Notes: generated by a model not told the origin, from the letters alone. DNA of 64,000 nucleotides from an uncultured Gemmatimonadaceae bacterium (GCA_963829055.1 CAWHHI010000016.1:1088001-1152000); one strand, 5' to 3'. Shown: positions 1 through 64,000, counted from the stretch's first letter. Program-made: numbers and translations.

Positions 1-2121
1 TCAGCTTCGTCAACGCCTCAGGCTCGTGGTCGCCGGATGGGAAGAAGCTCGCGTTCATCTCGTTCGAGCAGGGTGACAACCGCGTCACGATCTTCGATGT
101 CGGCCGTAAGAAGGAAGAACGAAGCATCGCCATCAAGGGAGTTGGCGCTATCAGTGACGCCGCGTGGAGCCCCGACGGCACTACGATCGCGGTGGCCGGC
201 ATGTCCGGTGGCATCAGCGATCTGTACCTCGTCACCCTCAAGGGCGGCGCGGTTCGGAGGCTCACGAACGATCGTTATGCGGAGCTGCACCCGGCGTGGT
301 CGCCGGACGGGAAGACACTCGCGTTCACGACGGACCGCGGCCCGGGCACCGACTTCGACGCGCTCAAGTACGGTCCGATGAACCTGGCGCTGATGGACCT
401 GAGCAGCGGCACCGTCCGCCAGCTCGACATCTTCCCCGGCGCGAAGCACATCAATCCGCAGTACGCGCCCGACGGCCGGCAACTGTACTTCGTGTCGGAC
501 CGCGAGGGGTTCAGCGACATCTATCGCCTCGACCTCGCGAGCAATCAGGTCTTCCAGGTTACGCGGACGGCCACGGGAATCAGCGGCATCACCTCCAACT
601 CACCCACGCTCAGCGTGGCGCGAAAGACGGGCCGCATGGTGTTCTCGATCTTCCATGACGGCGGCAACCTGATTCACGCGCTCTCGCCGGAGCAGGCGCA
701 GGGCACGCCGGTGCCGGCTGCGGGGCAAGCCAATCCGCAGGGAAGCCCGGCGCCGGCAACACCCACTCCTCCACCACCGGCTCAAGCGAGCCCGTCTCAA
801 GCAATCCCCGCCCAAGGAACGCTACCCGTCGCAGGTATCCTAACGCCGGTCGACGCGGTGTCGACGAGCATGGTGCAGGCGTATCTCGCTGACGCCACGA
901 CCGGTCTACCGCCGGTCATCGCCTCGCGGCCGAAGTCCTACAACCCGAAGCTCTCGCTCGCCTACCTCGGCGCACCATCCATTGGCGTTGGCGTGAGCAA
1001 CCAGGCCTATGGCAACGGCATCTCCGGTGCGGTGTCCGCCGGGTTCTCCGACATGCTCGAGACGCGCCAGGTCGGCGCAGCACTCGCCGCGCAAGGGACC
1101 TTCAAGGACATCGGCGGAGAGGTCTATTACAAGAACAGCAAGCGTCGGTGGAACTGGCTCACGGGATTGAGTCACATCCCATACGTGCAGACCTATCAGA
1201 CGTACAACGAAGACGTCGTTGGCAACACGCCCGTCGTTAGGGTCGATCAGATCCTCCAGCGCGTCTACGTCGAGAACGCGTCATTCACGACACAATACCC
1301 GTTCTCACAAACGAAACGCATCGAGTTCAGCGCCGGGTTCAATCGGTACGCCTACGGCAATGAAGGGTTCTCGTACTTCTACACGCCGACCGGCGAGTAC
1401 CTCGGGCAGGATCGCAGCAACATTGAGGGACCGCCCAGCCTCTCGTTCGGTCAGGCGTCCATAGCCTTCGTCGGCGATTACTCGTACTTCGGGTTCACGT
1501 CCCCGGTCGCCGGGGGCCGCTACCGGTTCGAGGTGTCGCCGTCGATCGGGCAGATCAACTTCACCACGCTGCTCGGTGATTACCGGCGATACTTCTTCCT
1601 GCAGCCGTTCACATTCGCCATGCGTGGGATGTACTACGGCCGGTTCGGCCCGGACGCCGAGGACCCATCGCGTCTCTCGCCGCTGTACATCGGCCAGGAG
1701 ACGCTGATCCGCGGCTACGACGCGAACAACATCGAACCGAACGAATGCTCGCAGACCGGCAACGCATCCACGACCGGCTGCCCGGCAGATCGACCGGCTT
1801 CTCGGCAGCAGGATCGCTGTCGCGAACTTCGAGATGCACTTCCCGTTGTTCGGTGTGCGCGAGTTCGGCCTGATCAACTTGCCGTTTCTCCCAACCGACA
1901 TCGGACCGTTCTTCGACGCCGGTCTGGCGTGGATGAAAGGTGACCCGGTCGACTACACGGTGAGCCGAAATGCCACGGGGCGATCGCCAGTGTTCAGCAC
2001 GGGAATCAGCGCTCGCATGAACATTCTCGGGTACATGGTACTCGAGGCGTACTACGCCTATCCGTTCCAACGCCCCGAGAAAGGTCCGCACTTCGGCTTC
2101 GTACTGTCGCCAGGCTGGTAG
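1..2121 (+). CDS. PD40/TolB-like beta-propeller plus Omp85/BamA-TamA surface-antigen barrel protein (5'-truncated, frameshift near 1795)
   Basis: The frame is open from base 3 with WSPDG repeats, then a Pro/Ala/Gln linker and a barrel region (DYRRYF, LYIGQETLIRGYD). It continues in ORF 1834..2121, which ends FGFVLSPGW with a terminal aromatic residue. Confidence 0.8.
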
Positions 2122-2146
2122 CGCCCGTAACAATCACGTCAGGCGT

Positions 2147-2183
2147 CGAAACCCGGGAGCGCGAGGCGCGCTCCCGGGTTTCG
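2147..2183. terminator. Bidirectional hairpin terminator between convergent genes
   Basis: CGAAACCCGGGAGCGCG-agg-CGCGCTCCCGGGTTTCG forms a perfect 17-bp stem. Confidence 0.7.
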
Positions 2184-2187
2184 TGCA

Positions 2188-3736
2188 TCATGGCGCGGTG
2201 GTCGCTGTCGCGCGTGCGGCCTGCACCATCCCGCGGATGTCCGTGAGCAGCGAAGCCACGTCGAATACGACGCCGTCCTTGATCGTGTACTTCACGCCGC
2301 CACGCTGAACGAGCTTACCGTTCTCCTCGACCTGCAGCCCGGTCGCGTAGAGCACCTTCATGTTGTGCAGCGGATTGCCGTCCACGACGATGAGGTCCGC
2401 CTTGAAGCCGGGTCGCACGACCCCCGTATTCGTTAGGCCGAGGAGCTTCGCGCCGTTGGATGTCGCGTGCTGGATGACTTCGAGGGGATGGAACCCAGCC
2501 TCCTGCTGCATCTCCATTTCCCGGATCGTCGTGAAGCCGTAGAGCTGGTAGATGAACCCGGCGTCCGACCCCACCGTGACGTTCCCACCGCGACGCGCGT
2601 ACTCCCGCACCCACTGCATCCAGATGCGGTAGTTGTTGCGCCACATGATCTCGTCAGCGGTCGTCCAGTCGAAGTGATAGGAACCGTGTCGTGTCGCGTC
2701 GGGCTCGAAGTTCTGCATTACCTGCGGCAACGCGTAGTCGCGAAACCAGGGCTGCGTCCTCGCGCGCTGCAGGTCGCGATTCGCTTCGTAGATCGCGAAC
2801 GTCGGGTCCCAGGTCATGCCATGCGCGAGCATCGTGTCGAGCACCGCGGACAGCCGCGTCGAATCCGCCTGCCGCCAGATGTCGCCTGCCCAGCGGAATC
2901 GGTCGAGCTCGTTGTCGTAGTTGTACGAATCGGGAAAATTCTGCGGACCGGGCGTCGCCGCATCGGGAATGCCGTACCAATGCTCGATGCTGCGCACACC
3001 CAGTCGCGCCGCGTCGAGCGCGTCGAGTTCCTGAAGCTTCATGTCTGTCGCGATAGGGAGCCCCTGCCGCTTCGCTTCGTCGGCGATGGCTTCCCAGACA
3101 TCCGGCCGGTTGATGAACACCTTGAGGCCGAGCGCGCCCTGCTGCTTGAGGCGACGCACGAGCGCGTGAGCCTCGTCAGGCGTGTTCGCGGCCGCCACCG
3201 CGTACGGGATGATGGTCGGGGCGGCGATCTTGTTTTCGGCCGAGAGTCGCGCATGCGCGACGATGGTGTCGATGCCTTCCGTCGATCCAGGATCTCGAAC
3301 GGTCGTGATGCCGTGCGCAAGCCAGAGTTTGTAGACGTAGTCCTTGGGCATTGGCTTGCCGCCGCGACTGAACTGGATGTGGCCGTGCACATCGATGATC
3401 CCGGGCATCACCGTCATCCCTGTGCCGTCGATGACGCGATCGGCACTCCCGGTGATGCGGCGATCTCCGGGGACGCTGCTACCGGAGAATTCCGACGGCC
3501 GTGACGGCTCGATCGCGACGATCGTGCTGCCTTGCACGAGAATGTCGAACGGTCCACGAGTCGGATTGCCCGCGCCATCGATCACATTCGCGTTGCGGAT
3601 GAGCAGACGCGCATAACGTTGGCCCGTCGACCGTGCGGGCGCTTGGCGCCTGAGCAACGGTATGGGCAGCTGACAGGCTGGTAACGAGGACCGCAAGCGC
3701 GACTCGAATAGCGGCGGTCCGACGAGCGATAGGCAT
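2188..3736 (-). CDS. Secreted amidohydrolase family protein (frameshift near 3640)
   Basis: Motifs MPGIIDVHGH, SIEHWYG, GSDAG and ADLIVVDGNP. The signal peptide MPIARRTAAIRVALAVLVTSLSAAHTVAQ lies in a neighbouring frame starting at 3736. Confidence 0.85.
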
Positions 3737-3927
3737 GGGGGCCCGCAGGGTTTGGATAGTGAACAAGGTGCACTCGCGCCCGATCGTTGACGAGTGGGGA
3801 TCGAGCATGACATCGCCTTGCGAGCTCGACCACTCGACCACGGAAGCGCTTGGTGGAATGAAAGGTGCTCGGCTGCCCCGTGGGCGGCGCACGACGTGTC
3901 GCCCATGGACATGAACGGGTAACACCC

Positions 3928-4857
3928 ATGGCACAGTTAGTCCGAAGCGCTCGAGGCGCAGTCATCGCACTCGTGACCCCGTTGGCGCTCGCATTCCTCT
4001 CGGCGTGCAACAACGATGACGATTCGCCGACAGGTACCGGTAGCAGCACGCAGATCGTGTTCTCGTCGGATCGGAACTCGACTGACGGGAGTCTCGATTT
4101 GTATTCCGCGAACGCGGACGGCTCGGATGTGCGGCGGCTGACCACGAGTCCTGAAGACGACTACGAGCCTTCGTGGTCGTCGACCGGGCGCATCGCGTTC
4201 ACGTCCTCACGTGACGGCAACGACGAGATCTACTCCATGAACGCGGATGGATCGGACGTCAAACGTCTCACGAATAACACGTTCTTGGACGAATTGCCGT
4301 CGTGGTCACCGGACGGCTCACGCATCGCGTTCACGAGTCGTCGTGATGGCAATCTCGAGATCTACGTCATGAACGCTGACGGAACCGGGCAGACACGGCT
4401 GACGAATTCGCCCGCCACGGAAACCGGGCCGCACTGGTCGCCGAACGGTTCGCGCATCGCCTTCCAAACGGATCGCGATGCCAACAACTTCGAGATCTAC
4501 ATGATGAATGCCGACGGCACGGCGCCGACTCGTCTGACGAACAACCCGGGCGTCGATCTCTTCTCGTCATGGGCGCCCGACGGCCAGCGCTTCGCGTTCC
4601 AGTCGACGCGCGACAACCTGACTACCGGCAGCACCGAGATCTACACCTCGAACGTCGACGGCACGGGTATAACGCGACTGACGCAGAATTCGTTCTTGGA
4701 CAACTATCCGCAGTGGTCGACGGATGGCAAGCGCATCGCCTTCCATTCCAACCGCGATGGGAATTCCGAGATCTACACGATGGCGGTGAATGGATCGGAC
4801 GTCGTGCGCGTGACGAACAACGCGGCGTCCGACGTCTTCGCAGCGTGGCGGCCATAA
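3928..4857 (+). CDS. TolB-like/PD40-repeat lipoprotein
   Basis: Lipobox FLSAC followed by about six repeats of roughly 44 aa (EIYxMNADG...RLT...PxWSPDGxRIAF). Confidence 0.85.
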   Translation: MAQLVRSARGAVIALVTPLALAFLSACNNDDDSPTGTGSSTQIVFSSDRNSTDGSLDLYSANADGSDVRRLTTSPEDDYEPSWSSTGRIAFTSSRDGNDEIYSMNADGSDVKRLTNNTFLDELPSWSPDGSRIAFTSRRDGNLEIYVMNADGTGQTRLTNSPATETGPHWSPNGSRIAFQTDRDANNFEIYMMNADGTAPTRLTNNPGVDLFSSWAPDGQRFAFQSTRDNLTTGSTEIYTSNVDGTGITRLTQNSFLDNYPQWSTDGKRIAFHSNRDGNSEIYTMAVNGSDVVRVTNNAASDVFAAWRP

Positions 4858-4923
4858 TTCTCCGGCGCTAGCTTGACGTCACGCGCGCCGCCGACGTCCG
4901 GCGGCGCGCGATGCCACGTCAGC

Positions 4924-6171
4924 ATGCCCGTAGCCGACCACCGCTCACCCGCCCTTCCCCGACGCATCCTGCTCGCCGACGCCGACGCGTTCTTCGTCGC
5001 GGTGGCGCGGCTCGTCGACCCCGAAGGCGCAGGCCGCGCGCGCCTGTTGATCGTCGGCGGCGCACCAGGTAGTCGCGGTGTCGTCTGCTCCGCGTCATAC
5101 GAAGCGCGTCGCTTCGGCGTGCGGTCCGCGATGCCGATCTCGCGCGCGCTGCGGCTCTGCCCCGGCGCCATGTGCGTGCCCGTCCCACGGTCCGCATGCT
5201 CGGTGAAGAGCCGCGAGATCGCCACGGTCCTGGCGCGGTTCGCGCCAGTCGTCGAGTGCGCGAGCATCGATGAGTGGTACCTCGACCTCACCGGCACCGA
5301 GGGCGTGTACTCGGGCCGTACGGTCGAAGACGTTGCGCTGTCCATTCGCGCCGCCGTGCAGGCGGAGACGGGCCTGACGATCTCGCTTGGCGGCGGGACG
5401 TCGCGCCTCGTCGCCAAGCTCGCGGTCGAGCTCGCGAAGTCCAAGCCCGGCCGGCCGACCGCCGGCGTGTTCGTCGTGCCTAACGGCGGTGAGGAGGAGT
5501 TCCTTCAGCGCTTCGAGCTGGGTGATCTGCCGGGGGTGGGCCCGAAGTTCCGCGAGCGACTCGACCGGCTCGGCATGCGCACGGTGCGCGACGTCGTCCC
5601 GCACGACATCCCGACGCTCACGCGCATCGTCGGCGAGCGCGAAGCGGCGTGGCTCTGGGAGCGTGTACGCGGCATTGATGCTACGCCGGTGTCCGAGCGT
5701 GACGTCCCCAAGGGCTTGAGCCGCGAGGACACGTTCGAGCACGACGTTGAAAGCGACGAGGATCTGGAGCGCGAGCTGTTGCGGCTCGTCACGCGCGTCG
5801 CGTCGGACCTGCGCGAGCAGGATCTCGCCGCTCGCACGGTCACGGTCAAATTGCGCGACGCGGACTTTCGCACGCGTCAGGCAAGTCGCACGCTCCCACA
5901 CCCTGTCATCGCCGACCGCGTGATCCTCGCGACGGCGCGCGCGCTGCTCGCCCGCCTGCGTCGCGAACGGCGCGTCAGCGCCCGCCTGTTGGGAGTGGGG
6001 CTCTCGTCGCTCGACGTGCCTGATCAGGCCGCGCAGCTCTCGCTGTTCGAGACGCCGGGGGCGTCGCTCGAGACGGCGCGTGATCGCGCACTCGCCACCG
6101 CGGTCGACCGACTGCGGGCGAAGTTCGGTGACCGGGCCATCGTGCCGGGTGGCCTCACTCGTCCAACATAG
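4924..6171 (+). CDS. dinB: DNA polymerase IV (Y-family)
   Basis: Motifs ILLADADAFF, SASYEARRFGVRSAM, SIDEWYLD and LPGVGPK, plus the clamp-binding motif QLSLF. Confidence 0.95.
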   Translation: MPVADHRSPALPRRILLADADAFFVAVARLVDPEGAGRARLLIVGGAPGSRGVVCSASYEARRFGVRSAMPISRALRLCPGAMCVPVPRSACSVKSREIATVLARFAPVVECASIDEWYLDLTGTEGVYSGRTVEDVALSIRAAVQAETGLTISLGGGTSRLVAKLAVELAKSKPGRPTAGVFVVPNGGEEEFLQRFELGDLPGVGPKFRERLDRLGMRTVRDVVPHDIPTLTRIVGEREAAWLWERVRGIDATPVSERDVPKGLSREDTFEHDVESDEDLERELLRLVTRVASDLREQDLAARTVTVKLRDADFRTRQASRTLPHPVIADRVILATARALLARLRRERRVSARLLGVGLSSLDVPDQAAQLSLFETPGASLETARDRALATAVDRLRAKFGDRAIVPGGLTRPT

Positions 6172-6198
6172 CGGTCGCGATCCTCGGACGGACGCGGG

Positions 6199-6924
6199 TC
6201 AGCGGCCTTGTGCGACGGCGTGCAGCTCGTCGCTCCCGACCGTCGCGTTTTCCGCCGACGCGTCGAACGCGTGCCTAACGAGACCATCGGCGAGCTCGGC
6301 TCCCGTCAGCGAATGCAGGCTGCCGGCAAGTCGGTCGGCGCCCACGACCCGCGCGACCGCCGCCACCCCGTTCGCAACGGCGGCGCTGACGCGTTCCAGC
6401 GGGCGAGCCTCGTCACGACCCGGGCCCGTGATGAACGACGGCCGAGCGATCGTGTACGGCAGCCCGCTCGCACGCAACAACGACTCCGCACGCCACCGGG
6501 CCGAGAGATACGGATTCGATGCGTGCTCGCGGACACCGAGGGCGGACAGATAGATGAAGCGGGGCTTGCTGCCTGACGCGACCGACGCCCGGATCAGCAT
6601 GGCGGTGAGCCCGAAGTCGATGGCCTCGTAGCTCTCCGCCGCCTCGCCGCGCGCGGCAGACTCCCGGCGCCGCGCGCGGGTGGTGCCCAGCAGCGAGAAG
6701 ACGTGCGTCGGCTGGAGCGTCGAAAGCGTGTGCACCATCTCCGCATCGCCCCACGGCGAGGAGTCCACCGCAGCGCCCATGGTCTCGAACCGCTGGCGCC
6801 ATTCGTCCAGCCGCCGCGAATCGGGACGCACGTGCGCGACGGTTCGCACGCCGCGAGCCACCAGCACGCGAACGACTTCGCGACCCGTGTACCCGGTGGC
6901 CCCAGCGACGAAAGCGATTTGCAC
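6199..6924 (-). CDS. NAD(P)H-binding atypical SDR/epimerase family protein
   Basis: Rossmann motif VAGATGYTG, plus YLSARWRAE and RPSFITG. Confidence 0.85.
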   Translation of the reverse strand: MQIAFVAGATGYTGREVVRVLVARGVRTVAHVRPDSRRLDEWRQRFETMGAAVDSSPWGDAEMVHTLSTLQPTHVFSLLGTTRARRRESAARGEAAESYEAIDFGLTAMLIRASVASGSKPRFIYLSALGVREHASNPYLSARWRAESLLRASGLPYTIARPSFITGPGRDEARPLERVSAAVANGVAAVARVVGADRLAGSLHSLTGAELADGLVRHAFDASAENATVGSDELHAVAQGR

Positions 6925-7016
6925 GTGATGCGGAAACGAAAGGGTGGGACTCGCTATGGCGCGTTAGGCTCCGATGCGAGCAGAGCGAGTCAGCCGCGCG
7001 TCAGGCGCGCGTCACG

Positions 7017-7616
7017 TCAGCGGGCCGCGCTCGGCAATCCCGCCGTGATCGCGTTCTGCACACGCTCGATGAGTCGCCCGTTGTCACTGATGAGTACCGC
7101 CGCGAGGTTGTTCGACGTGATCAGTGTATGCGGCGTCGGCCAGGTCGCAACACCGCCGCGAGGCGCGATGGCCACCGTGTCGATGCCGGCGATCGCCGTC
7201 TCACGAGCCTTGGCTGACGGGAAGAGATAGACGTGCAGCTCGGCTGGGCCGAGCATGTACGTTGTGCCGGCAACCTGGAACACGCCCGTCGGCGACGCAC
7301 CCTTCTTGATCAGTACGAAGCCCGCATCGATGAGTCGTCGCTCGAGGCTGCACGATTGCCACGCGTCCTCGGACACGCAGTTCGGCGTGATGGCGACGAC
7401 CTGCCCGCCCGACGGTCCCGCCGTTGCTGGTCGGGTACTAGCGACGGGGGTGGAGTCGCCACGGCCGCTCGGCGCACTCACGGCCGGCGCCGGCTCGCCG
7501 CTGGCGGAGTCCGCCGGAGCTGGCTGCTCGCGAGCGCATGCGGTGGCCGCCGTAAACGCGCAGGCCACCAGCGACGGAACGAGTGACCTCGTGCGCCGGC
7601 AGGGTGTAACGATCAC
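7017..7616 (-). CDS. Hypothetical lipoprotein
   Basis: Signal peptide with ATAC lipobox and a Pro-rich linker. It overlaps the apaG stop by 4 nt. Confidence 0.65.
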   Translation of the reverse strand: MIVTPCRRTRSLVPSLVACAFTAATACAREQPAPADSASGEPAPAVSAPSGRGDSTPVASTRPATAGPSGGQVVAITPNCVSEDAWQSCSLERRLIDAGFVLIKKGASPTGVFQVAGTTYMLGPAELHVYLFPSAKARETAIAGIDTVAIAPRGGVATWPTPHTLITSNNLAAVLISDNGRLIERVQNAITAGLPSAAR

Positions 7617-8023
7617 TCGAACGCCGATCCGAATCCCGCCGTCGCGTCGAGCTCGAAGCGCGGGATCTGGGCGTCGAACGAGGAATCGTCGTTGCGCACG
7701 AAGTGATAGTCGCCCTCCATGTGACCGCTAGGCGACTTGAGGATGATGAAGCTCTGGTATTCGTGAACCTTGCCGGGTGCGATCACCGGCTGTTCGCCGA
7801 TCACGCCTTCACCCTCGACCTCGCTGTCTTCGCCGATCGAGTCGTGTATGCGCCAGCGCCGGCTCAGGAGTTGTGCCGGTAGCTGCCCCACGTTCTCGAT
7901 GCGAACGTAGTACGCAAACACGTAGTGCCGCGCGTGTGGGCGCGACTGTTCCGGCAAGTACGTCGGCCGAACGGTCACACGGATGCCGTGTGATTCTCGA
8001 TAGAAGAACGGGCGCCGGGACAT
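7613..8023 (-). CDS. apaG: ApaG protein
   Basis: YVFAYYVRIEN, QLLSRRWRI, VEGEGVIGEQP and GHMEGDY. Confidence 0.95.
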   Translation of the reverse strand: MSRRPFFYRESHGIRVTVRPTYLPEQSRPHARHYVFAYYVRIENVGQLPAQLLSRRWRIHDSIGEDSEVEGEGVIGEQPVIAPGKVHEYQSFIILKSPSGHMEGDYHFVRNDDSSFDAQIPRFELDATAGFGSAFE

Positions 8024-8099
8024 TGTTCCGGGAAATTAGGGCCGTGAGGACGAATCGGGAATCGGGGCGGCGGCGCCCACGCTTCCATCACGGATGACC

Positions 8100-8807
8100 T
8101 TAGACACCCCCGTACCACTCGTACCCGCGGTCGCTCCAGTAGCCGCCGGCACGCGACGGCATGAACAGAATGCGCGTGAGGTATTTCGTGTTCTTGTACC
8201 CGAGCTTTACCGGCGAATGGACGCGGGCGGGCGCTCCGTGCCCCGGCCCGAGCATCGCGCGATCCATGCCGTAGGCCACGAGCGTCTGCGGATGCAGCGC
8301 GCTGTCGATGTCCCACGACTCGTGATAGTCGGAGTCGAACGACTGGAAGTCGACGTACTGCGCGTCCGACGTCGCACCGGCGACGCGCGCCAGCTCGCTC
8401 ATGCGCACACCCGTCCACTCTGCGCGCGCTGTCCATCCCTCGACGCAGAAGTGATCGACCTTCTGCGTGATGCTCCGCATCTTCGTCAGCTCGTCGAGCG
8501 TGAGCGAGAGTGGGGTGCGCACCGCGCCACCCACTTCGAGGCGCCAGACGCCGCGCTGCTTCTCGTCCCACATCGGAATCGTTTTGGATATGAAGTAGCG
8601 CGGGAACGACCGCCCACTCAAACGCGCGCCGGCCTTCACGCTGTTGCGCGAACCGTTGCTGAACAACCATCGCTCGAGCGTCTCGTTCTTGCGCTCGGCG
8701 AATTTGAGCAGCGACGTGGCCGACTTCGGACCGAAGGAATCACACGCGCCGAGCGCTGCGGCCGCGACCGAGCCCGCGCCGAACGTCACGAAGCGACGGC
8801 GGTTCAT
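8100..8807 (-). CDS. Molybdopterin-dependent oxidoreductase, sulfite oxidase/MsrP family, Tat-exported lipoprotein
   Basis: Tat motif NRRRFV and LGAC lipobox. HFCVEGW carries the Moco-ligating Cys; also HGAPARV, KLGYKNTK and GYWSDRGY. Confidence 0.9.
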   Translation of the reverse strand: MNRRRFVTFGAGSVAAAALGACDSFGPKSATSLLKFAERKNETLERWLFSNGSRNSVKAGARLSGRSFPRYFISKTIPMWDEKQRGVWRLEVGGAVRTPLSLTLDELTKMRSITQKVDHFCVEGWTARAEWTGVRMSELARVAGATSDAQYVDFQSFDSDYHESWDIDSALHPQTLVAYGMDRAMLGPGHGAPARVHSPVKLGYKNTKYLTRILFMPSRAGGYWSDRGYEWYGGV

Positions 8808-9602
8808 GAGTTCGTCCCTCCTCTGCTGCGCGGCGCCGCGGGTTGTCGCCAGAAGAACGGCCTCGCGTTACGCGCCTCGGGCGACTTCGATTCGTCGTAG
8901 CCGCCGGTGACCATCGACCGAATGGAGTACGGGTCCACGGCGAACACCATGACCACGTGGACCACCGTGAGCGCGACGAGCGCCAGCATGATGAGGAAGT
9001 GCCAGTAGCGCGCCCAGACGTAGCCGCCGAATAGCCGCGGTGAGCGGCGCGAACTGAACCGGCTTCCAGATCGCGATACCGGTGAGCACGGCGAGCGCGC
9101 CGAGAATCGGCATCGAGAAGTAGGCGGATTTCTGCAGCGCGTTGTGCTTCCCCTGGTGCGGATGATCCGGCCGCGCGAAGACGTAGAACTTGATCATCTC
9201 CCAGCTGTCGCGGATGTCCCCGCGCCGGGGCACCAGGTCGCGCCACTCGCCGTGCAGGTAGATGAAGCCGACGTAGACCAGACCGTTCAGGAACAGCAGC
9301 CACATCGCCGCGAAATGCCAGTTGCGTGCGCCTGCGAGCCAGCCGCCGAACGTCAGGCTGGACGGGATCGGCTTTCCGGCAAACGGATAGCAGCAGAACG
9401 ATTCACCGCGGCGCGCGAAGGCTGGATAGGCGTTGAAGATGCGGAGCCCCGTCGTGACCATGAGGCCGAGGGCCACGACGTTCACCCAGTGCGTGACGCG
9501 AACGATCCAGTGGTGCCGCGCCGCACGCCGACGAACGCGTGGCGTCGTTGCGGCGCGCGCATCGTGGGTGTCGCCTAACGCCTGTCCGGCCGCTGTCGTC
9601 AT
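8804..9602 (-). CDS. Cytochrome b/b6-domain membrane subunit (Ni-hydrogenase cytochrome b-like), frameshift near 9030
   Basis: VRVTHWVN, ARNWHFAAMW and KHNALQK, continuing as ARYWHF...VVHVVMV in ORF 8804..8989. It overlaps the start of the molybdoenzyme gene. Confidence 0.85.
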
Positions 9603-10071
9603 CGCGATCACTCCGCCTGTGTATGGAGCACTGTGGGTAGCGCTGTGTGACGCTGCGAGTCGCCGCTGTAGAAGCCGCCGCATCGCGCGCCAGTTCCCGC
9701 CTGCGCTCCCCGCCGGCCATCACAACGCTAGCGCTCAGCGAAGCGTGGCCGCAATCGCCAGTCGCGAGTCATTTGCCGTGTGTGGCGCGGGAGTCGCCTT
9801 CGAGTTCGCGCAGGGGTACGTCTCGGTGTATGACATTGCCGCCGACTGCGCCGGAGCGATCCGTGCGGCCACGTGGCAGAGTTGGCGCGCCAGACGAAAG
9901 GCACGCGCCGCGAGCCAGCGCCGCACCGACTGAGCCCTCGCGCCAGACCTACCGGCGCAAACCACCGCTGTATTCATTTCGCCCTGCATCACGCGCGCAT
10001 CGCGGCGCGCGTGTGGCCGGTGGCAATCTCACGCGCATCGGCCGCGCCATTTACCGACGCATGAGGAAGCA

Positions 10072-10863
10072 ATGGCGGACGAGATCGATTACAAGCTCAT
10101 CGGCGATGACCTCCAGGGCGTGATCGTCACGCTCGATCCAGGCGAGGCCGTCGTGGCGGAAGCCGGCGGCATGATGTTCATGCAGGACGGCATTCGTATG
10201 GCCACCAGTCTCGACATGACGGGACGCGGCGGCGGACTGTTCGACAAACTGATGTCGGCGGGCAAGCGCGTGCTGTCCGGCGACTCGTTTTTCGTGACGT
10301 GGTTCACAAACGAGTCGAACCGTCGCCGTGACGTCGCGTTCGCCGCACCATATCCCGGGAAGATCCAGCCGATCGACCTTGGCGAGATCGGCGGAACGCT
10401 CATCGCGCAGAAGAACGCATTTCTGTGCGGCGCGCGTGGCGTCGACGTGACCATCGCGTTCTCGAGAAAGTTCGGCGCCGGTTTCTTCGGCGGCGAGGGC
10501 TTCATTCTGCAGAAGCTCAGCGGCGACGGTCTCGTCTTCCTGCATGCCTGCGGCACGCTGCACACGATGGATCTCGGACCCGGTGAGGTGCTCAACGTCG
10601 ATACGGGTTGTCTCGTCGCGTTCCAGCCATCGGTCGACTACGACATCCAAAGCGTTCCGGGCGTGAAGACAGCGCTATTCGGCGGCGAGGGATTGTTCTT
10701 CGTCAAGCTCACCGGACCAGGCCGCATCATTCTCCAGACGCTTCCGTTCTCGCGGCTCGCCGACCGCATCATCGCGGCGTCGCCTCGCGCCGGTGGCTCG
10801 CGTCGTGAAGAGGGTGGAATGCTCGGAATGCTCGGCGGCATGCTCGACGGAGATAATTCCTGA
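10072..10863 (+). CDS. TIGR00266/AIM24 family protein
   Basis: AEAGGMM, FAAPYPG, GFFGGEGFILQ, FGGEGLF and LQTLPFSRLA. A GAGG RBS lies upstream. Confidence 0.92.
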   Translation: MADEIDYKLIGDDLQGVIVTLDPGEAVVAEAGGMMFMQDGIRMATSLDMTGRGGGLFDKLMSAGKRVLSGDSFFVTWFTNESNRRRDVAFAAPYPGKIQPIDLGEIGGTLIAQKNAFLCGARGVDVTIAFSRKFGAGFFGGEGFILQKLSGDGLVFLHACGTLHTMDLGPGEVLNVDTGCLVAFQPSVDYDIQSVPGVKTALFGGEGLFFVKLTGPGRIILQTLPFSRLADRIIAASPRAGGSRREEGGMLGMLGGMLDGDNS

Positions 10864-10894
10864 CGCGCGCCGCTACACAACTGCACCCGCGCCA

Positions 10895-12275
10895 ATGCCC
10901 ATCGCCACCATCAATCCCGCAACAGGCGAGACGCTCCGCGTTTTCGACGCGCTGAGCGACAGCGATCTCGACTCGCGTCTCGAACGAGCCGTCCACGCAT
11001 TTCAGCACTGGCGCATCACACCGGTCGCGGATCGCGCCGCGGTTGTTTCTCGCGCCGGCGCAATTCTCGAACGCGAAAAGGATCGCTACGGGCGTCTCAT
11101 GACGCTCGAGATGGGCAAGCCACTCAAGGCAGCCGTCGAGGAAGCCGCGAAATGTGCGCTCGCGTGTCGCTACTACGCCGAGCACGCGAGCGCGTTCATG
11201 GCGCCGGAGCACGTCGCCGGCGACGATGTGCTCTACCAGCCGATCGGCCCCGTGCTCGCGATCATGCCGTGGAACTTCCCGTTCTGGCAGGTCGTCCGCT
11301 TCGCCGCGCCCGCGTTATGTGCCGGCAACGTCGGCCTGCTGAAGCACGCGTCCAACGTTCCGCAGTGCGCGCTCGCACTCGAGGAAATATTCAGCGAGGC
11401 GGGAGCGCCGGACGGGTGTCTTTCAGACACTGCTCGTCGGCTCCGATCGCGTCGATGGCATCATCAGTGATCGTCGCATCGCCGCCGTGACGCTCACGGG
11501 AAGCGAGCCTGCTGGCCGACAGGTGGCCGCGACCGCCGGACGAAACATCAAGAAAACGGTCCTCGAGCTCGGCGGGAGCGATCCTTTCATCGTCATGCCG
11601 TCGGCCGACATTGAAGCCGCCGCGCGCGTCGCCGTGAAAGCACGCACGATCAACAACGGGCAATCCTGCATCGCGGCCAAGCGCTTCATCGTTCACGACC
11701 GAGTCGCCGACGACTTTACGCAACGCTTCGTGAACGGCATGCGCGCGCTGTCGGTGGGTGATCCGATGTCGGGCGACACCGATATCGGCCCGCTCGCCAC
11801 CAGGCAGATCGCGGAGGACCTCGAGAAGCAGGTTGACGAAAGTGTGCGACGTGGCGCGAAAGTGCTCACCGGCGGAAAGCGAAAGTCCGGCCCGGGGAAT
11901 TATTTCGAGCCGACGGTGCTCACGGACATTCCCGTCGATAGCCCTGCCTACCGCGACGAGATGTTCGGTCCGGTGGCATCCCTCTTTCGTGCCCGCGACA
12001 TCGACGACGCCATTCGCCTCGCGAATGACACGACGTTCGGCCTCGCATCCGCCGCATGGACGCGCGATGAGGCGGAAGCCGACCGATTCATCCGCGATAT
12101 CGAAGCAGGGTCTGTCTTCATCAACGGCATGGTGGCGTCCGACCCGCGCTTCCCGTTCGGCGGCGTGAAGCACTCAGGCTACGGCCGCGAGCTCGGGCCA
12201 TGGGGACTTCGGGAGTTCGTGAACGTGAAAACCGTTAGGCGTCAGACCCCACCGGCGAGCGCGAACACGGAGTGA
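10895..12275 (+). CDS. NAD(P)-dependent succinate-semialdehyde dehydrogenase-like aldehyde dehydrogenase (frameshift near 11420)
   Basis: IATINPATGE, IMPWNFPFWQ and KHASNVP, then LELGGSDP, NNGQSCIAAKR, EMFGPV and PFGGVKHSGYGRELG. Confidence 0.92.
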
Positions 12276-12362
12276 TGCTCGACCGTCACCCGGGGTGACG
12301 GTCGAGCATCATCCTGAGCGAAGCGAGGGATCTTCCATCATCCCGAGCGAAGCGAGGATCCT
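12273..12362. repeat. 19-bp inverted repeat followed by two REP-like units
   Basis: TGATGCTCGACCGTCACCC-g-GGGTGACGGTCGAGCATCA, then CATCATCCTGAGCGAAGCGAGGGATCT and CATCATCCCGAGCGAAGCGAGGATCCT. Confidence 0.75.
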
Positions 12363-12391
12363 CCTTAATTTGTCGTTGGCAGCCTAACGCG

Positions 12392-14194
12392 TCAGCGGCC
12401 GATCACGCGCCGCCACCATGACGGGCGCGCCGTTTCCGCTCCGTTCGAGTCCGACGACTCCACGAGACGCGCGTGCGCCTCGGCCGCCTGCATGAGTGCT
12501 CGCCATTCCGCCTTCATCACCGTAGCGTCCGGAAAGCGCTGCTCGACATCAGGCGCCAGCCCGCGGCTGAGCCACGCCGCGAATTCCGGCTCGAAGTCGC
12601 TGAGGTCGAGACGCCCGGAAAGCTGCTGTGCGAGAATCGCCGGACCGGTTCTCCCAGGGAACGGCGCGTGGCCGCGAAGCACGTACACGACGATCGCCGC
12701 GACCGCGAAGCAGTCGACGCCCGGGCCCTGCGCTTCACCGAGCAACTGCTCGGGAGCGGCGAACGCCGGCGTACCACTGGCGCCACCAGCGTCTTCGCCC
12801 GCGACCTTCGCGATGCCGAAGTCCGTGATGCGCCAGCGCCGATAGCGATCGATGAGAATGTTTTCCGGCTTGAGGTCGCGATGGATGATGGAGTTCGAGT
12901 GCGCGGCAACCAGCGCATCGAGCACCGCTTCGATCTGCGGCGCGATCTCGGCGAACGGGCGCGGCCCGTTGCGCGTGATGAGATCAGCGACAGACCCGCC
13001 CTCCGCCAACTCCATCGTGTACCACGACACGTCGCCACGACTGTCCCAGTCGTAGATGGGTACGATCGCCGGATGTGCGAGCTGCGCCGCGAGTCGTGCT
13101 TCGCGCCGAAAGCGCGCCACGGCCGCGTCGTCGCTGGCGACGACCGGATGCAGCATCTTGAGCGCGACTTCGCGCTCGAGCGAGAGATCGCGGACTCGCC
13201 ACACCGTACCGAACGTGCCCTTTCCGAGCATCGCCAGCACGTCGTAGTCGTCACCCACAGCCCAGCGAAGCCGCGCTTCTTCCGACTGCCATTCTTTGTC
13301 CGGGGTGATACCGCTACTGACGATCACGCTTCGCGACGAGGAAGAGCGATCGAGTGATCGCAGCAGAGACACCATCGAGCGATGACGCTCGCCGGGGTTC
13401 TCGCCGAGCGCGCGGTCGAGTGCGGAGGCGACCGTCTGCGGAACGTCGGGGCGCACGAGTCGCAGCGGCGGCGGGTCGCTCGACGGCGGCAGCTCGCCGG
13501 TGAGCGCAGCAAAGCACGTCGCCGCGATCTGCCACTGGTCGCTGGCGGGAGTCGGCGCCCAGCCGCCCACGGCCCACTCGGGCGCCATCGGCGTCCATCG
13601 GCGATCGGGTGCGACGCCGGCCGGAAGGTCGGCGCGCGGAATCGCCCACTGCCAGCCGAGCAGCCAGATGCGTCCAGTGGGAGCAACCCAGATGTGCTCG
13701 GGAGACAGCGCGCCGTGCGCGACGCCAGCATCGTGAAGGTACGCGACCGTCGAGCCGGCCGCGCGCAGCAGGCGCAGCATGTACGGCACGTCCTCGGGCC
13801 CGGTACGCCTAACGTGCGCGCCGACGGTTTCGCCTTCGATCCAGCGCCGCAGGTACCCGGGCCCGCGACGCACGTCGCGGTACTTCGTCCAGTAGTGATA
13901 CGTCGTCGGAATCGACGGATGGTTCCGATGCCCCAGATACCGAGCCTCGGCGGCGAGCCACGCGTTATGCGCCGGGTCCGGCGCGGTCACGAGCGAGAGG
14001 GAGCGGCCGAGCGCGTCGATGATCTCCTGGTAGTGCCGGTACTCCGAGACGACGCCTTCACCGCCCCAGCGCCAGTCCGGCGGGAGCTGCCAGTCAGCCA
14101 GGTGGAGCGGTAGTTCGGTGGTGAGTCGGTTCGGCCGCGGGTGATCCGCGCTCACGCGCATCGCACGCACGCCGTCGACGGGAGTCAGCGCCAT
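12392..14194 (-). CDS. Hanks-type Ser/Thr protein kinase with an N-terminal degenerate kinase domain
   Basis: The C-terminal domain has GKGTFG, VALK, HRDLKPEN, DFG and APE. The N-terminal domain has HPSIP, HGALSPEHI, LLGWQWA, MAPE, SDQWQ and LTGELP. Confidence 0.9.
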   Translation of the reverse strand: MALTPVDGVRAMRVSADHPRPNRLTTELPLHLADWQLPPDWRWGGEGVVSEYRHYQEIIDALGRSLSLVTAPDPAHNAWLAAEARYLGHRNHPSIPTTYHYWTKYRDVRRGPGYLRRWIEGETVGAHVRRTGPEDVPYMLRLLRAAGSTVAYLHDAGVAHGALSPEHIWVAPTGRIWLLGWQWAIPRADLPAGVAPDRRWTPMAPEWAVGGWAPTPASDQWQIAATCFAALTGELPPSSDPPPLRLVRPDVPQTVASALDRALGENPGERHRSMVSLLRSLDRSSSSRSVIVSSGITPDKEWQSEEARLRWAVGDDYDVLAMLGKGTFGTVWRVRDLSLEREVALKMLHPVVASDDAAVARFRREARLAAQLAHPAIVPIYDWDSRGDVSWYTMELAEGGSVADLITRNGPRPFAEIAPQIEAVLDALVAAHSNSIIHRDLKPENILIDRYRRWRITDFGIAKVAGEDAGGASGTPAFAAPEQLLGEAQGPGVDCFAVAAIVVYVLRGHAPFPGRTGPAILAQQLSGRLDLSDFEPEFAAWLSRGLAPDVEQRFPDATVMKAEWRALMQAAEAHARLVESSDSNGAETARPSWWRRVIGR

Positions 14195-14206
14195 CTTCGA
14201 AGGATG

Positions 14207-17200
14207 CTATGCCTGAGGGTCCGCGGCCAGCGCAATGACGACGCTGGTCCCCTGTCCGCGCGAGCTCGACACATTGATCTCGCCACCCCACGCGTCCACC
14301 AGACTGCGACTGATCGCGAGTCCGAGCCCACTGCCACTCGTTCGCGTCGAGAAATGCGGCTCGAAGATCTTCGGCATCACGTCGTCCGGAATGCCGACGC
14401 CGTCATCCGATACGGTAATGCGGACACGGTCCTCGACGCGCTCGACGACGACGTGGACATGACGCGCGGTCGCGAGCCGTGCGTTCTCGAGGACGTTCAG
14501 CAGTACCTCACGCAACTCGTCGCCGCTGGCGATCGCCATCGCCGGCGCGTCCGCGCCGCTGACGCGCCAGACAACGTCGCCCTCGCCCATGCGCTCGAGC
14601 TCCACGACGTCCCGCACGATGGCCGCAACGTCCATCGCCGTCCCCGGCGGACGTTCGGCAGGCGCCGTTCCGTAGCGGCTGAACGCGCGCGCGATCTCGT
14701 CCAGCCGGTCGATCTCGGCGAGAATGCGTCCGACGTTCTGATCGAGCACGCGCTCGTAATCGACACGCCCGTCGCGATGCGCACGCTTGAGATGTTGCAC
14801 GCCGAGGCGGATCGGTGTGAGCGGATTCTTGATTTCGTGCGCGACCTGACGCGCCATCTCTCCCCACGCCAACACGCGTTGCGCTCGCGCGAGCTCGGTG
14901 ACGTCGTCGAGCGTGAGCACGGCGCCTGTGTTCCGTGCGAGCCGCGCGAGCCGGCCGTGAATCTGCCTCCCGCGCAGCTCGAGATCGAACTCCTCTTCGT
15001 CGTTACCCTGCTCGCTCGCCAGAAACGCCCGCACGCGCTCGGAGATCTCGCGGTCCGCGACGCGCTCGAGCTGTGTGCCTGGCGGCAGGGGCTCTCCCAG
15101 GAGCGCATCCGCCTGAGGATTCGCCAGTGTGACGGCCACGGTGGAATCGACCGCAATCACGCCGCTCGCGACGTTTCGGAGCACCGCGGCGGTTCGCCGC
15201 TGTGCCTCTTCGAGAGCCGACCGGCTCGCCGATAGATCCGAAGCCATTCGGCGAAATGCGGAGAACACCGGCCGGAACTCGAACAACGGCCGCTCGGCGA
15301 GATCCGGCTCGCGTTCACCGGCCGCGATCGCGAGCGCAGCTCGCTGGAGCGCTCCGATGGGACGCGCGAACGTCCGCGCCGCGATTCCGCTCAGCCAGAG
15401 CGCCGCGAGCGCGCCCGCGGCCGTCGCGAACAACACCAGGATGCCGAGGTCACGTCGCTGGCGGTCGAGCGCCAGTTCATCGGTACGCGCCGGCGCCGCG
15501 ACGACGACGCGCAGCGCGCCGTTCCCGATCGGTGCCGCCCGGTATCCGACCAGGGTCGGCACTCGACCGACAGACGCGCGCGCGCTACTCGCCACCTCCT
15601 CACCGAGCGACACGGTGAGCGCGATGTCGCGCGGCAGGAAGCGTCCGAGTGGCGCGACCTGTTCGTAGAGCGGATCGCTCGTGGCGCGAAGCTCTCCGTC
15701 CGCGTAGAGAAACAACGGCGCACCGAGCCGCTCTTCCTCGTCCGCGAGGCTGTCGAAGCGGCGAGAGGCGGTGAACGTCCGCAGCGTCTCGCGCACCAAC
15801 AGCTCGCGCGACTGGCGATCATCGCTCCGAAGACGCTGGTAGGACCACACCGCGAACACGACGGCCGGAACGACGAAGAAGCCGAACAGCGAGAACGTGA
15901 GCCGCGCACGATAGCTCTCCACCCACCTGCCCACGCGCGCGCTGCCCCACCGCAGGAGCCCACCATCGGCCGCCGCGTTGAGCGTCCAGATCGCGGTGAC
16001 GATGATGAGATCGAGCAACACGACGAGCACGCCGCGCTGGATCAGCGCGGCGGGAGACCGGAGCTCCACTTCGACGTGAACGCGCGTCGGCCCGCTCGCC
16101 GCGCTGATGACCCAGTCGCCGTGCAACTCGTCGCGAATGCGCTGCCACTGTGTCGCGCGCGGGGTCCGGGTGTCTACGACGTTAGGCGCGACCGTGAGCG
16201 AGTACGGTGGGTCGGCCGCGGCGGGCGGGACGAGCCCGATGAGCGCGCTGAACGGGTCATCACGGATGAGACGCGTACGTGGTGGCACAGCCACGGACGT
16301 GATCCTCCCGTAGCCGTGCGGAACGGCCAGGACGAGATGCGCGCCCGACGCGCCACGGCCAGCCCGCATGACGGGAGCGCCCGTCCGGCGCGCCTCGGCC
16401 ACCACGTTCGCCACCTCCAACAGCTCGGGCTGAAATTCGGACAGCACGAGCGACGCATCGGCGCGCAGCCCTTCGTCCTCGGTCCACGACCACGTGGTGA
16501 GCTCGGCGGAGTAGCCCGCGTCGTCCAGATCGGATCGCACGTACCGGTCGAGCAGGTCTGCGCGAGTCGATGGCGGCGCACCTTGCTCGAGCTCGCCCGC
16601 CATGCGAGTGAGGAGATCCTGCGCAGCTGGATCAGGCGCGTTCAGCCCGGCTACGTCGCGCTCGGCAAGCTCGACGCGTTTCTTCGCGACGGTTCCCCAC
16701 ACCAGCGTCGCCGCGCCGCATGCCGCGACTATCGCCGCGGTGAGCACAAACCCGCGCGAGCGTTTCGCCAAGGCCAGGGCCGCGATCGCCAGAATCCACA
16801 GGGCCGGATACCACTCGGGCCATTCGCCGGGAGCGCGCCATAGCAACGGAAGTGGGGCGATGGCAGCGGCAAGCGCCGCGATCGTCGGGGCAATCACCGG
16901 CGAGAGACCACGCTTCCGACCAAGCAACGCCTGTCCGGCCGAGACACCGGCCAGCAGAATCGCCACGCCCGCAAGAAACAGCGCGACCTCCCACGCCAGC
17001 CACAGCCCCGATGTCACGCCCCATGGCGGCGGGCTGATGCCTCTGGCGAGATCGCGAAGCAGGAACGGACCGAGTGCGGCGATCGACCAGGACGCCCAGC
17101 AGCGCCAGCCAGCGCGAACGGACGCGCACGGGCGATCGCAGCACCGCGAGCAGTCCGAGAAGCACGAGCGCGCTCGTCAGCATGAGGGCGCCCACGCTAG

Positions 17201-18213
17201 CGGTCAGCGGCCCCCCCAGCGGCGCGAGATAGACGACAGGATCGAATAGACGCGTGACGCTCGAGAACGTCGGGTTGAGCGGCACGAGCCCCACCGCCGC
17301 GACGGCCGCGGCAACGCAGACCAGGCGTTGCGCGAGTGGCGACGGCCGCGCCCATGCGCCGATCAGGAGGAAGGCCAGCGCCGTCGCCAGCAGAACGGCG
17401 CCGCGTCGCGTTGCCTCCTCCACCGATCGCAGGCGCGCTTCCAACGCCGTGATCGGTGCGGGACGCGCGCCGAACAACGTGTCCGTCCTCGACGCGAACA
17501 TCGTGAACCCACTCGGAGCGTCGGCCGATGGCTCGTACTCGAAATCGCGGACGCCAGCCGCTCGGGCGACCGCGGCGTCGAGCGGCTGCGAGAGTCGATC
17601 AGCGGGCGGCTCGGCGTGAACGAGCGCCGTCGCGACCGCACGAACGCTCCCGCGCGTAGCGGTCGCGTACAACGTGAGGTAAAACGGCGTAAACACCGCT
17701 CCGAGGCGTGATTGAAGCGTGTCAGTTGAGATGCGGACTGATCCTGCCCACGCCGTTGGCCGACCGCCTCGATACAGTATGATGCCGCGCTCGCCAATGC
17801 CTTCGGCGAGTGGCACGAGTGCGTTCGAATGCCGCAGTCGGCTCTGCAGGCGCGTCCAGCGCGCGCTGGGCGGCGGCGGTCAACTCCGCCGCGACATCGA
17901 GCAATCCGCGTTCGAGTCGGGCAGCCGCGCCGAACTCGATCTCCGCCCGATACGCATCCCATGAGCGGTCGATACGAGCGACAGAGCGTTGGGCGATGGC
18001 AGCCGCGATCGCGAACGCCGCCATTGCGACAACGAATCCGATCGCCCACCGCCGACGGGCACCGAAGCGGAGCGCTGCAGCGAGCGTTAGGGCGGTGGCG
18101 ACGATGGTGGCGACGAGATAAGGTACGGACGGAGTCCGCAGCCACTGCGCCGCTGCCAGCACCGCCGCCGCGCCGGTCGCCAGCCAGAGCGCTCGCCCCC
18201 AGACCGACAGCAA
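14207..18213 (-). CDS. Large multi-TM NtrY-like HAMP/PAS sensor histidine kinase (frameshifts near 17090 and 17820; start approximate)
   Basis: MARQVAHEIKNPLTPI, NVLENA, DDGVGI and GSGLGL. The hydrophobic N-terminal portion continues through ORFs 16632..17816 and 17722..18351. Confidence 0.85.
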
Positions 18214-18235
18214 CGCCCCTTCAGCTCGTGTTCGA

Positions 18236-18985
18236 ATGACTCTTCCCTCTCCGTTGCCTGCGGCGAAGCCACGTCGCCTGAAGGAAATGATCCCGTCCGA
18301 AGTCGCGGCGGCGCAGGCGGCGGACCCGAGATTGATCGTCCCCGTCGGCACCTGCGAGCAGCACGGTCCTCATCTCCCGCTGTCCTGCGATACACTCATC
18401 GTCGAACGTCTCGCCGATGATCTCTCGGCCGAGTTTTGCGTGCTGCGCGCACCGACCATCGAGTACGGCGTGAACTCGACCACCGAGCGCGTGTTCGCGG
18501 GCAACGGCTCCGTCCGAAAGAAGACGCTGCATCGGATGCTCAATGACCTGCTGGACTCGTGGGAGTCGTGCGGGTTCGAGGAGTTCATCCTGCTCACCGC
18601 GCATGGGCACGATCCGCATCAGGAAGCGCTCGCCACCGTCATCACGAAGCGCGCGCGTGTGCGCGTGGTCGACCTGTTCGCGGTGAATCTGTCGGATCTC
18701 CTGGAAGGACAGAATGAGGCGATGCACGGCGATGAGGCGGATACCTCCATCCTGCTGTACATCGCGCCGCACCTCGTGCGGATGGAGCTCGCCGAGGATT
18801 ATATGGTGTCGCGTGAGGCGCTGCGACGATACCGTCGCGGCTGGCTTCGGGTTCCAAAAGGGAGCGCGGGATCGATCGGGCGACCGTCCCTCGCGTCGGC
18901 TGCCAAGGGACGCGCGATGTACGACCGCATTCGCGAGCGAGTGAGCGAGCGGATCTTCAGAGCGCCGCCGGCCGACGATGAATAG
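18236..18985 (+). CDS. Creatininase/creatinine amidohydrolase family protein
   Basis: PVGTCEQHGPHLPLSCD, FAGNGSV, HGDEADTS and IGRPSLASAAKG. Confidence 0.88.
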   Translation: MTLPSPLPAAKPRRLKEMIPSEVAAAQAADPRLIVPVGTCEQHGPHLPLSCDTLIVERLADDLSAEFCVLRAPTIEYGVNSTTERVFAGNGSVRKKTLHRMLNDLLDSWESCGFEEFILLTAHGHDPHQEALATVITKRARVRVVDLFAVNLSDLLEGQNEAMHGDEADTSILLYIAPHLVRMELAEDYMVSREALRRYRRGWLRVPKGSAGSIGRPSLASAAKGRAMYDRIRERVSERIFRAPPADDE

Positions 18986-19099
18986 AAACCACATCAGTGC
19001 GAACAGCGTAAGCCAGCTTCACTGCGCGAATTATACAACATACGTCCAGCCGTTTATCCGATACTGAACGAGACGGACCGGGCGGTGTATATTCTTGCC

Positions 19100-19780
19100 A
19101 TGAAATCGCTCACGCTGGTTGCACTCGCGGCGATCGCCGTCACGCGTACGCTCCCGGGCCAGGTCGCGACACTGGACGAAGGCAGCTTCACCATCACGAT
19201 CAACGGCGAACGCGTCGGTCGTGAAGACTTTCGCATCCGCAGCACGCCGGGCTCGAGTGGCCCCGAGGTCGTCGCGACCGCGAGCGTCTCGTACGCGAAC
19301 CGGCGCATCCTCCCGCAGATGCGCTCGGATTCGGCCGGTGCCCCATCGCGCTACGTCGTGCAGGTCAAGGACGGGACGGGCACTGATGAGAGCGTGACTG
19401 GTATCGTCGGGCGAGGACGCGTGAGCGCCAGCGTGAAGAATGCTCGGGGAGAATCGGCGAACGAGTTCGTCGTGTCGCAGGGCGCGGTCGTCATCGACGA
19501 TGACGTCTTTCACCAGTATTATTTCCTGACGCGTCGCAAGGCACTTGGTCCTGTGTCAGTGATCGTGCCGCGGCGCAATACGCAGGTCACGATGCGCGTC
19601 TCCGACTCTGGAGCCGACAAGGTGACCATCGGCGGAACGGCGCTCGATGCGCATCACTACACGATCGCCGATCCCGGCGGCGCCGATCGCGAGGTCTGGG
19701 CCGATGCCTCAGGCCGTCTGCTCAAGGTTACCATCCCGTCGCGAGGCGCCGTCGCGCTTCGGGATGATCCGCCGCGCTGA
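19100..19780 (+). CDS. Hypothetical secreted beta-rich protein
   Basis: Signal peptide, GREDFRI and the C-terminal VWADASGRLLKV. A TATATT box lies 6 nt upstream and a terminator lies downstream. Confidence 0.75.
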   Translation: MKSLTLVALAAIAVTRTLPGQVATLDEGSFTITINGERVGREDFRIRSTPGSSGPEVVATASVSYANRRILPQMRSDSAGAPSRYVVQVKDGTGTDESVTGIVGRGRVSASVKNARGESANEFVVSQGAVVIDDDVFHQYYFLTRRKALGPVSVIVPRRNTQVTMRVSDSGADKVTIGGTALDAHHYTIADPGGADREVWADASGRLLKVTIPSRGAVALRDDPPR

Positions 19781-19807
19781 CGGTCGATCGCTGAACCTGG
19801 CGACTCG

Positions 19808-19837
19808 AAACGCTCCGCTCCGCGCGGAGCGTTTTGT
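19808..19837 (+). terminator. Intrinsic terminator
   Basis: AAACGCTCCGC-tccgc-GCGGAGCGTTT followed by TGT. Confidence 0.65.
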
Positions 19838-19911
19838 ATTGTTGGACCCATGAAACCGCTCGTTAATGTCCGCCGTACGACCAGCCAGCCTTTCGTCCAG
19901 GATCCCGTCTA

Positions 19912-21400
19912 ATGCGATTTGTCGCTTGTGCGCTCCTCGCGCTCGCGTCTGCCGTTCCAGCGTCCGCTCAGTCCCGCGATTCCTCTGCCGCCGGTGCACC
20001 GATCCTGTCACTGCAGGATGCCATCGCCATCGCGCGCCGCAATAACCCGATCTTCCTGCAAACACACTCGGCGCGTCAGCGCGCGGGCGCACAACTCCGC
20101 TCGTCGTATGGCGCGCTACTGCCGGACGTCTCCACGAGCTTCTCGAGCGCGTATCGTGAAGGTCGCCCTCAGTTCTTCGGCGGTCAGGAGTTCGGTTCCA
20201 CGTCCGATGTCACGTCCTCCGATGCCGCGCTCAACGTGAGCGCCGTCTACAGTGGCAGCAATCTGCTCGCGCCCAAGGCACAGCGCGCCAATCTCGACGC
20301 AGCCGAGAGCGACCTCACGAACGCTGACGCGATCCTGCGCCTCGCCGTGACTGGGCAGTACCTCAACGTGCTGGCCGCACAGGCGCGGGCGCAGCTGAAC
20401 GACACGCTGCTCACCAGCGCGCAGGCGCAACTCGATCTCTCACGTGCGCGCGCCGCAGTCGGCGCAGCCACGACGCTCGATGTGCGACGCGCCGAGGTCC
20501 AGGTCGGCCAGGCGCGGGTGGCTGTGCTTCGCGAGCGCAACAACATCGAGACTGAAAAGCTTCGCCTCTTCCAGCAGCTCGGCGTCGAGCAGCCGACGAG
20601 CGTCAACCTGACGACCGGATCTCCCGGTCGTCGAGCCGACGCTCGTGTTGCAGGATCTTCTCTCCAGCGCGCGCAAGGCGAACCCCGCCCTCGCTGCCGC
20701 ACGGTCGCGCGAATCCGCGGCCGGCGTCGGCGTACGCCAGGCGCGGAGCGCCTACCTCCCTACCCTGCGCCTGCAGACCGGGGTCAGCGGCTACACCAGC
20801 CAGGAAACCGATATTCAGGCGGCGATCGACGCGCAGCAGACATCGTCAGCGCAGCAACTCTCCGCCTGCCTCGGCACTGATTCGCTGCGGGTTCGCGCCG
20901 GAATGTCGAGCATCGCGACCAACTGCAGCGGACGCTTCGCGTTCACCGACGCCGACGCGGAGCTCATTCGCAAGACGAACTCGAAGTATCCGTTCGACTT
21001 CACGCGCGACCCGATCACGTTCTCGGCGTCACTGTCGGTTCCGATCTTCAACGGCTTCCAGCGCGAGCAGCGCACGCAGGAGGCGGAAGCCACGCGCAAC
21101 GACGCCAAGTACGCCGTCCGCGCGCAGGAGCTCCGCATCACGCAGGAAGTCACGAGCGGCTATCGAAACCTGATTACCGCGTATCAGGCCGTTCAGATCC
21201 AGACTCAGAATTCCCAGGCCGCGCGCGAAGCGCTCGCCCTGGCGCAGGAGCGGTTCCGCGTCGGCGCGAACACCTTCGTCGACGTCGTGCAGTCCCGCGC
21301 TGATTTCGAGCGCGCCGAGAGTGATCGAATCACCGCGATCTACGAATTCCACCGGGCCTACGCCACGCTCGAGAGCGCGGTCGGCCGCCCACTGCGTTAG
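19912..21400 (+). CDS. TolC family outer-membrane efflux protein (frameshift near 20620)
   Basis: Signal peptide, LSLQDAIAIARRNNP and ALLPDVS, then AYLPTL, SLSVPIFNGF and AQERFRVG in ORF 20645..21400. Confidence 0.9.
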
Positions 21401-21414
21401 GCATAGAGGAAGAA

Positions 21415-22701
21415 ATGAGCAAATGGCTCAAGCGGGGCATCGGCGGCGCGGTCATTCTTGGCGTTGGCGCGTTCGTCGCGATCACGGCGGCAAAGCGTAA
21501 CACCAAGGGCACCGAAGTCCGCATGGAAACGGTCCAGAAGCGCGACCTCGTCGCGTCTGTCACGGCCAGCGGCCAGGTGCAGCCGCAAATGAAGGTGGAC
21601 GTCGCCGCCGACATCAGCGGCCGCATTGTTCGGCTCGCGGTGAAGGAAGGCCAGACGGTCACGAAGGGTCAGTTCCTGCTCGAGATAGACCCGTCACAGT
21701 ACATCGCCGCGGTGCAGCGAGCCGAGGCGGCACTGAGCGCGTCGAAGGCGCAGGAAGCGCAGGCGAAGGCCAACCTGATCCAGGCGCAGCGCAACTACCA
21801 GCGCTCGGCCGAGATCAAGAAGGCCAACGCGCAGCTCATCTCCGATGAACAGCTGGAGCAGCTCAAGACGCAGGCCGAGGTGCAACAGGCGCTACAGGAA
21901 GCGGCCACGCACCAGGTCGAGCAGTCTGCCGCGCAGCTGAACGATGCGAAGAGCAGCCTGGCGAAGACGACGATTCTCGCGCCGATGAGTGGCCGCGTGA
22001 CGCGTCTCGCCGTCGAGCAGGGTGAGACGGCGGTGCCGGGCACGTTCAACAAGGACGCGGCCACGCTGCTCACGATCGCGGACATGAGTGTGCTCGAGAC
22101 CAAGGTAAAGGTCGACGAGACGGACGTCGCTCGCATCGAAGTCGGCGACTCCGCCATCGTGCAGATCGACGCCTTCCCCGACACGACCTTCCTCGGCCGC
22201 GTCACCAAGATCTCCAACAGCTCGGTGAAAGCCGCTGCTGCTTCGGGGTCAGCCGATCAGGCGGTCGACTACGAAGTCACCATCCAGCTCGTCAATCCGC
22301 CGAAAGACACGCGGCCTGACTTCTCGGCCACAGCCAAGGTGGTGACGGATGCGCGCACGCAGGCGCTGTCCATTCCGATCATCGCGCTGACGGTGCGAGA
22401 GAACGAGAAGCTCGAGAACGCCGATACGGCTGCCATCGCGCTCGGACGGACGACTAACGCCAAGCAGGTCGGCAAGAAGGACGTCGAGGGCGTGTTCGTG
22501 GTCGGCACCGACAACAAAGTGTCGTTCCGGCCCGTAAAGGTTGGGATCGCCGGCGAGAAATACTTCGAGGTCCTCACGGGCCTGAAGGATGGCGAGAAGA
22601 TCGTCGGCGGGACTTACCAGGCCATCCGCGAGCTGAAGGACGGCGCGCTGGTGCGCGAGCCCAAGAAAGATGACAAGAAGCCACAGGTAACCAAATCGTG
22701 A
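21415..22701 (+). CDS. MacA-like periplasmic adaptor (membrane fusion protein)
   Basis: N-terminal [16 protein letters not shown]...VKEGQTV, APMSGRV, VDETDV and [13 protein letters not shown]. Confidence 0.92.
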
Positions 22702-23531
22702 CCGCACAAACAACGGGCGAGCGCGCGGACGACTCGCTCGCGACAACGGGCGAGCACCCGATGAGCACGACCGCCGAACGCAAGGCGGTCGTCGAGCTGG
22801 CCGGACAGGCGCCGAGCAAGGAGTGGGTGATCGTCACGCGCGGCCTCAAGCGTGAATACGACATGGGTGGCGAAATCGTCCGTGCACTTCGCGGCGTCGA
22901 CATCGCCATCCGCCGGAACGAGTACGTCGCCATCATGGGACCGTCGGGGTCGGGCAAGTCGACGCTCATGAACCTCATCGGCTGTCTCGACACGCCTAAC
23001 GAGGGCGAGTACTGGCTCAACGGCGCGATGGTGTCCACGATGAGCGACGACGCGCTCGCCCGCGTGCGCAACAAGGAAATCGGGTTCGTATTCCAGACGT
23101 TCAACCTGCTCCCGCGCGCGACGGCGCTGCACAACGTCGAGCTGCCGCTCGTGTACGCGGGCGTTCCGTCCGACGAACGGAAGCGCCGCGCCCGGGAAGC
23201 GCTCGAGCGCGTGCAGCTCGGCAACCGCATGGATCACAGACCTAACGAGCTGTCGGGCGGACAACGCCAGCGCGTCGCCATCGCGCGCGCGCTCGTGAAC
23301 AACCCGTCCATCCTGCTCGCCGACGAACCGACCGGTAACCTCGATTCGCAGACGTCCGAAGAGATCATGCGCGTCTTCGAGTCGCTGGCGTCACAGGGGC
23401 AGACGGTCATCATGGTGACGCACGAGCCGGACATCGCGGCGCATGCTCGCCGCGTGGTCGTGCTTCGTGACGGCGTCATCGCAAGCGACGACCGCCGAGC
23501 GGCGTTCGCGGCGCGCGTAGGCCTCGAGTGA
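22698..23531 (+). CDS. MacB/LolD-type ABC transporter ATP-binding protein
   Basis: [34 protein letters not shown] and VTHE. Confidence 0.95.
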
Positions 23532-24769
23532 ACTTCCTCGAGGCCGTTCGGCTCGCATTGTCCCAGATCAGGGTGCAGAAGCTGAAGAGCTTCTTCACCC
23601 TGCTTGGTGTTGTCATCGGCGTGATGTTCCTCATCGCCGTCGTGTCCATCGTCGAGGGCATGAGCCGGTACGTCGAGGAAGACTTCGCCGCCAAGATCAT
23701 CGGCAAGAACACGTTCTCCTTTCGACGTCGCCCCGATGTGAACGTCGGCAACGTGAGCGAGGAGACGTGGCGCGAGTATTCGCGGCGCCCGCGAGTGTAC
23801 GAGCGGGACGTCGCCGTCGCGCGCAGTGCCCTGCCCCCCGGCACGCTGTCGGCCGTCGAGAACATGACGTTCGCCTACGCGAACTCGCAGTTCGCGCGGC
23901 CGCGCCAGGTGCAGGTGATCGCCACCGAGTCCGACTACTTCCGCATCAAATCGTACAACCTGACGAGCGGCCGTCTGTTCTCGCCGCAGGAGGCAGAGCT
24001 CGGAACACCGGTCGTCATCATCGGCACCGAGGTCGCGAGCCACTTCTTCCGCGGGCTCGACCCCGTCGGCCGCGAGCTGCGTATTGGCGGCACACCGTAC
24101 GCCATCATCGGCGTCCTCGAGAAGCAGGGCAACGTGTTCGGCTTCTCGCTGGATCGTATGGTGATCGGCCCCTACAAGTCTGCCCTGTCGCGCGTCACGA
24201 ACCCGCGAGGTGACGTCGATGCGCTGGTCGTGCAAGCGCCGTCGCGCGAGATGCTCGACGACGCCCTCGAGAGCGTTCGTGAAGTCATGCGTGGCTTCCG
24301 TCGACTGCCGCCGTCACGACCGGACAACTTTGCGCTCGAGACGTCCGATGCGGCGCTGTCCTTCTTCGATGAGCTCAAAGGAAAGTTGATTCTCTTCGGC
24401 ACTGCCCTTCCCGCGATCGGTCTCGTGGTAGGCGCCATGGTCATCATGAACATCATGCTTGTCGCAGTGGCCGAGCGTACGCGTGAGATCGGCATTCGCA
24501 AAGCGCTCGGGGCGAAACGTCGTGATATTCTGTCGCAGTTCCTCGTGGAGTCGGCGACGCTGAGCGTCATGGGTGCAGCGATAGGCATCGGACTCGGTAT
24601 CGCTCTCGCGAAAGTCATCGCCGCCGTGTCGCCGCTTCCGGCGAGCGTCGCGCCGTGGTCCATCCTGCTCGCGCTTGGCGTGGGTGCCGGCGTCGGAATC
24701 CTCGCCGGGATGTATCCCGCGAGCCGCGCGGCGCGGCTCGATCCCATCACCGCCCTCCGTCAGGAATAG
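23528..24769 (+). CDS. MacB/FtsX-type ABC permease 1
   Basis: [29 protein letters not shown] and [17 protein letters not shown]. Confidence 0.93.
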
Positions 24770-24772
24770 CCG

Positions 24773-26039
24773 ATGCGATTTCTCGATCGGCTGACGATCA
24801 TCAAGGAAGGCGTCGGCATCGCCATCGACGCCATTCGCGCCAACAAGGTGCGCGCGAGCCTAACGATCATGGGTGTTGCCGTGGGCGTGTTCGTGGTCAC
24901 CGCGATGGCCGCCGCCGTGCACGGCATTCGCGCCAGCTTTCAGGGGGACGTCGAGGCATTCGGTGCGTCGTCCTTTCAGGTGCGGCGTCGCGGCATCCAG
25001 CTCGGTGGCTGCGACGGAAGCGACGACACCTGCCCCGAGCGACGCAACCCCGCGCTGACGGTGGGTGAGGCGGCTGCAATGCGTCGACTACCGAGCGTCG
25101 CCGCCGTGACCGTCCACTGGTCGGACTCGCGCCCGTTCCGCTTTCACGATCGCTACCTCCAGGATGTGGGGTACGACGCGATGAGCGCGGAATGGCTCGA
25201 GACTGACGCGGGCGACATCTCGCCAGGCCGCAATTTCTCTGCACTCGAGGAGCAGGCGGCGGCTCGTGTCGTGATCATCAACGACTCGCTCCAGGCGCAG
25301 CTGTTCGCCGAGGGTGACCCGATCGGGAAACAGATTCAGATCGCGTCACAGCCGTTCACCGTGATCGGCGTCTACCACACGAGCGCCGGCTTCCTCAAGA
25401 CGATGGACGGCCGCGGGCCGGACAAGCCGCGGGGTATCATCCCGTTCATGACGGCGCGACGTCACCTCGGCCTCTGGGATCGTGGCGTGAGCATGATGGT
25501 GAAGCCGCGTCCGGATGTGGATCAGGCGCAGGCCATGGACGACGTCACGGCGCTCATGCGCGGCATGCGCGGTCTGCGACCCGCGTCAGCCTAACAACTT
25601 TGCGCTCGTGACATCCGAGCGCATGATGGAAACGTTCGACAAGATATTCGGCGCCATTTTCATGGTCGGCCTCGCGCTCTCGGCGGTTGGGCTGATGGTG
25701 GGTGGCGTGGGCGTCGTCGCGATCATGATGATCAGCGTCACCGAGCGCACGCGCGAGATCGGCGTGCGAAAGGCGCTGGGCGCGACGAAGGGAACGATTC
25801 TCTGGCAGTTTCTCGTCGAGGCCGCGACACTGACATCGATTGGCGCGGTGATCGGTCTCATTGGCGGCGCCGGTGTTGCCGCGCTCATGAAGGCGTTCTC
25901 GCCCATCCCCGCGGCGGTGCCCGGACAGGCGATCCTTGCGGCGCTCGTAGGCAGCGCGCTAACCGGGATTCTGTTCGGCATGATGCCGGCTGCACGGGCG
26001 GCCCGACTCGATCCCGTCGAGGCGCTGCGATACGAATAG
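24773..26039 (+). CDS. MacB/FtsX-type ABC permease 2 (frameshift near 25587)
   Basis: NKVRASLTIMGVAVGV, then ERTREIGVRKALGA and PAARAARLDPVEALRYE in ORF 25515..26039. Confidence 0.9.
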
Positions 26040-26077
26040 GCCCCGACGCGAAGCTTCAGCACATGCGGTGTTCGTTG

Positions 26078-26113
26078 AAGCGGGGCGCGTCGAGACGACG
26101 CGCCCCGCTTTCT
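26078..26113 (+). terminator. Intrinsic terminator after permease 2
   Basis: AAGCGGGGCGCGTCG-aga-CGACGCGCCCCGCTT followed by TCT. Confidence 0.7.
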
Positions 26114-26312
26114 ATTGCCAGCGTCTCACGAACGATGGATGCTTCAGCATCGGTCGATCACGGTTGAGAATTTAGGCGTAACTAACTATATCTTTCCGCG
26201 GTCCTCAGATTGGGCGATCCCTCGCGATGGCGTATCTTACTTGTGAATCTTTTCACAAGAACGAGATCGCACAGGGTTGGTATCTCTCCTACCGGTAGGC
26301 GTCCCCCGACGC

Positions 26313-27555
26313 ATGCGATTCACTGACGTTCTCGGCATTGCCCTGGGACAGATCCGAGCGAACAAGCTCCGCTCGTTCTTCACCCTGCTCGGCATCATCG
26401 TCTCCGTCGCGTTTCTCGTCGCTGTCGTTGCGATCATCCAGGGGATGAACGCGTACGTCCGCGAGAACATCGCCGGCGCAGTCGTCGGCGCGAACGCGTT
26501 CCAGGTACGGCGAACTCCGCTTCAGCTGGCGCCAGTCGAGCGACGGAGATATGGACCGGATCCGGCGACGCCCGAGAATCACACAGCGTGACGCCGCAGC
26601 CGTCGCAGCGGCGCTCCCCGACGCGGCCGCCATCAGCATTCAATCCGGATGGCCGACACCGCAGGCGGATGTCGTCTGGCGCGACAAGACGCTCGCTGAC
26701 GTCCCCATTTTCGGCGTCACGCCGTCGTATCAGGAAGTCCAGGACTACCGGATCGCCGACGGACGTCCGCTCACGGACGTCGATCTGGCGCAGCGCCAAC
26801 CGGTCATCGTCGTCGGCGCCGAGATCGCGGAGAAGCTGTTCGAGAACATTCCGGCGGTCGGTCGCGACGTCCGCATTCTTGGCGAGCGCTACACCATCGT
26901 CGGTGTGATCAAGCCCAAGGGCCGAGTGCTCGGACAGTCGTTCGATGCGTTCGTGCTCATGCCGCTCAACCGCTTCGAAATGTTGTACGGCCGGCGCAGC
27001 ACCACGACGATCTCGGTCAAGATGAGCGAGGCGGTGGACGTCGCGCCCGCGATGGCTCGGGCCGAAGAAGCGATGCGCATCGCGCACGGGTTGCGGCCTA
27101 ACGAGGACAACGACTTCTCCGTCGAGACAGCCGATGCGCTCGTCAACTTCTGGAAGACGCTCACGCGCGTGCTGTTCAGCGTTATTCCCGCGGTGGTCGC
27201 CATCGGCATCGTCGTGGGCGGTATCGTCATCATGAACATCATGCTGATGGCCGTGAACGAGCGCACGCGCGAGATCGGCATCAGGAAAGCCGTCGGCGCG
27301 ACGCGCTCGGACATCAGCCGCCAGTTCTTCGTCGAGACGATCACACTCTCGAGCCTCGGTGGCGCGATCGGGGTTCTCGGCGGATGGATCTTCGCCATCG
27401 TCATCGCGTTCGCGTCGCCGCTTCCGGCACGCGTGAGCTACTGGTCCGTGATTCTCGCGCTGCTGCTGGGCGCCAGCGTCGGCGTGCTGTTCGGCGTGTA
27501 TCCGGCGAGACGCGCGGCACGCCTCGATCCGATCACCGCGTTGCGCGCGGAGTAG
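26313..27555 (+). CDS. MacB/FtsX-type ABC permease 3 (frameshift near 26530)
   Basis: MRFTDVLGIALGQIRANKLRSFFTLLG, then [14 protein letters not shown] and [17 protein letters not shown]. Confidence 0.9.
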
Positions 27556-27587
27556 ACCATGCGGCGTATCGTGACGAGGACCCTAAC

Positions 27588-28832
27588 GTGAAACTTCTCG
27601 ACCAGCTCCGCGAGAACATCGGCATCGCGTTCGACGCCCTGCGCACGAGCAAGCTGCGCTCGGCGCTCACGATTCTCGGAGTGGTGATCGGCGTATCGAC
27701 CGTCATGTCGATGGCGGCCATCGTGCGCGGCATCCAGAAGCAGATCGTGCGGACGATCGAGATCGCCGGCCCCACGACGTTCTACGTCGTGAAGGTGTAC
27801 TCGCAGACGCCGTTGAACCCGGACGCGCTGCCGAGGTGGGTGCGCGTCCGCCCCAATCTGACGAAGTACGAAGCTGACCGGATCGCGGCACTCCCCGAGA
27901 TCTCGTACGGCGCGATCTGGGCGCAGATCGCTGGCCGGCTCGAATACCAGGGACAGCGAACGCAGGTAACCCAGATCTTCGGCGCCGACGACAGGTACAC
28001 GGAGATTCAAGGCGGGGAGTTGACCTCGGGGCGCTGGTTCACGCGCGCGGAGTTGGCCGCCGGATCCTCCGTCGCCGTGGTCCAGGAGAACGCGGCGCGT
28101 CGGCTGTTCGGCCGCGAGAATCCGGTCGGAAAGACCATTCGGCTCGGCGGGCGTCCAGTCGAGGTCATTGGCCTCTACGTCCCGCCGGAGAACATCTTCG
28201 CGCCGCCGGGTGCGGAGACGGGCGCCATCGTTCCGTACGTGCTGCTCGATCACCAGTTCACGATCGACCATACGAACGGTCAGTACATCGCGATCAAGCC
28301 TCGCGCGAACGTCACGGTCGAACAGGCCCAGGAGGCCGTCACCGTGCTGCTTCGCGAGCTACGGCACCTCCGGCCCGCGGACAAGAACTCGTTCGACCTG
28401 ATGACGCAGGACCAGATCCTCGACATCTTCGACAAGCTCACTGGCGCGTTCTTCCTCGTCATGATCGTGCTATCATCGGTCGGGCTCATGGTCGGAGGCA
28501 TCGGCGTGATGGCGATCATGATGGTGTCCGTCACGGACCGCACGAGGGAGATCGGCGTCCGAAAAGCGCTCGGTGCCACGCGAGGCGACATCATGCTCCA
28601 GTTTCTCATCGAGGCGGCCACGCTGACCGGGATCGGCGGGGTGATCGGGATCGCGCTCGGGCTGGGTATGGGCGGTATCGTGACGAAGCTGATGAAAGTC
28701 GATGCGGCGCCGCCTGCGTCTCTTACGGCGATCGCCGTCACGGTGTCGATCGGCATCGGCGTCATCTTTGGCCTTCTGCCCGCCCGCCGAGCGTCACGGC
28801 TGGACCCGGTCGAAGCCCTCCGGTACGAGTAG
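27588..28832 (+). CDS. MacB/FtsX-type ABC permease 4
   Basis: SKLRSALTILGVVIGV, DRTREIGVRKALGA and PARRASRLDPVEALRYE. The GTG start follows a GAGGA RBS. Confidence 0.92.
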   Translation: MKLLDQLRENIGIAFDALRTSKLRSALTILGVVIGVSTVMSMAAIVRGIQKQIVRTIEIAGPTTFYVVKVYSQTPLNPDALPRWVRVRPNLTKYEADRIAALPEISYGAIWAQIAGRLEYQGQRTQVTQIFGADDRYTEIQGGELTSGRWFTRAELAAGSSVAVVQENAARRLFGRENPVGKTIRLGGRPVEVIGLYVPPENIFAPPGAETGAIVPYVLLDHQFTIDHTNGQYIAIKPRANVTVEQAQEAVTVLLRELRHLRPADKNSFDLMTQDQILDIFDKLTGAFFLVMIVLSSVGLMVGGIGVMAIMMVSVTDRTREIGVRKALGATRGDIMLQFLIEAATLTGIGGVIGIALGLGMGGIVTKLMKVDAAPPASLTAIAVTVSIGIGVIFGLLPARRASRLDPVEALRYE

Positions 28833-28851
28833 CTCGTGTTAGGTTCCGCGC

Positions 28852-29571
28852 ATGTCTGATTTGCACGTTCTCGCGATCTTCGCCCACCGAGACGACGCCG
28901 AGCTCACATGCGGCGGCACCTTGATCAAGCTCGCCGGTCAGGGGCACCGAGCCGGGATTCTCGATCTCACCGCCGGCGAGATGGGATCACGCGGGTCCGC
29001 CGATCTGCGCGGGGCGGAGGCGGATCGCGCGGCAGCGATCATGGGCCTCGCGGTGCGCGAGAACCTCGGGCTGCCTGACGCGGGCATCATGAACACGCCG
29101 GAGACCCGTCGTCTCGTGGCGCGGGTCATCCGGCGGCTTCGTCCGACGATCGTGATCGCGCCCGCTCAGCAGGGGCGACATCCCGATCACCGGATTGCGT
29201 CCGAGCTCGTGCGCGACGCGTGCTTCATCTCGGGGCTCGCCAAGATCGAGCCCGATCTGCCGAAGCACCGTCCGCGGAAGGTCATTCACTGCCTTTCGTA
29301 TCGCGAGGATCATCTGCGCCCGACGTTCGTCGTCGACATCTCGGCCGAGTTCGAACGGAAGCTCGAAGCGATTCGCTGCTACGGGTCACAGTTCGATAGC
29401 GTCACGCAGGCGGGCGAAGTGTACCCGAACGGCGATCCGCTGTACGACATCGTCCGTCATCAGGCCGCGCACTACGGTTCGTTGATCCGCACGCGCTACG
29501 GCGAGCCATTCTTCACGACCGAGACGATGCGCGTCGACGACATCACCACGCTCGAGGTAGCGACGTTTTGA
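28852..29571 (+). CDS. bshB1: PIG-L family deacetylase, bacillithiol biosynthesis BshB1-like
   Basis: AHRDDAELTCGGT, DLTAGEMGSRG, NLGLPD, RHPDH, FVVDIS and YGEPF. Confidence 0.8.
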   Translation: MSDLHVLAIFAHRDDAELTCGGTLIKLAGQGHRAGILDLTAGEMGSRGSADLRGAEADRAAAIMGLAVRENLGLPDAGIMNTPETRRLVARVIRRLRPTIVIAPAQQGRHPDHRIASELVRDACFISGLAKIEPDLPKHRPRKVIHCLSYREDHLRPTFVVDISAEFERKLEAIRCYGSQFDSVTQAGEVYPNGDPLYDIVRHQAAHYGSLIRTRYGEPFFTTETMRVDDITTLEVATF

Positions 29572-30380
29572 CCCCTCCCGACGAGTCGCACGCTGCCGCT
29601 CCCGTATCGTACGGGTCCTACCTCGCGCTCGACGAGCTTCTCTCGCTGCAGCGGCCGCGCGCGGTGCCGGAGCACCCCGACGAGCTGCTGTTCATCGTCG
29701 TGCATCAGGCGAGTGAGCTGTGGTTCAAGTGCATTCTCCATGAGATGGACCAACTCGTCGCGGCGATGGAGCGCGGTGAAGTCATGTACGCCGTCCTCAC
29801 CGTCCGGCGTATCAACGCGCTCGTGCAGATCGTTTCGTCGCAGCTCGCCGCGCTCGAGACGATGCCGCCCCAGCACTTCGCGCAATTTCGCGGCTACCTC
29901 GGCACGTCGAGCGGTTCGCAGAGCGTGCAGTTCCGCGCGCTCGAAGCAGCGTCGGGATCGCGCGATCCACACTTCATGCACGTGATCCAGGAACACGGTG
30001 AGGTTCCGGATCTCATCAAGCAGGCGCTCGGGCGCCCGACACTGGAGGAGCTATTCGAGCGCCTGGCGGCGCGCGAAGCCGTGACGGTGGAGTCGCTCTA
30101 CACCGGTCCCGCTCCCACGCCGCTGTTTCTGCTGGCCGAGGGGCTGTTGGAGTACGACTCGGGATTTGCCAGGTGGCGATTTCTGCACGTGCAGCTGGTC
30201 GAACGCATCATCGGGCCGGCCACCGGCGGAACCGGCGGTACGTTAGGCGCGCGCTATCTCCAGCGAACGATCGCGCAGCGATTCCTGCCACGCCTGTGGG
30301 CAGTGCGGGCGAAGTTCTACAACGCGACATCGCCGGACACCGCGGGCGGCGATTCGACGGGGGACGCGAGTCCGCGGTGA
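29568..30380 (+). CDS. kynA: Tryptophan 2,3-dioxygenase
   Basis: YGSYLALDELLSLQ, DELLFIVVHQASELWFK, SGSQSVQFR, WRFLHVQLVERIIG and GTGG. Confidence 0.92.
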   Translation: MTPPDESHAAAPVSYGSYLALDELLSLQRPRAVPEHPDELLFIVVHQASELWFKCILHEMDQLVAAMERGEVMYAVLTVRRINALVQIVSSQLAALETMPPQHFAQFRGYLGTSSGSQSVQFRALEAASGSRDPHFMHVIQEHGEVPDLIKQALGRPTLEELFERLAAREAVTVESLYTGPAPTPLFLLAEGLLEYDSGFARWRFLHVQLVERIIGPATGGTGGTLGARYLQRTIAQRFLPRLWAVRAKFYNATSPDTAGGDSTGDASPR

Positions 30381-31003
30381 TCCGGGACATCAGCATCGCG
30401 CTGCGAGAAGGCACGCCTGAGTGGCCCGGCGATACGCCGTTCGCCTGCCGATGGGCGACGCTCATCGCCAACGGCGAGAGCGTGAACGTGTCGGCAGTGA
30501 TCGGGAGCCCGCACGTCGGGACGCATGCTGACGCGCCGCTCCACGTGCGCGATGGCTGGCCCGGTTCGCATGAGCTGCCGCTCGAGGCGTTCGTCGGCCC
30601 GGCGACCGTGGTGGACGTCAGCGGGCATTCGGGCGTCATCGAGGCCGACGCGTTAGGCTACGACCCCGAAGCCCACGGCGAACGGCTGCTGCTGAGAACC
30701 GGCAGGACGATCGCCGGCGGCCAGTTTCCTAACGAGTGGCCGACGCTGAGCGAGGCGTGCGTGCGCGCGCTGGTCGGGCGTGGACTGCGGCTGCTGGGCG
30801 TTGATGCGCCGTCGGTGGACACGAGGGAAAGCAAGACGCTCCCGGTGCATCACATGCTGTTCTCGGGCAACGCATACATCCTCGAGAATCTCGATCTGCG
30901 CCGCGTGCCCACGGGGCCATACGAGCTGATCGCGCTTCCGCTCAAGTTCATGGCGCTGGATGCCGCGCCCGTGCGCGCCGTTCTCCGCGACGTACAGGGC
31001 TGA
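30377..31003 (+). CDS. kynB: Kynurenine formamidase (cyclase family)
   Basis: WPGDTPF, HVGTHADAPLH, GVDAPSVD, ILENLDL, YELIALPLK and DAAPVRA. It overlaps the kynA stop. Confidence 0.9.
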   Translation: MIRDISIALREGTPEWPGDTPFACRWATLIANGESVNVSAVIGSPHVGTHADAPLHVRDGWPGSHELPLEAFVGPATVVDVSGHSGVIEADALGYDPEAHGERLLLRTGRTIAGGQFPNEWPTLSEACVRALVGRGLRLLGVDAPSVDTRESKTLPVHHMLFSGNAYILENLDLRRVPTGPYELIALPLKFMALDAAPVRAVLRDVQG

Positions 31004-31012
31004 GACACGCGG

Positions 31013-31984
31013 GTGACCACGCCGCCCGGCTACGCGATTCGCGCCGACCAGCTCACGTGTGACTTCGGCCCGGTGCGAGCACTCGACTCCCTCTCGCTCG
31101 AAGTGCCCAGCGGGATCGTGTTCGGATTTCTCGGACCTAACGGCGCCGGGAAAACCACAGCCATCCGCGCGTTCCTCGGTCTCATCGATCCGAGCGCGGG
31201 CCGGGCCGAAGTCCTCGGCTTCGACACCCGCCGGGAAGCGACGACAATTCGCACGCGCTGCGGCGCGTTGCTCGAGCATCCTGGCCTGTACGAGCGACTC
31301 ACAGCGAAGGCGAACCTCGACTTCTATGGGCGTGCGTGGCACATACCGCGGCCCGTCCGGCAGGATCGCATCCGCGAGTTGCTGACGCGGTTCGGACTGT
31401 GGGACCGACGCGACGACCCAGTCGGCCGCTGGAGCCGTGGCATGAAGCAGAAGCTGGCGGTCGCGCGCGCTGTGCTGCATCGCCCCGCTCTGGTATTTCT
31501 CGATGAGCCGACGTCCGGGCTGGATCCGGTGGCGACCGTGGGCCTGCGTGAGGATCTCGCCGCGCTCGCCGCCCAGGAAGGCGTCACCGTGTTCCTGACC
31601 ACGCACAATCTCAACGAAGCCGAACGGCTGTGCGCGCAGGTCGGTGTGATTCGCGGCGGGAAACTGCTCGCCGTCGGTAGTCCCGAGTCGCTCCGTGCGC
31701 GACGCGATTCCGGACGCGTGCGCATCTCCGCCCGCGGATTGACCGAGGAGCTACTCATGTCGCTCCGGGCACGGCCGGACATCCAGTCAGCGGCGGCGGA
31801 CGACGGTCAGCTGTCGCTCGCCCTCCGGAATGGCGCGAACGTCGCACCGATCGTGGCGTGGCTCGTCCAGCACGACGTCGAGGTGGAGGAGGTCGTGAAG
31901 ACGCGCGCGACACTCGAGGACGCGTTTCTCGATCTCATGGGGCTGGACGCCGCCGGACCGGCGCTCGGCAGGGGTGACGCGTGA
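31013..31984 (+). CDS. ABC-2 type transporter ATP-binding protein
   Basis: GPNGAGKTT, WSRGMKQK, LDEPTSGLD, TTHNLNEAE and TLEDAFL. Confidence 0.92.
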   Translation: MTTPPGYAIRADQLTCDFGPVRALDSLSLEVPSGIVFGFLGPNGAGKTTAIRAFLGLIDPSAGRAEVLGFDTRREATTIRTRCGALLEHPGLYERLTAKANLDFYGRAWHIPRPVRQDRIRELLTRFGLWDRRDDPVGRWSRGMKQKLAVARAVLHRPALVFLDEPTSGLDPVATVGLREDLAALAAQEGVTVFLTTHNLNEAERLCAQVGVIRGGKLLAVGSPESLRARRDSGRVRISARGLTEELLMSLRARPDIQSAAADDGQLSLALRNGANVAPIVAWLVQHDVEVEEVVKTRATLEDAFLDLMGLDAAGPALGRGDA

Positions 31985-32718
31985 TCGCGGACATCTGGAC
32001 GGTCACCTGGAAGGAGTGGCAGGAGTTCCGCGATCAGCTGCTGTCGCTGCGCCGCGGCGGCCTGTCGGCGCTGATCCTCGCGCTCATTCTCGGCGTCGTG
32101 GCGCCGGTGCAGCTCGGACCGGAATGGGTGCACTCCAGGATCGTCATTGCGTACTGGCCATTCCTCGCCGCCACGATGGTCTCGTCGCTCATTGCCGATT
32201 CGGTCGCGGGAGAACGCGAGCGGCACACGCTCGAGACGCTGCTGGCGAGTCGATTGTCCGATTCGGCGATCCTCATCGGGAAGATCATCGCTGCCGTGCT
32301 GTATGGGGTGGGGTTCGCCGTCGCGAACATGCTGATCGGTCTCGTCGCGGTGAACATCGCCTATCGCGAGAGCGCGCCCATTCTGTTTGCACCGCAGCGG
32401 TTCGCGGTGACCATCATCCTCACAATTCTGGCCTCGCTGCTCATGGCCGGCATTGGCGTGTTCATCTCGCTCCGCGCGTCGACCGTCAAACAGGCGCAGC
32501 AGGCGTTTGGGATCGCGATCATTGTCATCACCATGGGGCCGCTGCTGCTGTTCAACGCGCTGGCGCCGGAGATGCGTGAAAGCCTCGTGCGGCGCATTGC
32601 GGACGTCGGAGAGTCCCGAATGGAGACCTATGCGGTCGGGATGCTCTTCGTCATGTCCGCGATTGTGATCGGCGTGGCGCTCGCGAGGTTCAAGCGAGGC
32701 AAGCTGGTGCTGGACTGA
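31981..32718 (+). CDS. ABC-2 type transporter permease
   Basis: Six TM segments and ADSVAGERERHTLETLLAS. Confidence 0.88.
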   Translation: MIADIWTVTWKEWQEFRDQLLSLRRGGLSALILALILGVVAPVQLGPEWVHSRIVIAYWPFLAATMVSSLIADSVAGERERHTLETLLASRLSDSAILIGKIIAAVLYGVGFAVANMLIGLVAVNIAYRESAPILFAPQRFAVTIILTILASLLMAGIGVFISLRASTVKQAQQAFGIAIIVITMGPLLLFNALAPEMRESLVRRIADVGESRMETYAVGMLFVMSAIVIGVALARFKRGKLVLD

Positions 32719-32770
32719 CTAACCCCGGCCAAGCCTTCTCCGGGTTTATCGCCAAATGCTATATTGACTT

Positions 32771-33931
32771 ATGCCACAGCCCGTCTATCTCGACCACGCA
32801 GCGACCACGCCGGTGCGCCCGGAGGTCGTCGCAGCGATGGAACCGTTCTACGGTCCGCGATTCGGCAATCCCTCGAGCGTTCATCGTTGGGGGCGTGAGG
32901 CGCGCGCTGCTCTGGACGAGGCGCGTGAGCGCGTTGCCCGGTGCCTTGGTGCAAAGCCGGACGAGGTGTGCTTCACGTCTGGGGGCACGGAAGCGGACAA
33001 CCTCGCGATCCTCGGCCCACTGCGCTCGCAGCGCGCGAAGGGACGCACCGCGATCGTCACGTCTCCGATCGAGCACAAGGCCGTGCTCGAGACCGTGCAT
33101 CACGCGGCGCGCAATGGCGTGACGGAGCGCATGCTCGGCGTTCTGCCTAACGGCGTGGTCGATCTGTCGTCCGTCGATGACGTCGTTGACGACTCGGTGG
33201 CCGTGTGCACGGTCATGTGGGTCAACAACGAGATCGGAACCATCCAGCCCGTTCCGGAGATCGCGAAGGCCGTGAAGGCGCGTGGTGGCGTCATGCACAC
33301 GGATGCCGTGCAGGCATTCGGCAAGCTCGCCATCGATGTGAAGACCGTGCCCGTCGACCTCCTGACGATTTCAGGGCACAAGATCGGAGCGCCAAAGGGC
33401 GTCGGCGCGATGTTCATCCGACGCGGCACACAGATCGACCCAATGTTCCATGGTGGATCTCAGGATCGCGGACGACGTCCAGGGACCGAGAACGTTGCTG
33501 CTGCCGTCGCGCTTGCGTGTGCGGCGGAGTTGGCGATCGCCGAGCACGACGCCGAGTGTACGCGTCTCGCGTCGCTGCGAGATGCGCTGGAGGAGGGATT
33601 GGTGGCGCGCATCCCCAATGCGGTCGTGCACGGCCGGGGTGCACCGCGAGCGGCGCACATTCTCAACCTCTCTGTTCCCGGCACCGACAGCGAATCGCTG
33701 CTCATGGCGCTCGACCTCGCGGGTGTTGCGGCCTCCTCTGGCTCTGCGTGTCAGAGCGGAAGCGTCACGCCATCGCACGTGCTGCGGGCCATGGGTGTTC
33801 GTCCGGAGCTCGCGGTGGCGGCCATTCGCATGAGCCTCGGCGCGCTCACGACGCCGGAGTGCGTGAGCCGCGTCGTCGAGCTGTTCCCTGCCCTGATCGC
33901 GAAGGCCCGCCGCCTGTCTGGTGTGGCGTAG
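32771..33931 (+). CDS. iscS: Cysteine desulfurase (IscS/NifS type)
   Basis: YLDHAATTP, FTSGGTEADN, HTDAVQ, SGHKIGAPKG, RPGTEN and SSGSAC. It lies next to mnmA. Confidence 0.93.
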   Translation: MPQPVYLDHAATTPVRPEVVAAMEPFYGPRFGNPSSVHRWGREARAALDEARERVARCLGAKPDEVCFTSGGTEADNLAILGPLRSQRAKGRTAIVTSPIEHKAVLETVHHAARNGVTERMLGVLPNGVVDLSSVDDVVDDSVAVCTVMWVNNEIGTIQPVPEIAKAVKARGGVMHTDAVQAFGKLAIDVKTVPVDLLTISGHKIGAPKGVGAMFIRRGTQIDPMFHGGSQDRGRRPGTENVAAAVALACAAELAIAEHDAECTRLASLRDALEEGLVARIPNAVVHGRGAPRAAHILNLSVPGTDSESLLMALDLAGVAASSGSACQSGSVTPSHVLRAMGVRPELAVAAIRMSLGALTTPECVSRVVELFPALIAKARRLSGVA

Positions 33932-33937
33932 CTGATC

Positions 33938-35041
33938 ATGGGAGAGCGCGTGCTGGTCGCCATGTCTGGCGGCGTCGATTCATCGGTCGCCGCGGCGATG
34001 CTCGTCGAGCAGGGCTACGACGTCATCGGCGCGACGATGAAGCTGTTCTGCTACGGCGACGACGTTCCCGACCGGCCGTGCTGCTCGCTCGACTCCATCA
34101 ACGACGCGCGGCGCGTCTGCGAGAAGCTCGGCGTGCCGCACTACGTGCTCAACCTCGAGAGCGCGTTCAGTCGCGACGTGATCAATGACTTCGTCGCCGA
34201 GTACGCGGCCGGCCGCACGCCGATTCCGTGCGTCCGCTGCAACACGTTCACGAAGTTTCGGGATCTGTTGCGCAAGGCCGACGCGCTGGACGCACCGTGG
34301 ATCGCCACCGGCCACTACGCGCGCACGCGGAACGGAGAGTTGCTGCGCGGCCGGGACGCGGGCAAGGACCAGAGCTACTTCCTGTGGGGCATCGACCGCT
34401 CCGTCGTTAGGCGCATGCTGCTGCCCGTCGGCGAGATGACGAAGCCCGAGACGCGCGATCGGGCTCGAGCTCTGGGTCTCACGGTGGTGGCGGACAAAGT
34501 CGAGAGCCAGGACATTTGCTTCGTGCCCGACGGCGATCACGCGAAGATCATCGCCCGCCGGCTGGGCGCCGACACGCCGTCGCTCGCCAGAGGCCCCGTA
34601 GTCCTCGTAGACGGCACTGTAGTGGGCGAACACGAAGGGTACGCCCGCTACACCATAGGCCAGCGGCGGGGCGTTCCTGGGGGATTCTCGGAGCCGATGT
34701 ACGTGGTCGGGATCCGGCCGGCTGACCGGGCGGTGGTCATCGGCCCGCGGGATGCATTGCTGGGGCGCGGCGTCGTGGCCTCCGAGATGAACTGGCTCGT
34801 CGACGCGCTGCCGGTCGGGTCACCGGTCCAGGTCCAGGTGCGCCACCGCGGAACACCCACGCCTGCGGAGATCGTTCGCATCCAGGGTGGAGAGATCGAG
34901 CTCGCGCTGGAGGAGCCAGTGGCGGCGATCACGCCGGGCCAGTCGCTCGTGCTGTACGATGGCGAGCGTGTCCTGGGTGGCGGTTTCATCGAGCGCGGCG
35001 GTGCCGCAGCGCGGATGACACTCCCGGTGCTGGCTGCCTAA
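33938..35041 (+). CDS. mnmA: tRNA 2-thiouridine(34) synthase
   Basis: AMSGGVDSS, GRTPIPCVRCN, ATGHY, KDQSYFL, SQDICF, YTIGQRRG and TPGQ. Confidence 0.97.
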   Translation: MGERVLVAMSGGVDSSVAAAMLVEQGYDVIGATMKLFCYGDDVPDRPCCSLDSINDARRVCEKLGVPHYVLNLESAFSRDVINDFVAEYAAGRTPIPCVRCNTFTKFRDLLRKADALDAPWIATGHYARTRNGELLRGRDAGKDQSYFLWGIDRSVVRRMLLPVGEMTKPETRDRARALGLTVVADKVESQDICFVPDGDHAKIIARRLGADTPSLARGPVVLVDGTVVGEHEGYARYTIGQRRGVPGGFSEPMYVVGIRPADRAVVIGPRDALLGRGVVASEMNWLVDALPVGSPVQVQVRHRGTPTPAEIVRIQGGEIELALEEPVAAITPGQSLVLYDGERVLGGGFIERGGAAARMTLPVLAA

Positions 35042-35070
35042 CGATCCAGATGTGGCGATCCAGTTCACCG

Positions 35071-35423
35071 CGCCAGGGCCGGTGGGGACTACGATTTGGC
35101 GGATCGGTACTGCGAAACTACCGGATACGGCTTTGCATTCCCGGCCGCTTCGCGCCGCGGTCGATGGGAACTGCGATTGGGCGGATGAAACGGAAGAAGC
35201 AGGATACCGCTCGGTAGATCCCGCTCCTCACGCAACGAGCCGGGATTGGTGGGAACGGCCGCTCGGGAGACTCCTGCGTCCCGAGCGGCCGATCCCATTC
35301 ATTCATGGTCTGCCACGAGCCAGCGTCGAATGCAAAGTTGTATCCGGCCGTTTTCCGTGTCATCCGCCAAATCGCAGTTCCCACCGACCGCGGCGGGACG
35401 ATGCGTGAATGCAAAGCCGTGTC
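35071..35423. repeat. Cluster of roughly 60-70 nt REP/BIME-like repeats in both orientations around a central hairpin
   Basis: Copies at 35071-35140 (+), 35153-35208 (+), 35328-35395 (-) and a partial copy at 35407-35423 (-). Core GGTGGGAACTGCGATTTGGCGGATG...GGATAC..CTTTGCATTC. Hairpin at 35250-35297. Confidence 0.8.
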
Positions 35424-36585
35424 AGTACTTCAGGCCACCCGCCTCGGCGAACTCGCGCATCATCCGCTCCTGCTCCTCCGAGAGCTTCTCGGGCACCGAG
35501 ATCTGTACCTCTATGATCAGGTCACCGCGCTGCCCGTCCTTGTCGATCCCCTGACCTCGGACCCGGAAACGTCGGCCCGACGCCGTCCCAGCCGGGATGC
35601 GGATCGCGACGCGCTTGCCATCGAGCGTCTTCACGCTGATCCGCGAGCCTAACGTCGCCTGCGCGATGTTGATCGGCACCGTCGCGATGAGGTCGAGTCC
35701 TTCGCGCTTGAAGAAGCGATCCGGCAGCACCTGCAACGTGATGATGAGATCGCCCGGTGGCGCACCAGCCGATCCACGACCGCCCTGCCCTTTGAGACGA
35801 ATCTTCGTCCCGGTATCCGAACCAGCAGGCACAGTGATCATCACCTTCTTGCGATTCCGCACTTCACCGGCGCCGTTGCACTTCGGGCATCGCTCCGACG
35901 GAATCTGCCCACGGCCAAGACACATCGGGCACGGACGGTTCACCGCGAATCCGCCCTGACCGAACGAGATCACGCCACGCCCGTTGCACTCCGGACACGT
36001 CTTCAGCGTCGCGCCCGGCGCCGCGCCGGATCCATTGCAGACATCGCACTCCTCGTTGACCTCGAGCTCGACCGACACCTTGTCGCCAACGGCCGCCACG
36101 CGGAACGGGACCTCGAGCGTCGTTTCGACCGTCTGACCGCGCTGTTCAGCGCGCGGCCGCGCGCCAGCGGCACCCGGCCGCTCCGCTCCGCCGCCACCGA
36201 ACATGGACGCGAAGAGATCGCCCAGCCCGCCGATGCCGCCAATGTCGAAGTCCTGAAAGCGGAAATCCTGCTGTTGCCCCGCGCCAGGCGACCCGCCACT
36301 CGGGCGCGGGCCGCCTGAAGGGCGCGCGCCACCACCACGCGCGCCACCAAAGCCGGAGAACGCGCCGAGACGTCGCATGTCATCGTACTGTTTCCGCTTC
36401 TCGGCATCTCCGAGAACGGTGTAGGCCTCCGAGATCTCCTTGAAGCGCTCGGCGGCTTTCGCGTCGTTCAGGTTCTTGTCGGGATGGTGCTTGGCGGCGA
36501 GCCGGCGGTATTGCTTCTTGATCTCGTCCTGGGATGCGGACGACGAGACCCCGAGGACCGCGTAGAAGTCCTTCGTTTGCGCCAT
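35422..36585 (-). CDS. dnaJ: Molecular chaperone DnaJ
   Basis: J-domain HPD motif, G/F-rich region, four CxxCxGxG repeats and the C-terminal domain. Confidence 0.97.
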
Positions 36586-36604
36586 GGATCAGGTCACGGG
36601 TCTG

Positions 36605-37246
36605 TCAGCCGTTCCACTGCTTTACGACCACGCGGGCCGGACGCAGCAACTGGCCGTTGAAGACGTAGCCACGCTGGTAGACCTTCCCCACCATGTGGTC
36701 GTCCTCCGGCGATAGTGCGGGCTCGGTACCGACAGCCTCGTGCACCTTTGGGTCGAACGGGTGATCGATCGGGTCAATGACTTCCAGGCCGTGCCCGGCC
36801 AGCGACTTCATCATTTTCTTCTCGACCATGTCGGCCCCCTGCACGACGGTCGATGAATCCACCGTCGCGGGGTCGACGTGGGCGAAACGGGTGAGGTCGT
36901 CGAGCGCCTCGATCAGTCCGCGAACCATCTCGCCCTGCGCCCGCCAACCAGCCTCCTGACGCTCGCGAGCCGCGCGCTTCCGGAAGTTGTCGTACTCGGC
37001 TGCGAGTCGCAGATGCTTTTCCCGCTGCTCGTCGACGCGGCGACGCCAGTCGTCGCGCGTGGAGAGCTGGGCAACGTCGCTTTCGGTGTCGGGGGCCGCG
37101 CTGCCATCGCCCTGTTCACTCTCTGGAGACTGCTCGGTCGGAGGCATCTGATCGCCGTCGCCACTTTCCCACGCGTCACTGCCTGCCGCGCGCTCGAAAG
37201 CGTCCTCCGAATTCGAAGGGTCGGAATTCCGTTTCTTATCGTTCAT
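36605..37246 (-). CDS. grpE: Nucleotide exchange factor GrpE
   Basis: LRLAAEYDNFRKR, FDPKVHEA and QRGYVFNGQLLRPARVVV. Confidence 0.96.
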   Translation of the reverse strand: MNDKKRNSDPSNSEDAFERAAGSDAWESGDGDQMPPTEQSPESEQGDGSAAPDTESDVAQLSTRDDWRRRVDEQREKHLRLAAEYDNFRKRAARERQEAGWRAQGEMVRGLIEALDDLTRFAHVDPATVDSSTVVQGADMVEKKMMKSLAGHGLEVIDPIDHPFDPKVHEAVGTEPALSPEDDHMVGKVYQRGYVFNGQLLRPARVVVKQWNG

Positions 37247-37339
37247 TGCAACGCCGCTAGGGTCCGGTGAAATGTCTTCCGCTCATGCACGGGGTGCAAC
37301 ACGCCCACATGAGATGTGCCGAGATGTGTGGTGACAACG

Positions 37340-37355
37340 GGCAACGCCTGTGCCC
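37340..37355 (-). promoter_or_regulatory. Candidate sigma54 -24/-12 promoter upstream of grpE-dnaJ
   Basis: The minus strand reads GGGCACAGGCGTTGCC (GG-N10-GC), about 95 nt before the grpE ATG. Confidence 0.4.
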
Positions 37356-37384
37356 TGAACGTCTGCCGATGCGGCAGACCCGGT

Positions 37385-38635
37385 TCAGCCAGCCACCATT
37401 CGTCGTACGAGATCCAACGCCGCCTGTGTCGCGCGGAAGCGAATCTCCGCACGATCGCCGATGAACCGCGACCCGTGAGTGCGCACGTCGCCCCGGACGT
37501 CTACCGCCATCCAGACCAGCCCCACGGGCTTGTCCGGTGTGCCGCCGCCAGGGCCGGCGACGCCGGTGATCGAAACGCCGATATCGACGCCGAGTCGGCG
37601 GCGTACACCAGTCGCCATCTCGCTCGCCACTTCTTCGCTCACAGCGCCATGGCGCTCGAGCGACTCCGTGGTCACCCCCAGAAGACCCTTCTTGACGCCG
37701 TTCGAGTACGCGATGACTCCGCCGATCACGACGGAGCTCGACCCCGATATGGCCGTGAGCCGAGCGCCGAGCAAGCCGCCGGTACAGCTCTCTGCGACAG
37801 CAATGGTGAGACCGCGCGCGTCACACTCGTTCAGCACCACTGACGCGAGGTCGGTTTGATTCTCGGCGTATGCATAACGCGCCGCGATTTCGCGGAGCGC
37901 CGCGATCCCCTCCGTGAGAGCGGCGTCCGCGGCGTCGGGCGCGAGATCCCGTGCGGTGAGCCGCAGGTCGACACCTTCCTGGCCCGGCAGGTACGCGAGT
38001 GACAAGCCGTCGATCCCATCGGCCAGCGGACCAAGCAGCTCGGCGAGCTTCGACTCGGCCACGCCGGTGGTTCGCAGTGTTCGCGATCGCACGACGACGC
38101 GCTGCTGGCCATCGAGTCGAGCGGTGAGACGTGGGAAAAGCTCGTCAGCGAGCATGCCACGCATCTCGCGCGGCACGCCTGGCAACATCGCGCACCAGCG
38201 TCCACGCTCGTCTTCCAGCCAGATCCCGGGTGCCGTGCCGTGCCGATTCGTGAGGACCGTGGCGCCACGCGGGATCATGATCTGCGTGCGATTTGTTTCC
38301 GGTATCTCACCACGCCCGCGTTCCTTCCACAACGCGCGCAACGCCTCCCACCTATCCTCGTCAGGCACCAGATCGCGACCGAACAGCTCCGCAATGGCAG
38401 GACGCGTGCGATCGTCGCTCGTCGGCCCGAGCCCTCCGGTGGTGATGACAGCGCCGGTTCGATCGAGCGCCTCGCGAACAGCGGACGCGATGTCGTTTGC
38501 ATCGTCGCCCACGGTTGCTCGCCGGACGATAGACACCCCGATGGACGCGAGCTCACGCGCGAGGTGCGCAGCGTTGGTGTCGACGGTGTACCCGAGCAGC
38601 AGCTCGTCACCGATCGTGATGATTTCGAGAAGCAT
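37385..38635 (-). CDS. cinA: Competence/damage-inducible protein A (MoCF domain plus PncC domain)
   Basis: IGDELLLG, DTNA, TGGLGPTSDD, LPGVPREM, AVAESCTGG, GAVSEEVA and SITGVAGPGG. Confidence 0.95.
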   Translation of the reverse strand: MLLEIITIGDELLLGYTVDTNAAHLARELASIGVSIVRRATVGDDANDIASAVREALDRTGAVITTGGLGPTSDDRTRPAIAELFGRDLVPDEDRWEALRALWKERGRGEIPETNRTQIMIPRGATVLTNRHGTAPGIWLEDERGRWCAMLPGVPREMRGMLADELFPRLTARLDGQQRVVVRSRTLRTTGVAESKLAELLGPLADGIDGLSLAYLPGQEGVDLRLTARDLAPDAADAALTEGIAALREIAARYAYAENQTDLASVVLNECDARGLTIAVAESCTGGLLGARLTAISGSSSVVIGGVIAYSNGVKKGLLGVTTESLERHGAVSEEVASEMATGVRRRLGVDIGVSITGVAGPGGGTPDKPVGLVWMAVDVRGDVRTHGSRFIGDRAEIRFRATQAALDLVRRMVAG

Positions 38636-38675
38636 GGAAGAAAGCTATCAGCTGACGGCTGACAGCTCTCTATTT

Positions 38676-39404
38676 TTACCTTCCCGCTTCTCGCGGCGAA
38701 CCGCCGAGCACGTACCCGAACCGGCGCGCATACAGGCCAAGCGAGTACAGCGTGAGCCCCACGGCACCAATCATGGACACGGTCGATGCAATGCCGTTGA
38801 ACATCGCAAAGTAGCGCCACGCGTCGGACGTCCAGTGCATCTCTGTCGCTGCCGCCGCGGCGAAGAACCAGAAGAACGCCGATCCCGCCCACGCCGATTG
38901 AAAGCCCGTCTTCCATTTCGCCGGGCCGATGGCCGAGATGATGATGCCTCGGCGTGCGGCGTATTGGCGGAAGATCGTCATCAGCGCTTCGCGCCCGAGC
39001 ACGACGAGCACGACCCACAACGGGAAGCTCACGAGGCCAAACGGTGTCACCAGGGGCCACGCTTCGTGCGGACCCGACATCACGGGGCCGATCGTTCCCC
39101 GGACCGCCCAGTCGTCCGGCGCCGGCAGCGGCGACACCAGCGGGAGCCCGCGGGTGAGCCACCACATCGGCCCGAGCGTACAGAGCAGCAGGAGCTTGTC
39201 GGCAATCGGATCGAGGAGCCGCCCGAGGTCCGTCTCGAGGTTGCGCGACCGCGCGAGCTTGCCGTCGTAGTAGTCGGTCACCGCGGCCGCGACGTACAGC
39301 GCCCACGCGGCGAGGCGCAGTGGCCACGACGGCATGATCACCATCCACGCCACGACCGGCGCGACGGCAATGCGGACGGCGGTGATCGCGTTAGGCAGGT
39401 TCAC
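38676..39404 (-). CDS. pgsA: CDP-diacylglycerol-glycerol-3-phosphate phosphatidyltransferase
   Basis: NLPNAITAVRI, TDYYDGKLAR, GRLLDPIADK, GRE and AKWKT. Confidence 0.9.
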   Translation of the reverse strand: MNLPNAITAVRIAVAPVVAWMVIMPSWPLRLAAWALYVAAAVTDYYDGKLARSRNLETDLGRLLDPIADKLLLLCTLGPMWWLTRGLPLVSPLPAPDDWAVRGTIGPVMSGPHEAWPLVTPFGLVSFPLWVVLVVLGREALMTIFRQYAARRGIIISAIGPAKWKTGFQSAWAGSAFFWFFAAAAATEMHWTSDAWRYFAMFNGIASTVSMIGAVGLTLYSLGLYARRFGYVLGGSPREAGR

Positions 39405-39456
39405 GTGGACGGCGTTGCGGTGGACGGCAGTGGAAATCGTGACGGCGTACCAGGCG

Positions 39457-40134
39457 CTAGGCGAGCGACTTGAGCACCAGCTTGCTGACCGCTTTCAGCG
39501 TGTCGAACACTCCGTCGCCGCTGACCGCGACCCCTTCGAAATACGTCGCGCGTTCCACCCATTCGCCAGTGGGAATCTGCTCGATCAGATTCTCGCCGGC
39601 GTGGTACGGGTCCGGCGCCACGCGCTGCCGAGCGGCGTCACTCACTTCCCACCCTGGGTTGAGCTGTGCCTGCAAGTCGCGGATGGGCGCGGCATTCGGC
39701 AGATCGCGTTTGTTGTACTGGATGACGAACGGCATCTTCGGCAGATCGTACCCGTACTCGGCCATGTTGTCGTACAGGTTCTGCATCGACTCCTGATTCG
39801 CCTCCATACGCTCCATCTGGGAGTCGGCGACGAACACGATGCCGTCCACGCCTTTCAGAATGAGCTTCCGGCTCGCGTTGTAGTACACCTGCCCGGGCAC
39901 AGTGTACAGATGGAAACGCGTCTTGAAACCGCGGATCGTTCCGAGGTCAACGGGCAGGAAGTCGAAGAACAGGGTCCGCTCCGTTTCCGTCGCGAGCGAG
40001 ATGAGCTTCCCGCGCGTGCTCGGTGAGACCTTGCCGTAGACGTGTTCGAGGTTCGTCGTCTTGCCGCCGAGTCCCGGACCGTAATACACGATCTTACAGT
40101 TGATCTCGCGCGAGGCGTAGTTGATCATCGACAT
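39457..40134 (-). CDS. mglA: MglA small Ras-like GTPase
   Basis: [42 protein letters not shown] and GVFDTLK. Confidence 0.95.
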
Positions 40135-40149
40135 CGGGTCGGCCTCGCG

Positions 40150-40635
40150 TTACTGGAACAATCGGTCGATCTCGTCGTCGGCATCGGCGAGAACGTTAGG
40201 CTGGCCGGCGCCGGATTGGCTTCGGCGGAACACTTCCTCGAACAACCGGGACAGCTCGTCGACAGTCTGTCGCATCTTCAGGCGCACGAGTCCGAGTGTC
40301 GTCCGGTTATCGAACAACACGACGAGAATGACGCGCCGCGCGACGTCCGCGAGGAGCATCGACTCTCGCTCTCCCTGATGGAAGAGAGTGTTGAAGTCGG
40401 TCTCCCCAATCAGTTTCGCCAGCTGATCGTTCGCGCTGAAGTCCGCCGCGGTGAGCGTCGCGAACGCCGTCGCGTCGAAGGTCGGCTTCTCACCGACCGT
40501 CGTCACGAGCTGGCCGCTGCGATCTACGAGGAGAGCGCATCGAGCGTTGCTGTCGTACAGAAATCGTTGCAGTAACTGGTTGATCGCCCCGAAATCATCC
40601 TCGGTGAACGACCAGCTCGTAGCACCTACGGGCAT
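40150..40635 (-). CDS. mglB: MglB roadblock/LC7 GAP
   Basis: ALLVDRSGQL, LAKLIGETDFNTLFHQGE, FDNRTTLGLVRL and the C-terminal DDEIDRLF. Confidence 0.93.
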   Translation of the reverse strand: MPVGATSWSFTEDDFGAINQLLQRFLYDSNARCALLVDRSGQLVTTVGEKPTFDATAFATLTAADFSANDQLAKLIGETDFNTLFHQGERESMLLADVARRVILVVLFDNRTTLGLVRLKMRQTVDELSRLFEEVFRRSQSGAGQPNVLADADDEIDRLFQ

Positions 40636-40659
40636 GGCTCTCGTGGTTGGGCCGAAGCG

Positions 40660-40944
40660 TCAGGCCAGTTGGCGCTCGACCCGATCGAGGAGTCGGCGGG
40701 CGCGGCGCTTGAAATCATCGCGCTGCTCCCAGCGAATGTAGTCCCTGAGCAGGCTCGCCGTTTCCGGCGTGCGTTGCCCGCGGAGGTAGCTCAGCGCCGC
40801 GAACCGGCGCATCGGACGGGCGTTGAACAGGTCGCGCTTCCGCGCGTGCTGCTCGCGACTCCAGAGCAGAATGCCGGCCGCAAAGCCACCCACGAACCCC
40901 AGCGCGACAAGGCGCGATCCGCGTGCGCTCGACGTGAACGCCAT
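40660..40944 (-). CDS. Small hypothetical membrane protein
   Basis: One TM segment, tightly packed between recR and mglB. Confidence 0.65.
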   Translation of the reverse strand: MAFTSSARGSRLVALGFVGGFAAGILLWSREQHARKRDLFNARPMRRFAALSYLRGQRTPETASLLRDYIRWEQRDDFKRRARRLLDRVERQLA

Positions 40945-40947
40945 GGC

Positions 40948-41538
40948 TCAGACCATCTCCCGGCGTGCGGAAAGCGCCTGCGCAATGGTCACGCCGTCTG
41001 CGTATTCGAGGTCGCCGCCAACAGGAAGCCCACGCGCGATCCGCGTGACGGCAAGACGATAGGGTGCAAGCTGTCGCTGAACGTACAACGCTGTTGCCTC
41101 CCCCTCGAGACTTGGATTTGTGGCGATGATCACCTCGCGAACCCCACCCTGCGACACACGATCCACGAGGCGGTCGATGGTCAGATCCTCGGGGCCGACG
41201 CCATCGAGCGGCGAGAGCCGGCCACCGAGCACATGATACAGGCCTCTGAACTCACCGGCGCGTTCGATTGCGCCGATATCCGACGCTTCTTCGACGGCGC
41301 AAATGAGCGCGGCGTCACGCCTCTGATCACGGCAAATCGCGCACAACTCTTCCTCGGTCAGATTGAAGCACCGAGTGCATGGCCGGACTCGCTCAGCGAG
41401 CGTGACGAGCGCCGTTGCCAGCCGCTGGCTGAGCTCGGCCGGCTGCCGCAGGAGGTGGTACGTGAGCCGCAACGCCGTCTTCCGGCCAATACCGGGGAGG
41501 CGTGAGAGCTCGGTCGCAAGATCCTCGATAGCGGACAC
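40948..41538 (-). CDS. recR: Recombination mediator RecR
   Basis: LPGIGRKTA, a C4 zinc finger, YHVLGG, EGEATA, IARGLPVGG and EYAD. Confidence 0.97.
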   Translation of the reverse strand: MSAIEDLATELSRLPGIGRKTALRLTYHLLRQPAELSQRLATALVTLAERVRPCTRCFNLTEEELCAICRDQRRDAALICAVEEASDIGAIERAGEFRGLYHVLGGRLSPLDGVGPEDLTIDRLVDRVSQGGVREVIIATNPSLEGEATALYVQRQLAPYRLAVTRIARGLPVGGDLEYADGVTIAQALSARREMV

Positions 41539-41563
41539 TAGCGGGAACCGCCTGACGCGGCTC

Positions 41564-41881
41564 TCAGAACGGCAGCTTGAACGGGAGGTTCATCCCGCCT
41601 GCGAGCTTGCCCATCTCCTCCTGCGCCAGATCCGCGGCCTTCTTCTGCGCTTCGACCACCGCCACGAGGACGAGATCCTCGAGCATTTCGACGTCCAATG
41701 CGTTCACGACCGTCGGGTCGATCTTGATCTTGCGGATCTGACCCTTTCCGTCGGCCTCGACGGAGACCATACCGCCGCCCGACGCCGCGTTGACGGTGCG
41801 AGATTCGAGGTCGTCCTGAATCTTCTTGAGTTGACCCTGCATCTGCTGCGCCTGCTGCAGGATCTTCATGATGTCGGCCAT
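41564..41881 (-). CDS. ybaB: YbaB/EbfC nucleoid-associated protein
   Basis: QAQQMQ, ASGGGMVSV and DVEMLEDLVLVA. It lies between dnaX and recR. Confidence 0.93.
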   Translation of the reverse strand: MADIMKILQQAQQMQGQLKKIQDDLESRTVNAASGGGMVSVEADGKGQIRKIKIDPTVVNALDVEMLEDLVLVAVVEAQKKAADLAQEEMGKLAGGMNLPFKLPF

Positions 41882-41999
41882 CGAGACGCTTGGGCTCTGG
41901 TGAAGTGGCGAAAAGCTATTCGGCGCTCGCGTCGCACCGCAAGCGGACACGGACGTGCCTGCCTCTGGGTGTTTCTGTCTCTGGTCGACGCTGGAAGAA

Positions 42000-43838
42000 T
42001 CAGTCCAGAAGCTCGAGATCGAGCGCGTCGATCGCCGCGCGGAGTACGGGATCCTGCTTCCTGAGTGATGCCATCCGCTGCTCGCGGATCTCCTCTTCAG
42101 TAACGCGACGCGATGCACCGGACGCGGCCTTCCCTTCGGGGCGCGCGATCGCGATCCGATCGACCGCCGGGTAGAAGGATTTCACGACGCCGAGTAAATC
42201 CGCCTTCCCCATGTCGAGGCCGTCAGCGGACGCGACGTCGTCGATGCGGATCGTGAGCATCCCGGAGGCCGAGATGGCCGACGGCACTGCCTGCTCCAGA
42301 TATGGTGCAAGCAGAACGCGAGTCTCTCGAACGGCAGCGACAATGTCGTCCCATCGTTCCGTGAGCACGTTGATCGTCGGCAACGTGGGCGTGACCGCTG
42401 ACGGCGCGCGCGACTGCACGCGCGACGCCGTAGCGGTGGCCGTCGCGGCGCCTGCGACCGTCGGTGCGCGCGCCGCGGACACCGTCGTCGACGATGCCGA
42501 CGGTCCCCACGGCGGCTCGCCACGCGGGCCCGAATCGCGATCGCGGACGACTGGCGGGACGACGGGACGATCCGCTGGAGGCCCAGGGGGTTCGGCCATT
42601 GCTCGCCGAGGGACATCGGAGGCGATGCTACTCTGCCCCGCGGACGACCGCACTGACGGGGTGCCGCCCGACGACGCGCCTCGCGATCCCGCTCCCGAAT
42701 TCCCGCCATCACCGAGTCCGCGCAAGACGTCCTCGATGGCGACCGTGCGGTCGAGCAGCGCAAATCGAATCAGGAGCGTTTCGAGAAGTAGTTGCTGCTG
42801 CCCGCTCTTCCGAAACCGCTGTTCGAGCTCGCCGATGGCGGTGAGCATTCGCAGCAGGTCACCGGCAGAGATACGATCACGTCGCGCTTCGAGCGTGGCG
42901 CGCGCACGATCGGACACTTCCACCGTGGAAGACCCGAGCACGACAGCGAGTTGCGCGCGGAGCATGTCGGCGAGTCCGGTGAGGAAGATGCCGAAGTCGA
43001 CTCCGGAATCGCCGAGACGCTGGACCAGCGGGAAGACATCACCGGCGCGTCGCGCGGCGATGACATCGAGCACGGCGAGATACTCGTCTTCGGGCACGAT
43101 CCCGAGCGCGTCGCGAACGCGTTCGGCCGTGAGCGCCCCCTCGCCTAACGACAGCGACTGGTCGGTAAGACTGAGGGCGTCGCGCATCGAGCCATCGGCC
43201 GCGCGCGCGATCATCGCGAGCGCTTCGGGCTCAGCCTCGATGTGCTCGTCCGCGAGCACGGTCTGGAGACGGGCCTTCACGTCAGCGGGCCCGATACGCC
43301 GGAAGTCGAAACGCTGCAGTCGGCTCAGCACCGGTGCGGCCGCCTGCGCGATCTTCTGCGGTTCCGTCGTCGCGAACACGAAGACGACACGCGGTGGTGG
43401 CTCCTCGAGTACCTTGAGCAGCGCGTTCCACGCTTCGCGCGTGAGCATGTGTGCCTCGTCGACGATGTAGACTTTGTACCGATCGTCGCCGGATGGCGCG
43501 TACATCGCGCGTTCACGCAGGTCCCGCGCATCGTCGACGCCGCGGTTGGACGCCGCGTCGATCTCGATCACGTCGAGACTCGCAGACCCGCTCCAGATGC
43601 GCTGGCAGGAATCGCAGACGCCACACGGCTCGCCGTCGGGCGCTCGATTCTCGCAGTTGAGCGCCATCGCGAGGACGCGGGCGAGCGTCGTTTTCCCGAC
43701 GCCCCGCGGGCCACACAGCAGGTAGCCGTGGGCCACGCGTCCGCGAGCGATTGCGCCCTTGAGCGTGTTCGAGACGTGCGACTGGACCGCGACGGACGCG
43801 AAGTTGCGCGGACGGTATTTGCGCGCGAGAGCGAGCAT
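42000..43838 (-). CDS. dnaX: DNA polymerase III subunit gamma/tau
   Basis: ALARKYRP, GPRGVGKTT, EIDAASNRGVD, DEAHML, LLKVLEEPP and GSMRDA. Confidence 0.97.
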   Translation of the reverse strand: MLALARKYRPRNFASVAVQSHVSNTLKGAIARGRVAHGYLLCGPRGVGKTTLARVLAMALNCENRAPDGEPCGVCDSCQRIWSGSASLDVIEIDAASNRGVDDARDLRERAMYAPSGDDRYKVYIVDEAHMLTREAWNALLKVLEEPPPRVVFVFATTEPQKIAQAAAPVLSRLQRFDFRRIGPADVKARLQTVLADEHIEAEPEALAMIARAADGSMRDALSLTDQSLSLGEGALTAERVRDALGIVPEDEYLAVLDVIAARRAGDVFPLVQRLGDSGVDFGIFLTGLADMLRAQLAVVLGSSTVEVSDRARATLEARRDRISAGDLLRMLTAIGELEQRFRKSGQQQLLLETLLIRFALLDRTVAIEDVLRGLGDGGNSGAGSRGASSGGTPSVRSSAGQSSIASDVPRRAMAEPPGPPADRPVVPPVVRDRDSGPRGEPPWGPSASSTTVSAARAPTVAGAATATATASRVQSRAPSAVTPTLPTINVLTERWDDIVAAVRETRVLLAPYLEQAVPSAISASGMLTIRIDDVASADGLDMGKADLLGVVKSFYPAVDRIAIARPEGKAASGASRRVTEEEIREQRMASLRKQDPVLRAAIDALDLELLD

Positions 43839-44094
43839 TACTGTCGGGAACGGGAAATCGGGAACCGAGAACGGAACGGCGGAGGGTCCGACGCGACGGA
43901 GCCTCGCTCGACGCCGCCGTGGCACTCGAGCGAGGCTCCGAATCTTTCGCGCGTCGCTCGCGCGATCAAGCGTGGTGGTGCTGCAGTGCTGCTTCAGGTG
44001 CTGCTTCGCCGGGTGGGCGGGCTGCTGGCCTGCGAACGTTCGAACCGCCTGGGCGGTTCCTCGTTCGCTGTCCCCAGCGGCCACCGCTCACCGC

Positions 44095-44198
44095 GATACT
44101 CCAGGTCTGACGAAGCGACGCAAGACACCACATGCCGCTGCTACCTTCGGGGTCCTGACGGAGTTAGCGGGCTCACGCCCTTCGGGACCTGGAGCACC
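44095..44198 (-). ncRNA. ffs: Signal recognition particle RNA (small bacterial SRP)
   Basis: The minus strand carries the helix-8 motif CCGTCAGGACCCCGAAGGTAGCAGCGG. The terminal stem is GGTGCTCCAGGTC/GACCTGGAGTATC. It sits upstream of dnaX with a TACCTT -10 box just upstream. Confidence 0.9.
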
Positions 44199-44227
44199 GG
44201 GAAAGGTAGCCGGCCACACACCGCGAT

Positions 44228-45253
44228 TCAACCGCGTTCGAGCACTTCGCGAAGGATCGTTGCGGCCTCGTCGACCTGTGCCGGTGTGACATCGAGATGC
44301 GTGACCACGCGGATTCGCGTCGAAGTCCAGACGCTGACGAGCAGACCGCGCGCGGCCGCAGCGCGGGCGACGTCAGCCGCAGTCAACGGTGATCGCACAT
44401 CGACCATCACGATGTTGGTATCAGGCGAAACGACGTTCACCGTGGTGCATTCGGCCACCATCTTCGCGAACCGTGTGGCGTTCGCGTGATCCTCCACCAG
44501 CCGGTCGCGGTGATGTTCCAGCCCGAACAGTGCCCCGGCAGCAATGATGCCTGACTGTCGCAGCGCACCGCCGAAGCGCTTGCGAAAGGTCCATGCGGCG
44601 TCGATGAGACGGCTCGAACCCGCCAGCGCCGCGCCGACCGGAGCGCCCAACCCTTTGGAGAACGACACCATCACGGTGTCGGCGCAGGCCGCGTAGTCCG
44701 CGACCGCAACGCCCGTGGCAGCTTCCACGTTCCAGAGTCGCGCGCCGTCGAGGTGCAACGGAATCCCCACCGCACGCGCGACGCGCGAGATGTCACGCAG
44801 CGACTCGAGCGGTGTCACCACCCCACCTGCGCCGTTGTGTGTGTTCTCGACGGAGACGAGCGACGGCCGCGGCGCGTAGCGTGACGGTGGCCGAACGGCA
44901 CGCTCGAGGTCACGAGCGTCCCAGGTGCGGCCCGACGGGACAATGAACCGTGGCTGGACTCCTGTCAGCGCGGCTATGCCCGCCCCGGTCAGATTCACGA
45001 CATGCGCGTCACCGTCCACCAGTATCTCGGTACCGGGCACCGAGTGCACCGCAATCGCGGACTGGTTCGCCATCGTGCCGGTGGGAAAGAACAGCGCCGC
45101 TTCTTTCCCGAGCAGCGCCGCTACTCGCGCTTCGAGTCGGCGCGTGGTCGGGTCACCATCGAGGTGGTCGTCTCCGACGTCCGCGGCGGCGATGGCCTGC
45201 CGCATGGCGGCAGTTGGCCGCGTGACGGTATCGCTGCGAAGGTCAATGGGCAT
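44228..45253 (-). CDS. ltaE: Low-specificity L-threonine aldolase (PLP-dependent)
   Basis: IDLRSDTVTRPT, PTGTMANQ, ENTHN, HLDGARLWN and SFSKGLGAPVG. Confidence 0.9.
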   Translation of the reverse strand: MPIDLRSDTVTRPTAAMRQAIAAADVGDDHLDGDPTTRRLEARVAALLGKEAALFFPTGTMANQSAIAVHSVPGTEILVDGDAHVVNLTGAGIAALTGVQPRFIVPSGRTWDARDLERAVRPPSRYAPRPSLVSVENTHNGAGGVVTPLESLRDISRVARAVGIPLHLDGARLWNVEAATGVAVADYAACADTVMVSFSKGLGAPVGAALAGSSRLIDAAWTFRKRFGGALRQSGIIAAGALFGLEHHRDRLVEDHANATRFAKMVAECTTVNVVSPDTNIVMVDVRSPLTAADVARAAAARGLLVSVWTSTRIRVVTHLDVTPAQVDEAATILREVLERG

Positions 45254-45388
45254 CCCGGGAACCTAACGTTACAAGCGGCGGATGGGCGAGCGTGGCCGCA
45301 TCGCCACTCCCGCCCATCGCCCATCCCCACACCGGATGCGACGAGTCGCCTAACCAGTGTTCCGCGAGCCGCAGCGCTTCCAGCGCGC

Positions 45389-45634
45389 TTACGGCTTCGT
45401 TACGCGAACCTTGGGCACGGCCACCTTGGCCGAATCCTTTCGAACGTCGACTTTCGGGACGGCCACGGTCGTCGTGTCCTTGACGATATCGACGTCAGGC
45501 GTCTTGATGGTGGTCGTATCGGTCTTGACGTCGACGTTCGGCGTCTGCACCTGGAACTCGTTCTCTCCGGTTTTCTTGCACGCGGCCACCGCCGTCAGCG
45601 CCGCGATCGCGAGGGTCAAAGCTGTCTTCCGCAC
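45389..45634 (-). CDS. Small lipoprotein with repetitive beta-rich tail
   Basis: GGAGG RBS, VAAC lipobox and P-x-V-D-V/I-x repeats. Confidence 0.75.
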   Translation of the reverse strand: MRKTALTLAIAALTAVAACKKTGENEFQVQTPNVDVKTDTTTIKTPDVDIVKDTTTVAVPKVDVRKDSAKVAVPKVRVTKP

Positions 45635-45671
45635 GGTAGGCCTCCAGTTGAGTGCGAACGCTCAGCTGTAG

Positions 45672-45688
45672 GGCAACCTTTAGGCCAA
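45672..45688 (-). promoter_or_regulatory. Candidate sigma54 -24/-12 promoter of the small lipoprotein gene
   Basis: The minus strand reads TTGGCCTAAAGGTTGCC (GG-N10-GC), about 38 nt before the start. Confidence 0.5.
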
Positions 45689-45762
45689 GGGGAGAATGTG
45701 CTATCAGCTAACACGGAACCTCGGAGTCCCGGGGCGTTGAGCCGCGCTGATGGCTTCTTCTC

Positions 45763-46671
45763 TCAGTCTTCAAATGTTTCCCGCTGCAAACGCCTCACGC
45801 GGCGCAGCTCGTACACCTGCCCCACTTCCCCGCCGAGGATGAAGATCATCGCCGCGTAGTAGACCCAGAACACGATGATCACCAGCGCGTACAGCGTTCC
45901 CGTGTACACCGACCCCGGGTCGAACTCCGCGACGTACGCGGTGAACACGTTCTTCGCGAGTTCGAACATGGTGCTCGTGAACACCGCGGCGAGCAACGCT
46001 GTCTGCCAGCGGATGCGCCGGTTCGGCAAGAACTTGTACAGGCCGAAGAACATCAGCGCGACGAACGTGAACGCGACGAACCTGCCTAACACGTACTCCA
46101 CCGTGCCCATCACGTCCGCGCGGATGCCGAGCCGCTCGATGATCTGCACGCCGCGCGTCGTCGCGAGCGCGAGGTAGGCGCTCAGCGCGGTATACGCCAC
46201 GAGCAGCAGCGTCGACATGATCGTGATCTGAATGTCGAACAGCTTCCCGGCGATGATCCCGCGATCCGTCTCGATGTCGAAGACGTCCGCGAGCACGCTC
46301 CGCAGCGAGCCGAACAGGCGCGTCGAGAACCAGATGAAGCCGACCGCGCTGTAGACACCAACCGCGCCACGCGTGCGGATGATGTCGATGAGCATAGTGT
46401 GGACGGGGCTCTCGGTCGTCTCCGCGTGTGGCGGCAGCAGGCTGTCGATGATCGCGGTGACGTCGGCGAACGTCTGGTCCGCCGAATGATTGAGCAGCGT
46501 GGCGAGCCCCGACACGAGCAACAGCACGAACGGAACCGCGACGAGCATGATGTTGAACGCGATCCCACCCGCCAGGAAGAAAATGTTGTCTTCACCGGCG
46601 TTATCCCAGACACGCTTCGCGTAATCGCGAAGCGTCCAGGCAACCCGACTGAGGAGAGGACGTCGCGCCAC
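45763..46671 (-). CDS. YihY/virulence factor BrkB family membrane protein
   Basis: FLAGGIAFN, LYKFLPNRR, FELAKNVF, VYTGTL and WVYYAAMIFILGGE. Confidence 0.9.
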   Translation of the reverse strand: MARRPLLSRVAWTLRDYAKRVWDNAGEDNIFFLAGGIAFNIMLVAVPFVLLLVSGLATLLNHSADQTFADVTAIIDSLLPPHAETTESPVHTMLIDIIRTRGAVGVYSAVGFIWFSTRLFGSLRSVLADVFDIETDRGIIAGKLFDIQITIMSTLLLVAYTALSAYLALATTRGVQIIERLGIRADVMGTVEYVLGRFVAFTFVALMFFGLYKFLPNRRIRWQTALLAAVFTSTMFELAKNVFTAYVAEFDPGSVYTGTLYALVIIVFWVYYAAMIFILGGEVGQVYELRRVRRLQRETFED

Positions 46672-46694
46672 GCTACGGTCCGCGAGCGCCGAAG

Positions 46695-47171
46695 CTACCG
46701 GTCGGGCTCGTCCGACTCGAGGTCTGCGGGTGTCGGCAACGACGCCGGGCTGCCCGACCGCGCGACGTCGACGCCGGCGTTGTAGGCAGCCTTCGTTTCG
46801 GCGATCCGACGCTCGAGCTCATCGCGCGCCTGCTGCGCCGCCGCGCGACCCGCTTCCATGGCGCGGGACACCTGACGCTTCTTGAGGTCGATCGCCTGGC
46901 GCGCCGTATCGAGCCCCTGCTCGACGCGACCGCGTGCCTGCTCGAACGTTTCGTTCACCGACGTCGTGATATCGCCGGCCACATCCTGCGCCGCTCGCGT
47001 CGCGCGCCGAGCGCCCCGACGAATGCCCCGTCGAGTCTCCGCGCCGGACTGCGGCGCCAGGAGCAGGGCCGCGGCCGCACCGACCGCGACGCCGAGGAGG
47101 AACGCGCCCACTCCACCCGAGTGCCGTTCGATGATGACCGCTGGTTCGTCGTCGTAATCCACCCTACGCAT
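46695..47171 (-). CDS. YtxH domain protein
   Basis: FLLGVAVGAAAALLLAPQSGAETR. An AGGAG RBS lies upstream. Confidence 0.88.
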   Translation of the reverse strand: MRRVDYDDEPAVIIERHSGGVGAFLLGVAVGAAAALLLAPQSGAETRRGIRRGARRATRAAQDVAGDITTSVNETFEQARGRVEQGLDTARQAIDLKKRQVSRAMEAGRAAAQQARDELERRIAETKAAYNAGVDVARSGSPASLPTPADLESDEPDR

Positions 47172-47246
47172 AGCCTCTCCTCGTCATCTCGCGCCGCTTG
47201 TGCGGCGCGGGTCGTGATCGGTCACCAACGCGGTAAGCGAGATCGC

Positions 47247-48752
47247 CTAACGCCGCTTCTTCGACTTCGCCTTCGCGTGCACCTTCGCCGGCTGGGCGCG
47301 CTCGACTACTACCGCATCGCTCGGCTCGTCATCGCGGTTTGCCCCAGGCTCCTCACCATCATCCGCCGAAGCGTCCGCCGCGGTCGCACGTCGTGCTGCC
47401 TCGACGCGGGCGCTGACAAACCGCGAGAACTCATCGAACAGTTCGTCGCGCGTCATGCCCATCACCATTGCTCCGCCGTGATCGCCGTTGGACGCGCCAG
47501 CGCGATCGGTGGCGCGGCGACGTGGCGGCGACGACGGCGACCCGTACGCGTCGGTGCCCTCCGCGCCAGGCTGCAGATGGCGCGGTGCGATGTCGGCAAC
47601 CGTGATCACCGGTCCGGTGGCCATGATCACCGCGCGCTCGACGGCGTTCTTCAGCTCGCGCACGTTCCCCGGCCATCGATAGTTCAGAATCCACGACCAG
47701 GAGTCGTTATCGAAGCCGGTGACCTTCTTGCCATTCTGCTGTGCATAACGCGCGAGGAACTCGTTCGCGAGCAACTTCACGTCGCCGAGGCGCTCGCGGA
47801 GCGGCGGCAGAAAGATCTCGACAACGGCGAGCCGATAATACAGGTCCTCGCGCAGCTCTCCCTCGGCGATGGCCTTCTGCAGATTCCGGTTCGTCGCCGC
47901 GACGACGCGAATATCCACCGCAATCTCGCGCTTCCCGCCAAGACGCCGAATGGAACGCGACTCCAGCGCGCGCAGCAGCTTGACCTGGATATCGGGCGCC
48001 ATCTCCGCGACTTCGTCGAGGAAGATCGTGCCGCCATGCGCCATCTCGAATGCGCCCGCCTTCTCGTTCGTCGAACCGGTGAAGGCGCCCTTCTCGTGAC
48101 CGAACAGCTCGTTCTCGAGAATGTCTTTCGGAAGCGCCGCGCAGTTCAGCGCGAAGATCGGGCCCTTCGCGCGATCACTCTTGTTGTGAATCGCGCGCGC
48201 GACGAGCTCCTTGCCCGTGCCGGACTCGCCGAGGATGAGGACGCTCGCCGTGGACGGTGCGACGGCATCGAGGACGCGGTAGACGGAGCGCATGGCTTCC
48301 GACTGTCCCGTGAGCTCACCATAGTGCGTGAGCCCCTCGATCGTCGATGCGAGCTCCTTGATCTTCTGGCGATCGTTGAACTTGTCGAGCGCTTTCGGAA
48401 TGAGCGCCTTGAGCCGGTTGAGCTTCTCGGCGTTCAGGGGCTTCTCGATATAGTCGTAGGCGCCCTGCCGCATTGCCTGAACGGCGGAATCGACGGTCGC
48501 CTGGCCCGTCACGATAATGCACTCCGTCGCGATGCCGCGCGCCTGCAGCTCCTTGAGCAGTGCGAGACCGTCGAGCTTCGGCATCATGAGATCCGCGAGT
48601 GCCACACCGAACGTGTCGGTCGCCAAGCGGTCGATGGCCTTCTGGCCATCGAGGGCTACTTCGATTTCGTAGCCCTCGTCCGACAGGATGGCGCCCAGTC
48701 CATCGGTGATGGAGCGGTCGTCGTCAGCGATCAGAATCTTCGGCTTCTTCAT
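47247..48752 (-). CDS. NtrC-family sigma54-dependent response regulator with no recognisable C-terminal HTH
   Basis: REC domain (IADDD, DLMMP), GESGTGKE, ELFGHEKGAFTGS, FLDEV, REDLYYRL and WPGNVREL, followed by a low-complexity tail. Confidence 0.92.
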   Translation of the reverse strand: MKKPKILIADDDRSITDGLGAILSDEGYEIEVALDGQKAIDRLATDTFGVALADLMMPKLDGLALLKELQARGIATECIIVTGQATVDSAVQAMRQGAYDYIEKPLNAEKLNRLKALIPKALDKFNDRQKIKELASTIEGLTHYGELTGQSEAMRSVYRVLDAVAPSTASVLILGESGTGKELVARAIHNKSDRAKGPIFALNCAALPKDILENELFGHEKGAFTGSTNEKAGAFEMAHGGTIFLDEVAEMAPDIQVKLLRALESRSIRRLGGKREIAVDIRVVAATNRNLQKAIAEGELREDLYYRLAVVEIFLPPLRERLGDVKLLANEFLARYAQQNGKKVTGFDNDSWSWILNYRWPGNVRELKNAVERAVIMATGPVITVADIAPRHLQPGAEGTDAYGSPSSPPRRRATDRAGASNGDHGGAMVMGMTRDELFDEFSRFVSARVEAARRATAADASADDGEEPGANRDDEPSDAVVVERAQPAKVHAKAKSKKRR

Positions 48753-49363
48753 GAAGAGACGTCTGGAGTGGCGCGTGGATCGACTGCCGGAAAGCGAAGC
48801 TCGAGGAATCGTTCGCTCACGGCGATGCGCACGCCGTGTGCAAGCGCGATGGCAACGATCTCAGCATCGGGGAGCGGTGGTACGTGTGTCGCTCCCGTGA
48901 CGCGGAGAAAGATACCGTCATCGACAGCGATTTCGCACGAAATCGCGTCGCCGTTCGCGAGAGCGGCTAGCACACTGCGCGCCACCGCTGCCCGGACAAG
49001 CTCGACGGGCGCGCTCGTTCGCGCACGGCCGTCGCTCTCGTCAGTGATCCTGACCCCTCCTACCCCGCGCAACGCCACGAGTCGCGACAGGCGGGTCACC
49101 ACTGCCGCTACGTCCGCTGGCGCCGGCTCGGGCCGAGCAAATCCGAGGAGCGCTTCCGCTCCCGCAGTCGCCAGCTCGAACTGGGCCGCGGCGGTGGCGG
49201 CAAACGGCGCGATCGCCGCCGCCTCGGCACCGCGAGCCGATCGGCCGCGCACCACCTCGAGGTTCACCGCAACGCCGTTCAAGGCGTTGCGGAAGTCGTG
49301 CGCGACGTGGTTTGCCAGCGCCTGAAACGCTTCGGCCCAGAGCGCCGAGCCGCTATCAGTCAC
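48749..49363 (-). CDS. HisKA (DHp) protein with degenerate ATPase domain, putative histidine phosphotransferase
   Basis: H-box VAHDFRNALNG with no N, G1 or G2 boxes. It overlaps both the fba and ntrC-like genes. Confidence 0.65.
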   Translation of the reverse strand: MTDSGSALWAEAFQALANHVAHDFRNALNGVAVNLEVVRGRSARGAEAAAIAPFAATAAAQFELATAGAEALLGFARPEPAPADVAAVVTRLSRLVALRGVGGVRITDESDGRARTSAPVELVRAAVARSVLAALANGDAISCEIAVDDGIFLRVTGATHVPPLPDAEIVAIALAHGVRIAVSERFLELRFPAVDPRATPDVSS

Positions 49364-50783
49364 TCAGGTCCATGTCGTCTGGGGCGGCGGCGACGTTCTC
49401 GTACCCGGCCGTACCGGGCATCGGGCGATGCAACCGCACCGCTTTCACGTGCTCGCCTACCGCGGCTGCGGTGTTACCAACGGCGAGCTGCGTGAACAGG
49501 AACTCGAACTTCGCGTCGTAGGCCTTGGCAACGGCTGCCTTCACGTCTTCCGGCAGATCCCAGAGGCGCTGCTTGAACGGGCCGAGCGCTTTTTTCCGCG
49601 TCTTGTAGAAGAACTGCTCGTCCGTGTCAGCCGGTTTGCGCTCGTCCTTGGCGTTCGTCCTGAGCCAGTCGTAGATCTCCTGCCGAAGCGGCGCAGGCAG
49701 ATGATCGAACAGCATGTTCTGGAAGTTCGTCGCCAGGTGAATCTCGGCCGTCTCGGTCCGCGGGAAGTTGTGGAACGCCGTGTCTGGGAGCGTCGACGCG
49801 CCATGCTGGACAGCGCCCGAGAGCCCGTATCGTTCGCGGGCCTCTTTCGAGAGGCGCGCGAGCGTGTCGAGATCGAGCGCGACGTCCGCGATCGAGCCGT
49901 CCGCGAGGACGACGCCCCCATGCGACGTGCCGGACTGCACGCTGATCTTCGACAGACCGTCCGTGCCCGGCGGGCAGCGCTCGGCCAGCGTGCGGTTGAA
50001 GCCGTCCATGAATGCCCGCAGCTCTTCGACGGTGCTGTTCTCCGTTCCGACCTCGCCGATCTCGCCACCGACCGAGATCGTGACCCCCTTCGGCTGCAGC
50101 TCACGCACGTAGCGGGTGATGTCGACGCAGGTCTCGTAGTTCAGCCGTTGCTGCGCCGCGAGATCAGGTTTGGACAGGTCGACGAGCGTGGACGTATCGA
50201 CGTCGATGTTATAGAAGCCGGCCGTGATCGCTTCGAGCGCGAGCTGCTTCACCGCCGCCACTTCGCCGTTAGGGTCCACCGCGAACTTCTTCGCGTTGAC
50301 CTGGAAGTGATCGCCCTGGATGAATACCGGCCCGCGGAAGCCCTCGCGCAATGCAGCCCCGAGCATCACCGACACGTACTCGGCAGGGCGCTGGTCGGTG
50401 TAGCCGATCTCCGACCGGGCAATCTCGAGCAGGAACGCGCCGGCGTTGAGCTTGTTGGCGGTTCGGAAGATCGATCGCGCCGTGTCGTACGCGGCCCCAC
50501 GGACGTTGATGGCGGGAACCGTGAAGCCGTGAAGCTCTCCGCGGCCGCGCGCCATATAGAGCCCGTTGATAGAGGCTGCGCGCACGCCGACGGCCTCACC
50601 AATTTCCCAGATGAGCCATCGGGCGTAGTCCCGCTGCTCGCCGGTCGCGAACACCGCCTCGCGCACCAGGGCGTCCATCTTGGGCGACGCGAGATCTGCC
50701 TCGCGCAATACGGTGACGCGTTCGTTCTTGACGCTGATCGCATCGCCAAGCGGGGACGTCCGCGTCTTCACTTGCTCCGGCAT
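49356..50783 (-). CDS. Class II fructose-bisphosphate aldolase family protein (long form)
   Basis: TVPAIN, FIQGDHF, NIDVDTS, GGEIGEVG, GTSHGG, VQHGAS and IHLAT. Confidence 0.85.
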   Translation of the reverse strand: MPEQVKTRTSPLGDAISVKNERVTVLREADLASPKMDALVREAVFATGEQRDYARWLIWEIGEAVGVRAASINGLYMARGRGELHGFTVPAINVRGAAYDTARSIFRTANKLNAGAFLLEIARSEIGYTDQRPAEYVSVMLGAALREGFRGPVFIQGDHFQVNAKKFAVDPNGEVAAVKQLALEAITAGFYNIDVDTSTLVDLSKPDLAAQQRLNYETCVDITRYVRELQPKGVTISVGGEIGEVGTENSTVEELRAFMDGFNRTLAERCPPGTDGLSKISVQSGTSHGGVVLADGSIADVALDLDTLARLSKEARERYGLSGAVQHGASTLPDTAFHNFPRTETAEIHLATNFQNMLFDHLPAPLRQEIYDWLRTNAKDERKPADTDEQFFYKTRKKALGPFKQRLWDLPEDVKAAVAKAYDAKFEFLFTQLAVGNTAAAVGEHVKAVRLHRPMPGTAGYENVAAAPDDMDLSD

Positions 50784-50888
50784 GTGCCGCCTCGGGAGAA
50801 AGCCGACTACTCGGGTGATGTTCCGGGAAGCTGAGCGCGCTCGAGAGCTGAAGCAACCCCTGCGCCGCGTGTCAGCACAAGCGGCGTT

Positions 50889-51674
50889 TCACGACTCGTC
50901 AATGCGAATCGTGAGGCCGTCGAATGCCGGTGAAACGCCTCGCGGCAGCTCGGCCTCGAGATCCGCGTGGAAGTTGTCGTGCGTCAGATGCGTGAGGAAC
51001 GTGCGGTCGGCTCCGATCTCACGCGCTGCGCGCACCGCTTCCGGAATGCTCAGGTGCGTCGGATGCTCGGTCCGGAACAGCGCATTGATGACGAGCACCT
51101 TCGCGCCGCGCAGATGCTCCATTGCCGCGGGCGGAATCGTCTTCGCGTCGGTCACGTAGGCGAGCGGGCCAATGCGATAGGCGTACACCGTCATCTTGCC
51201 GTGCGGCACCGGCACCGCGGTCACATCGATGTCGCCGATCGTCACCGTCTCGTCGCCCGCCAGGGGACGCGCGTCCCCCTCCGGCTTCGACGTTCCCGCG
51301 ACGGGACGAATGTTGTCGTCGAAAATATACGGGAATCGCTTCGCGAGGTTCTCGAGCGTCGACGGTGGACCATACATCGGCAGTGGGGCGTCGCGCCTAA
51401 CGGTGATCGCGCGAATGTCGTCCACGCCGTGCGTGTGGTCCGCGTGGTCGTGTGTGAACAGCACGGCGTCCACGCGATCGATGCCGTTCGTCACCAGCTG
51501 CAGCCGCAGTTCCGGCGGCGTATCGATCAGCAGGCGCGTCCCGCGCTCCGTCTCGACGACCGCACCGACACGGGTCCGTCGATCACGCGGGTCGGCGGAC
51601 CGACAGCGGGCGCAATTGCACCCGATCTGCGGGACGCCGAAGCTCGTGCCGGTGCCGAGGAACGTGAGCTTCAC
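50889..51674 (-). CDS. MBL-fold metallo-hydrolase (PhnP-like)
   Basis: LGTGTSFGVPQIGCNC, THDHADHTHG, AYVTD, THLTH and AFDG. Confidence 0.9.
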   Translation of the reverse strand: MKLTFLGTGTSFGVPQIGCNCARCRSADPRDRRTRVGAVVETERGTRLLIDTPPELRLQLVTNGIDRVDAVLFTHDHADHTHGVDDIRAITVRRDAPLPMYGPPSTLENLAKRFPYIFDDNIRPVAGTSKPEGDARPLAGDETVTIGDIDVTAVPVPHGKMTVYAYRIGPLAYVTDAKTIPPAAMEHLRGAKVLVINALFRTEHPTHLSIPEAVRAAREIGADRTFLTHLTHDNFHADLEAELPRGVSPAFDGLTIRIDES

Positions 51675-53086
51675 ACGCGCTCGACGCGGAGCACGTTGGT
51701 GGTGCCGGGAACGTCGAAGGGTACGCCTGCCGTGACGAGCACGCGATCACCTTCCTTCGCGAGCCCGCGCGACAGCACGACGTCACGCGCACGCGCGACC
51801 ATCGCTTCGTAGGTCGCGCAGTGGGGCACGAGCTGCGGGATCACACCCCACACCATCGCGAGCTGGCTGTACGTGCGGGGAACGTCCGTCAGCGCCAGGA
51901 TCGGCACGGCGGGACGATGCGGCGGACACGATACGCGCGCTGGAGCCGCTCTTCGTGAAGACGATGATGATTGGAGCACCAAGCATCCGCTGCGCCGTGT
52001 CCGTCGCGGCGGCGATCGTTTCCTCCGTGGTCGCGATGATCTCAGGACCGATGTACCCGTCGCGCGCCCGCTTGAACGGATGCTGTTCGATCTCGGCGAT
52101 GATGCGGCGCATGGCCTGCACCGCGAGTCGCGGATACGCGCCGGCCGCCGTCTCGGCCGACAGCATCACCGCGTCCGTTCCATCGATGATCGCGTTCGCG
52201 ACGTCGCTGGCCTCGGCGCGCGTGGGCCGAGGATTCTCGATCATCGACTCCAGCATCTGCGTCGCCGTGATGACCGGCCGCCCGATGATGTTCGCGGACT
52301 TGATGATCTTCTTCTGAGCGATCGGGACTTCCTCGAACGGCAGCTCGACGCCCAGATCCCCGCGCGCGACCATCACGCCGTCGGACTCGCGCAGAATGCT
52401 CTCGATGTTCTCGAGCGCGGAGTCCTTCTCGATCTTCGCGATGATGAGCACCGGTCTTCGGCAGGAGCGCGCGCAGCTCGGCGATATCCGCGGCTCGACG
52501 GACGAAGCTCAATGCGACGTAGTCGAGTCCCTGCTCGACAGCGAACGCCGCATCGACACGGTCCTTGTCCGTGATCGACGGCGCCGAGACGTTGACGCCG
52601 GGAAGGTTGATGCCTTTGTGGCTCTTCACCTCACCGCCGTGTACCACGCGTGCGGTGACGCGGGGCGTCTCGACGTCCAGAACGACGAGCTCGATCAGAC
52701 CATCGTCGACGAGGATGCGGTCACCGACGTGTACGTCGTCGGCGAGCGCCACGTACGTGACCGGCATCTCGCCGGGCCGGGCGTCATGCTCCGGACAGAA
52801 GACGACGTCCGACCCCGGTTCGAGTAACCGTGGCGCGTCCAGATCGCCAATGCGGATGCGTGGACCCTGGAGGTCGCCGAGAATCGCGACCGGACGCTCT
52901 CGCTGTTTCGCCAGATCGCGCACGATCGCGATCGTGCGCGCATGCTGTTCGTGCGTACCGTGTGAGAAGTTGATGCGAGCGACATTCGAGCCCGGCGTCC
53001 ATGAGCGCGCCGATGGCCTCCGGCGTCGACGTGGCAGGACCGAGCGTACAGACGACCTTCGTGCGCGGTTGGTGGTTCGTGGGCAC
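51671..53086 (-). CDS. pyk: Pyruvate kinase (frameshifts near 52988, 52455 and 51925)
   Basis: [65 protein letters not shown] and GTTN are spread across consecutive frames. Confidence 0.93.
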
Positions 53087-53193
53087 GGAGTGATAGGAAA
53101 ACGATGGGGGAACGTCATCACGCGCGATGCGAAATGCACCGCCGGGCGGTCGCAGACTCTGAGAGTCGGCGACCGCGATGTCAGTGGCGCGAA

Positions 53194-54340
53194 TCAGCGA
53201 CTGGCGCCGATCGGCCGACCGAGTGTCTTGGTCTTTCTCTCGAGACCCGCAATGAGCGAGTCGAACGACTTCTGAAAGCTCGCGAGACCATCGACGAGCA
53301 GCTTCTTCGTGACGTCGTTGAAATCGATCCCGATCTCTGCGAGCTGTTCCATCACGCGTTGCGCTTCCCGCGTGTTGCGATCGACCGTGCGGGCGACGAC
53401 GCCATGGTCCCTGAACGCGTCCATCGTGGCCGGAGGCATCGTATTGACCGTGTCCGGCCCGATGAGCTCCTCGACGTACACCACGTCGCGATACGCGGGG
53501 TTCTTTGCGCTCGTGCTGGCCCACAGCGGACGCTGGAGACGCGCGCCGCGCGCTTGAAGCTTCGGCCCAACGGTCGCTGCTGAACGAGTCGCGGAACAGT
53601 TGATACGCGAGCTGCGCATTTGCCACCGCCGCGCGACCCTTGAGCGCCATCGCACGATCCTTCGTGGCGGGATCTGCCTTTGCGGCGATGGCGTCGAGGC
53701 GCTTGTCGACCTCGGAATCGACACGACTCACGAAGAAGCTCGCCACCGACGCGATGCCGGCAATGTCCTTGCCCGCCGCCAGGCGGTCCTCGAGGCCACC
53801 CATGTACGCCTCGATCACCTGCCGATGCGCGTCAATGGAAAACAGCAACGTGATGTTCACGTTGATCCCATCGGCGATGAGCGAGCGGACCGCACGCGCG
53901 CCCTCGGCGGTTCCCGGAATCTTCACCATCACGTTAGGCCGATCGACCGTCGACCAGAGCCGCCTCGCCTCGGCCACCGAGGCCGCCGTGTCGCTGGAAA
54001 CGCCGGGCGAGACCTCGATCGATACGTAGCCGTCGCCGCCGTTTCCGGTGCGGTACGTGTCGGCGAAGATGTCGCACGCGGACCGGACGTCGGTCGTCTC
54101 GACGAGCTCGAACAGGTCCCAGGCGGTCAATCCGGGCGGCGCCGATTTGATCTGATCGTCGTACTCGTCGCCCTCGCCGAGCGCCTTCTCGAAGATGGTC
54201 GGATTCGACGTCATGCCGGACAGCGCGTCCTCGCGGATCAGCCGCGCGAGCTCGCCATTTCGGAGAATCGTCCGGTCGATGAAATCCAGCCAGACCGATT
54301 GGCCGGCTTCGTGTAGCTCGGTAAGCCGATTGGTCGTCAT
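53194..54340 (-). CDS. tal: Transaldolase (frameshift near 53560)
   Basis: GQSVWLD, GMTSNPTIF, VSIEVSP, MVKIP, NITLLFS and SFFVSRVD, then QRPLWASTSAKNP and TVNTMP. Confidence 0.93.
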
Positions 54341-54510
54341 TCCAGGTATGCGATCGAAGTGGTGGACCTGACTCGGGATCCCCGACGCGGGATGCACGTG
54401 GAAACATACCACGCGCCTGGCGGGCGCGTCGACGCTTCGGCGGTGAACGAACCGACGGCCGGGAAGGCGTCGGTGGGCTTGCTGCGCCCTGGCGAGCCGT
54501 CGCGCCCCGC

Positions 54511-56485
54511 ATGACCGCGAAGATCGTCGCGACGCACCGTGCGGCCCTCCGCTGGTGGCGCTCGCGCTCGCTGGCAGCGCAGCTCGTCCTCACAAATCTG
54601 GGCGTCGTGGTGCTCTGGGCGGCGACGACGCGGCAGATCGTTTCCCTCCAGAGCGGACGTCGTGAAGCCGCCGAGAATGCGGCCGTGCGCGCTGGGGCGG
54701 CAGTGCTCGTCACGGCGCGAATCGAGCCGGCGCTCGCGACCCTGGAGACGGGCCAACGAGGGTTCGTGCTCACGGGCGACTCGGCGTTCCTCGCTCCGTA
54801 TCGGCGCGGTCAGGCAGAGATCGCCACCACACTCGACTCACTGGCGAAGCTCGCGCGCAGCAACGAGGCGCTGACCTCCGCCACGAGCAGCGTGGATCAA
54901 GCGATCGGTTCGTGGGCCGAGGCGGCCAATCGGCAGTTCGCCGCCCGCGCCGCCGACGCGTCCCGGGATACGGTCGCGGCGCTGCGCGACGACGTCGCGA
55001 TGCTCATGGAGCGTGCGCGCGCGTCGACGAAGGCGCTCGAACGCATCACGCGCATTCAGGCAGAGCAAAGCGAGGCGGAGGCGGCGTCGCAGATCGAGTT
55101 CGACGCTCGCGAGTCGTTACTCGTTCGGCTGCTCCTTCTCGCGATGATCGTGCTCGCCACGACCGCGAGTCTGCGGCGCGTCACCAGCACCCTCGACGCG
55201 ATCGTCTTCGATGCGCGCGCGCTGGCGGCGGGCGACCATCGCGCCGCGGTTCGCTCTGTCGCCGGCGGGAGCCGGGAACTGGGTCAACTCGGTCAGGCAT
55301 TCGGCACGCTCGCGGCCGCGGTTGCCGAGCGCGAAACTGGGCTGCGCGATGACATCCGACAGCTCAAGGAAGTCGAGCGACTGAAAACGGAATTCGTGTC
55401 GACCGTGAGCCACGAGCTTCGCACGCCACTCACGGCCATTCGCGGCGCACTCGGATTGGTGCTCGCGGGAACGACCGGATCTGTTGCGCCGAAGACGCGT
55501 GACCTGCTCCAGATCGGGTTGCAGAATACCGAGCGGTTGATCCGACTCATCAACGACATCCTCGACGTCGAACGCATAGAGGGCGGCCACCTGTTCGTGC
55601 GTCGCGAGCCGTGCGAGCTCGCTGACATCCTGCGCACGACCGTCGAATCGCTGCGCACCGTCGCCATGGAAGCACAGGTGTCGTTGGTGCTCGCAGTGGA
55701 GACGAGCGCGATCGTCACCGGCGACCCCGATCGTCTCGTGCAGGTATTCACGAATCTGATCTCGAACGCCGTACGCTTCTCACCGCGGGGAGAGTCGGTG
55801 ACCGTGGCGCTGCGCACGACATCGACCAGCGTCGTGGTGTTCGTCACCGATCGCGGGCCCGGAATTCCGCTCGAGTTTCGGCGACGCATCTTCGGCAAGT
55901 TCCAGCAGGCGGATCCCGCCGGTTCCGCGGGCGGCGCTGGTCTCGGGCTCGCGATCGTGCAGGCGATTGTCGAGCGACACGGCGGCTCCATTCGCTTCGA
56001 TAGCGCACCGGGCCACGGCACGACGTTCATCACCGAGCTCCCCTACACCGCTCCGAGCGCGTCGATTGGGTCTGCGGCGTTAGGCCGTCATCGCCTGCTC
56101 GTCGTCGACGACGATCGCGACATGCTGAGCGTGCTGCGCTCGTTATGCGAATCGGTCGGAGCCGTCACCGCGGTGGGCTCGCCTGACGAGGCATGGCGGA
56201 TGCTCATGCAATCGCCGTTCGACGCGATCGTGATCGATCCGTGGGCGCCCGGGTCGCCGGGCATGGACCTCGTGAAGCGGTTGCGTCAACTGCTCGACGT
56301 ACGCTGACGTCCCGGTGCTCGTGTTCTCGTCCCGCGAGTTCTCCGACGAGGAGCTTCAGGGCATCACGCTCGCGCCGTCGCACGCGTTCGTGAAGGCGCG
56401 CGATCGCGAGCAGGATCTGCTGCTTCGTCTCAAGGCCGTGCTGGCGGTCCGCCGACCGCGACGTCCTGTCGCGGTGCCCGCGTGA
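54511..56485 (+). CDS. Hybrid CHASE3-HAMP-HisKA-HATPase-REC sensor kinase (frameshift near 56295)
   Basis: ETGQRGFVLTGD (CHASE3), [21 protein letters not shown] and LLVVDDD. The REC tail VPVLVFSS...FVKA lies in the next frame and ends at 56485. Confidence 0.88.
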
Positions 56486-56565
56486 GGCACTCGATGCAGG
56501 GCACTCGGAGAGGCATCAGACGTTCGACCCCGAGATGATGCCTGTGTCGTTAGGCCGGAGAAAGA

Positions 56566-58512
56566 CTAGCTGGCAGCGCGCTCGCGCCAGAGCGGGATCT
56601 TGCCCGCCAGTGTTCGGAAGCCGACAGGTTTCGCGACGTAGTCGAGTGCGCCGGCACGAAGGGCGCGCACCTGATCGCCCTCGCCTGCGTTGCCGGTGAT
56701 GAACACGACGGCATAGGCGTCCGGACGCTCCTCGCGCAGGCGCTCGTGCACCGAGTGTCCGTCGAGTCCCGGGAGGTCGACATCGAGGAGCACGAGCGGG
56801 CGCCGGCCTTCGGTTCGGAAGCCCATCAGGGCCTCGAGCGCGGCTTCGCCATTCGCGTACGCGCGGAAGCTCAATCCCGAAGCGCGCAGGACGTACTGCA
56901 TCATGTCCGACAGCGCGGCGTCGTCCTCGATGAGGATGACCTGCGGCGCCAACCCCGCCTCCTGTTGACGCCAGCGCCTAACGGGCGCCGCTCGGTCCTG
57001 CCGGGCGATCTCGATGGCTTCCTCGGCGGCGCGCCGCAGCGCGGTCACGTCTGCCGCCACCTCGGACGTATCCACGATGCCGCAGCGCCACACTGGCGCG
57101 CCCTCGGCACGGCCGACCACGAGCGCTTCGAACAATGACTCCGCGACCTCCGCGTCGCCTTCGAGGACCGCCAGCAGCGCGACCCCGTCGTGATAGCCGA
57201 CCACGCTCGACGAGCCGGCGACGGCGTTCGCGATACGCTGCGTCTCGCGCAGCCATCCCATGGCGGTATCGCCAGCGAGATCATCCACGTCCGGCCGCAC
57301 GATGGCCATCACGATACCGCGACCGTGTTCCGCGGCGGAGCCGACGAACGCTCCGACGTCCGCCGTCGTTCGCGGTGGCAACGGCAACCCGGTGCCCGGA
57401 TGGCGGCCCTCGCTCAGCCGCACTACGCGCTGGCGCTCGAGGTGGCGCGCGATACAGGCACGGAGATCAGGAGCCGAGATGGGCTTCGCGAGGAAGTCAT
57501 CGACGCCCGCGCGTCTCGCCTGCTCCTGCGTGCGCGCTTCGGTGTCGGCGGAGATCAGCACGATGGGAAGATCGCGATACGCCGGTAGCGTCCGCAGTTC
57601 TCGCGCAAGCTCGATACCGGAGACGTCGCCCATGCGTACATCCATGACCAGCAGCGACGGCGCGGTAGCCGCGAGATGCTGGTGAAGATCGCTCGGCGTA
57701 TCGCACGTCATGCTGCGCACGCCCTCACTCTCCAGCAGCAGCTGAACGATCGTCAGGATGGATGGGTCGTCATCGAGCACGAGGATCGTAGCCCCCGCGG
57801 TCGAGCTGCCAAGCGACAGGCGATCGGCGAGATCGAACAACGTCCCGAGCTCATCGTCCTGGTCCACCATCGCGATGCCGTCTCCCCCGGCGGCGCCGTG
57901 ATCCGGAGGCGCCCCGGGTTCGGCGAGCGCGATGACAGGAACGTTCGCCGCCGCGGTGAGCTCGCGCGTCGCGACGATGTTCTGGGCCGGAATGACCACG
58001 ACGTGCGGCGCCAGCTCGCGGAGCGAGATCGCGGTGAGATCAGCCGCGCGTCCCGACGACAGCTGGTAGCCGCGAAGGGCAGCTTCGGCACGCAGACCAC
58101 GTGAGTAGGCGGCGGGAACGTCGACGAGCATCATGCGACGGCGCGACACGCCAACATGGCCGACCCCTACCTCCGCCGACATCGAGAGCCGCAGCGCGCT
58201 CACGAAATGGCCGATGATCGTGGACCGCTGCGCGCGCTCGATCGACGGGTCCTGTTCCCAACCCGCGACGCGCTGCTCCAGCTTCGCCGCGAGACGACTC
58301 GCTTCGATGAAGCCGTAGCTCCCGGCTGTCCCGTGGACGCGATGGAGCTCGCGACGAAGCGCCTCTATCGTCTCGGGTGCCGCGGCGTCGACGACGAGCT
58401 GCTGCGCGAGGTCGTCCAGCGTCGCAATGGTGCCCGCGCTGGTCTCGCGGAAGCGCTCGCGCAACGCCCGCAGCGCATCACTCGCCCGCGCGACGGTCTG
58501 GGCGTTGGCCAT
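56566..58512 (-). CDS. Hpt / multi-receiver signalling protein with degenerate GGDEF-like segment
   Basis: LHRVHGTAGSYG (Hpt), then REC (LDDD...MDVRM...KP), then an HPGTGLP segment, then REC (IEDD...LDVDLPGLDG...KP). Confidence 0.82.
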   Translation of the reverse strand: MANAQTVARASDALRALRERFRETSAGTIATLDDLAQQLVVDAAAPETIEALRRELHRVHGTAGSYGFIEASRLAAKLEQRVAGWEQDPSIERAQRSTIIGHFVSALRLSMSAEVGVGHVGVSRRRMMLVDVPAAYSRGLRAEAALRGYQLSSGRAADLTAISLRELAPHVVVIPAQNIVATRELTAAANVPVIALAEPGAPPDHGAAGGDGIAMVDQDDELGTLFDLADRLSLGSSTAGATILVLDDDPSILTIVQLLLESEGVRSMTCDTPSDLHQHLAATAPSLLVMDVRMGDVSGIELARELRTLPAYRDLPIVLISADTEARTQEQARRAGVDDFLAKPISAPDLRACIARHLERQRVVRLSEGRHPGTGLPLPPRTTADVGAFVGSAAEHGRGIVMAIVRPDVDDLAGDTAMGWLRETQRIANAVAGSSSVVGYHDGVALLAVLEGDAEVAESLFEALVVGRAEGAPVWRCGIVDTSEVAADVTALRRAAEEAIEIARQDRAAPVRRWRQQEAGLAPQVILIEDDAALSDMMQYVLRASGLSFRAYANGEAALEALMGFRTEGRRPLVLLDVDLPGLDGHSVHERLREERPDAYAVVFITGNAGEGDQVRALRAGALDYVAKPVGFRTLAGKIPLWRERAAS

Positions 58513-58681
58513 CAAGCGGTCATGGAAACGGAAATGCCGACGCAGGTGGGTGGTGGCCGGCGGGACAGGCCACCGCGGTGCCGTGACGCGGTACACGCTA
58601 CAGACGTCCGAGAGCAGACCCGGTCACGCCGCGCACCGCGCTCTCACCCTTGCTCGCCGCCCCCCTGCTCACGCCCGACGG

Positions 58682-59053
58682 ATGAAGCTTCTCTGCGCCG
58701 ACGACGAGCCGGACCTGCGAACGATTCTCGCGCTCGCTCTGTCGATCGACCCCGGGCTCGACGTCGAAATCGTGTCGTCCGGCACCGAACTGTTGGAACG
58801 CGCGTCGCACAAACGCTACGATGCGTTCGTGCTCGACGGGATGATGCCGGGACTGGACGGCTACGAGACGTGTCGCCGACTCAAGGACGACCCGACGACG
58901 GCCGCCATTCCCGTGGTCTTCCTGACGGCCAAAACCCAACAGGAAGAGGTGCGACGCGCGATGGCACTCGGCGCCACCGCCTGCTTGACGAAGCCGTTCG
59001 ATCCGCTCACGCTCGCGACCGAGCTACGCGCCGCCCTCGAGCCAGGTGCCTGA
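58682..59053 (+). CDS. Single-domain response regulator (CheY-like)
   Basis: CADDEP, LDGMMPGLDG, FLTAK and KPFDP. Confidence 0.92.
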   Translation: MKLLCADDEPDLRTILALALSIDPGLDVEIVSSGTELLERASHKRYDAFVLDGMMPGLDGYETCRRLKDDPTTAAIPVVFLTAKTQQEEVRRAMALGATACLTKPFDPLTLATELRAALEPGA

Positions 59054-59066
59054 CGAGTCGCGTCGC

Positions 59067-61382
59067 CTAACGCGGCAGCGTGGCTCCGTGCGACTCGCCG
59101 ACGCTTGCGTCGACGGTGTGAGCAAAGTGAACCGGTAGCCCCACCGAGAAGGTGGTACCGACGCCGTAGACGCTCTCCACCTGCACTTTGCCGCCCAGCC
59201 GCTCGAGCAGCTTGCGCGTGATGCTCAGTCCGAGACCAGTGCCGCCGAACTCTCGCGTCCGCGACTGATCGATCTGGCGGAAGTCTTCCCAGATCGCGTC
59301 GAGGTGTTCGCCCTTGATGCCGATGCCGCTGTCGCTGACGGCGATGTGCACGTGATCATCCGCGCGGGTCGCGTCCAGTCGCACCCAGCCGACGTGGGTG
59401 AACTTCACCGCGTTCGAGAGCAGGTTCAGCAGGATCTGCTTGAGCTTCGTGCGGTCCGTGTAGACGACCATGCCGTCATCCGCGACGCGATACGTCACGT
59501 CCAGGCCTTTCTTGCGGACCATTGGCTCGAGCTGCTGCGCGACCTCGGTCACGACGTCCGCGAGCGGAATCTCCTCGAGGTGCAGCGGCATCTTCCCCGC
59601 TTCGATCTTCGCCAGATCGAGAATGTCATCGATGAGCGCCTGCAGATGCTGGCCAGCCGCACGAATGCGCTCCAGGCTATCGATCTGCTGGAGCGTGACT
59701 TCGCCGAACAGCCGATCGAGCAGCAGCGACGTGTGACCCAGCACCGCGTTGAGCGGCGTGCGCAACTCGTGCGACATACTGGCGAGGAATTCCGACTTCA
59801 AGCGATTCGCGCGCGCCAGCTCCTGTGACTGCCACTGGAGCTTGAGGTTCTGCGCTTCGAGGTCGCTCGTCGCGGCGCGGATGCGCTCTTCGAGCTGCGC
59901 GGAGAATTTCTTGAGCTCCTCGTACAGTCGCTCGTTCTCGACCTGTTTCGTGAGGTCGTGCACGACCGACACGATGACGCTCGGCTCACCGTGCTCGTTG
60001 ATGATCTTGCCGGACACCACCTCGACCGGCAGCTCGCGCCCGCCAGACGGATCGGTGAGCGTCATCCGGGCGCGTCGCGAGATCGCGGTGCCTAACGTGA
60101 ACTCGGAGATGAACGACGTGAACTTCGTGTCGTTGCCGCGAATCGCCTGGATGGCTCCGTAGTTCCGCTTGCCGCCTTCGCGCACCTGGAACAGTCGCTC
60201 GGCCTCGTCGTTCATCATGATGATGTTCGACTGGTCGTCGGTGACGAGGATCGGGTCGGCGACGTTCTCGAGAATGAGGTTCAGCCGATCGCGCTCGCGC
60301 GTCGCCTCGAACTCGGCGAGGCGGACGCGTTGCATCTGCCGCTCGAGCTCGTGCCCCGCCCGACGCAGGTCGGTGACGTCGCGCAGGACCGAGAGCACCG
60401 CGCCGGCGCGTTCCGCCTCGCCATCGAGCGGGTGCGCGAGTACCTCGAACAGCAGGTCGGTGCCCTCACCGGGGTCGACGAGGTTGAGCTCGCGCGGGCC
60501 GCTCTGGAGGCCGCCGGTCATCACCGCGCGCGCGAGGTACGACGTGAACAGCAGGTTGTTCACCTCGACCGCGCGCCGCCGGCCTTCCGAGTCCGAATCG
60601 CGCGTATTGAGCAGACGCTCGGCGCGCGCGTTCTGAACGATGATGTCGTTGGCGGCGTTCGTGATGACGATCGGGTCGGGCAGCGAGTCGATGATGCTCG
60701 TTAGGCGATCACGTTCCTTCGTCGCCCGGTCCGCCGCCTGGCGCACCGCGGTCGCCATGCCCATGCGCGCCAGAATGGGGCCGGCGAACATCGCGACGCG
60801 CGCCAGCGCCTCGACCGTGTCCTCGCCGTGCGTGCCCTCGAGCACGACGACGCCGGCCGGCGCGTGTCCGAACCATTCCTGCTGGCGTGCCGGGCGTGGG
60901 CCGACGCGCAGGCCCACCGGTGTCACGAGGTCGACGGCCCGGGCGAAGGGGACGAGCGGCGGGCCTGCGCGGTCGTCGCCGCGAGGAAGCGGCAACGCGA
61001 TCCAGTCGCGAAACGGGATGCGCGAATCCCACGGCGCACCGGGCTCCGATGAGATCGGGTGCAGCGAAAGCGCGGCGATGACGACCGGATGCGACAGGTC
61101 GCTGATCGATAGCGTTCCCAGCACGTCGCCGTCGTCGAAGCCGACGACGGCGACAGAGGCAAGCGTTTCCAGCGCCGGGTCGAGGAGACGTACGTACCCT
61201 CGACTGGAACCGGACAGCTCACCGAGTCTCGACAGCAGAAACGCCGCCGACGACGCGACGTCCGGAGCCTCAGCGAGCGTCGCGAGGAGCTCGTCGAGGT
61301 CCGTGGCCGCACCGCGCGGCGGAGGCCCGCCGTCAATCAGGTCATGCGGTGGCCTGCTCAAGGCGTCGGCGTAGCTCCGCAT
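59067..61382 (-). CDS. Cytoplasmic GAF-like/PAS-PAS sensor histidine kinase (start uncertain)
   Basis: Two PAS domains (LPDPIVITN and VADPILVTD), [25 protein letters not shown] and GTGLGL. It overlaps or abuts the gvpA stop. Confidence 0.9.
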
Positions 61383-61644
61383 TCTCGCGCATCACACGCT
61401 CGAGTTCCGAGTCGGTGTCGGCGACCAGTTCACGCGGCCGTGAGACTGGTGCCGTAATACCAACGGCTTCCGAGTACTTGAGATAGGTGTCGATCGACGC
61501 CACGACGATTCGAGCTTCGACGGTGACCAGGTCGATGCCGACGAGTGAGACCCGCACCCACGCATCGATCACGATTCCCTTGTCGAGAACGCGATCGAGG
61601 ACATTGATGAGAGAACTCCCACTGGGGGAGCGTTCTACGGCCAT
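61342..61644 (-). CDS. gvpA: Gas vesicle major structural protein GvpA, with C-terminal extension
   Basis: [61 protein letters not shown] lies upstream. Confidence 0.95.
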
Positions 61645-61672
61645 TTCAGCCTACTCCGTAGGTAAGAGGATC

Positions 61673-61999
61673 TTACTTCTTCCGGCGCGACGTGCGCTCG
61701 GACGCCGCGGCAAGCTGCTCCAGGCTCTGTTCGATACGCTCGAGACGACGCTCGATGTCGCCCGCAAGAAGCGGGCTCGACTGTACAGATGTCAGCCGCG
61801 GGTCATGGCGCCACCAGTTCAACCCAATCTGCTCCGCCTTGTCGATGGAGCAGATGAGCAGCCGCACCTGAATGGTGAGCAGCTCGACGTTCGCGAGGTT
61901 GATCTTGATGTCACCGGCAATCACCAGCCCTTTGTCCAGCACGCGATCGAGAATCTCGACCAGTCCGTGACCGCGCGATGGGGTAACGAGATCCGCCAA
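61673..61999 (-). CDS. gvpJ: GvpA-family protein, GvpJ-like
   Basis: [51 protein letters not shown], followed by a coiled-coil tail. Confidence 0.82.
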   Translation of the reverse strand: MADLVTPSRGHGLVEILDRVLDKGLVIAGDIKINLANVELLTIQVRLLICSIDKAEQIGLNWWRHDPRLTSVQSSPLLAGDIERRLERIEQSLEQLAAASERTSRRKK

Positions 62000-62039
62000 G
62001 CAGGAGCACTCCGGCGGCTGCTTTCGCTGCCGCTGTTAG

Positions 62040-62078
62040 CAGGAACGTTCAGGAACGTTCAGGAACGTGGAAGAACGC
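62040..62078. repeat. 10-bp tandem repeat (CAGGAACGTT x~3, plus a degenerate fourth unit)
   Basis: caggaacgtt caggaacgtt caggaacgtg gaagaacgc, in the gvpK-gvpJ gap. Confidence 0.8.
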
Positions 62079-62079
62079 G

Positions 62080-62433
62080 TCAGCGCAGACGACCCAGCGG
62101 GCCCAGATCGATCTGCAAATCCTCATCGGTGAGCCCGAAAGCTCCCTTCATTTGCTGCATGCGCTCATCGAGGCGGAGGAGGGTGAGCCCGAGCCGCTCG
62201 ACCTCCTCCGCACTGAGATCGCCGCCATCCATGCGGCGCACTGCCTGATGCTCCAAGACCTTACGCACGACCTCGATCAGGGTCAAGACGAGCCTGGCGA
62301 GTCCCTGCTCCACGCGTTCCGGATCGGCATTGATCCGATCCGGTAGCGCACGCGCTACCGCCGCCAATTGCGTCGCGAGATCGTTCCGCAACGATTCATC
62401 GACGTCGAACGCCGGTTCGTGATCTTCAGGCAT
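62080..62433 (-). CDS. gvpK: Gas vesicle protein GvpK
   Basis: GLARLVLTLIEVVRKVLEHQAVRRMDGG.L...EVERLG...DLQIDLGPLG. Confidence 0.93.
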   Translation of the reverse strand: MPEDHEPAFDVDESLRNDLATQLAAVARALPDRINADPERVEQGLARLVLTLIEVVRKVLEHQAVRRMDGGDLSAEEVERLGLTLLRLDERMQQMKGAFGLTDEDLQIDLGPLGRLR

Positions 62434-63172
62434 CGGTCGAGAATGAATATGGGGCGAACGGTCCGAGGACGGATAGATCGATTTGTTGGGACGGCAAGAT
62501 ATTCTCGGCGGCGGCGCGGAACGCGTCGACGTCCGAGCGCCGGACGAGGACAGGAAAGAACGCCACGCCGCGCATCGCCTCGCAGCGCTGCTGATCGATG
62601 ATGAGGTCACCCACGGCCGCGCGAACGCTGTGACGGACCTCTTCACACGCCACCTCACGCGCAAGATCGGCCCGTCCCGCGCGGGCGAGACGGCGGAGGA
62701 ACGATGTTCCGGGTCCTTCGGCTTGCTGCTCATCGTCCACGTCGGCCGAGTCGACGCCGGCGCTCGAACCGATTGCGTCAGGTGTGGCAAACGCTGGCGT
62801 CTGCTCGTTCACGTCCACGTCCCTCCCGCGCGTGACGACGACGCGGAGCTCGACGCAACCAGACACTCTCGCCAGCCGCTCGCGAAGCGCGTGCTCGCGG
62901 TCCGCAACGGCGCGCACGAGCGCGGCGTCATCAGCGAACGATTGACCAAAACGGATCGGAAGCGGAGTGTCTCCATGCGTCAGCGCCGCGGCACAGACGG
63001 CATCGTGCGCTCTGAGACGTTCCACCGTTACGTCGACTGAGCCGTCTGCAACGTCGCCGACCCACGCGACGAGCGTCCCGGCGTCGATACTTCGGACTGG
63101 CGCGCCGTCCAGGCCAACGACCCCGTCTGGTTGCTGCGCGTCACTGCGAACGCAGTAGAGATACGATGCCAC
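62426..63172 (-). CDS. GvpL/GvpF family gas vesicle protein
   Basis: YLYCV, AHDAVC, TPLPIRFG, VELRV, AFFPVLV and LGPFAPYSF. Confidence 0.9.
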   Translation of the reverse strand: MASYLYCVRSDAQQPDGVVGLDGAPVRSIDAGTLVAWVGDVADGSVDVTVERLRAHDAVCAAALTHGDTPLPIRFGQSFADDAALVRAVADREHALRERLARVSGCVELRVVVTRGRDVDVNEQTPAFATPDAIGSSAGVDSADVDDEQQAEGPGTSFLRRLARAGRADLAREVACEEVRHSVRAAVGDLIIDQQRCEAMRGVAFFPVLVRRSDVDAFRAAAENILPSQQIDLSVLGPFAPYSFSTDA

Positions 63173-63173
63173 G

Positions 63174-63380
63174 CTATCGGTCGCCGCCTTCGCGCCGGCG
63201 GCGCTCCGCCGTCCGCACGGTCTCGATAGCCGTGAGCACGAGCGTGAGATCGAGTTGAATGAGGTCGATGTCGCCGACGGAAATGGTGACGCTGCCGGCG
63301 ATCACGGCACCCTTGTCCAACACGCGGTTGATGAGGTCCGCCAACTCGAGCGGAGCGTTATCGACGACGTCACCCGGCAT
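63174..63380 (-). CDS. GvpA-family minor protein (GvpS/GvpM-like)
   Basis: LADLINRVLDKGAVIAGSVTISVGDIDLIQLDL. Confidence 0.85.
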   Translation of the reverse strand: MPGDVVDNAPLELADLINRVLDKGAVIAGSVTISVGDIDLIQLDLTLVLTAIETVRTAERRRREGGDR

Positions 63381-64000
63381 CGCTCACGCTCCTCGCGAAG
63401 TGGTAGGGCGGCCACGGCCCGGTGAACTCGAGACGGAATCCGCGCCCGTTGTGTTCGCGCATGAACGTCGTTACCGCCGCGCGAAACTCATCGATGCGGC
63501 CGTGGCCGACCAGGAATGACGCGTTGAGAACAGCCGCTCCCTTCTGATCCGGATCTGTCTTTGGCAGCGGGTCCTGCGTAGACGCGAGCGCGTGCGTCGC
63601 GAGCTCGTTGTAGGCTGCACTCGCGACTGTAGCGGCGACGCGATGGATCTCATCCTTGCGCGCCGCGTCGAGCTTTCTCCTCAGCAGGTATGCCTGGCCC
63701 GGCGACGGCGCGGACGAGACTTCCGCCTCGAGGGCCGCGAGCTCCGGGCTGAACGATGACAGCGCCCGTCGTAGCTCCTGGTCCACACGAAATATCCGCA
63801 CGCCGTATTCGCGGCCACGCGCCAGATCTCTCGAGGAGACGGCGCAACTCGTCGCGCCGCTCGGTGAGCATCGCCCGCACCGCGTCTTCCGACCGGAAGA
63901 GCGACAACAGCGGCAGCGGCACGACTGCGCCGAGATCACTCGCCCAGGTCAACACCGCATCGTGTGCCGTCGCGCGCGGCGCGAGCCACGACACATCAGC
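63370..64000 (-). CDS. GvpL/GvpF family gas vesicle protein (5'-truncated by window, frameshift near 63825)
   Basis: WLAPRATAHDAVL and VVPL, then EYGVRI, GQAYLLRRK, LNASFLV and TGPWPPYHF. Confidence 0.9.

Follow-up and report, generated by a model that had tools for sequence, protein, structure and literature searches.

A hyper-abundant, unpolarised octamer in a Gemmatimonadaceae genome and a small AP2-fold protein as its candidate reader

The window analysed here, a 64-kb stretch of DNA from an uncultured Gemmatimonadaceae bacterium, carries among others dinB, kynA and kynB, iscS/nifS, mnmA, dnaJ and dnaX together with kinase, ABC ATPase and permease genes, and in all of them we find one octamer, GCCTAACG (Table 1). 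The 31 exact copies, 17 on the + and 14 on the - strand, stand where the initial annotation had placed them, and the CCTAAC core with an altered flank is present in exactly 13 more copies (about 13 in that annotation), giving 44 core sites. Its chance estimate of 2-3 exact copies was too high: dinucleotide shuffles of the window held a mean of 0.89 and a maximum of 6, and at least 31 copies appeared in 0/100. The codons that had been read from the octamer in dinB, iscS, kynA, kynB, mnmA and a permease were correct, and so were the stop codons that it supplies to the TolC-like ORF and mnmA and, judging from the ORF ends, to the sigma54 activator and the sensor kinase.

Table 1. Core sites in the window; exact, copy of GCCTAACG; variant, CCTAAC core with an altered flank
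Site	Position	Strand	Context
variant TCCTAACG	838..845	+	
variant CCCTAACG	1235..1242	-	
exact	2431..2438	-	amidohydrolase-like gene, GGC CTA ACG
exact	5478..5485	+	dinB, CCT AAC
exact	6273..6280	+	ORF 6199-6924, GTT AGG
exact	6962..6969	-	outside called genes
exact	9573..9580	+	cytochrome-b-like gene, GCG TTA GGC
exact	12233..12240	-	aldehyde dehydrogenase gene, GTT AGG
exact	12382..12389	+	intergenic, just beyond Ser/Thr kinase gene end
exact	13807..13814	+	Ser/Thr kinase gene, GTT AGG
exact	16180..16187	-	histidine kinase gene, CCT AAC
variant CCCTAACG	18085..18092	-	
exact	21395..21402	-	TAG stop of TolC-like ORF
exact	22994..23001	+	ABC ATPase gene, CCT AAC
variant ACCTAACG	23240..23247	+	same ABC ATPase gene as site 22994
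exact	24858..24865	+	permease gene, AGC CTA ACG
variant GCCTAACA	25589..25596	+	TAA stop of permease ORF holding site 24858
exact	27096..27103	+	permease gene, CCT AAC
variant CCCTAACG	27581..27588	+	
variant ACCTAACA	28837..28844	-	intergenic
exact	30241..30248	-	kynA, ACG TTA GGC
exact	30651..30658	-	kynB, GCG TTA GGC
variant TCCTAACG	30727..30734	+	kynB
variant ACCTAACG	31135..31142	+	ABC ATPase gene
exact	33145..33152	+	iscS/nifS, CCT AAC
exact	34405..34412	-	mnmA, GTT AGG
exact	35036..35043	+	TAA stop of mnmA
exact	35647..35654	+	dnaJ, ACG TTA GGC
exact	39389..39396	-	pgsA-like gene, CCT AAC
exact	40194..40201	-	mglB-like gene, CCT AAC
exact	43143..43150	+	dnaX, TCG TTA GGC
variant ACCTAACG	45261..45268	+	intergenic
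variant GCCTAACC	45348..45355	+	intergenic
variant GCCTAACA	46084..46091	+	YihY-family gene
exact	47245..47252	+	TAG stop of sigma54 activator (gene on -)
variant CCCTAACG	50267..50274	-	ORF 49356-50783
exact	51395..51402	+	MBL-fold hydrolase gene, GTT AGG
exact	53932..53939	-	gene call uncertain at site
exact	56078..56085	-	histidine kinase gene, GCG TTA GGC
exact	56548..56555	-	intergenic
exact	56976..56983	+	response-regulator gene, GTT AGG
exact	59065..59072	+	TAG stop of sensor kinase (gene on -)
exact	60090..60097	+	sensor kinase gene of site 59065, ACG TTA GGC
exact	60699..60706	-	sensor kinase gene of site 59065, CGC CTA ACG

The genome that holds the window (G000; 7.78 Mb in 20 contigs, 86% complete) contains 5,004 copies of the octamer, present on all 20 contigs, and under Markov models of orders 1, 2 and 3 no other octamer is more enriched (38x, 49x and 19x, respectively). 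The enrichment held when codons were preserved, with 3,176 in-gene copies against 88-119 in 10 synonymous-codon shuffles. The octamer is not its own reverse complement, and the G-rich strand holds 51.3% of the copies (1,279/2,494), an absence of strong polarity that gives no call for reclassifying it as Chi- or KOPS-like. Core sites occur once per 1,086 bp, that is 0.91 per kb, and sites closer together than about 300 bp are under-represented in any orientation. Among positions where synonymous codons could accommodate the core, 3.6% are occupied if another site lies less than 50 bp away and 37-40% when it lies at 500-1000 bp, alike for same and opposite orientation. Gaps of 20-200 bp were found at 0.36-0.43 of the Poisson expectation for three motif octamers; of the 152 abundant octamers, the remaining 149 gave 0.82-1.35. 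Besides, the octamer is conserved between species: rare codons were kept in 29/37 cases within sites and in 218/1,275 outside them in same-genus comparisons, and a second comparison (28/30 versus 3/267) indicated site conservation beyond that of the codons. Selection on the motif acts at the DNA level, on both orientations alike, and the benefit of a site levels off once another is found within about 300-400 bp. The initial reading of an undescribed genome-wide signature, unpolarised and independent of frame, is supported, and we found no description of such a system in the literature searched.

The motif is shared by one group of soil bacteria and by certain phages. Within the order Gemmatimonadales the enrichment is patchy, even within genera, and the 45 genomes analysed outside the order showed neither it nor the AP2-type gene described below. 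Mobile DNA is included: two named megaplasmids of Gemmatirosa kalamazoonensis KBS708 contain 701 and 778 copies, and a 21-kb element that includes an integrase-like ORF has 20 core sites. Phage contigs, which were found by requiring two sites, reach up to four times the density of G000. Three of them (L288, L405 and L374) have 2.75-3.8 core sites per kb, and L405, with 13 sites on + and 14 on -, has no gap shorter than 90 bp where 7.9 were expected. A homolog of the AP2-type protein was detected in just one viral contig, L626 (with terminase and portal genes), which contains 17 core sites against 1.7 expected, an inverted core pair at -49/-32 of the homolog gene and a site spectrum shifted towards CCTAACA.

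The gene in question (G000:C3:271467-271769, outside the window) codes for a basic protein of 100 aa, one of a family of small standalone bacterial proteins (70-135 aa) with basic Lys/Ala/Arg tails, the Lys/Ala-rich character of which resembles that of histone-H1-like bacterial proteins. We selected it post hoc from 102 small basic proteins and the list of close pairs. The sole core pair with an 8-bp period in the 7.78 Mb is located at -56/-48 of its start, it ranks among the top 3 of 6,806 genes in G000 for upstream sites, and arrays of 2-6 copies precede it in 7/7 genus members. Among 24 family relatives it was present in 12/12 motif-rich and 0/12 motif-poor genomes (7 versus 12 genera), and among 92 family genomes in 12/17 and 0/75, figures for which the cut-off of 0.4 was chosen after the counts were seen and the related genomes are not independent. 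Contigs from RNA libraries cover the gene in 3/3 soil runs of two studies, which speaks of presence only.

The predicted fold is beta-beta-beta-alpha, with a core pLDDT of about 90. As in the AP2/ERF and ApiAP2 domains, a three-stranded sheet is combined with a helix, and VIA-align matched it to the AP2-DNA complex of Plasmodium SIP2 (6sy0; a middling Z of 6.3, rmsd 3.3, 61 aligned residues) and to WRINKLED1 (Z 4.7), scores that ribosome-associated folds roughly equal. It differs from those domains in being a standalone bacterial protein without a Pfam match (no family at E<=1). Foldseek with the predicted structure gave nothing at E<=0.001, and the PF00847 profile had no match in G000; one neighbouring cluster of the protein in the Atlas is 10% PF00847. 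The co-occurrence has exceptions on both sides. A single query detected no homolog in G108 or in the richest four of the 92 family genomes (G162, G154, G122 and G210). Neither did a 43-row profile in those same four, a 64-row profile in G162, G122, G108 and G040, or PF00847 in G162, G122, G154 and G040. The gene is absent too from the enriched G036, G038 and G040. Conversely, 13 genomes of a sister family have a strong homolog yet are motif-poor (ratio 0.08-0.31), and the five sampled showed no other enriched word. The upstream array could also reflect control of the gene by another reader. From the arrays and the co-occurrence, the AP2-fold protein may be the reader of the octamer.

Three mechanisms had been put forward in the initial annotation. 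The nucleoid-protein site has gained a candidate, the methylation-linked motif has found no support, and the uptake signal fits in density, spacing and conservation but not in its lack of a segregating pilin or in the higher density on phage contigs. Under this last explanation, a competence pilus would prefer DNA with the octamer, uptake would saturate once a fragment offers a single site, and the motif would spread by molecular drive. The uptake sequences of Neisseria (DUS) and Pasteurellaceae (USS) are reported as non-palindromic, unpolarised, present about once per kb, leaving a tripeptide imprint and gaining nothing from a second nearby site (PMC2397512, PMC2817400, PMC7811141). The octamer agrees in all of this, including its position within genes in several frames, its orientation-independent saturation and an excess of Pro-Asn-x tripeptides (observed/expected 1.6-2.1 versus 1.1-1.3 reversed). 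ComEC was found in 40/41 relatives, ComEA-type matches in 5/5 genomes and a FimT-like pilin in 194/201 genomes of the order, with other pilins also present, and three foreign-looking segments of the assembly are devoid of the motif. The comEA and fimT genes of G000 are frameshifted in this assembly. However, we found no segregating receptor pilin of the ComP or predicted PpdA/ComN type: among five genomes no pilin family was common to the enriched ones and missing from a poor one, and the best FimT column (40-row alignment, post hoc) has Leu in 23/26 poor and 2/14 rich genomes, with Leu in both G000 and G162. DUS are reported as absent from recently acquired genes (PMC2397512), whereas here the megaplasmids, the mobile element and the phages carry the motif, one phage at four times the density of G000 and without a homolog in the 201 order genomes. 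Inverted pairs of DUS-terminator type are rare, the distribution is patchy within genera, and the array in front of a gene for a cytoplasmic-type protein is left unexplained. We regard an uptake role as unlikely, though as the most probable of the alternatives.

It seems to us improbable that a different reader inside the cell, for instance a defence or DNA-modification system in need of a site no more than a few hundred bp away, drives the motif, with the AP2-type protein as companion or second reader. This would account for the enriched genomes without the gene and the motif-poor genomes with it, and would fit the enrichment in phages. But no candidate for it emerged: the methyltransferase families PF01555, PF02384 and PF00145 were not found in G000 (86% complete), neither G000 nor G173 has PF01507 (DndC/SspD-type), no shared gene was found beside the tandem arrays of G162, genus g46 and family f3, and the phage-borne homolog of L626 is accompanied by its own shifted site spectrum.

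A methylation-linked motif, or a neutral bias of mutation or repair, is very improbable. The comparison would be with the cyanobacterial HIP1 (GCGATCGC), reported as hyper-abundant and conserved by selection, with proposed roles in chromosome structure and uptake (PMC5861425, PMC13756078). The octamer resembles it in abundance and in conservation inside and between genes, and differs in not being a palindrome, in showing no helical or other short periodicity among its sites and in having a candidate reader. The published methylome of KBS708 comprises only RGATCY, ATGCAC and CCAGN7TCA (PMC3974934), and the octamer is not among these m6A motifs although the megaplasmids of this strain carry it; m5C or exotic marks would be compatible with this result. 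Together with the missing methyltransferase families, this leaves methylation unsupported, and the distance-dependent occupancy argues against a mutation bias acting site by site.

Even slighter is the probability that the motif derives from the attC cores of integrons, as by-product or target of the integrase. The consensus of these cores is GTTRRRY, and in 34 cassette-type pairs of viral contigs the reverse-complemented downstream core is GCCTAACG-like (G in 91% before the core and 76% after), sharing its letters. In poor genomes, besides, the octamer is found mainly in arrays at about 600 bp spacing. But the integrase profile TIGR02249 matches 125/201 order genomes, rich and poor alike, and the genomic sites are single and synonymously coded: pairs under 200 bp are depleted, so that inverted cores 40-130 bp apart, as in attC arms, are not the genomic pattern. 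The integrase explanation is not supported. A Chi-type recombination site for AddAB or RecBCD is largely refuted, with hardly any probability left. Chi also marks resident DNA, and phages can exceed the Chi density of their host (LLS, 2.5x; PMC12315714), and G000 has two matches to PF12705, but the octamer, in its 49x excess, lacks polarity (111 versus 114 in 19 samples of the G162 chromosome, besides the strand counts of G000 and L405), its sites repel each other regardless of orientation, and PF12705, present in 70/201 order genomes, went undetected in many of the richest, for example in genera g49 (0/1), g45 (0/2), g38 (0/1) and g41 (0/1), and within genus g46 was detected only in the motif-poor G150.

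With moderate confidence, we propose that the octamer is the putative site of a cytoplasmic chromatin protein with sequence specificity, a chromosome-wide mark that phages copy. The known bacterial sequence-specific chromosome proteins, such as SlmA, Noc and MatP, have tens of sites, whereas the octamer has thousands. In most carriers the reader would be the small standalone AP2-fold protein, the sheet of which would read the octamer while its Lys/Ala/Arg tails contact the neighbouring DNA. Each site would cover a few hundred bp, and selection would maintain roughly a site in every kb where synonymous or stop codons permit. The protein would use the upstream array to cap its own level, and in the richest lineages without the gene there may be another reader, or a recent loss. 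Finally, and this is the weakest step, such a coat might favour intracellular DNA by keeping it expressed or protected, because of which resident plasmids would keep the motif and phages would pack it densely or bring a homolog of their own.

The non-palindromic octamer GCCTAACG is real and under selection in the genome of this Gemmatimonadaceae bacterium. All 31 exact copies counted by hand in the initial annotation were recovered at their positions, against a mean of 0.89 after shuffling the window, and with 13 further copies of the CCTAAC core the window has 44 core sites. Over the whole assembly (G000, 7.78 Mb, 86% complete), in which the window occupies C16:1088001-1152000, we found 5,004 exact octamers (2,457 on the plus and 2,547 on the minus strand) and 7,103 cores. 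This octamer ranked first among all octamers, at 38, 49 and 19 times the expectation of Markov models of order 1, 2 and 3, and the most frequent variants were ACCTAACG (827), GCATAACG (583), GCCTAACA (435) and CCCTAACG (428). It appears on all 20 contigs and in six congeners, which rules out an artefact or a local effect. The suspected lack of polarity was confirmed (51.3% in G000), and 19 samples of the chromosome of a relative, G162, gave 111 vs 114 in the two orientations. The motif is not dif, since the dif-like site of the genome differs in sequence. The nearest named relatives of the mnmA gene in the window were Gemmatimonadaceae and Gemmatimonadales records, and an Rfam search of the window gave nothing besides the SRP RNA.

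The motif is also written into genes beyond what their codons would produce. The called genes of G000 contain 3,176 octamers vs 88-119 in ten synonymous shuffles, the genic and intergenic classes being approximate because of frameshifts in the assembly and gene calls that cover 72%. In these genes the core accounts for 1,863 of 2,667 TTA codons (70%), for 1,305 of 3,310 Pro-Asn pairs, for 307 of the 850 TAA stops and for 240 of the 1,752 TAG stops. CTAG is strongly avoided (3,962 vs 13,660 expected), and a second abundant family consists of longer palindromic repeats around GTCATTCCGAGCG. Three long stretches are free of the motif and are probably chimeric assembly joins; their genes, including housekeeping genes, look alien to the rest of the genome, and motif density marks these stretches out cleanly.

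Coordinates of features in the window, in G000 and in G162
Feature	Location	Strand	Remark
Small SRP RNA (RF00169)	window 44097-44193	-	bacterial type; adjoins dnaX
TolC-like gene	window 19912-21400		split into two overlapping ORFs by a probable frameshift of the assembly
Candidate AP2-fold reader	G000 C3:271467-271769		
dif-like site	G000 C16:560811	-	~20 kb from cumulative GC-skew maximum and from XerD-like gene
Divergent integron integrase	G000 C20:208041-208958		TIGR02249, 265.7 bits; inverted core pair ~60-90 bp past its end
Type IV pilus locus	G000 C12:393820-402854		two near-identical major pilins
Orphan pilin	G000 C3:516826		
Orphan pilin	G000 C11:105390		
Orphan pilin	G000 C16:947619		
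FimT-like pilin	G000 C8:164914-165336		frameshifted in assembly; ends in what we take to be a GRxR-type motif
Motif-free stretch	G000 C6:6854-55038		
Motif-free stretch	G000 C11:7377-44055		
Motif-free stretch	G000 C6:591809-623330		
Octamer array (L627)	G162 C1:1965280		3-5 octamers in each of the three arrays, 11-bp period (~one helical turn)
Octamer array (L628)	G162 C1:3375034		
Octamer array (L629)	G162 C1:4510870		

Conservation points the same way. Four congeners (~80-83% protein identity) kept the sites in 28 of 30 cases where the residues permit, compared with 3 of 267 positions that are compatible but empty; the figures for another relative, G014, were 11 of 23 vs 38 of 194, and nine loci of motif-poor relatives had no site in 696 compatible positions. 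Of the rare codons, 29 of 37 inside sites were retained, vs 218 of 1,275 outside. All six congeners are rich in the motif, as are several other genera from three families; one genus (g46) is split into three rich genomes and a poor one, and three others (g28, g26, g77) are graded. The variant spectrum is equal in G014 and G040, and the two megaplasmids of the cultured Gemmatirosa kalamazoonensis KBS708 carry 701 (NZ_CP007130.1) and 778 copies (NZ_CP007129.1). Outside the order, 45 genomes were examined and none was enriched. In 20 ComEC-region samples of motif-poor genomes no alternative enriched word appeared, the excess of ACTAGT in one of them being a local tandem repeat and not another dialect. 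Intergenic regions of G040 (CCCTAAC-type, L567 and L569) and G022 (GTGACTA-type, L016) contain short tandem repeats with a period of 7, and no common neighbouring gene was found for the three arrays of G162.

The sites keep their distance from each other. Gaps below 100 bp occur in G000 at 0.15-0.26 of the Poisson expectation; for gaps of 20-200 bp the three motif octamers reach 0.36-0.43, whereas the remaining 149 of the 152 abundant octamers lie at 0.82-1.35. With protein sequence controlled, at 13,781 positions able to take the octamer synonymously, occupancy rose from 3.6% with a neighbour closer than 50 bp to 25% with one at 200-300 bp and to 37-40% at 500-1,000 bp, and dropped again in cold regions. 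Neighbours in the same and in opposite orientation had alike effects, pair density was back to normal by ~350 bp, and no helical or other periodicity was apparent in it. We infer that a single site, whichever way it points, suffices for a few hundred bp.

Among known systems, the octamer resembles DUS and HIP1 in that it imprints its genome. Unlike HIP1 it is no palindrome, unlike Chi it has no polarity, and unlike attC, whose cores have the same letters, its sites are not paired. Integron integrases were present in 125 of 201 genomes of the order irrespective of the motif, and in many of the richest genomes no nuclease domain of the AddAB type was found. The initial annotation had proposed a DUS-like signal, a nucleoid-protein site or a methylation-linked word; its view of the octamer as real, unpolarised and undescribed in the literature searched (subscription journals not covered) stands, and the methylation-linked reading was not supported. 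As to methylation, G000 (86% complete) had no methyltransferase of three Pfam families, PF01507 was missing from G000 and G173, and the methylome of KBS708 has three motifs, none of them the octamer (PMC3974934). The other literature cited comprises PMC2397512, PMC2817400, PMC7811141, PMC5861425, PMC13756078, PMC12315714 and 10.1101/2025.06.16.659825. A DNA uptake sequence would fit the near-universal competence genes of the genomes searched; however, no pilin was found to follow the presence of the motif and, unlike DUS, the octamer is not scarce in mobile DNA. We consider this explanation unlikely.

A candidate reader of 100 aa was found among 102 small basic proteins, as one that is also in the list of close pairs. 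The 240 bp upstream of its gene contain five to six variants of the motif, including the sole 8-bp-period pair of G000. This array, of two to six copies, is present in 7 of 7 genus members; in G014, five sites lie upstream of the gene. The protein has no Pfam match; its model predicts a three-stranded sheet and a helix with disordered basic tails. VIA-align placed it closest to Toxoplasma mitoribosome chains (Z 8.3, 7.9 and 7.4), which we take to include AP2-domain proteins, and also matched the AP2 domain of Plasmodium SIP2 on DNA (Z 6.3). Foldseek gave no match at E<=0.001, and searching PDB sequences with the profile produced no meaningful match. In a profile search of 24 family relatives the gene was present in 12 of 12 rich vs 0 of 12 poor genomes (0 of 11 without the unpublished G013). 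In a single-protein search of 92 family genomes, with genomes divided at an enrichment ratio of 0.4, a cut-off picked afterwards, strong homologs occurred in 12 of 17 above it vs 0 of 75 below it (0 of 74 without G013); a cut-off of 1.0 gives 9 of 13 vs 3 of 79. The 45 genomes outside the order lack it. RNA-library contigs from three soil runs of two studies cover the gene, which indicates presence and not level or start site. Among the papers listed by a literature search, none concerned a standalone bacterial AP2 protein. A second AP2-like family with two tandem domains (L551-L555 in G173, G097, G080, G156 and G086) has four motif-rich carriers out of five.

The gene was not found in G162, G154, G122 and G210, the four richest of the 92 family genomes, nor in G108, G036, G038 and G040; weak profile matches in G122, G162 and G040 were dismissed as shadow frames. 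Besides, a strong homolog occurs in 13 motif-poor genomes of a sister family, and five sampled among them showed no other enriched word. In genus g77 all four genomes have the gene, with enrichment ratios of 0.27-2.5. Since the protein is absent from some rich genomes and present in some poor ones, motif richness in the order as a whole neither requires it nor follows from it. Something else could read the octamer, which we regard as improbable, even more so than uptake; a search for a second reader through autoregulatory arrays (51 loci in G162, g46 and the family f3) gave no shared small gene.

Viral contigs were scanned with two nearby sites (120 and 76 loci) and with a triple pattern (2 more, both low-GC chance matches). 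The majority of the pair-scan loci had the forced sites alone; 15 and 9 had at least five, several of which were dismissed as attC arrays or low-GC repeats. Cassette arrays of attC type were seen on L253, L254, L268, L243 and L249, the last with an integrase resembling that of G000. Dispersed sites in both orientations were found on tailed-phage contigs: L405 and L374, from one phage (3.3-3.8 cores per kb), L288 (2.75), L235 (1.85), L261 (1.44), L233 (1.16) and L245 (1.12), compared with 0.91 in G000 and ~1.9 in G014. Their flanking-base preferences are those of the putative host, a link that stays putative because the L405 virion protein had no match in 201 genomes of the order and its sole organism-labelled homolog among the 120 matches listed was in a Gemmatimonadaceae assembly (45% identity). 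In 78 distant relatives of L405 there were two exact octamers in 852 kb. A single viral contig, L626, with terminase and portal genes, was found to encode a homolog of the candidate reader; it has 17 cores vs 1.7 expected, mainly CCTAACA, with an inverted pair immediately upstream of the homolog. Transformation drive should have little effect on phage DNA of this kind, which makes an intracellular benefit more likely.

The explanation that we favour, at about even odds, is that a sequence-specific chromatin protein, in most cases the candidate AP2-fold one, has the octamer as its address; its predicted binding would form a coat benefiting DNA inside the cell, and phages would copy the address. 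More tentatively, Gemmatimonadales may possess sequence-addressed chromatin, in which a putative standalone AP2-fold protein would bind ~7,000 octamers, codon and stop-codon use would be rewritten genome-wide and resident DNA licensed, with phages copying the code more densely or bringing their own AP2 reader of shifted specificity.

Few hyper-abundant bacterial motifs entered the comparison (DUS, USS, HIP1 and Chi), and the octamer adds one from an abundant soil phylum. The function of HIP1 has been open for decades. The octamer has a carrier in culture (KBS708), is naturally gained and lost within genera, and comes with a candidate reader and with a phage counterpart whose specificity is predicted to be shifted, all of which makes the role of such genome words directly testable. 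In Gemmatimonadales, the octamer is also a practical marker for the hosts of phages and plasmids and for assembly contamination.
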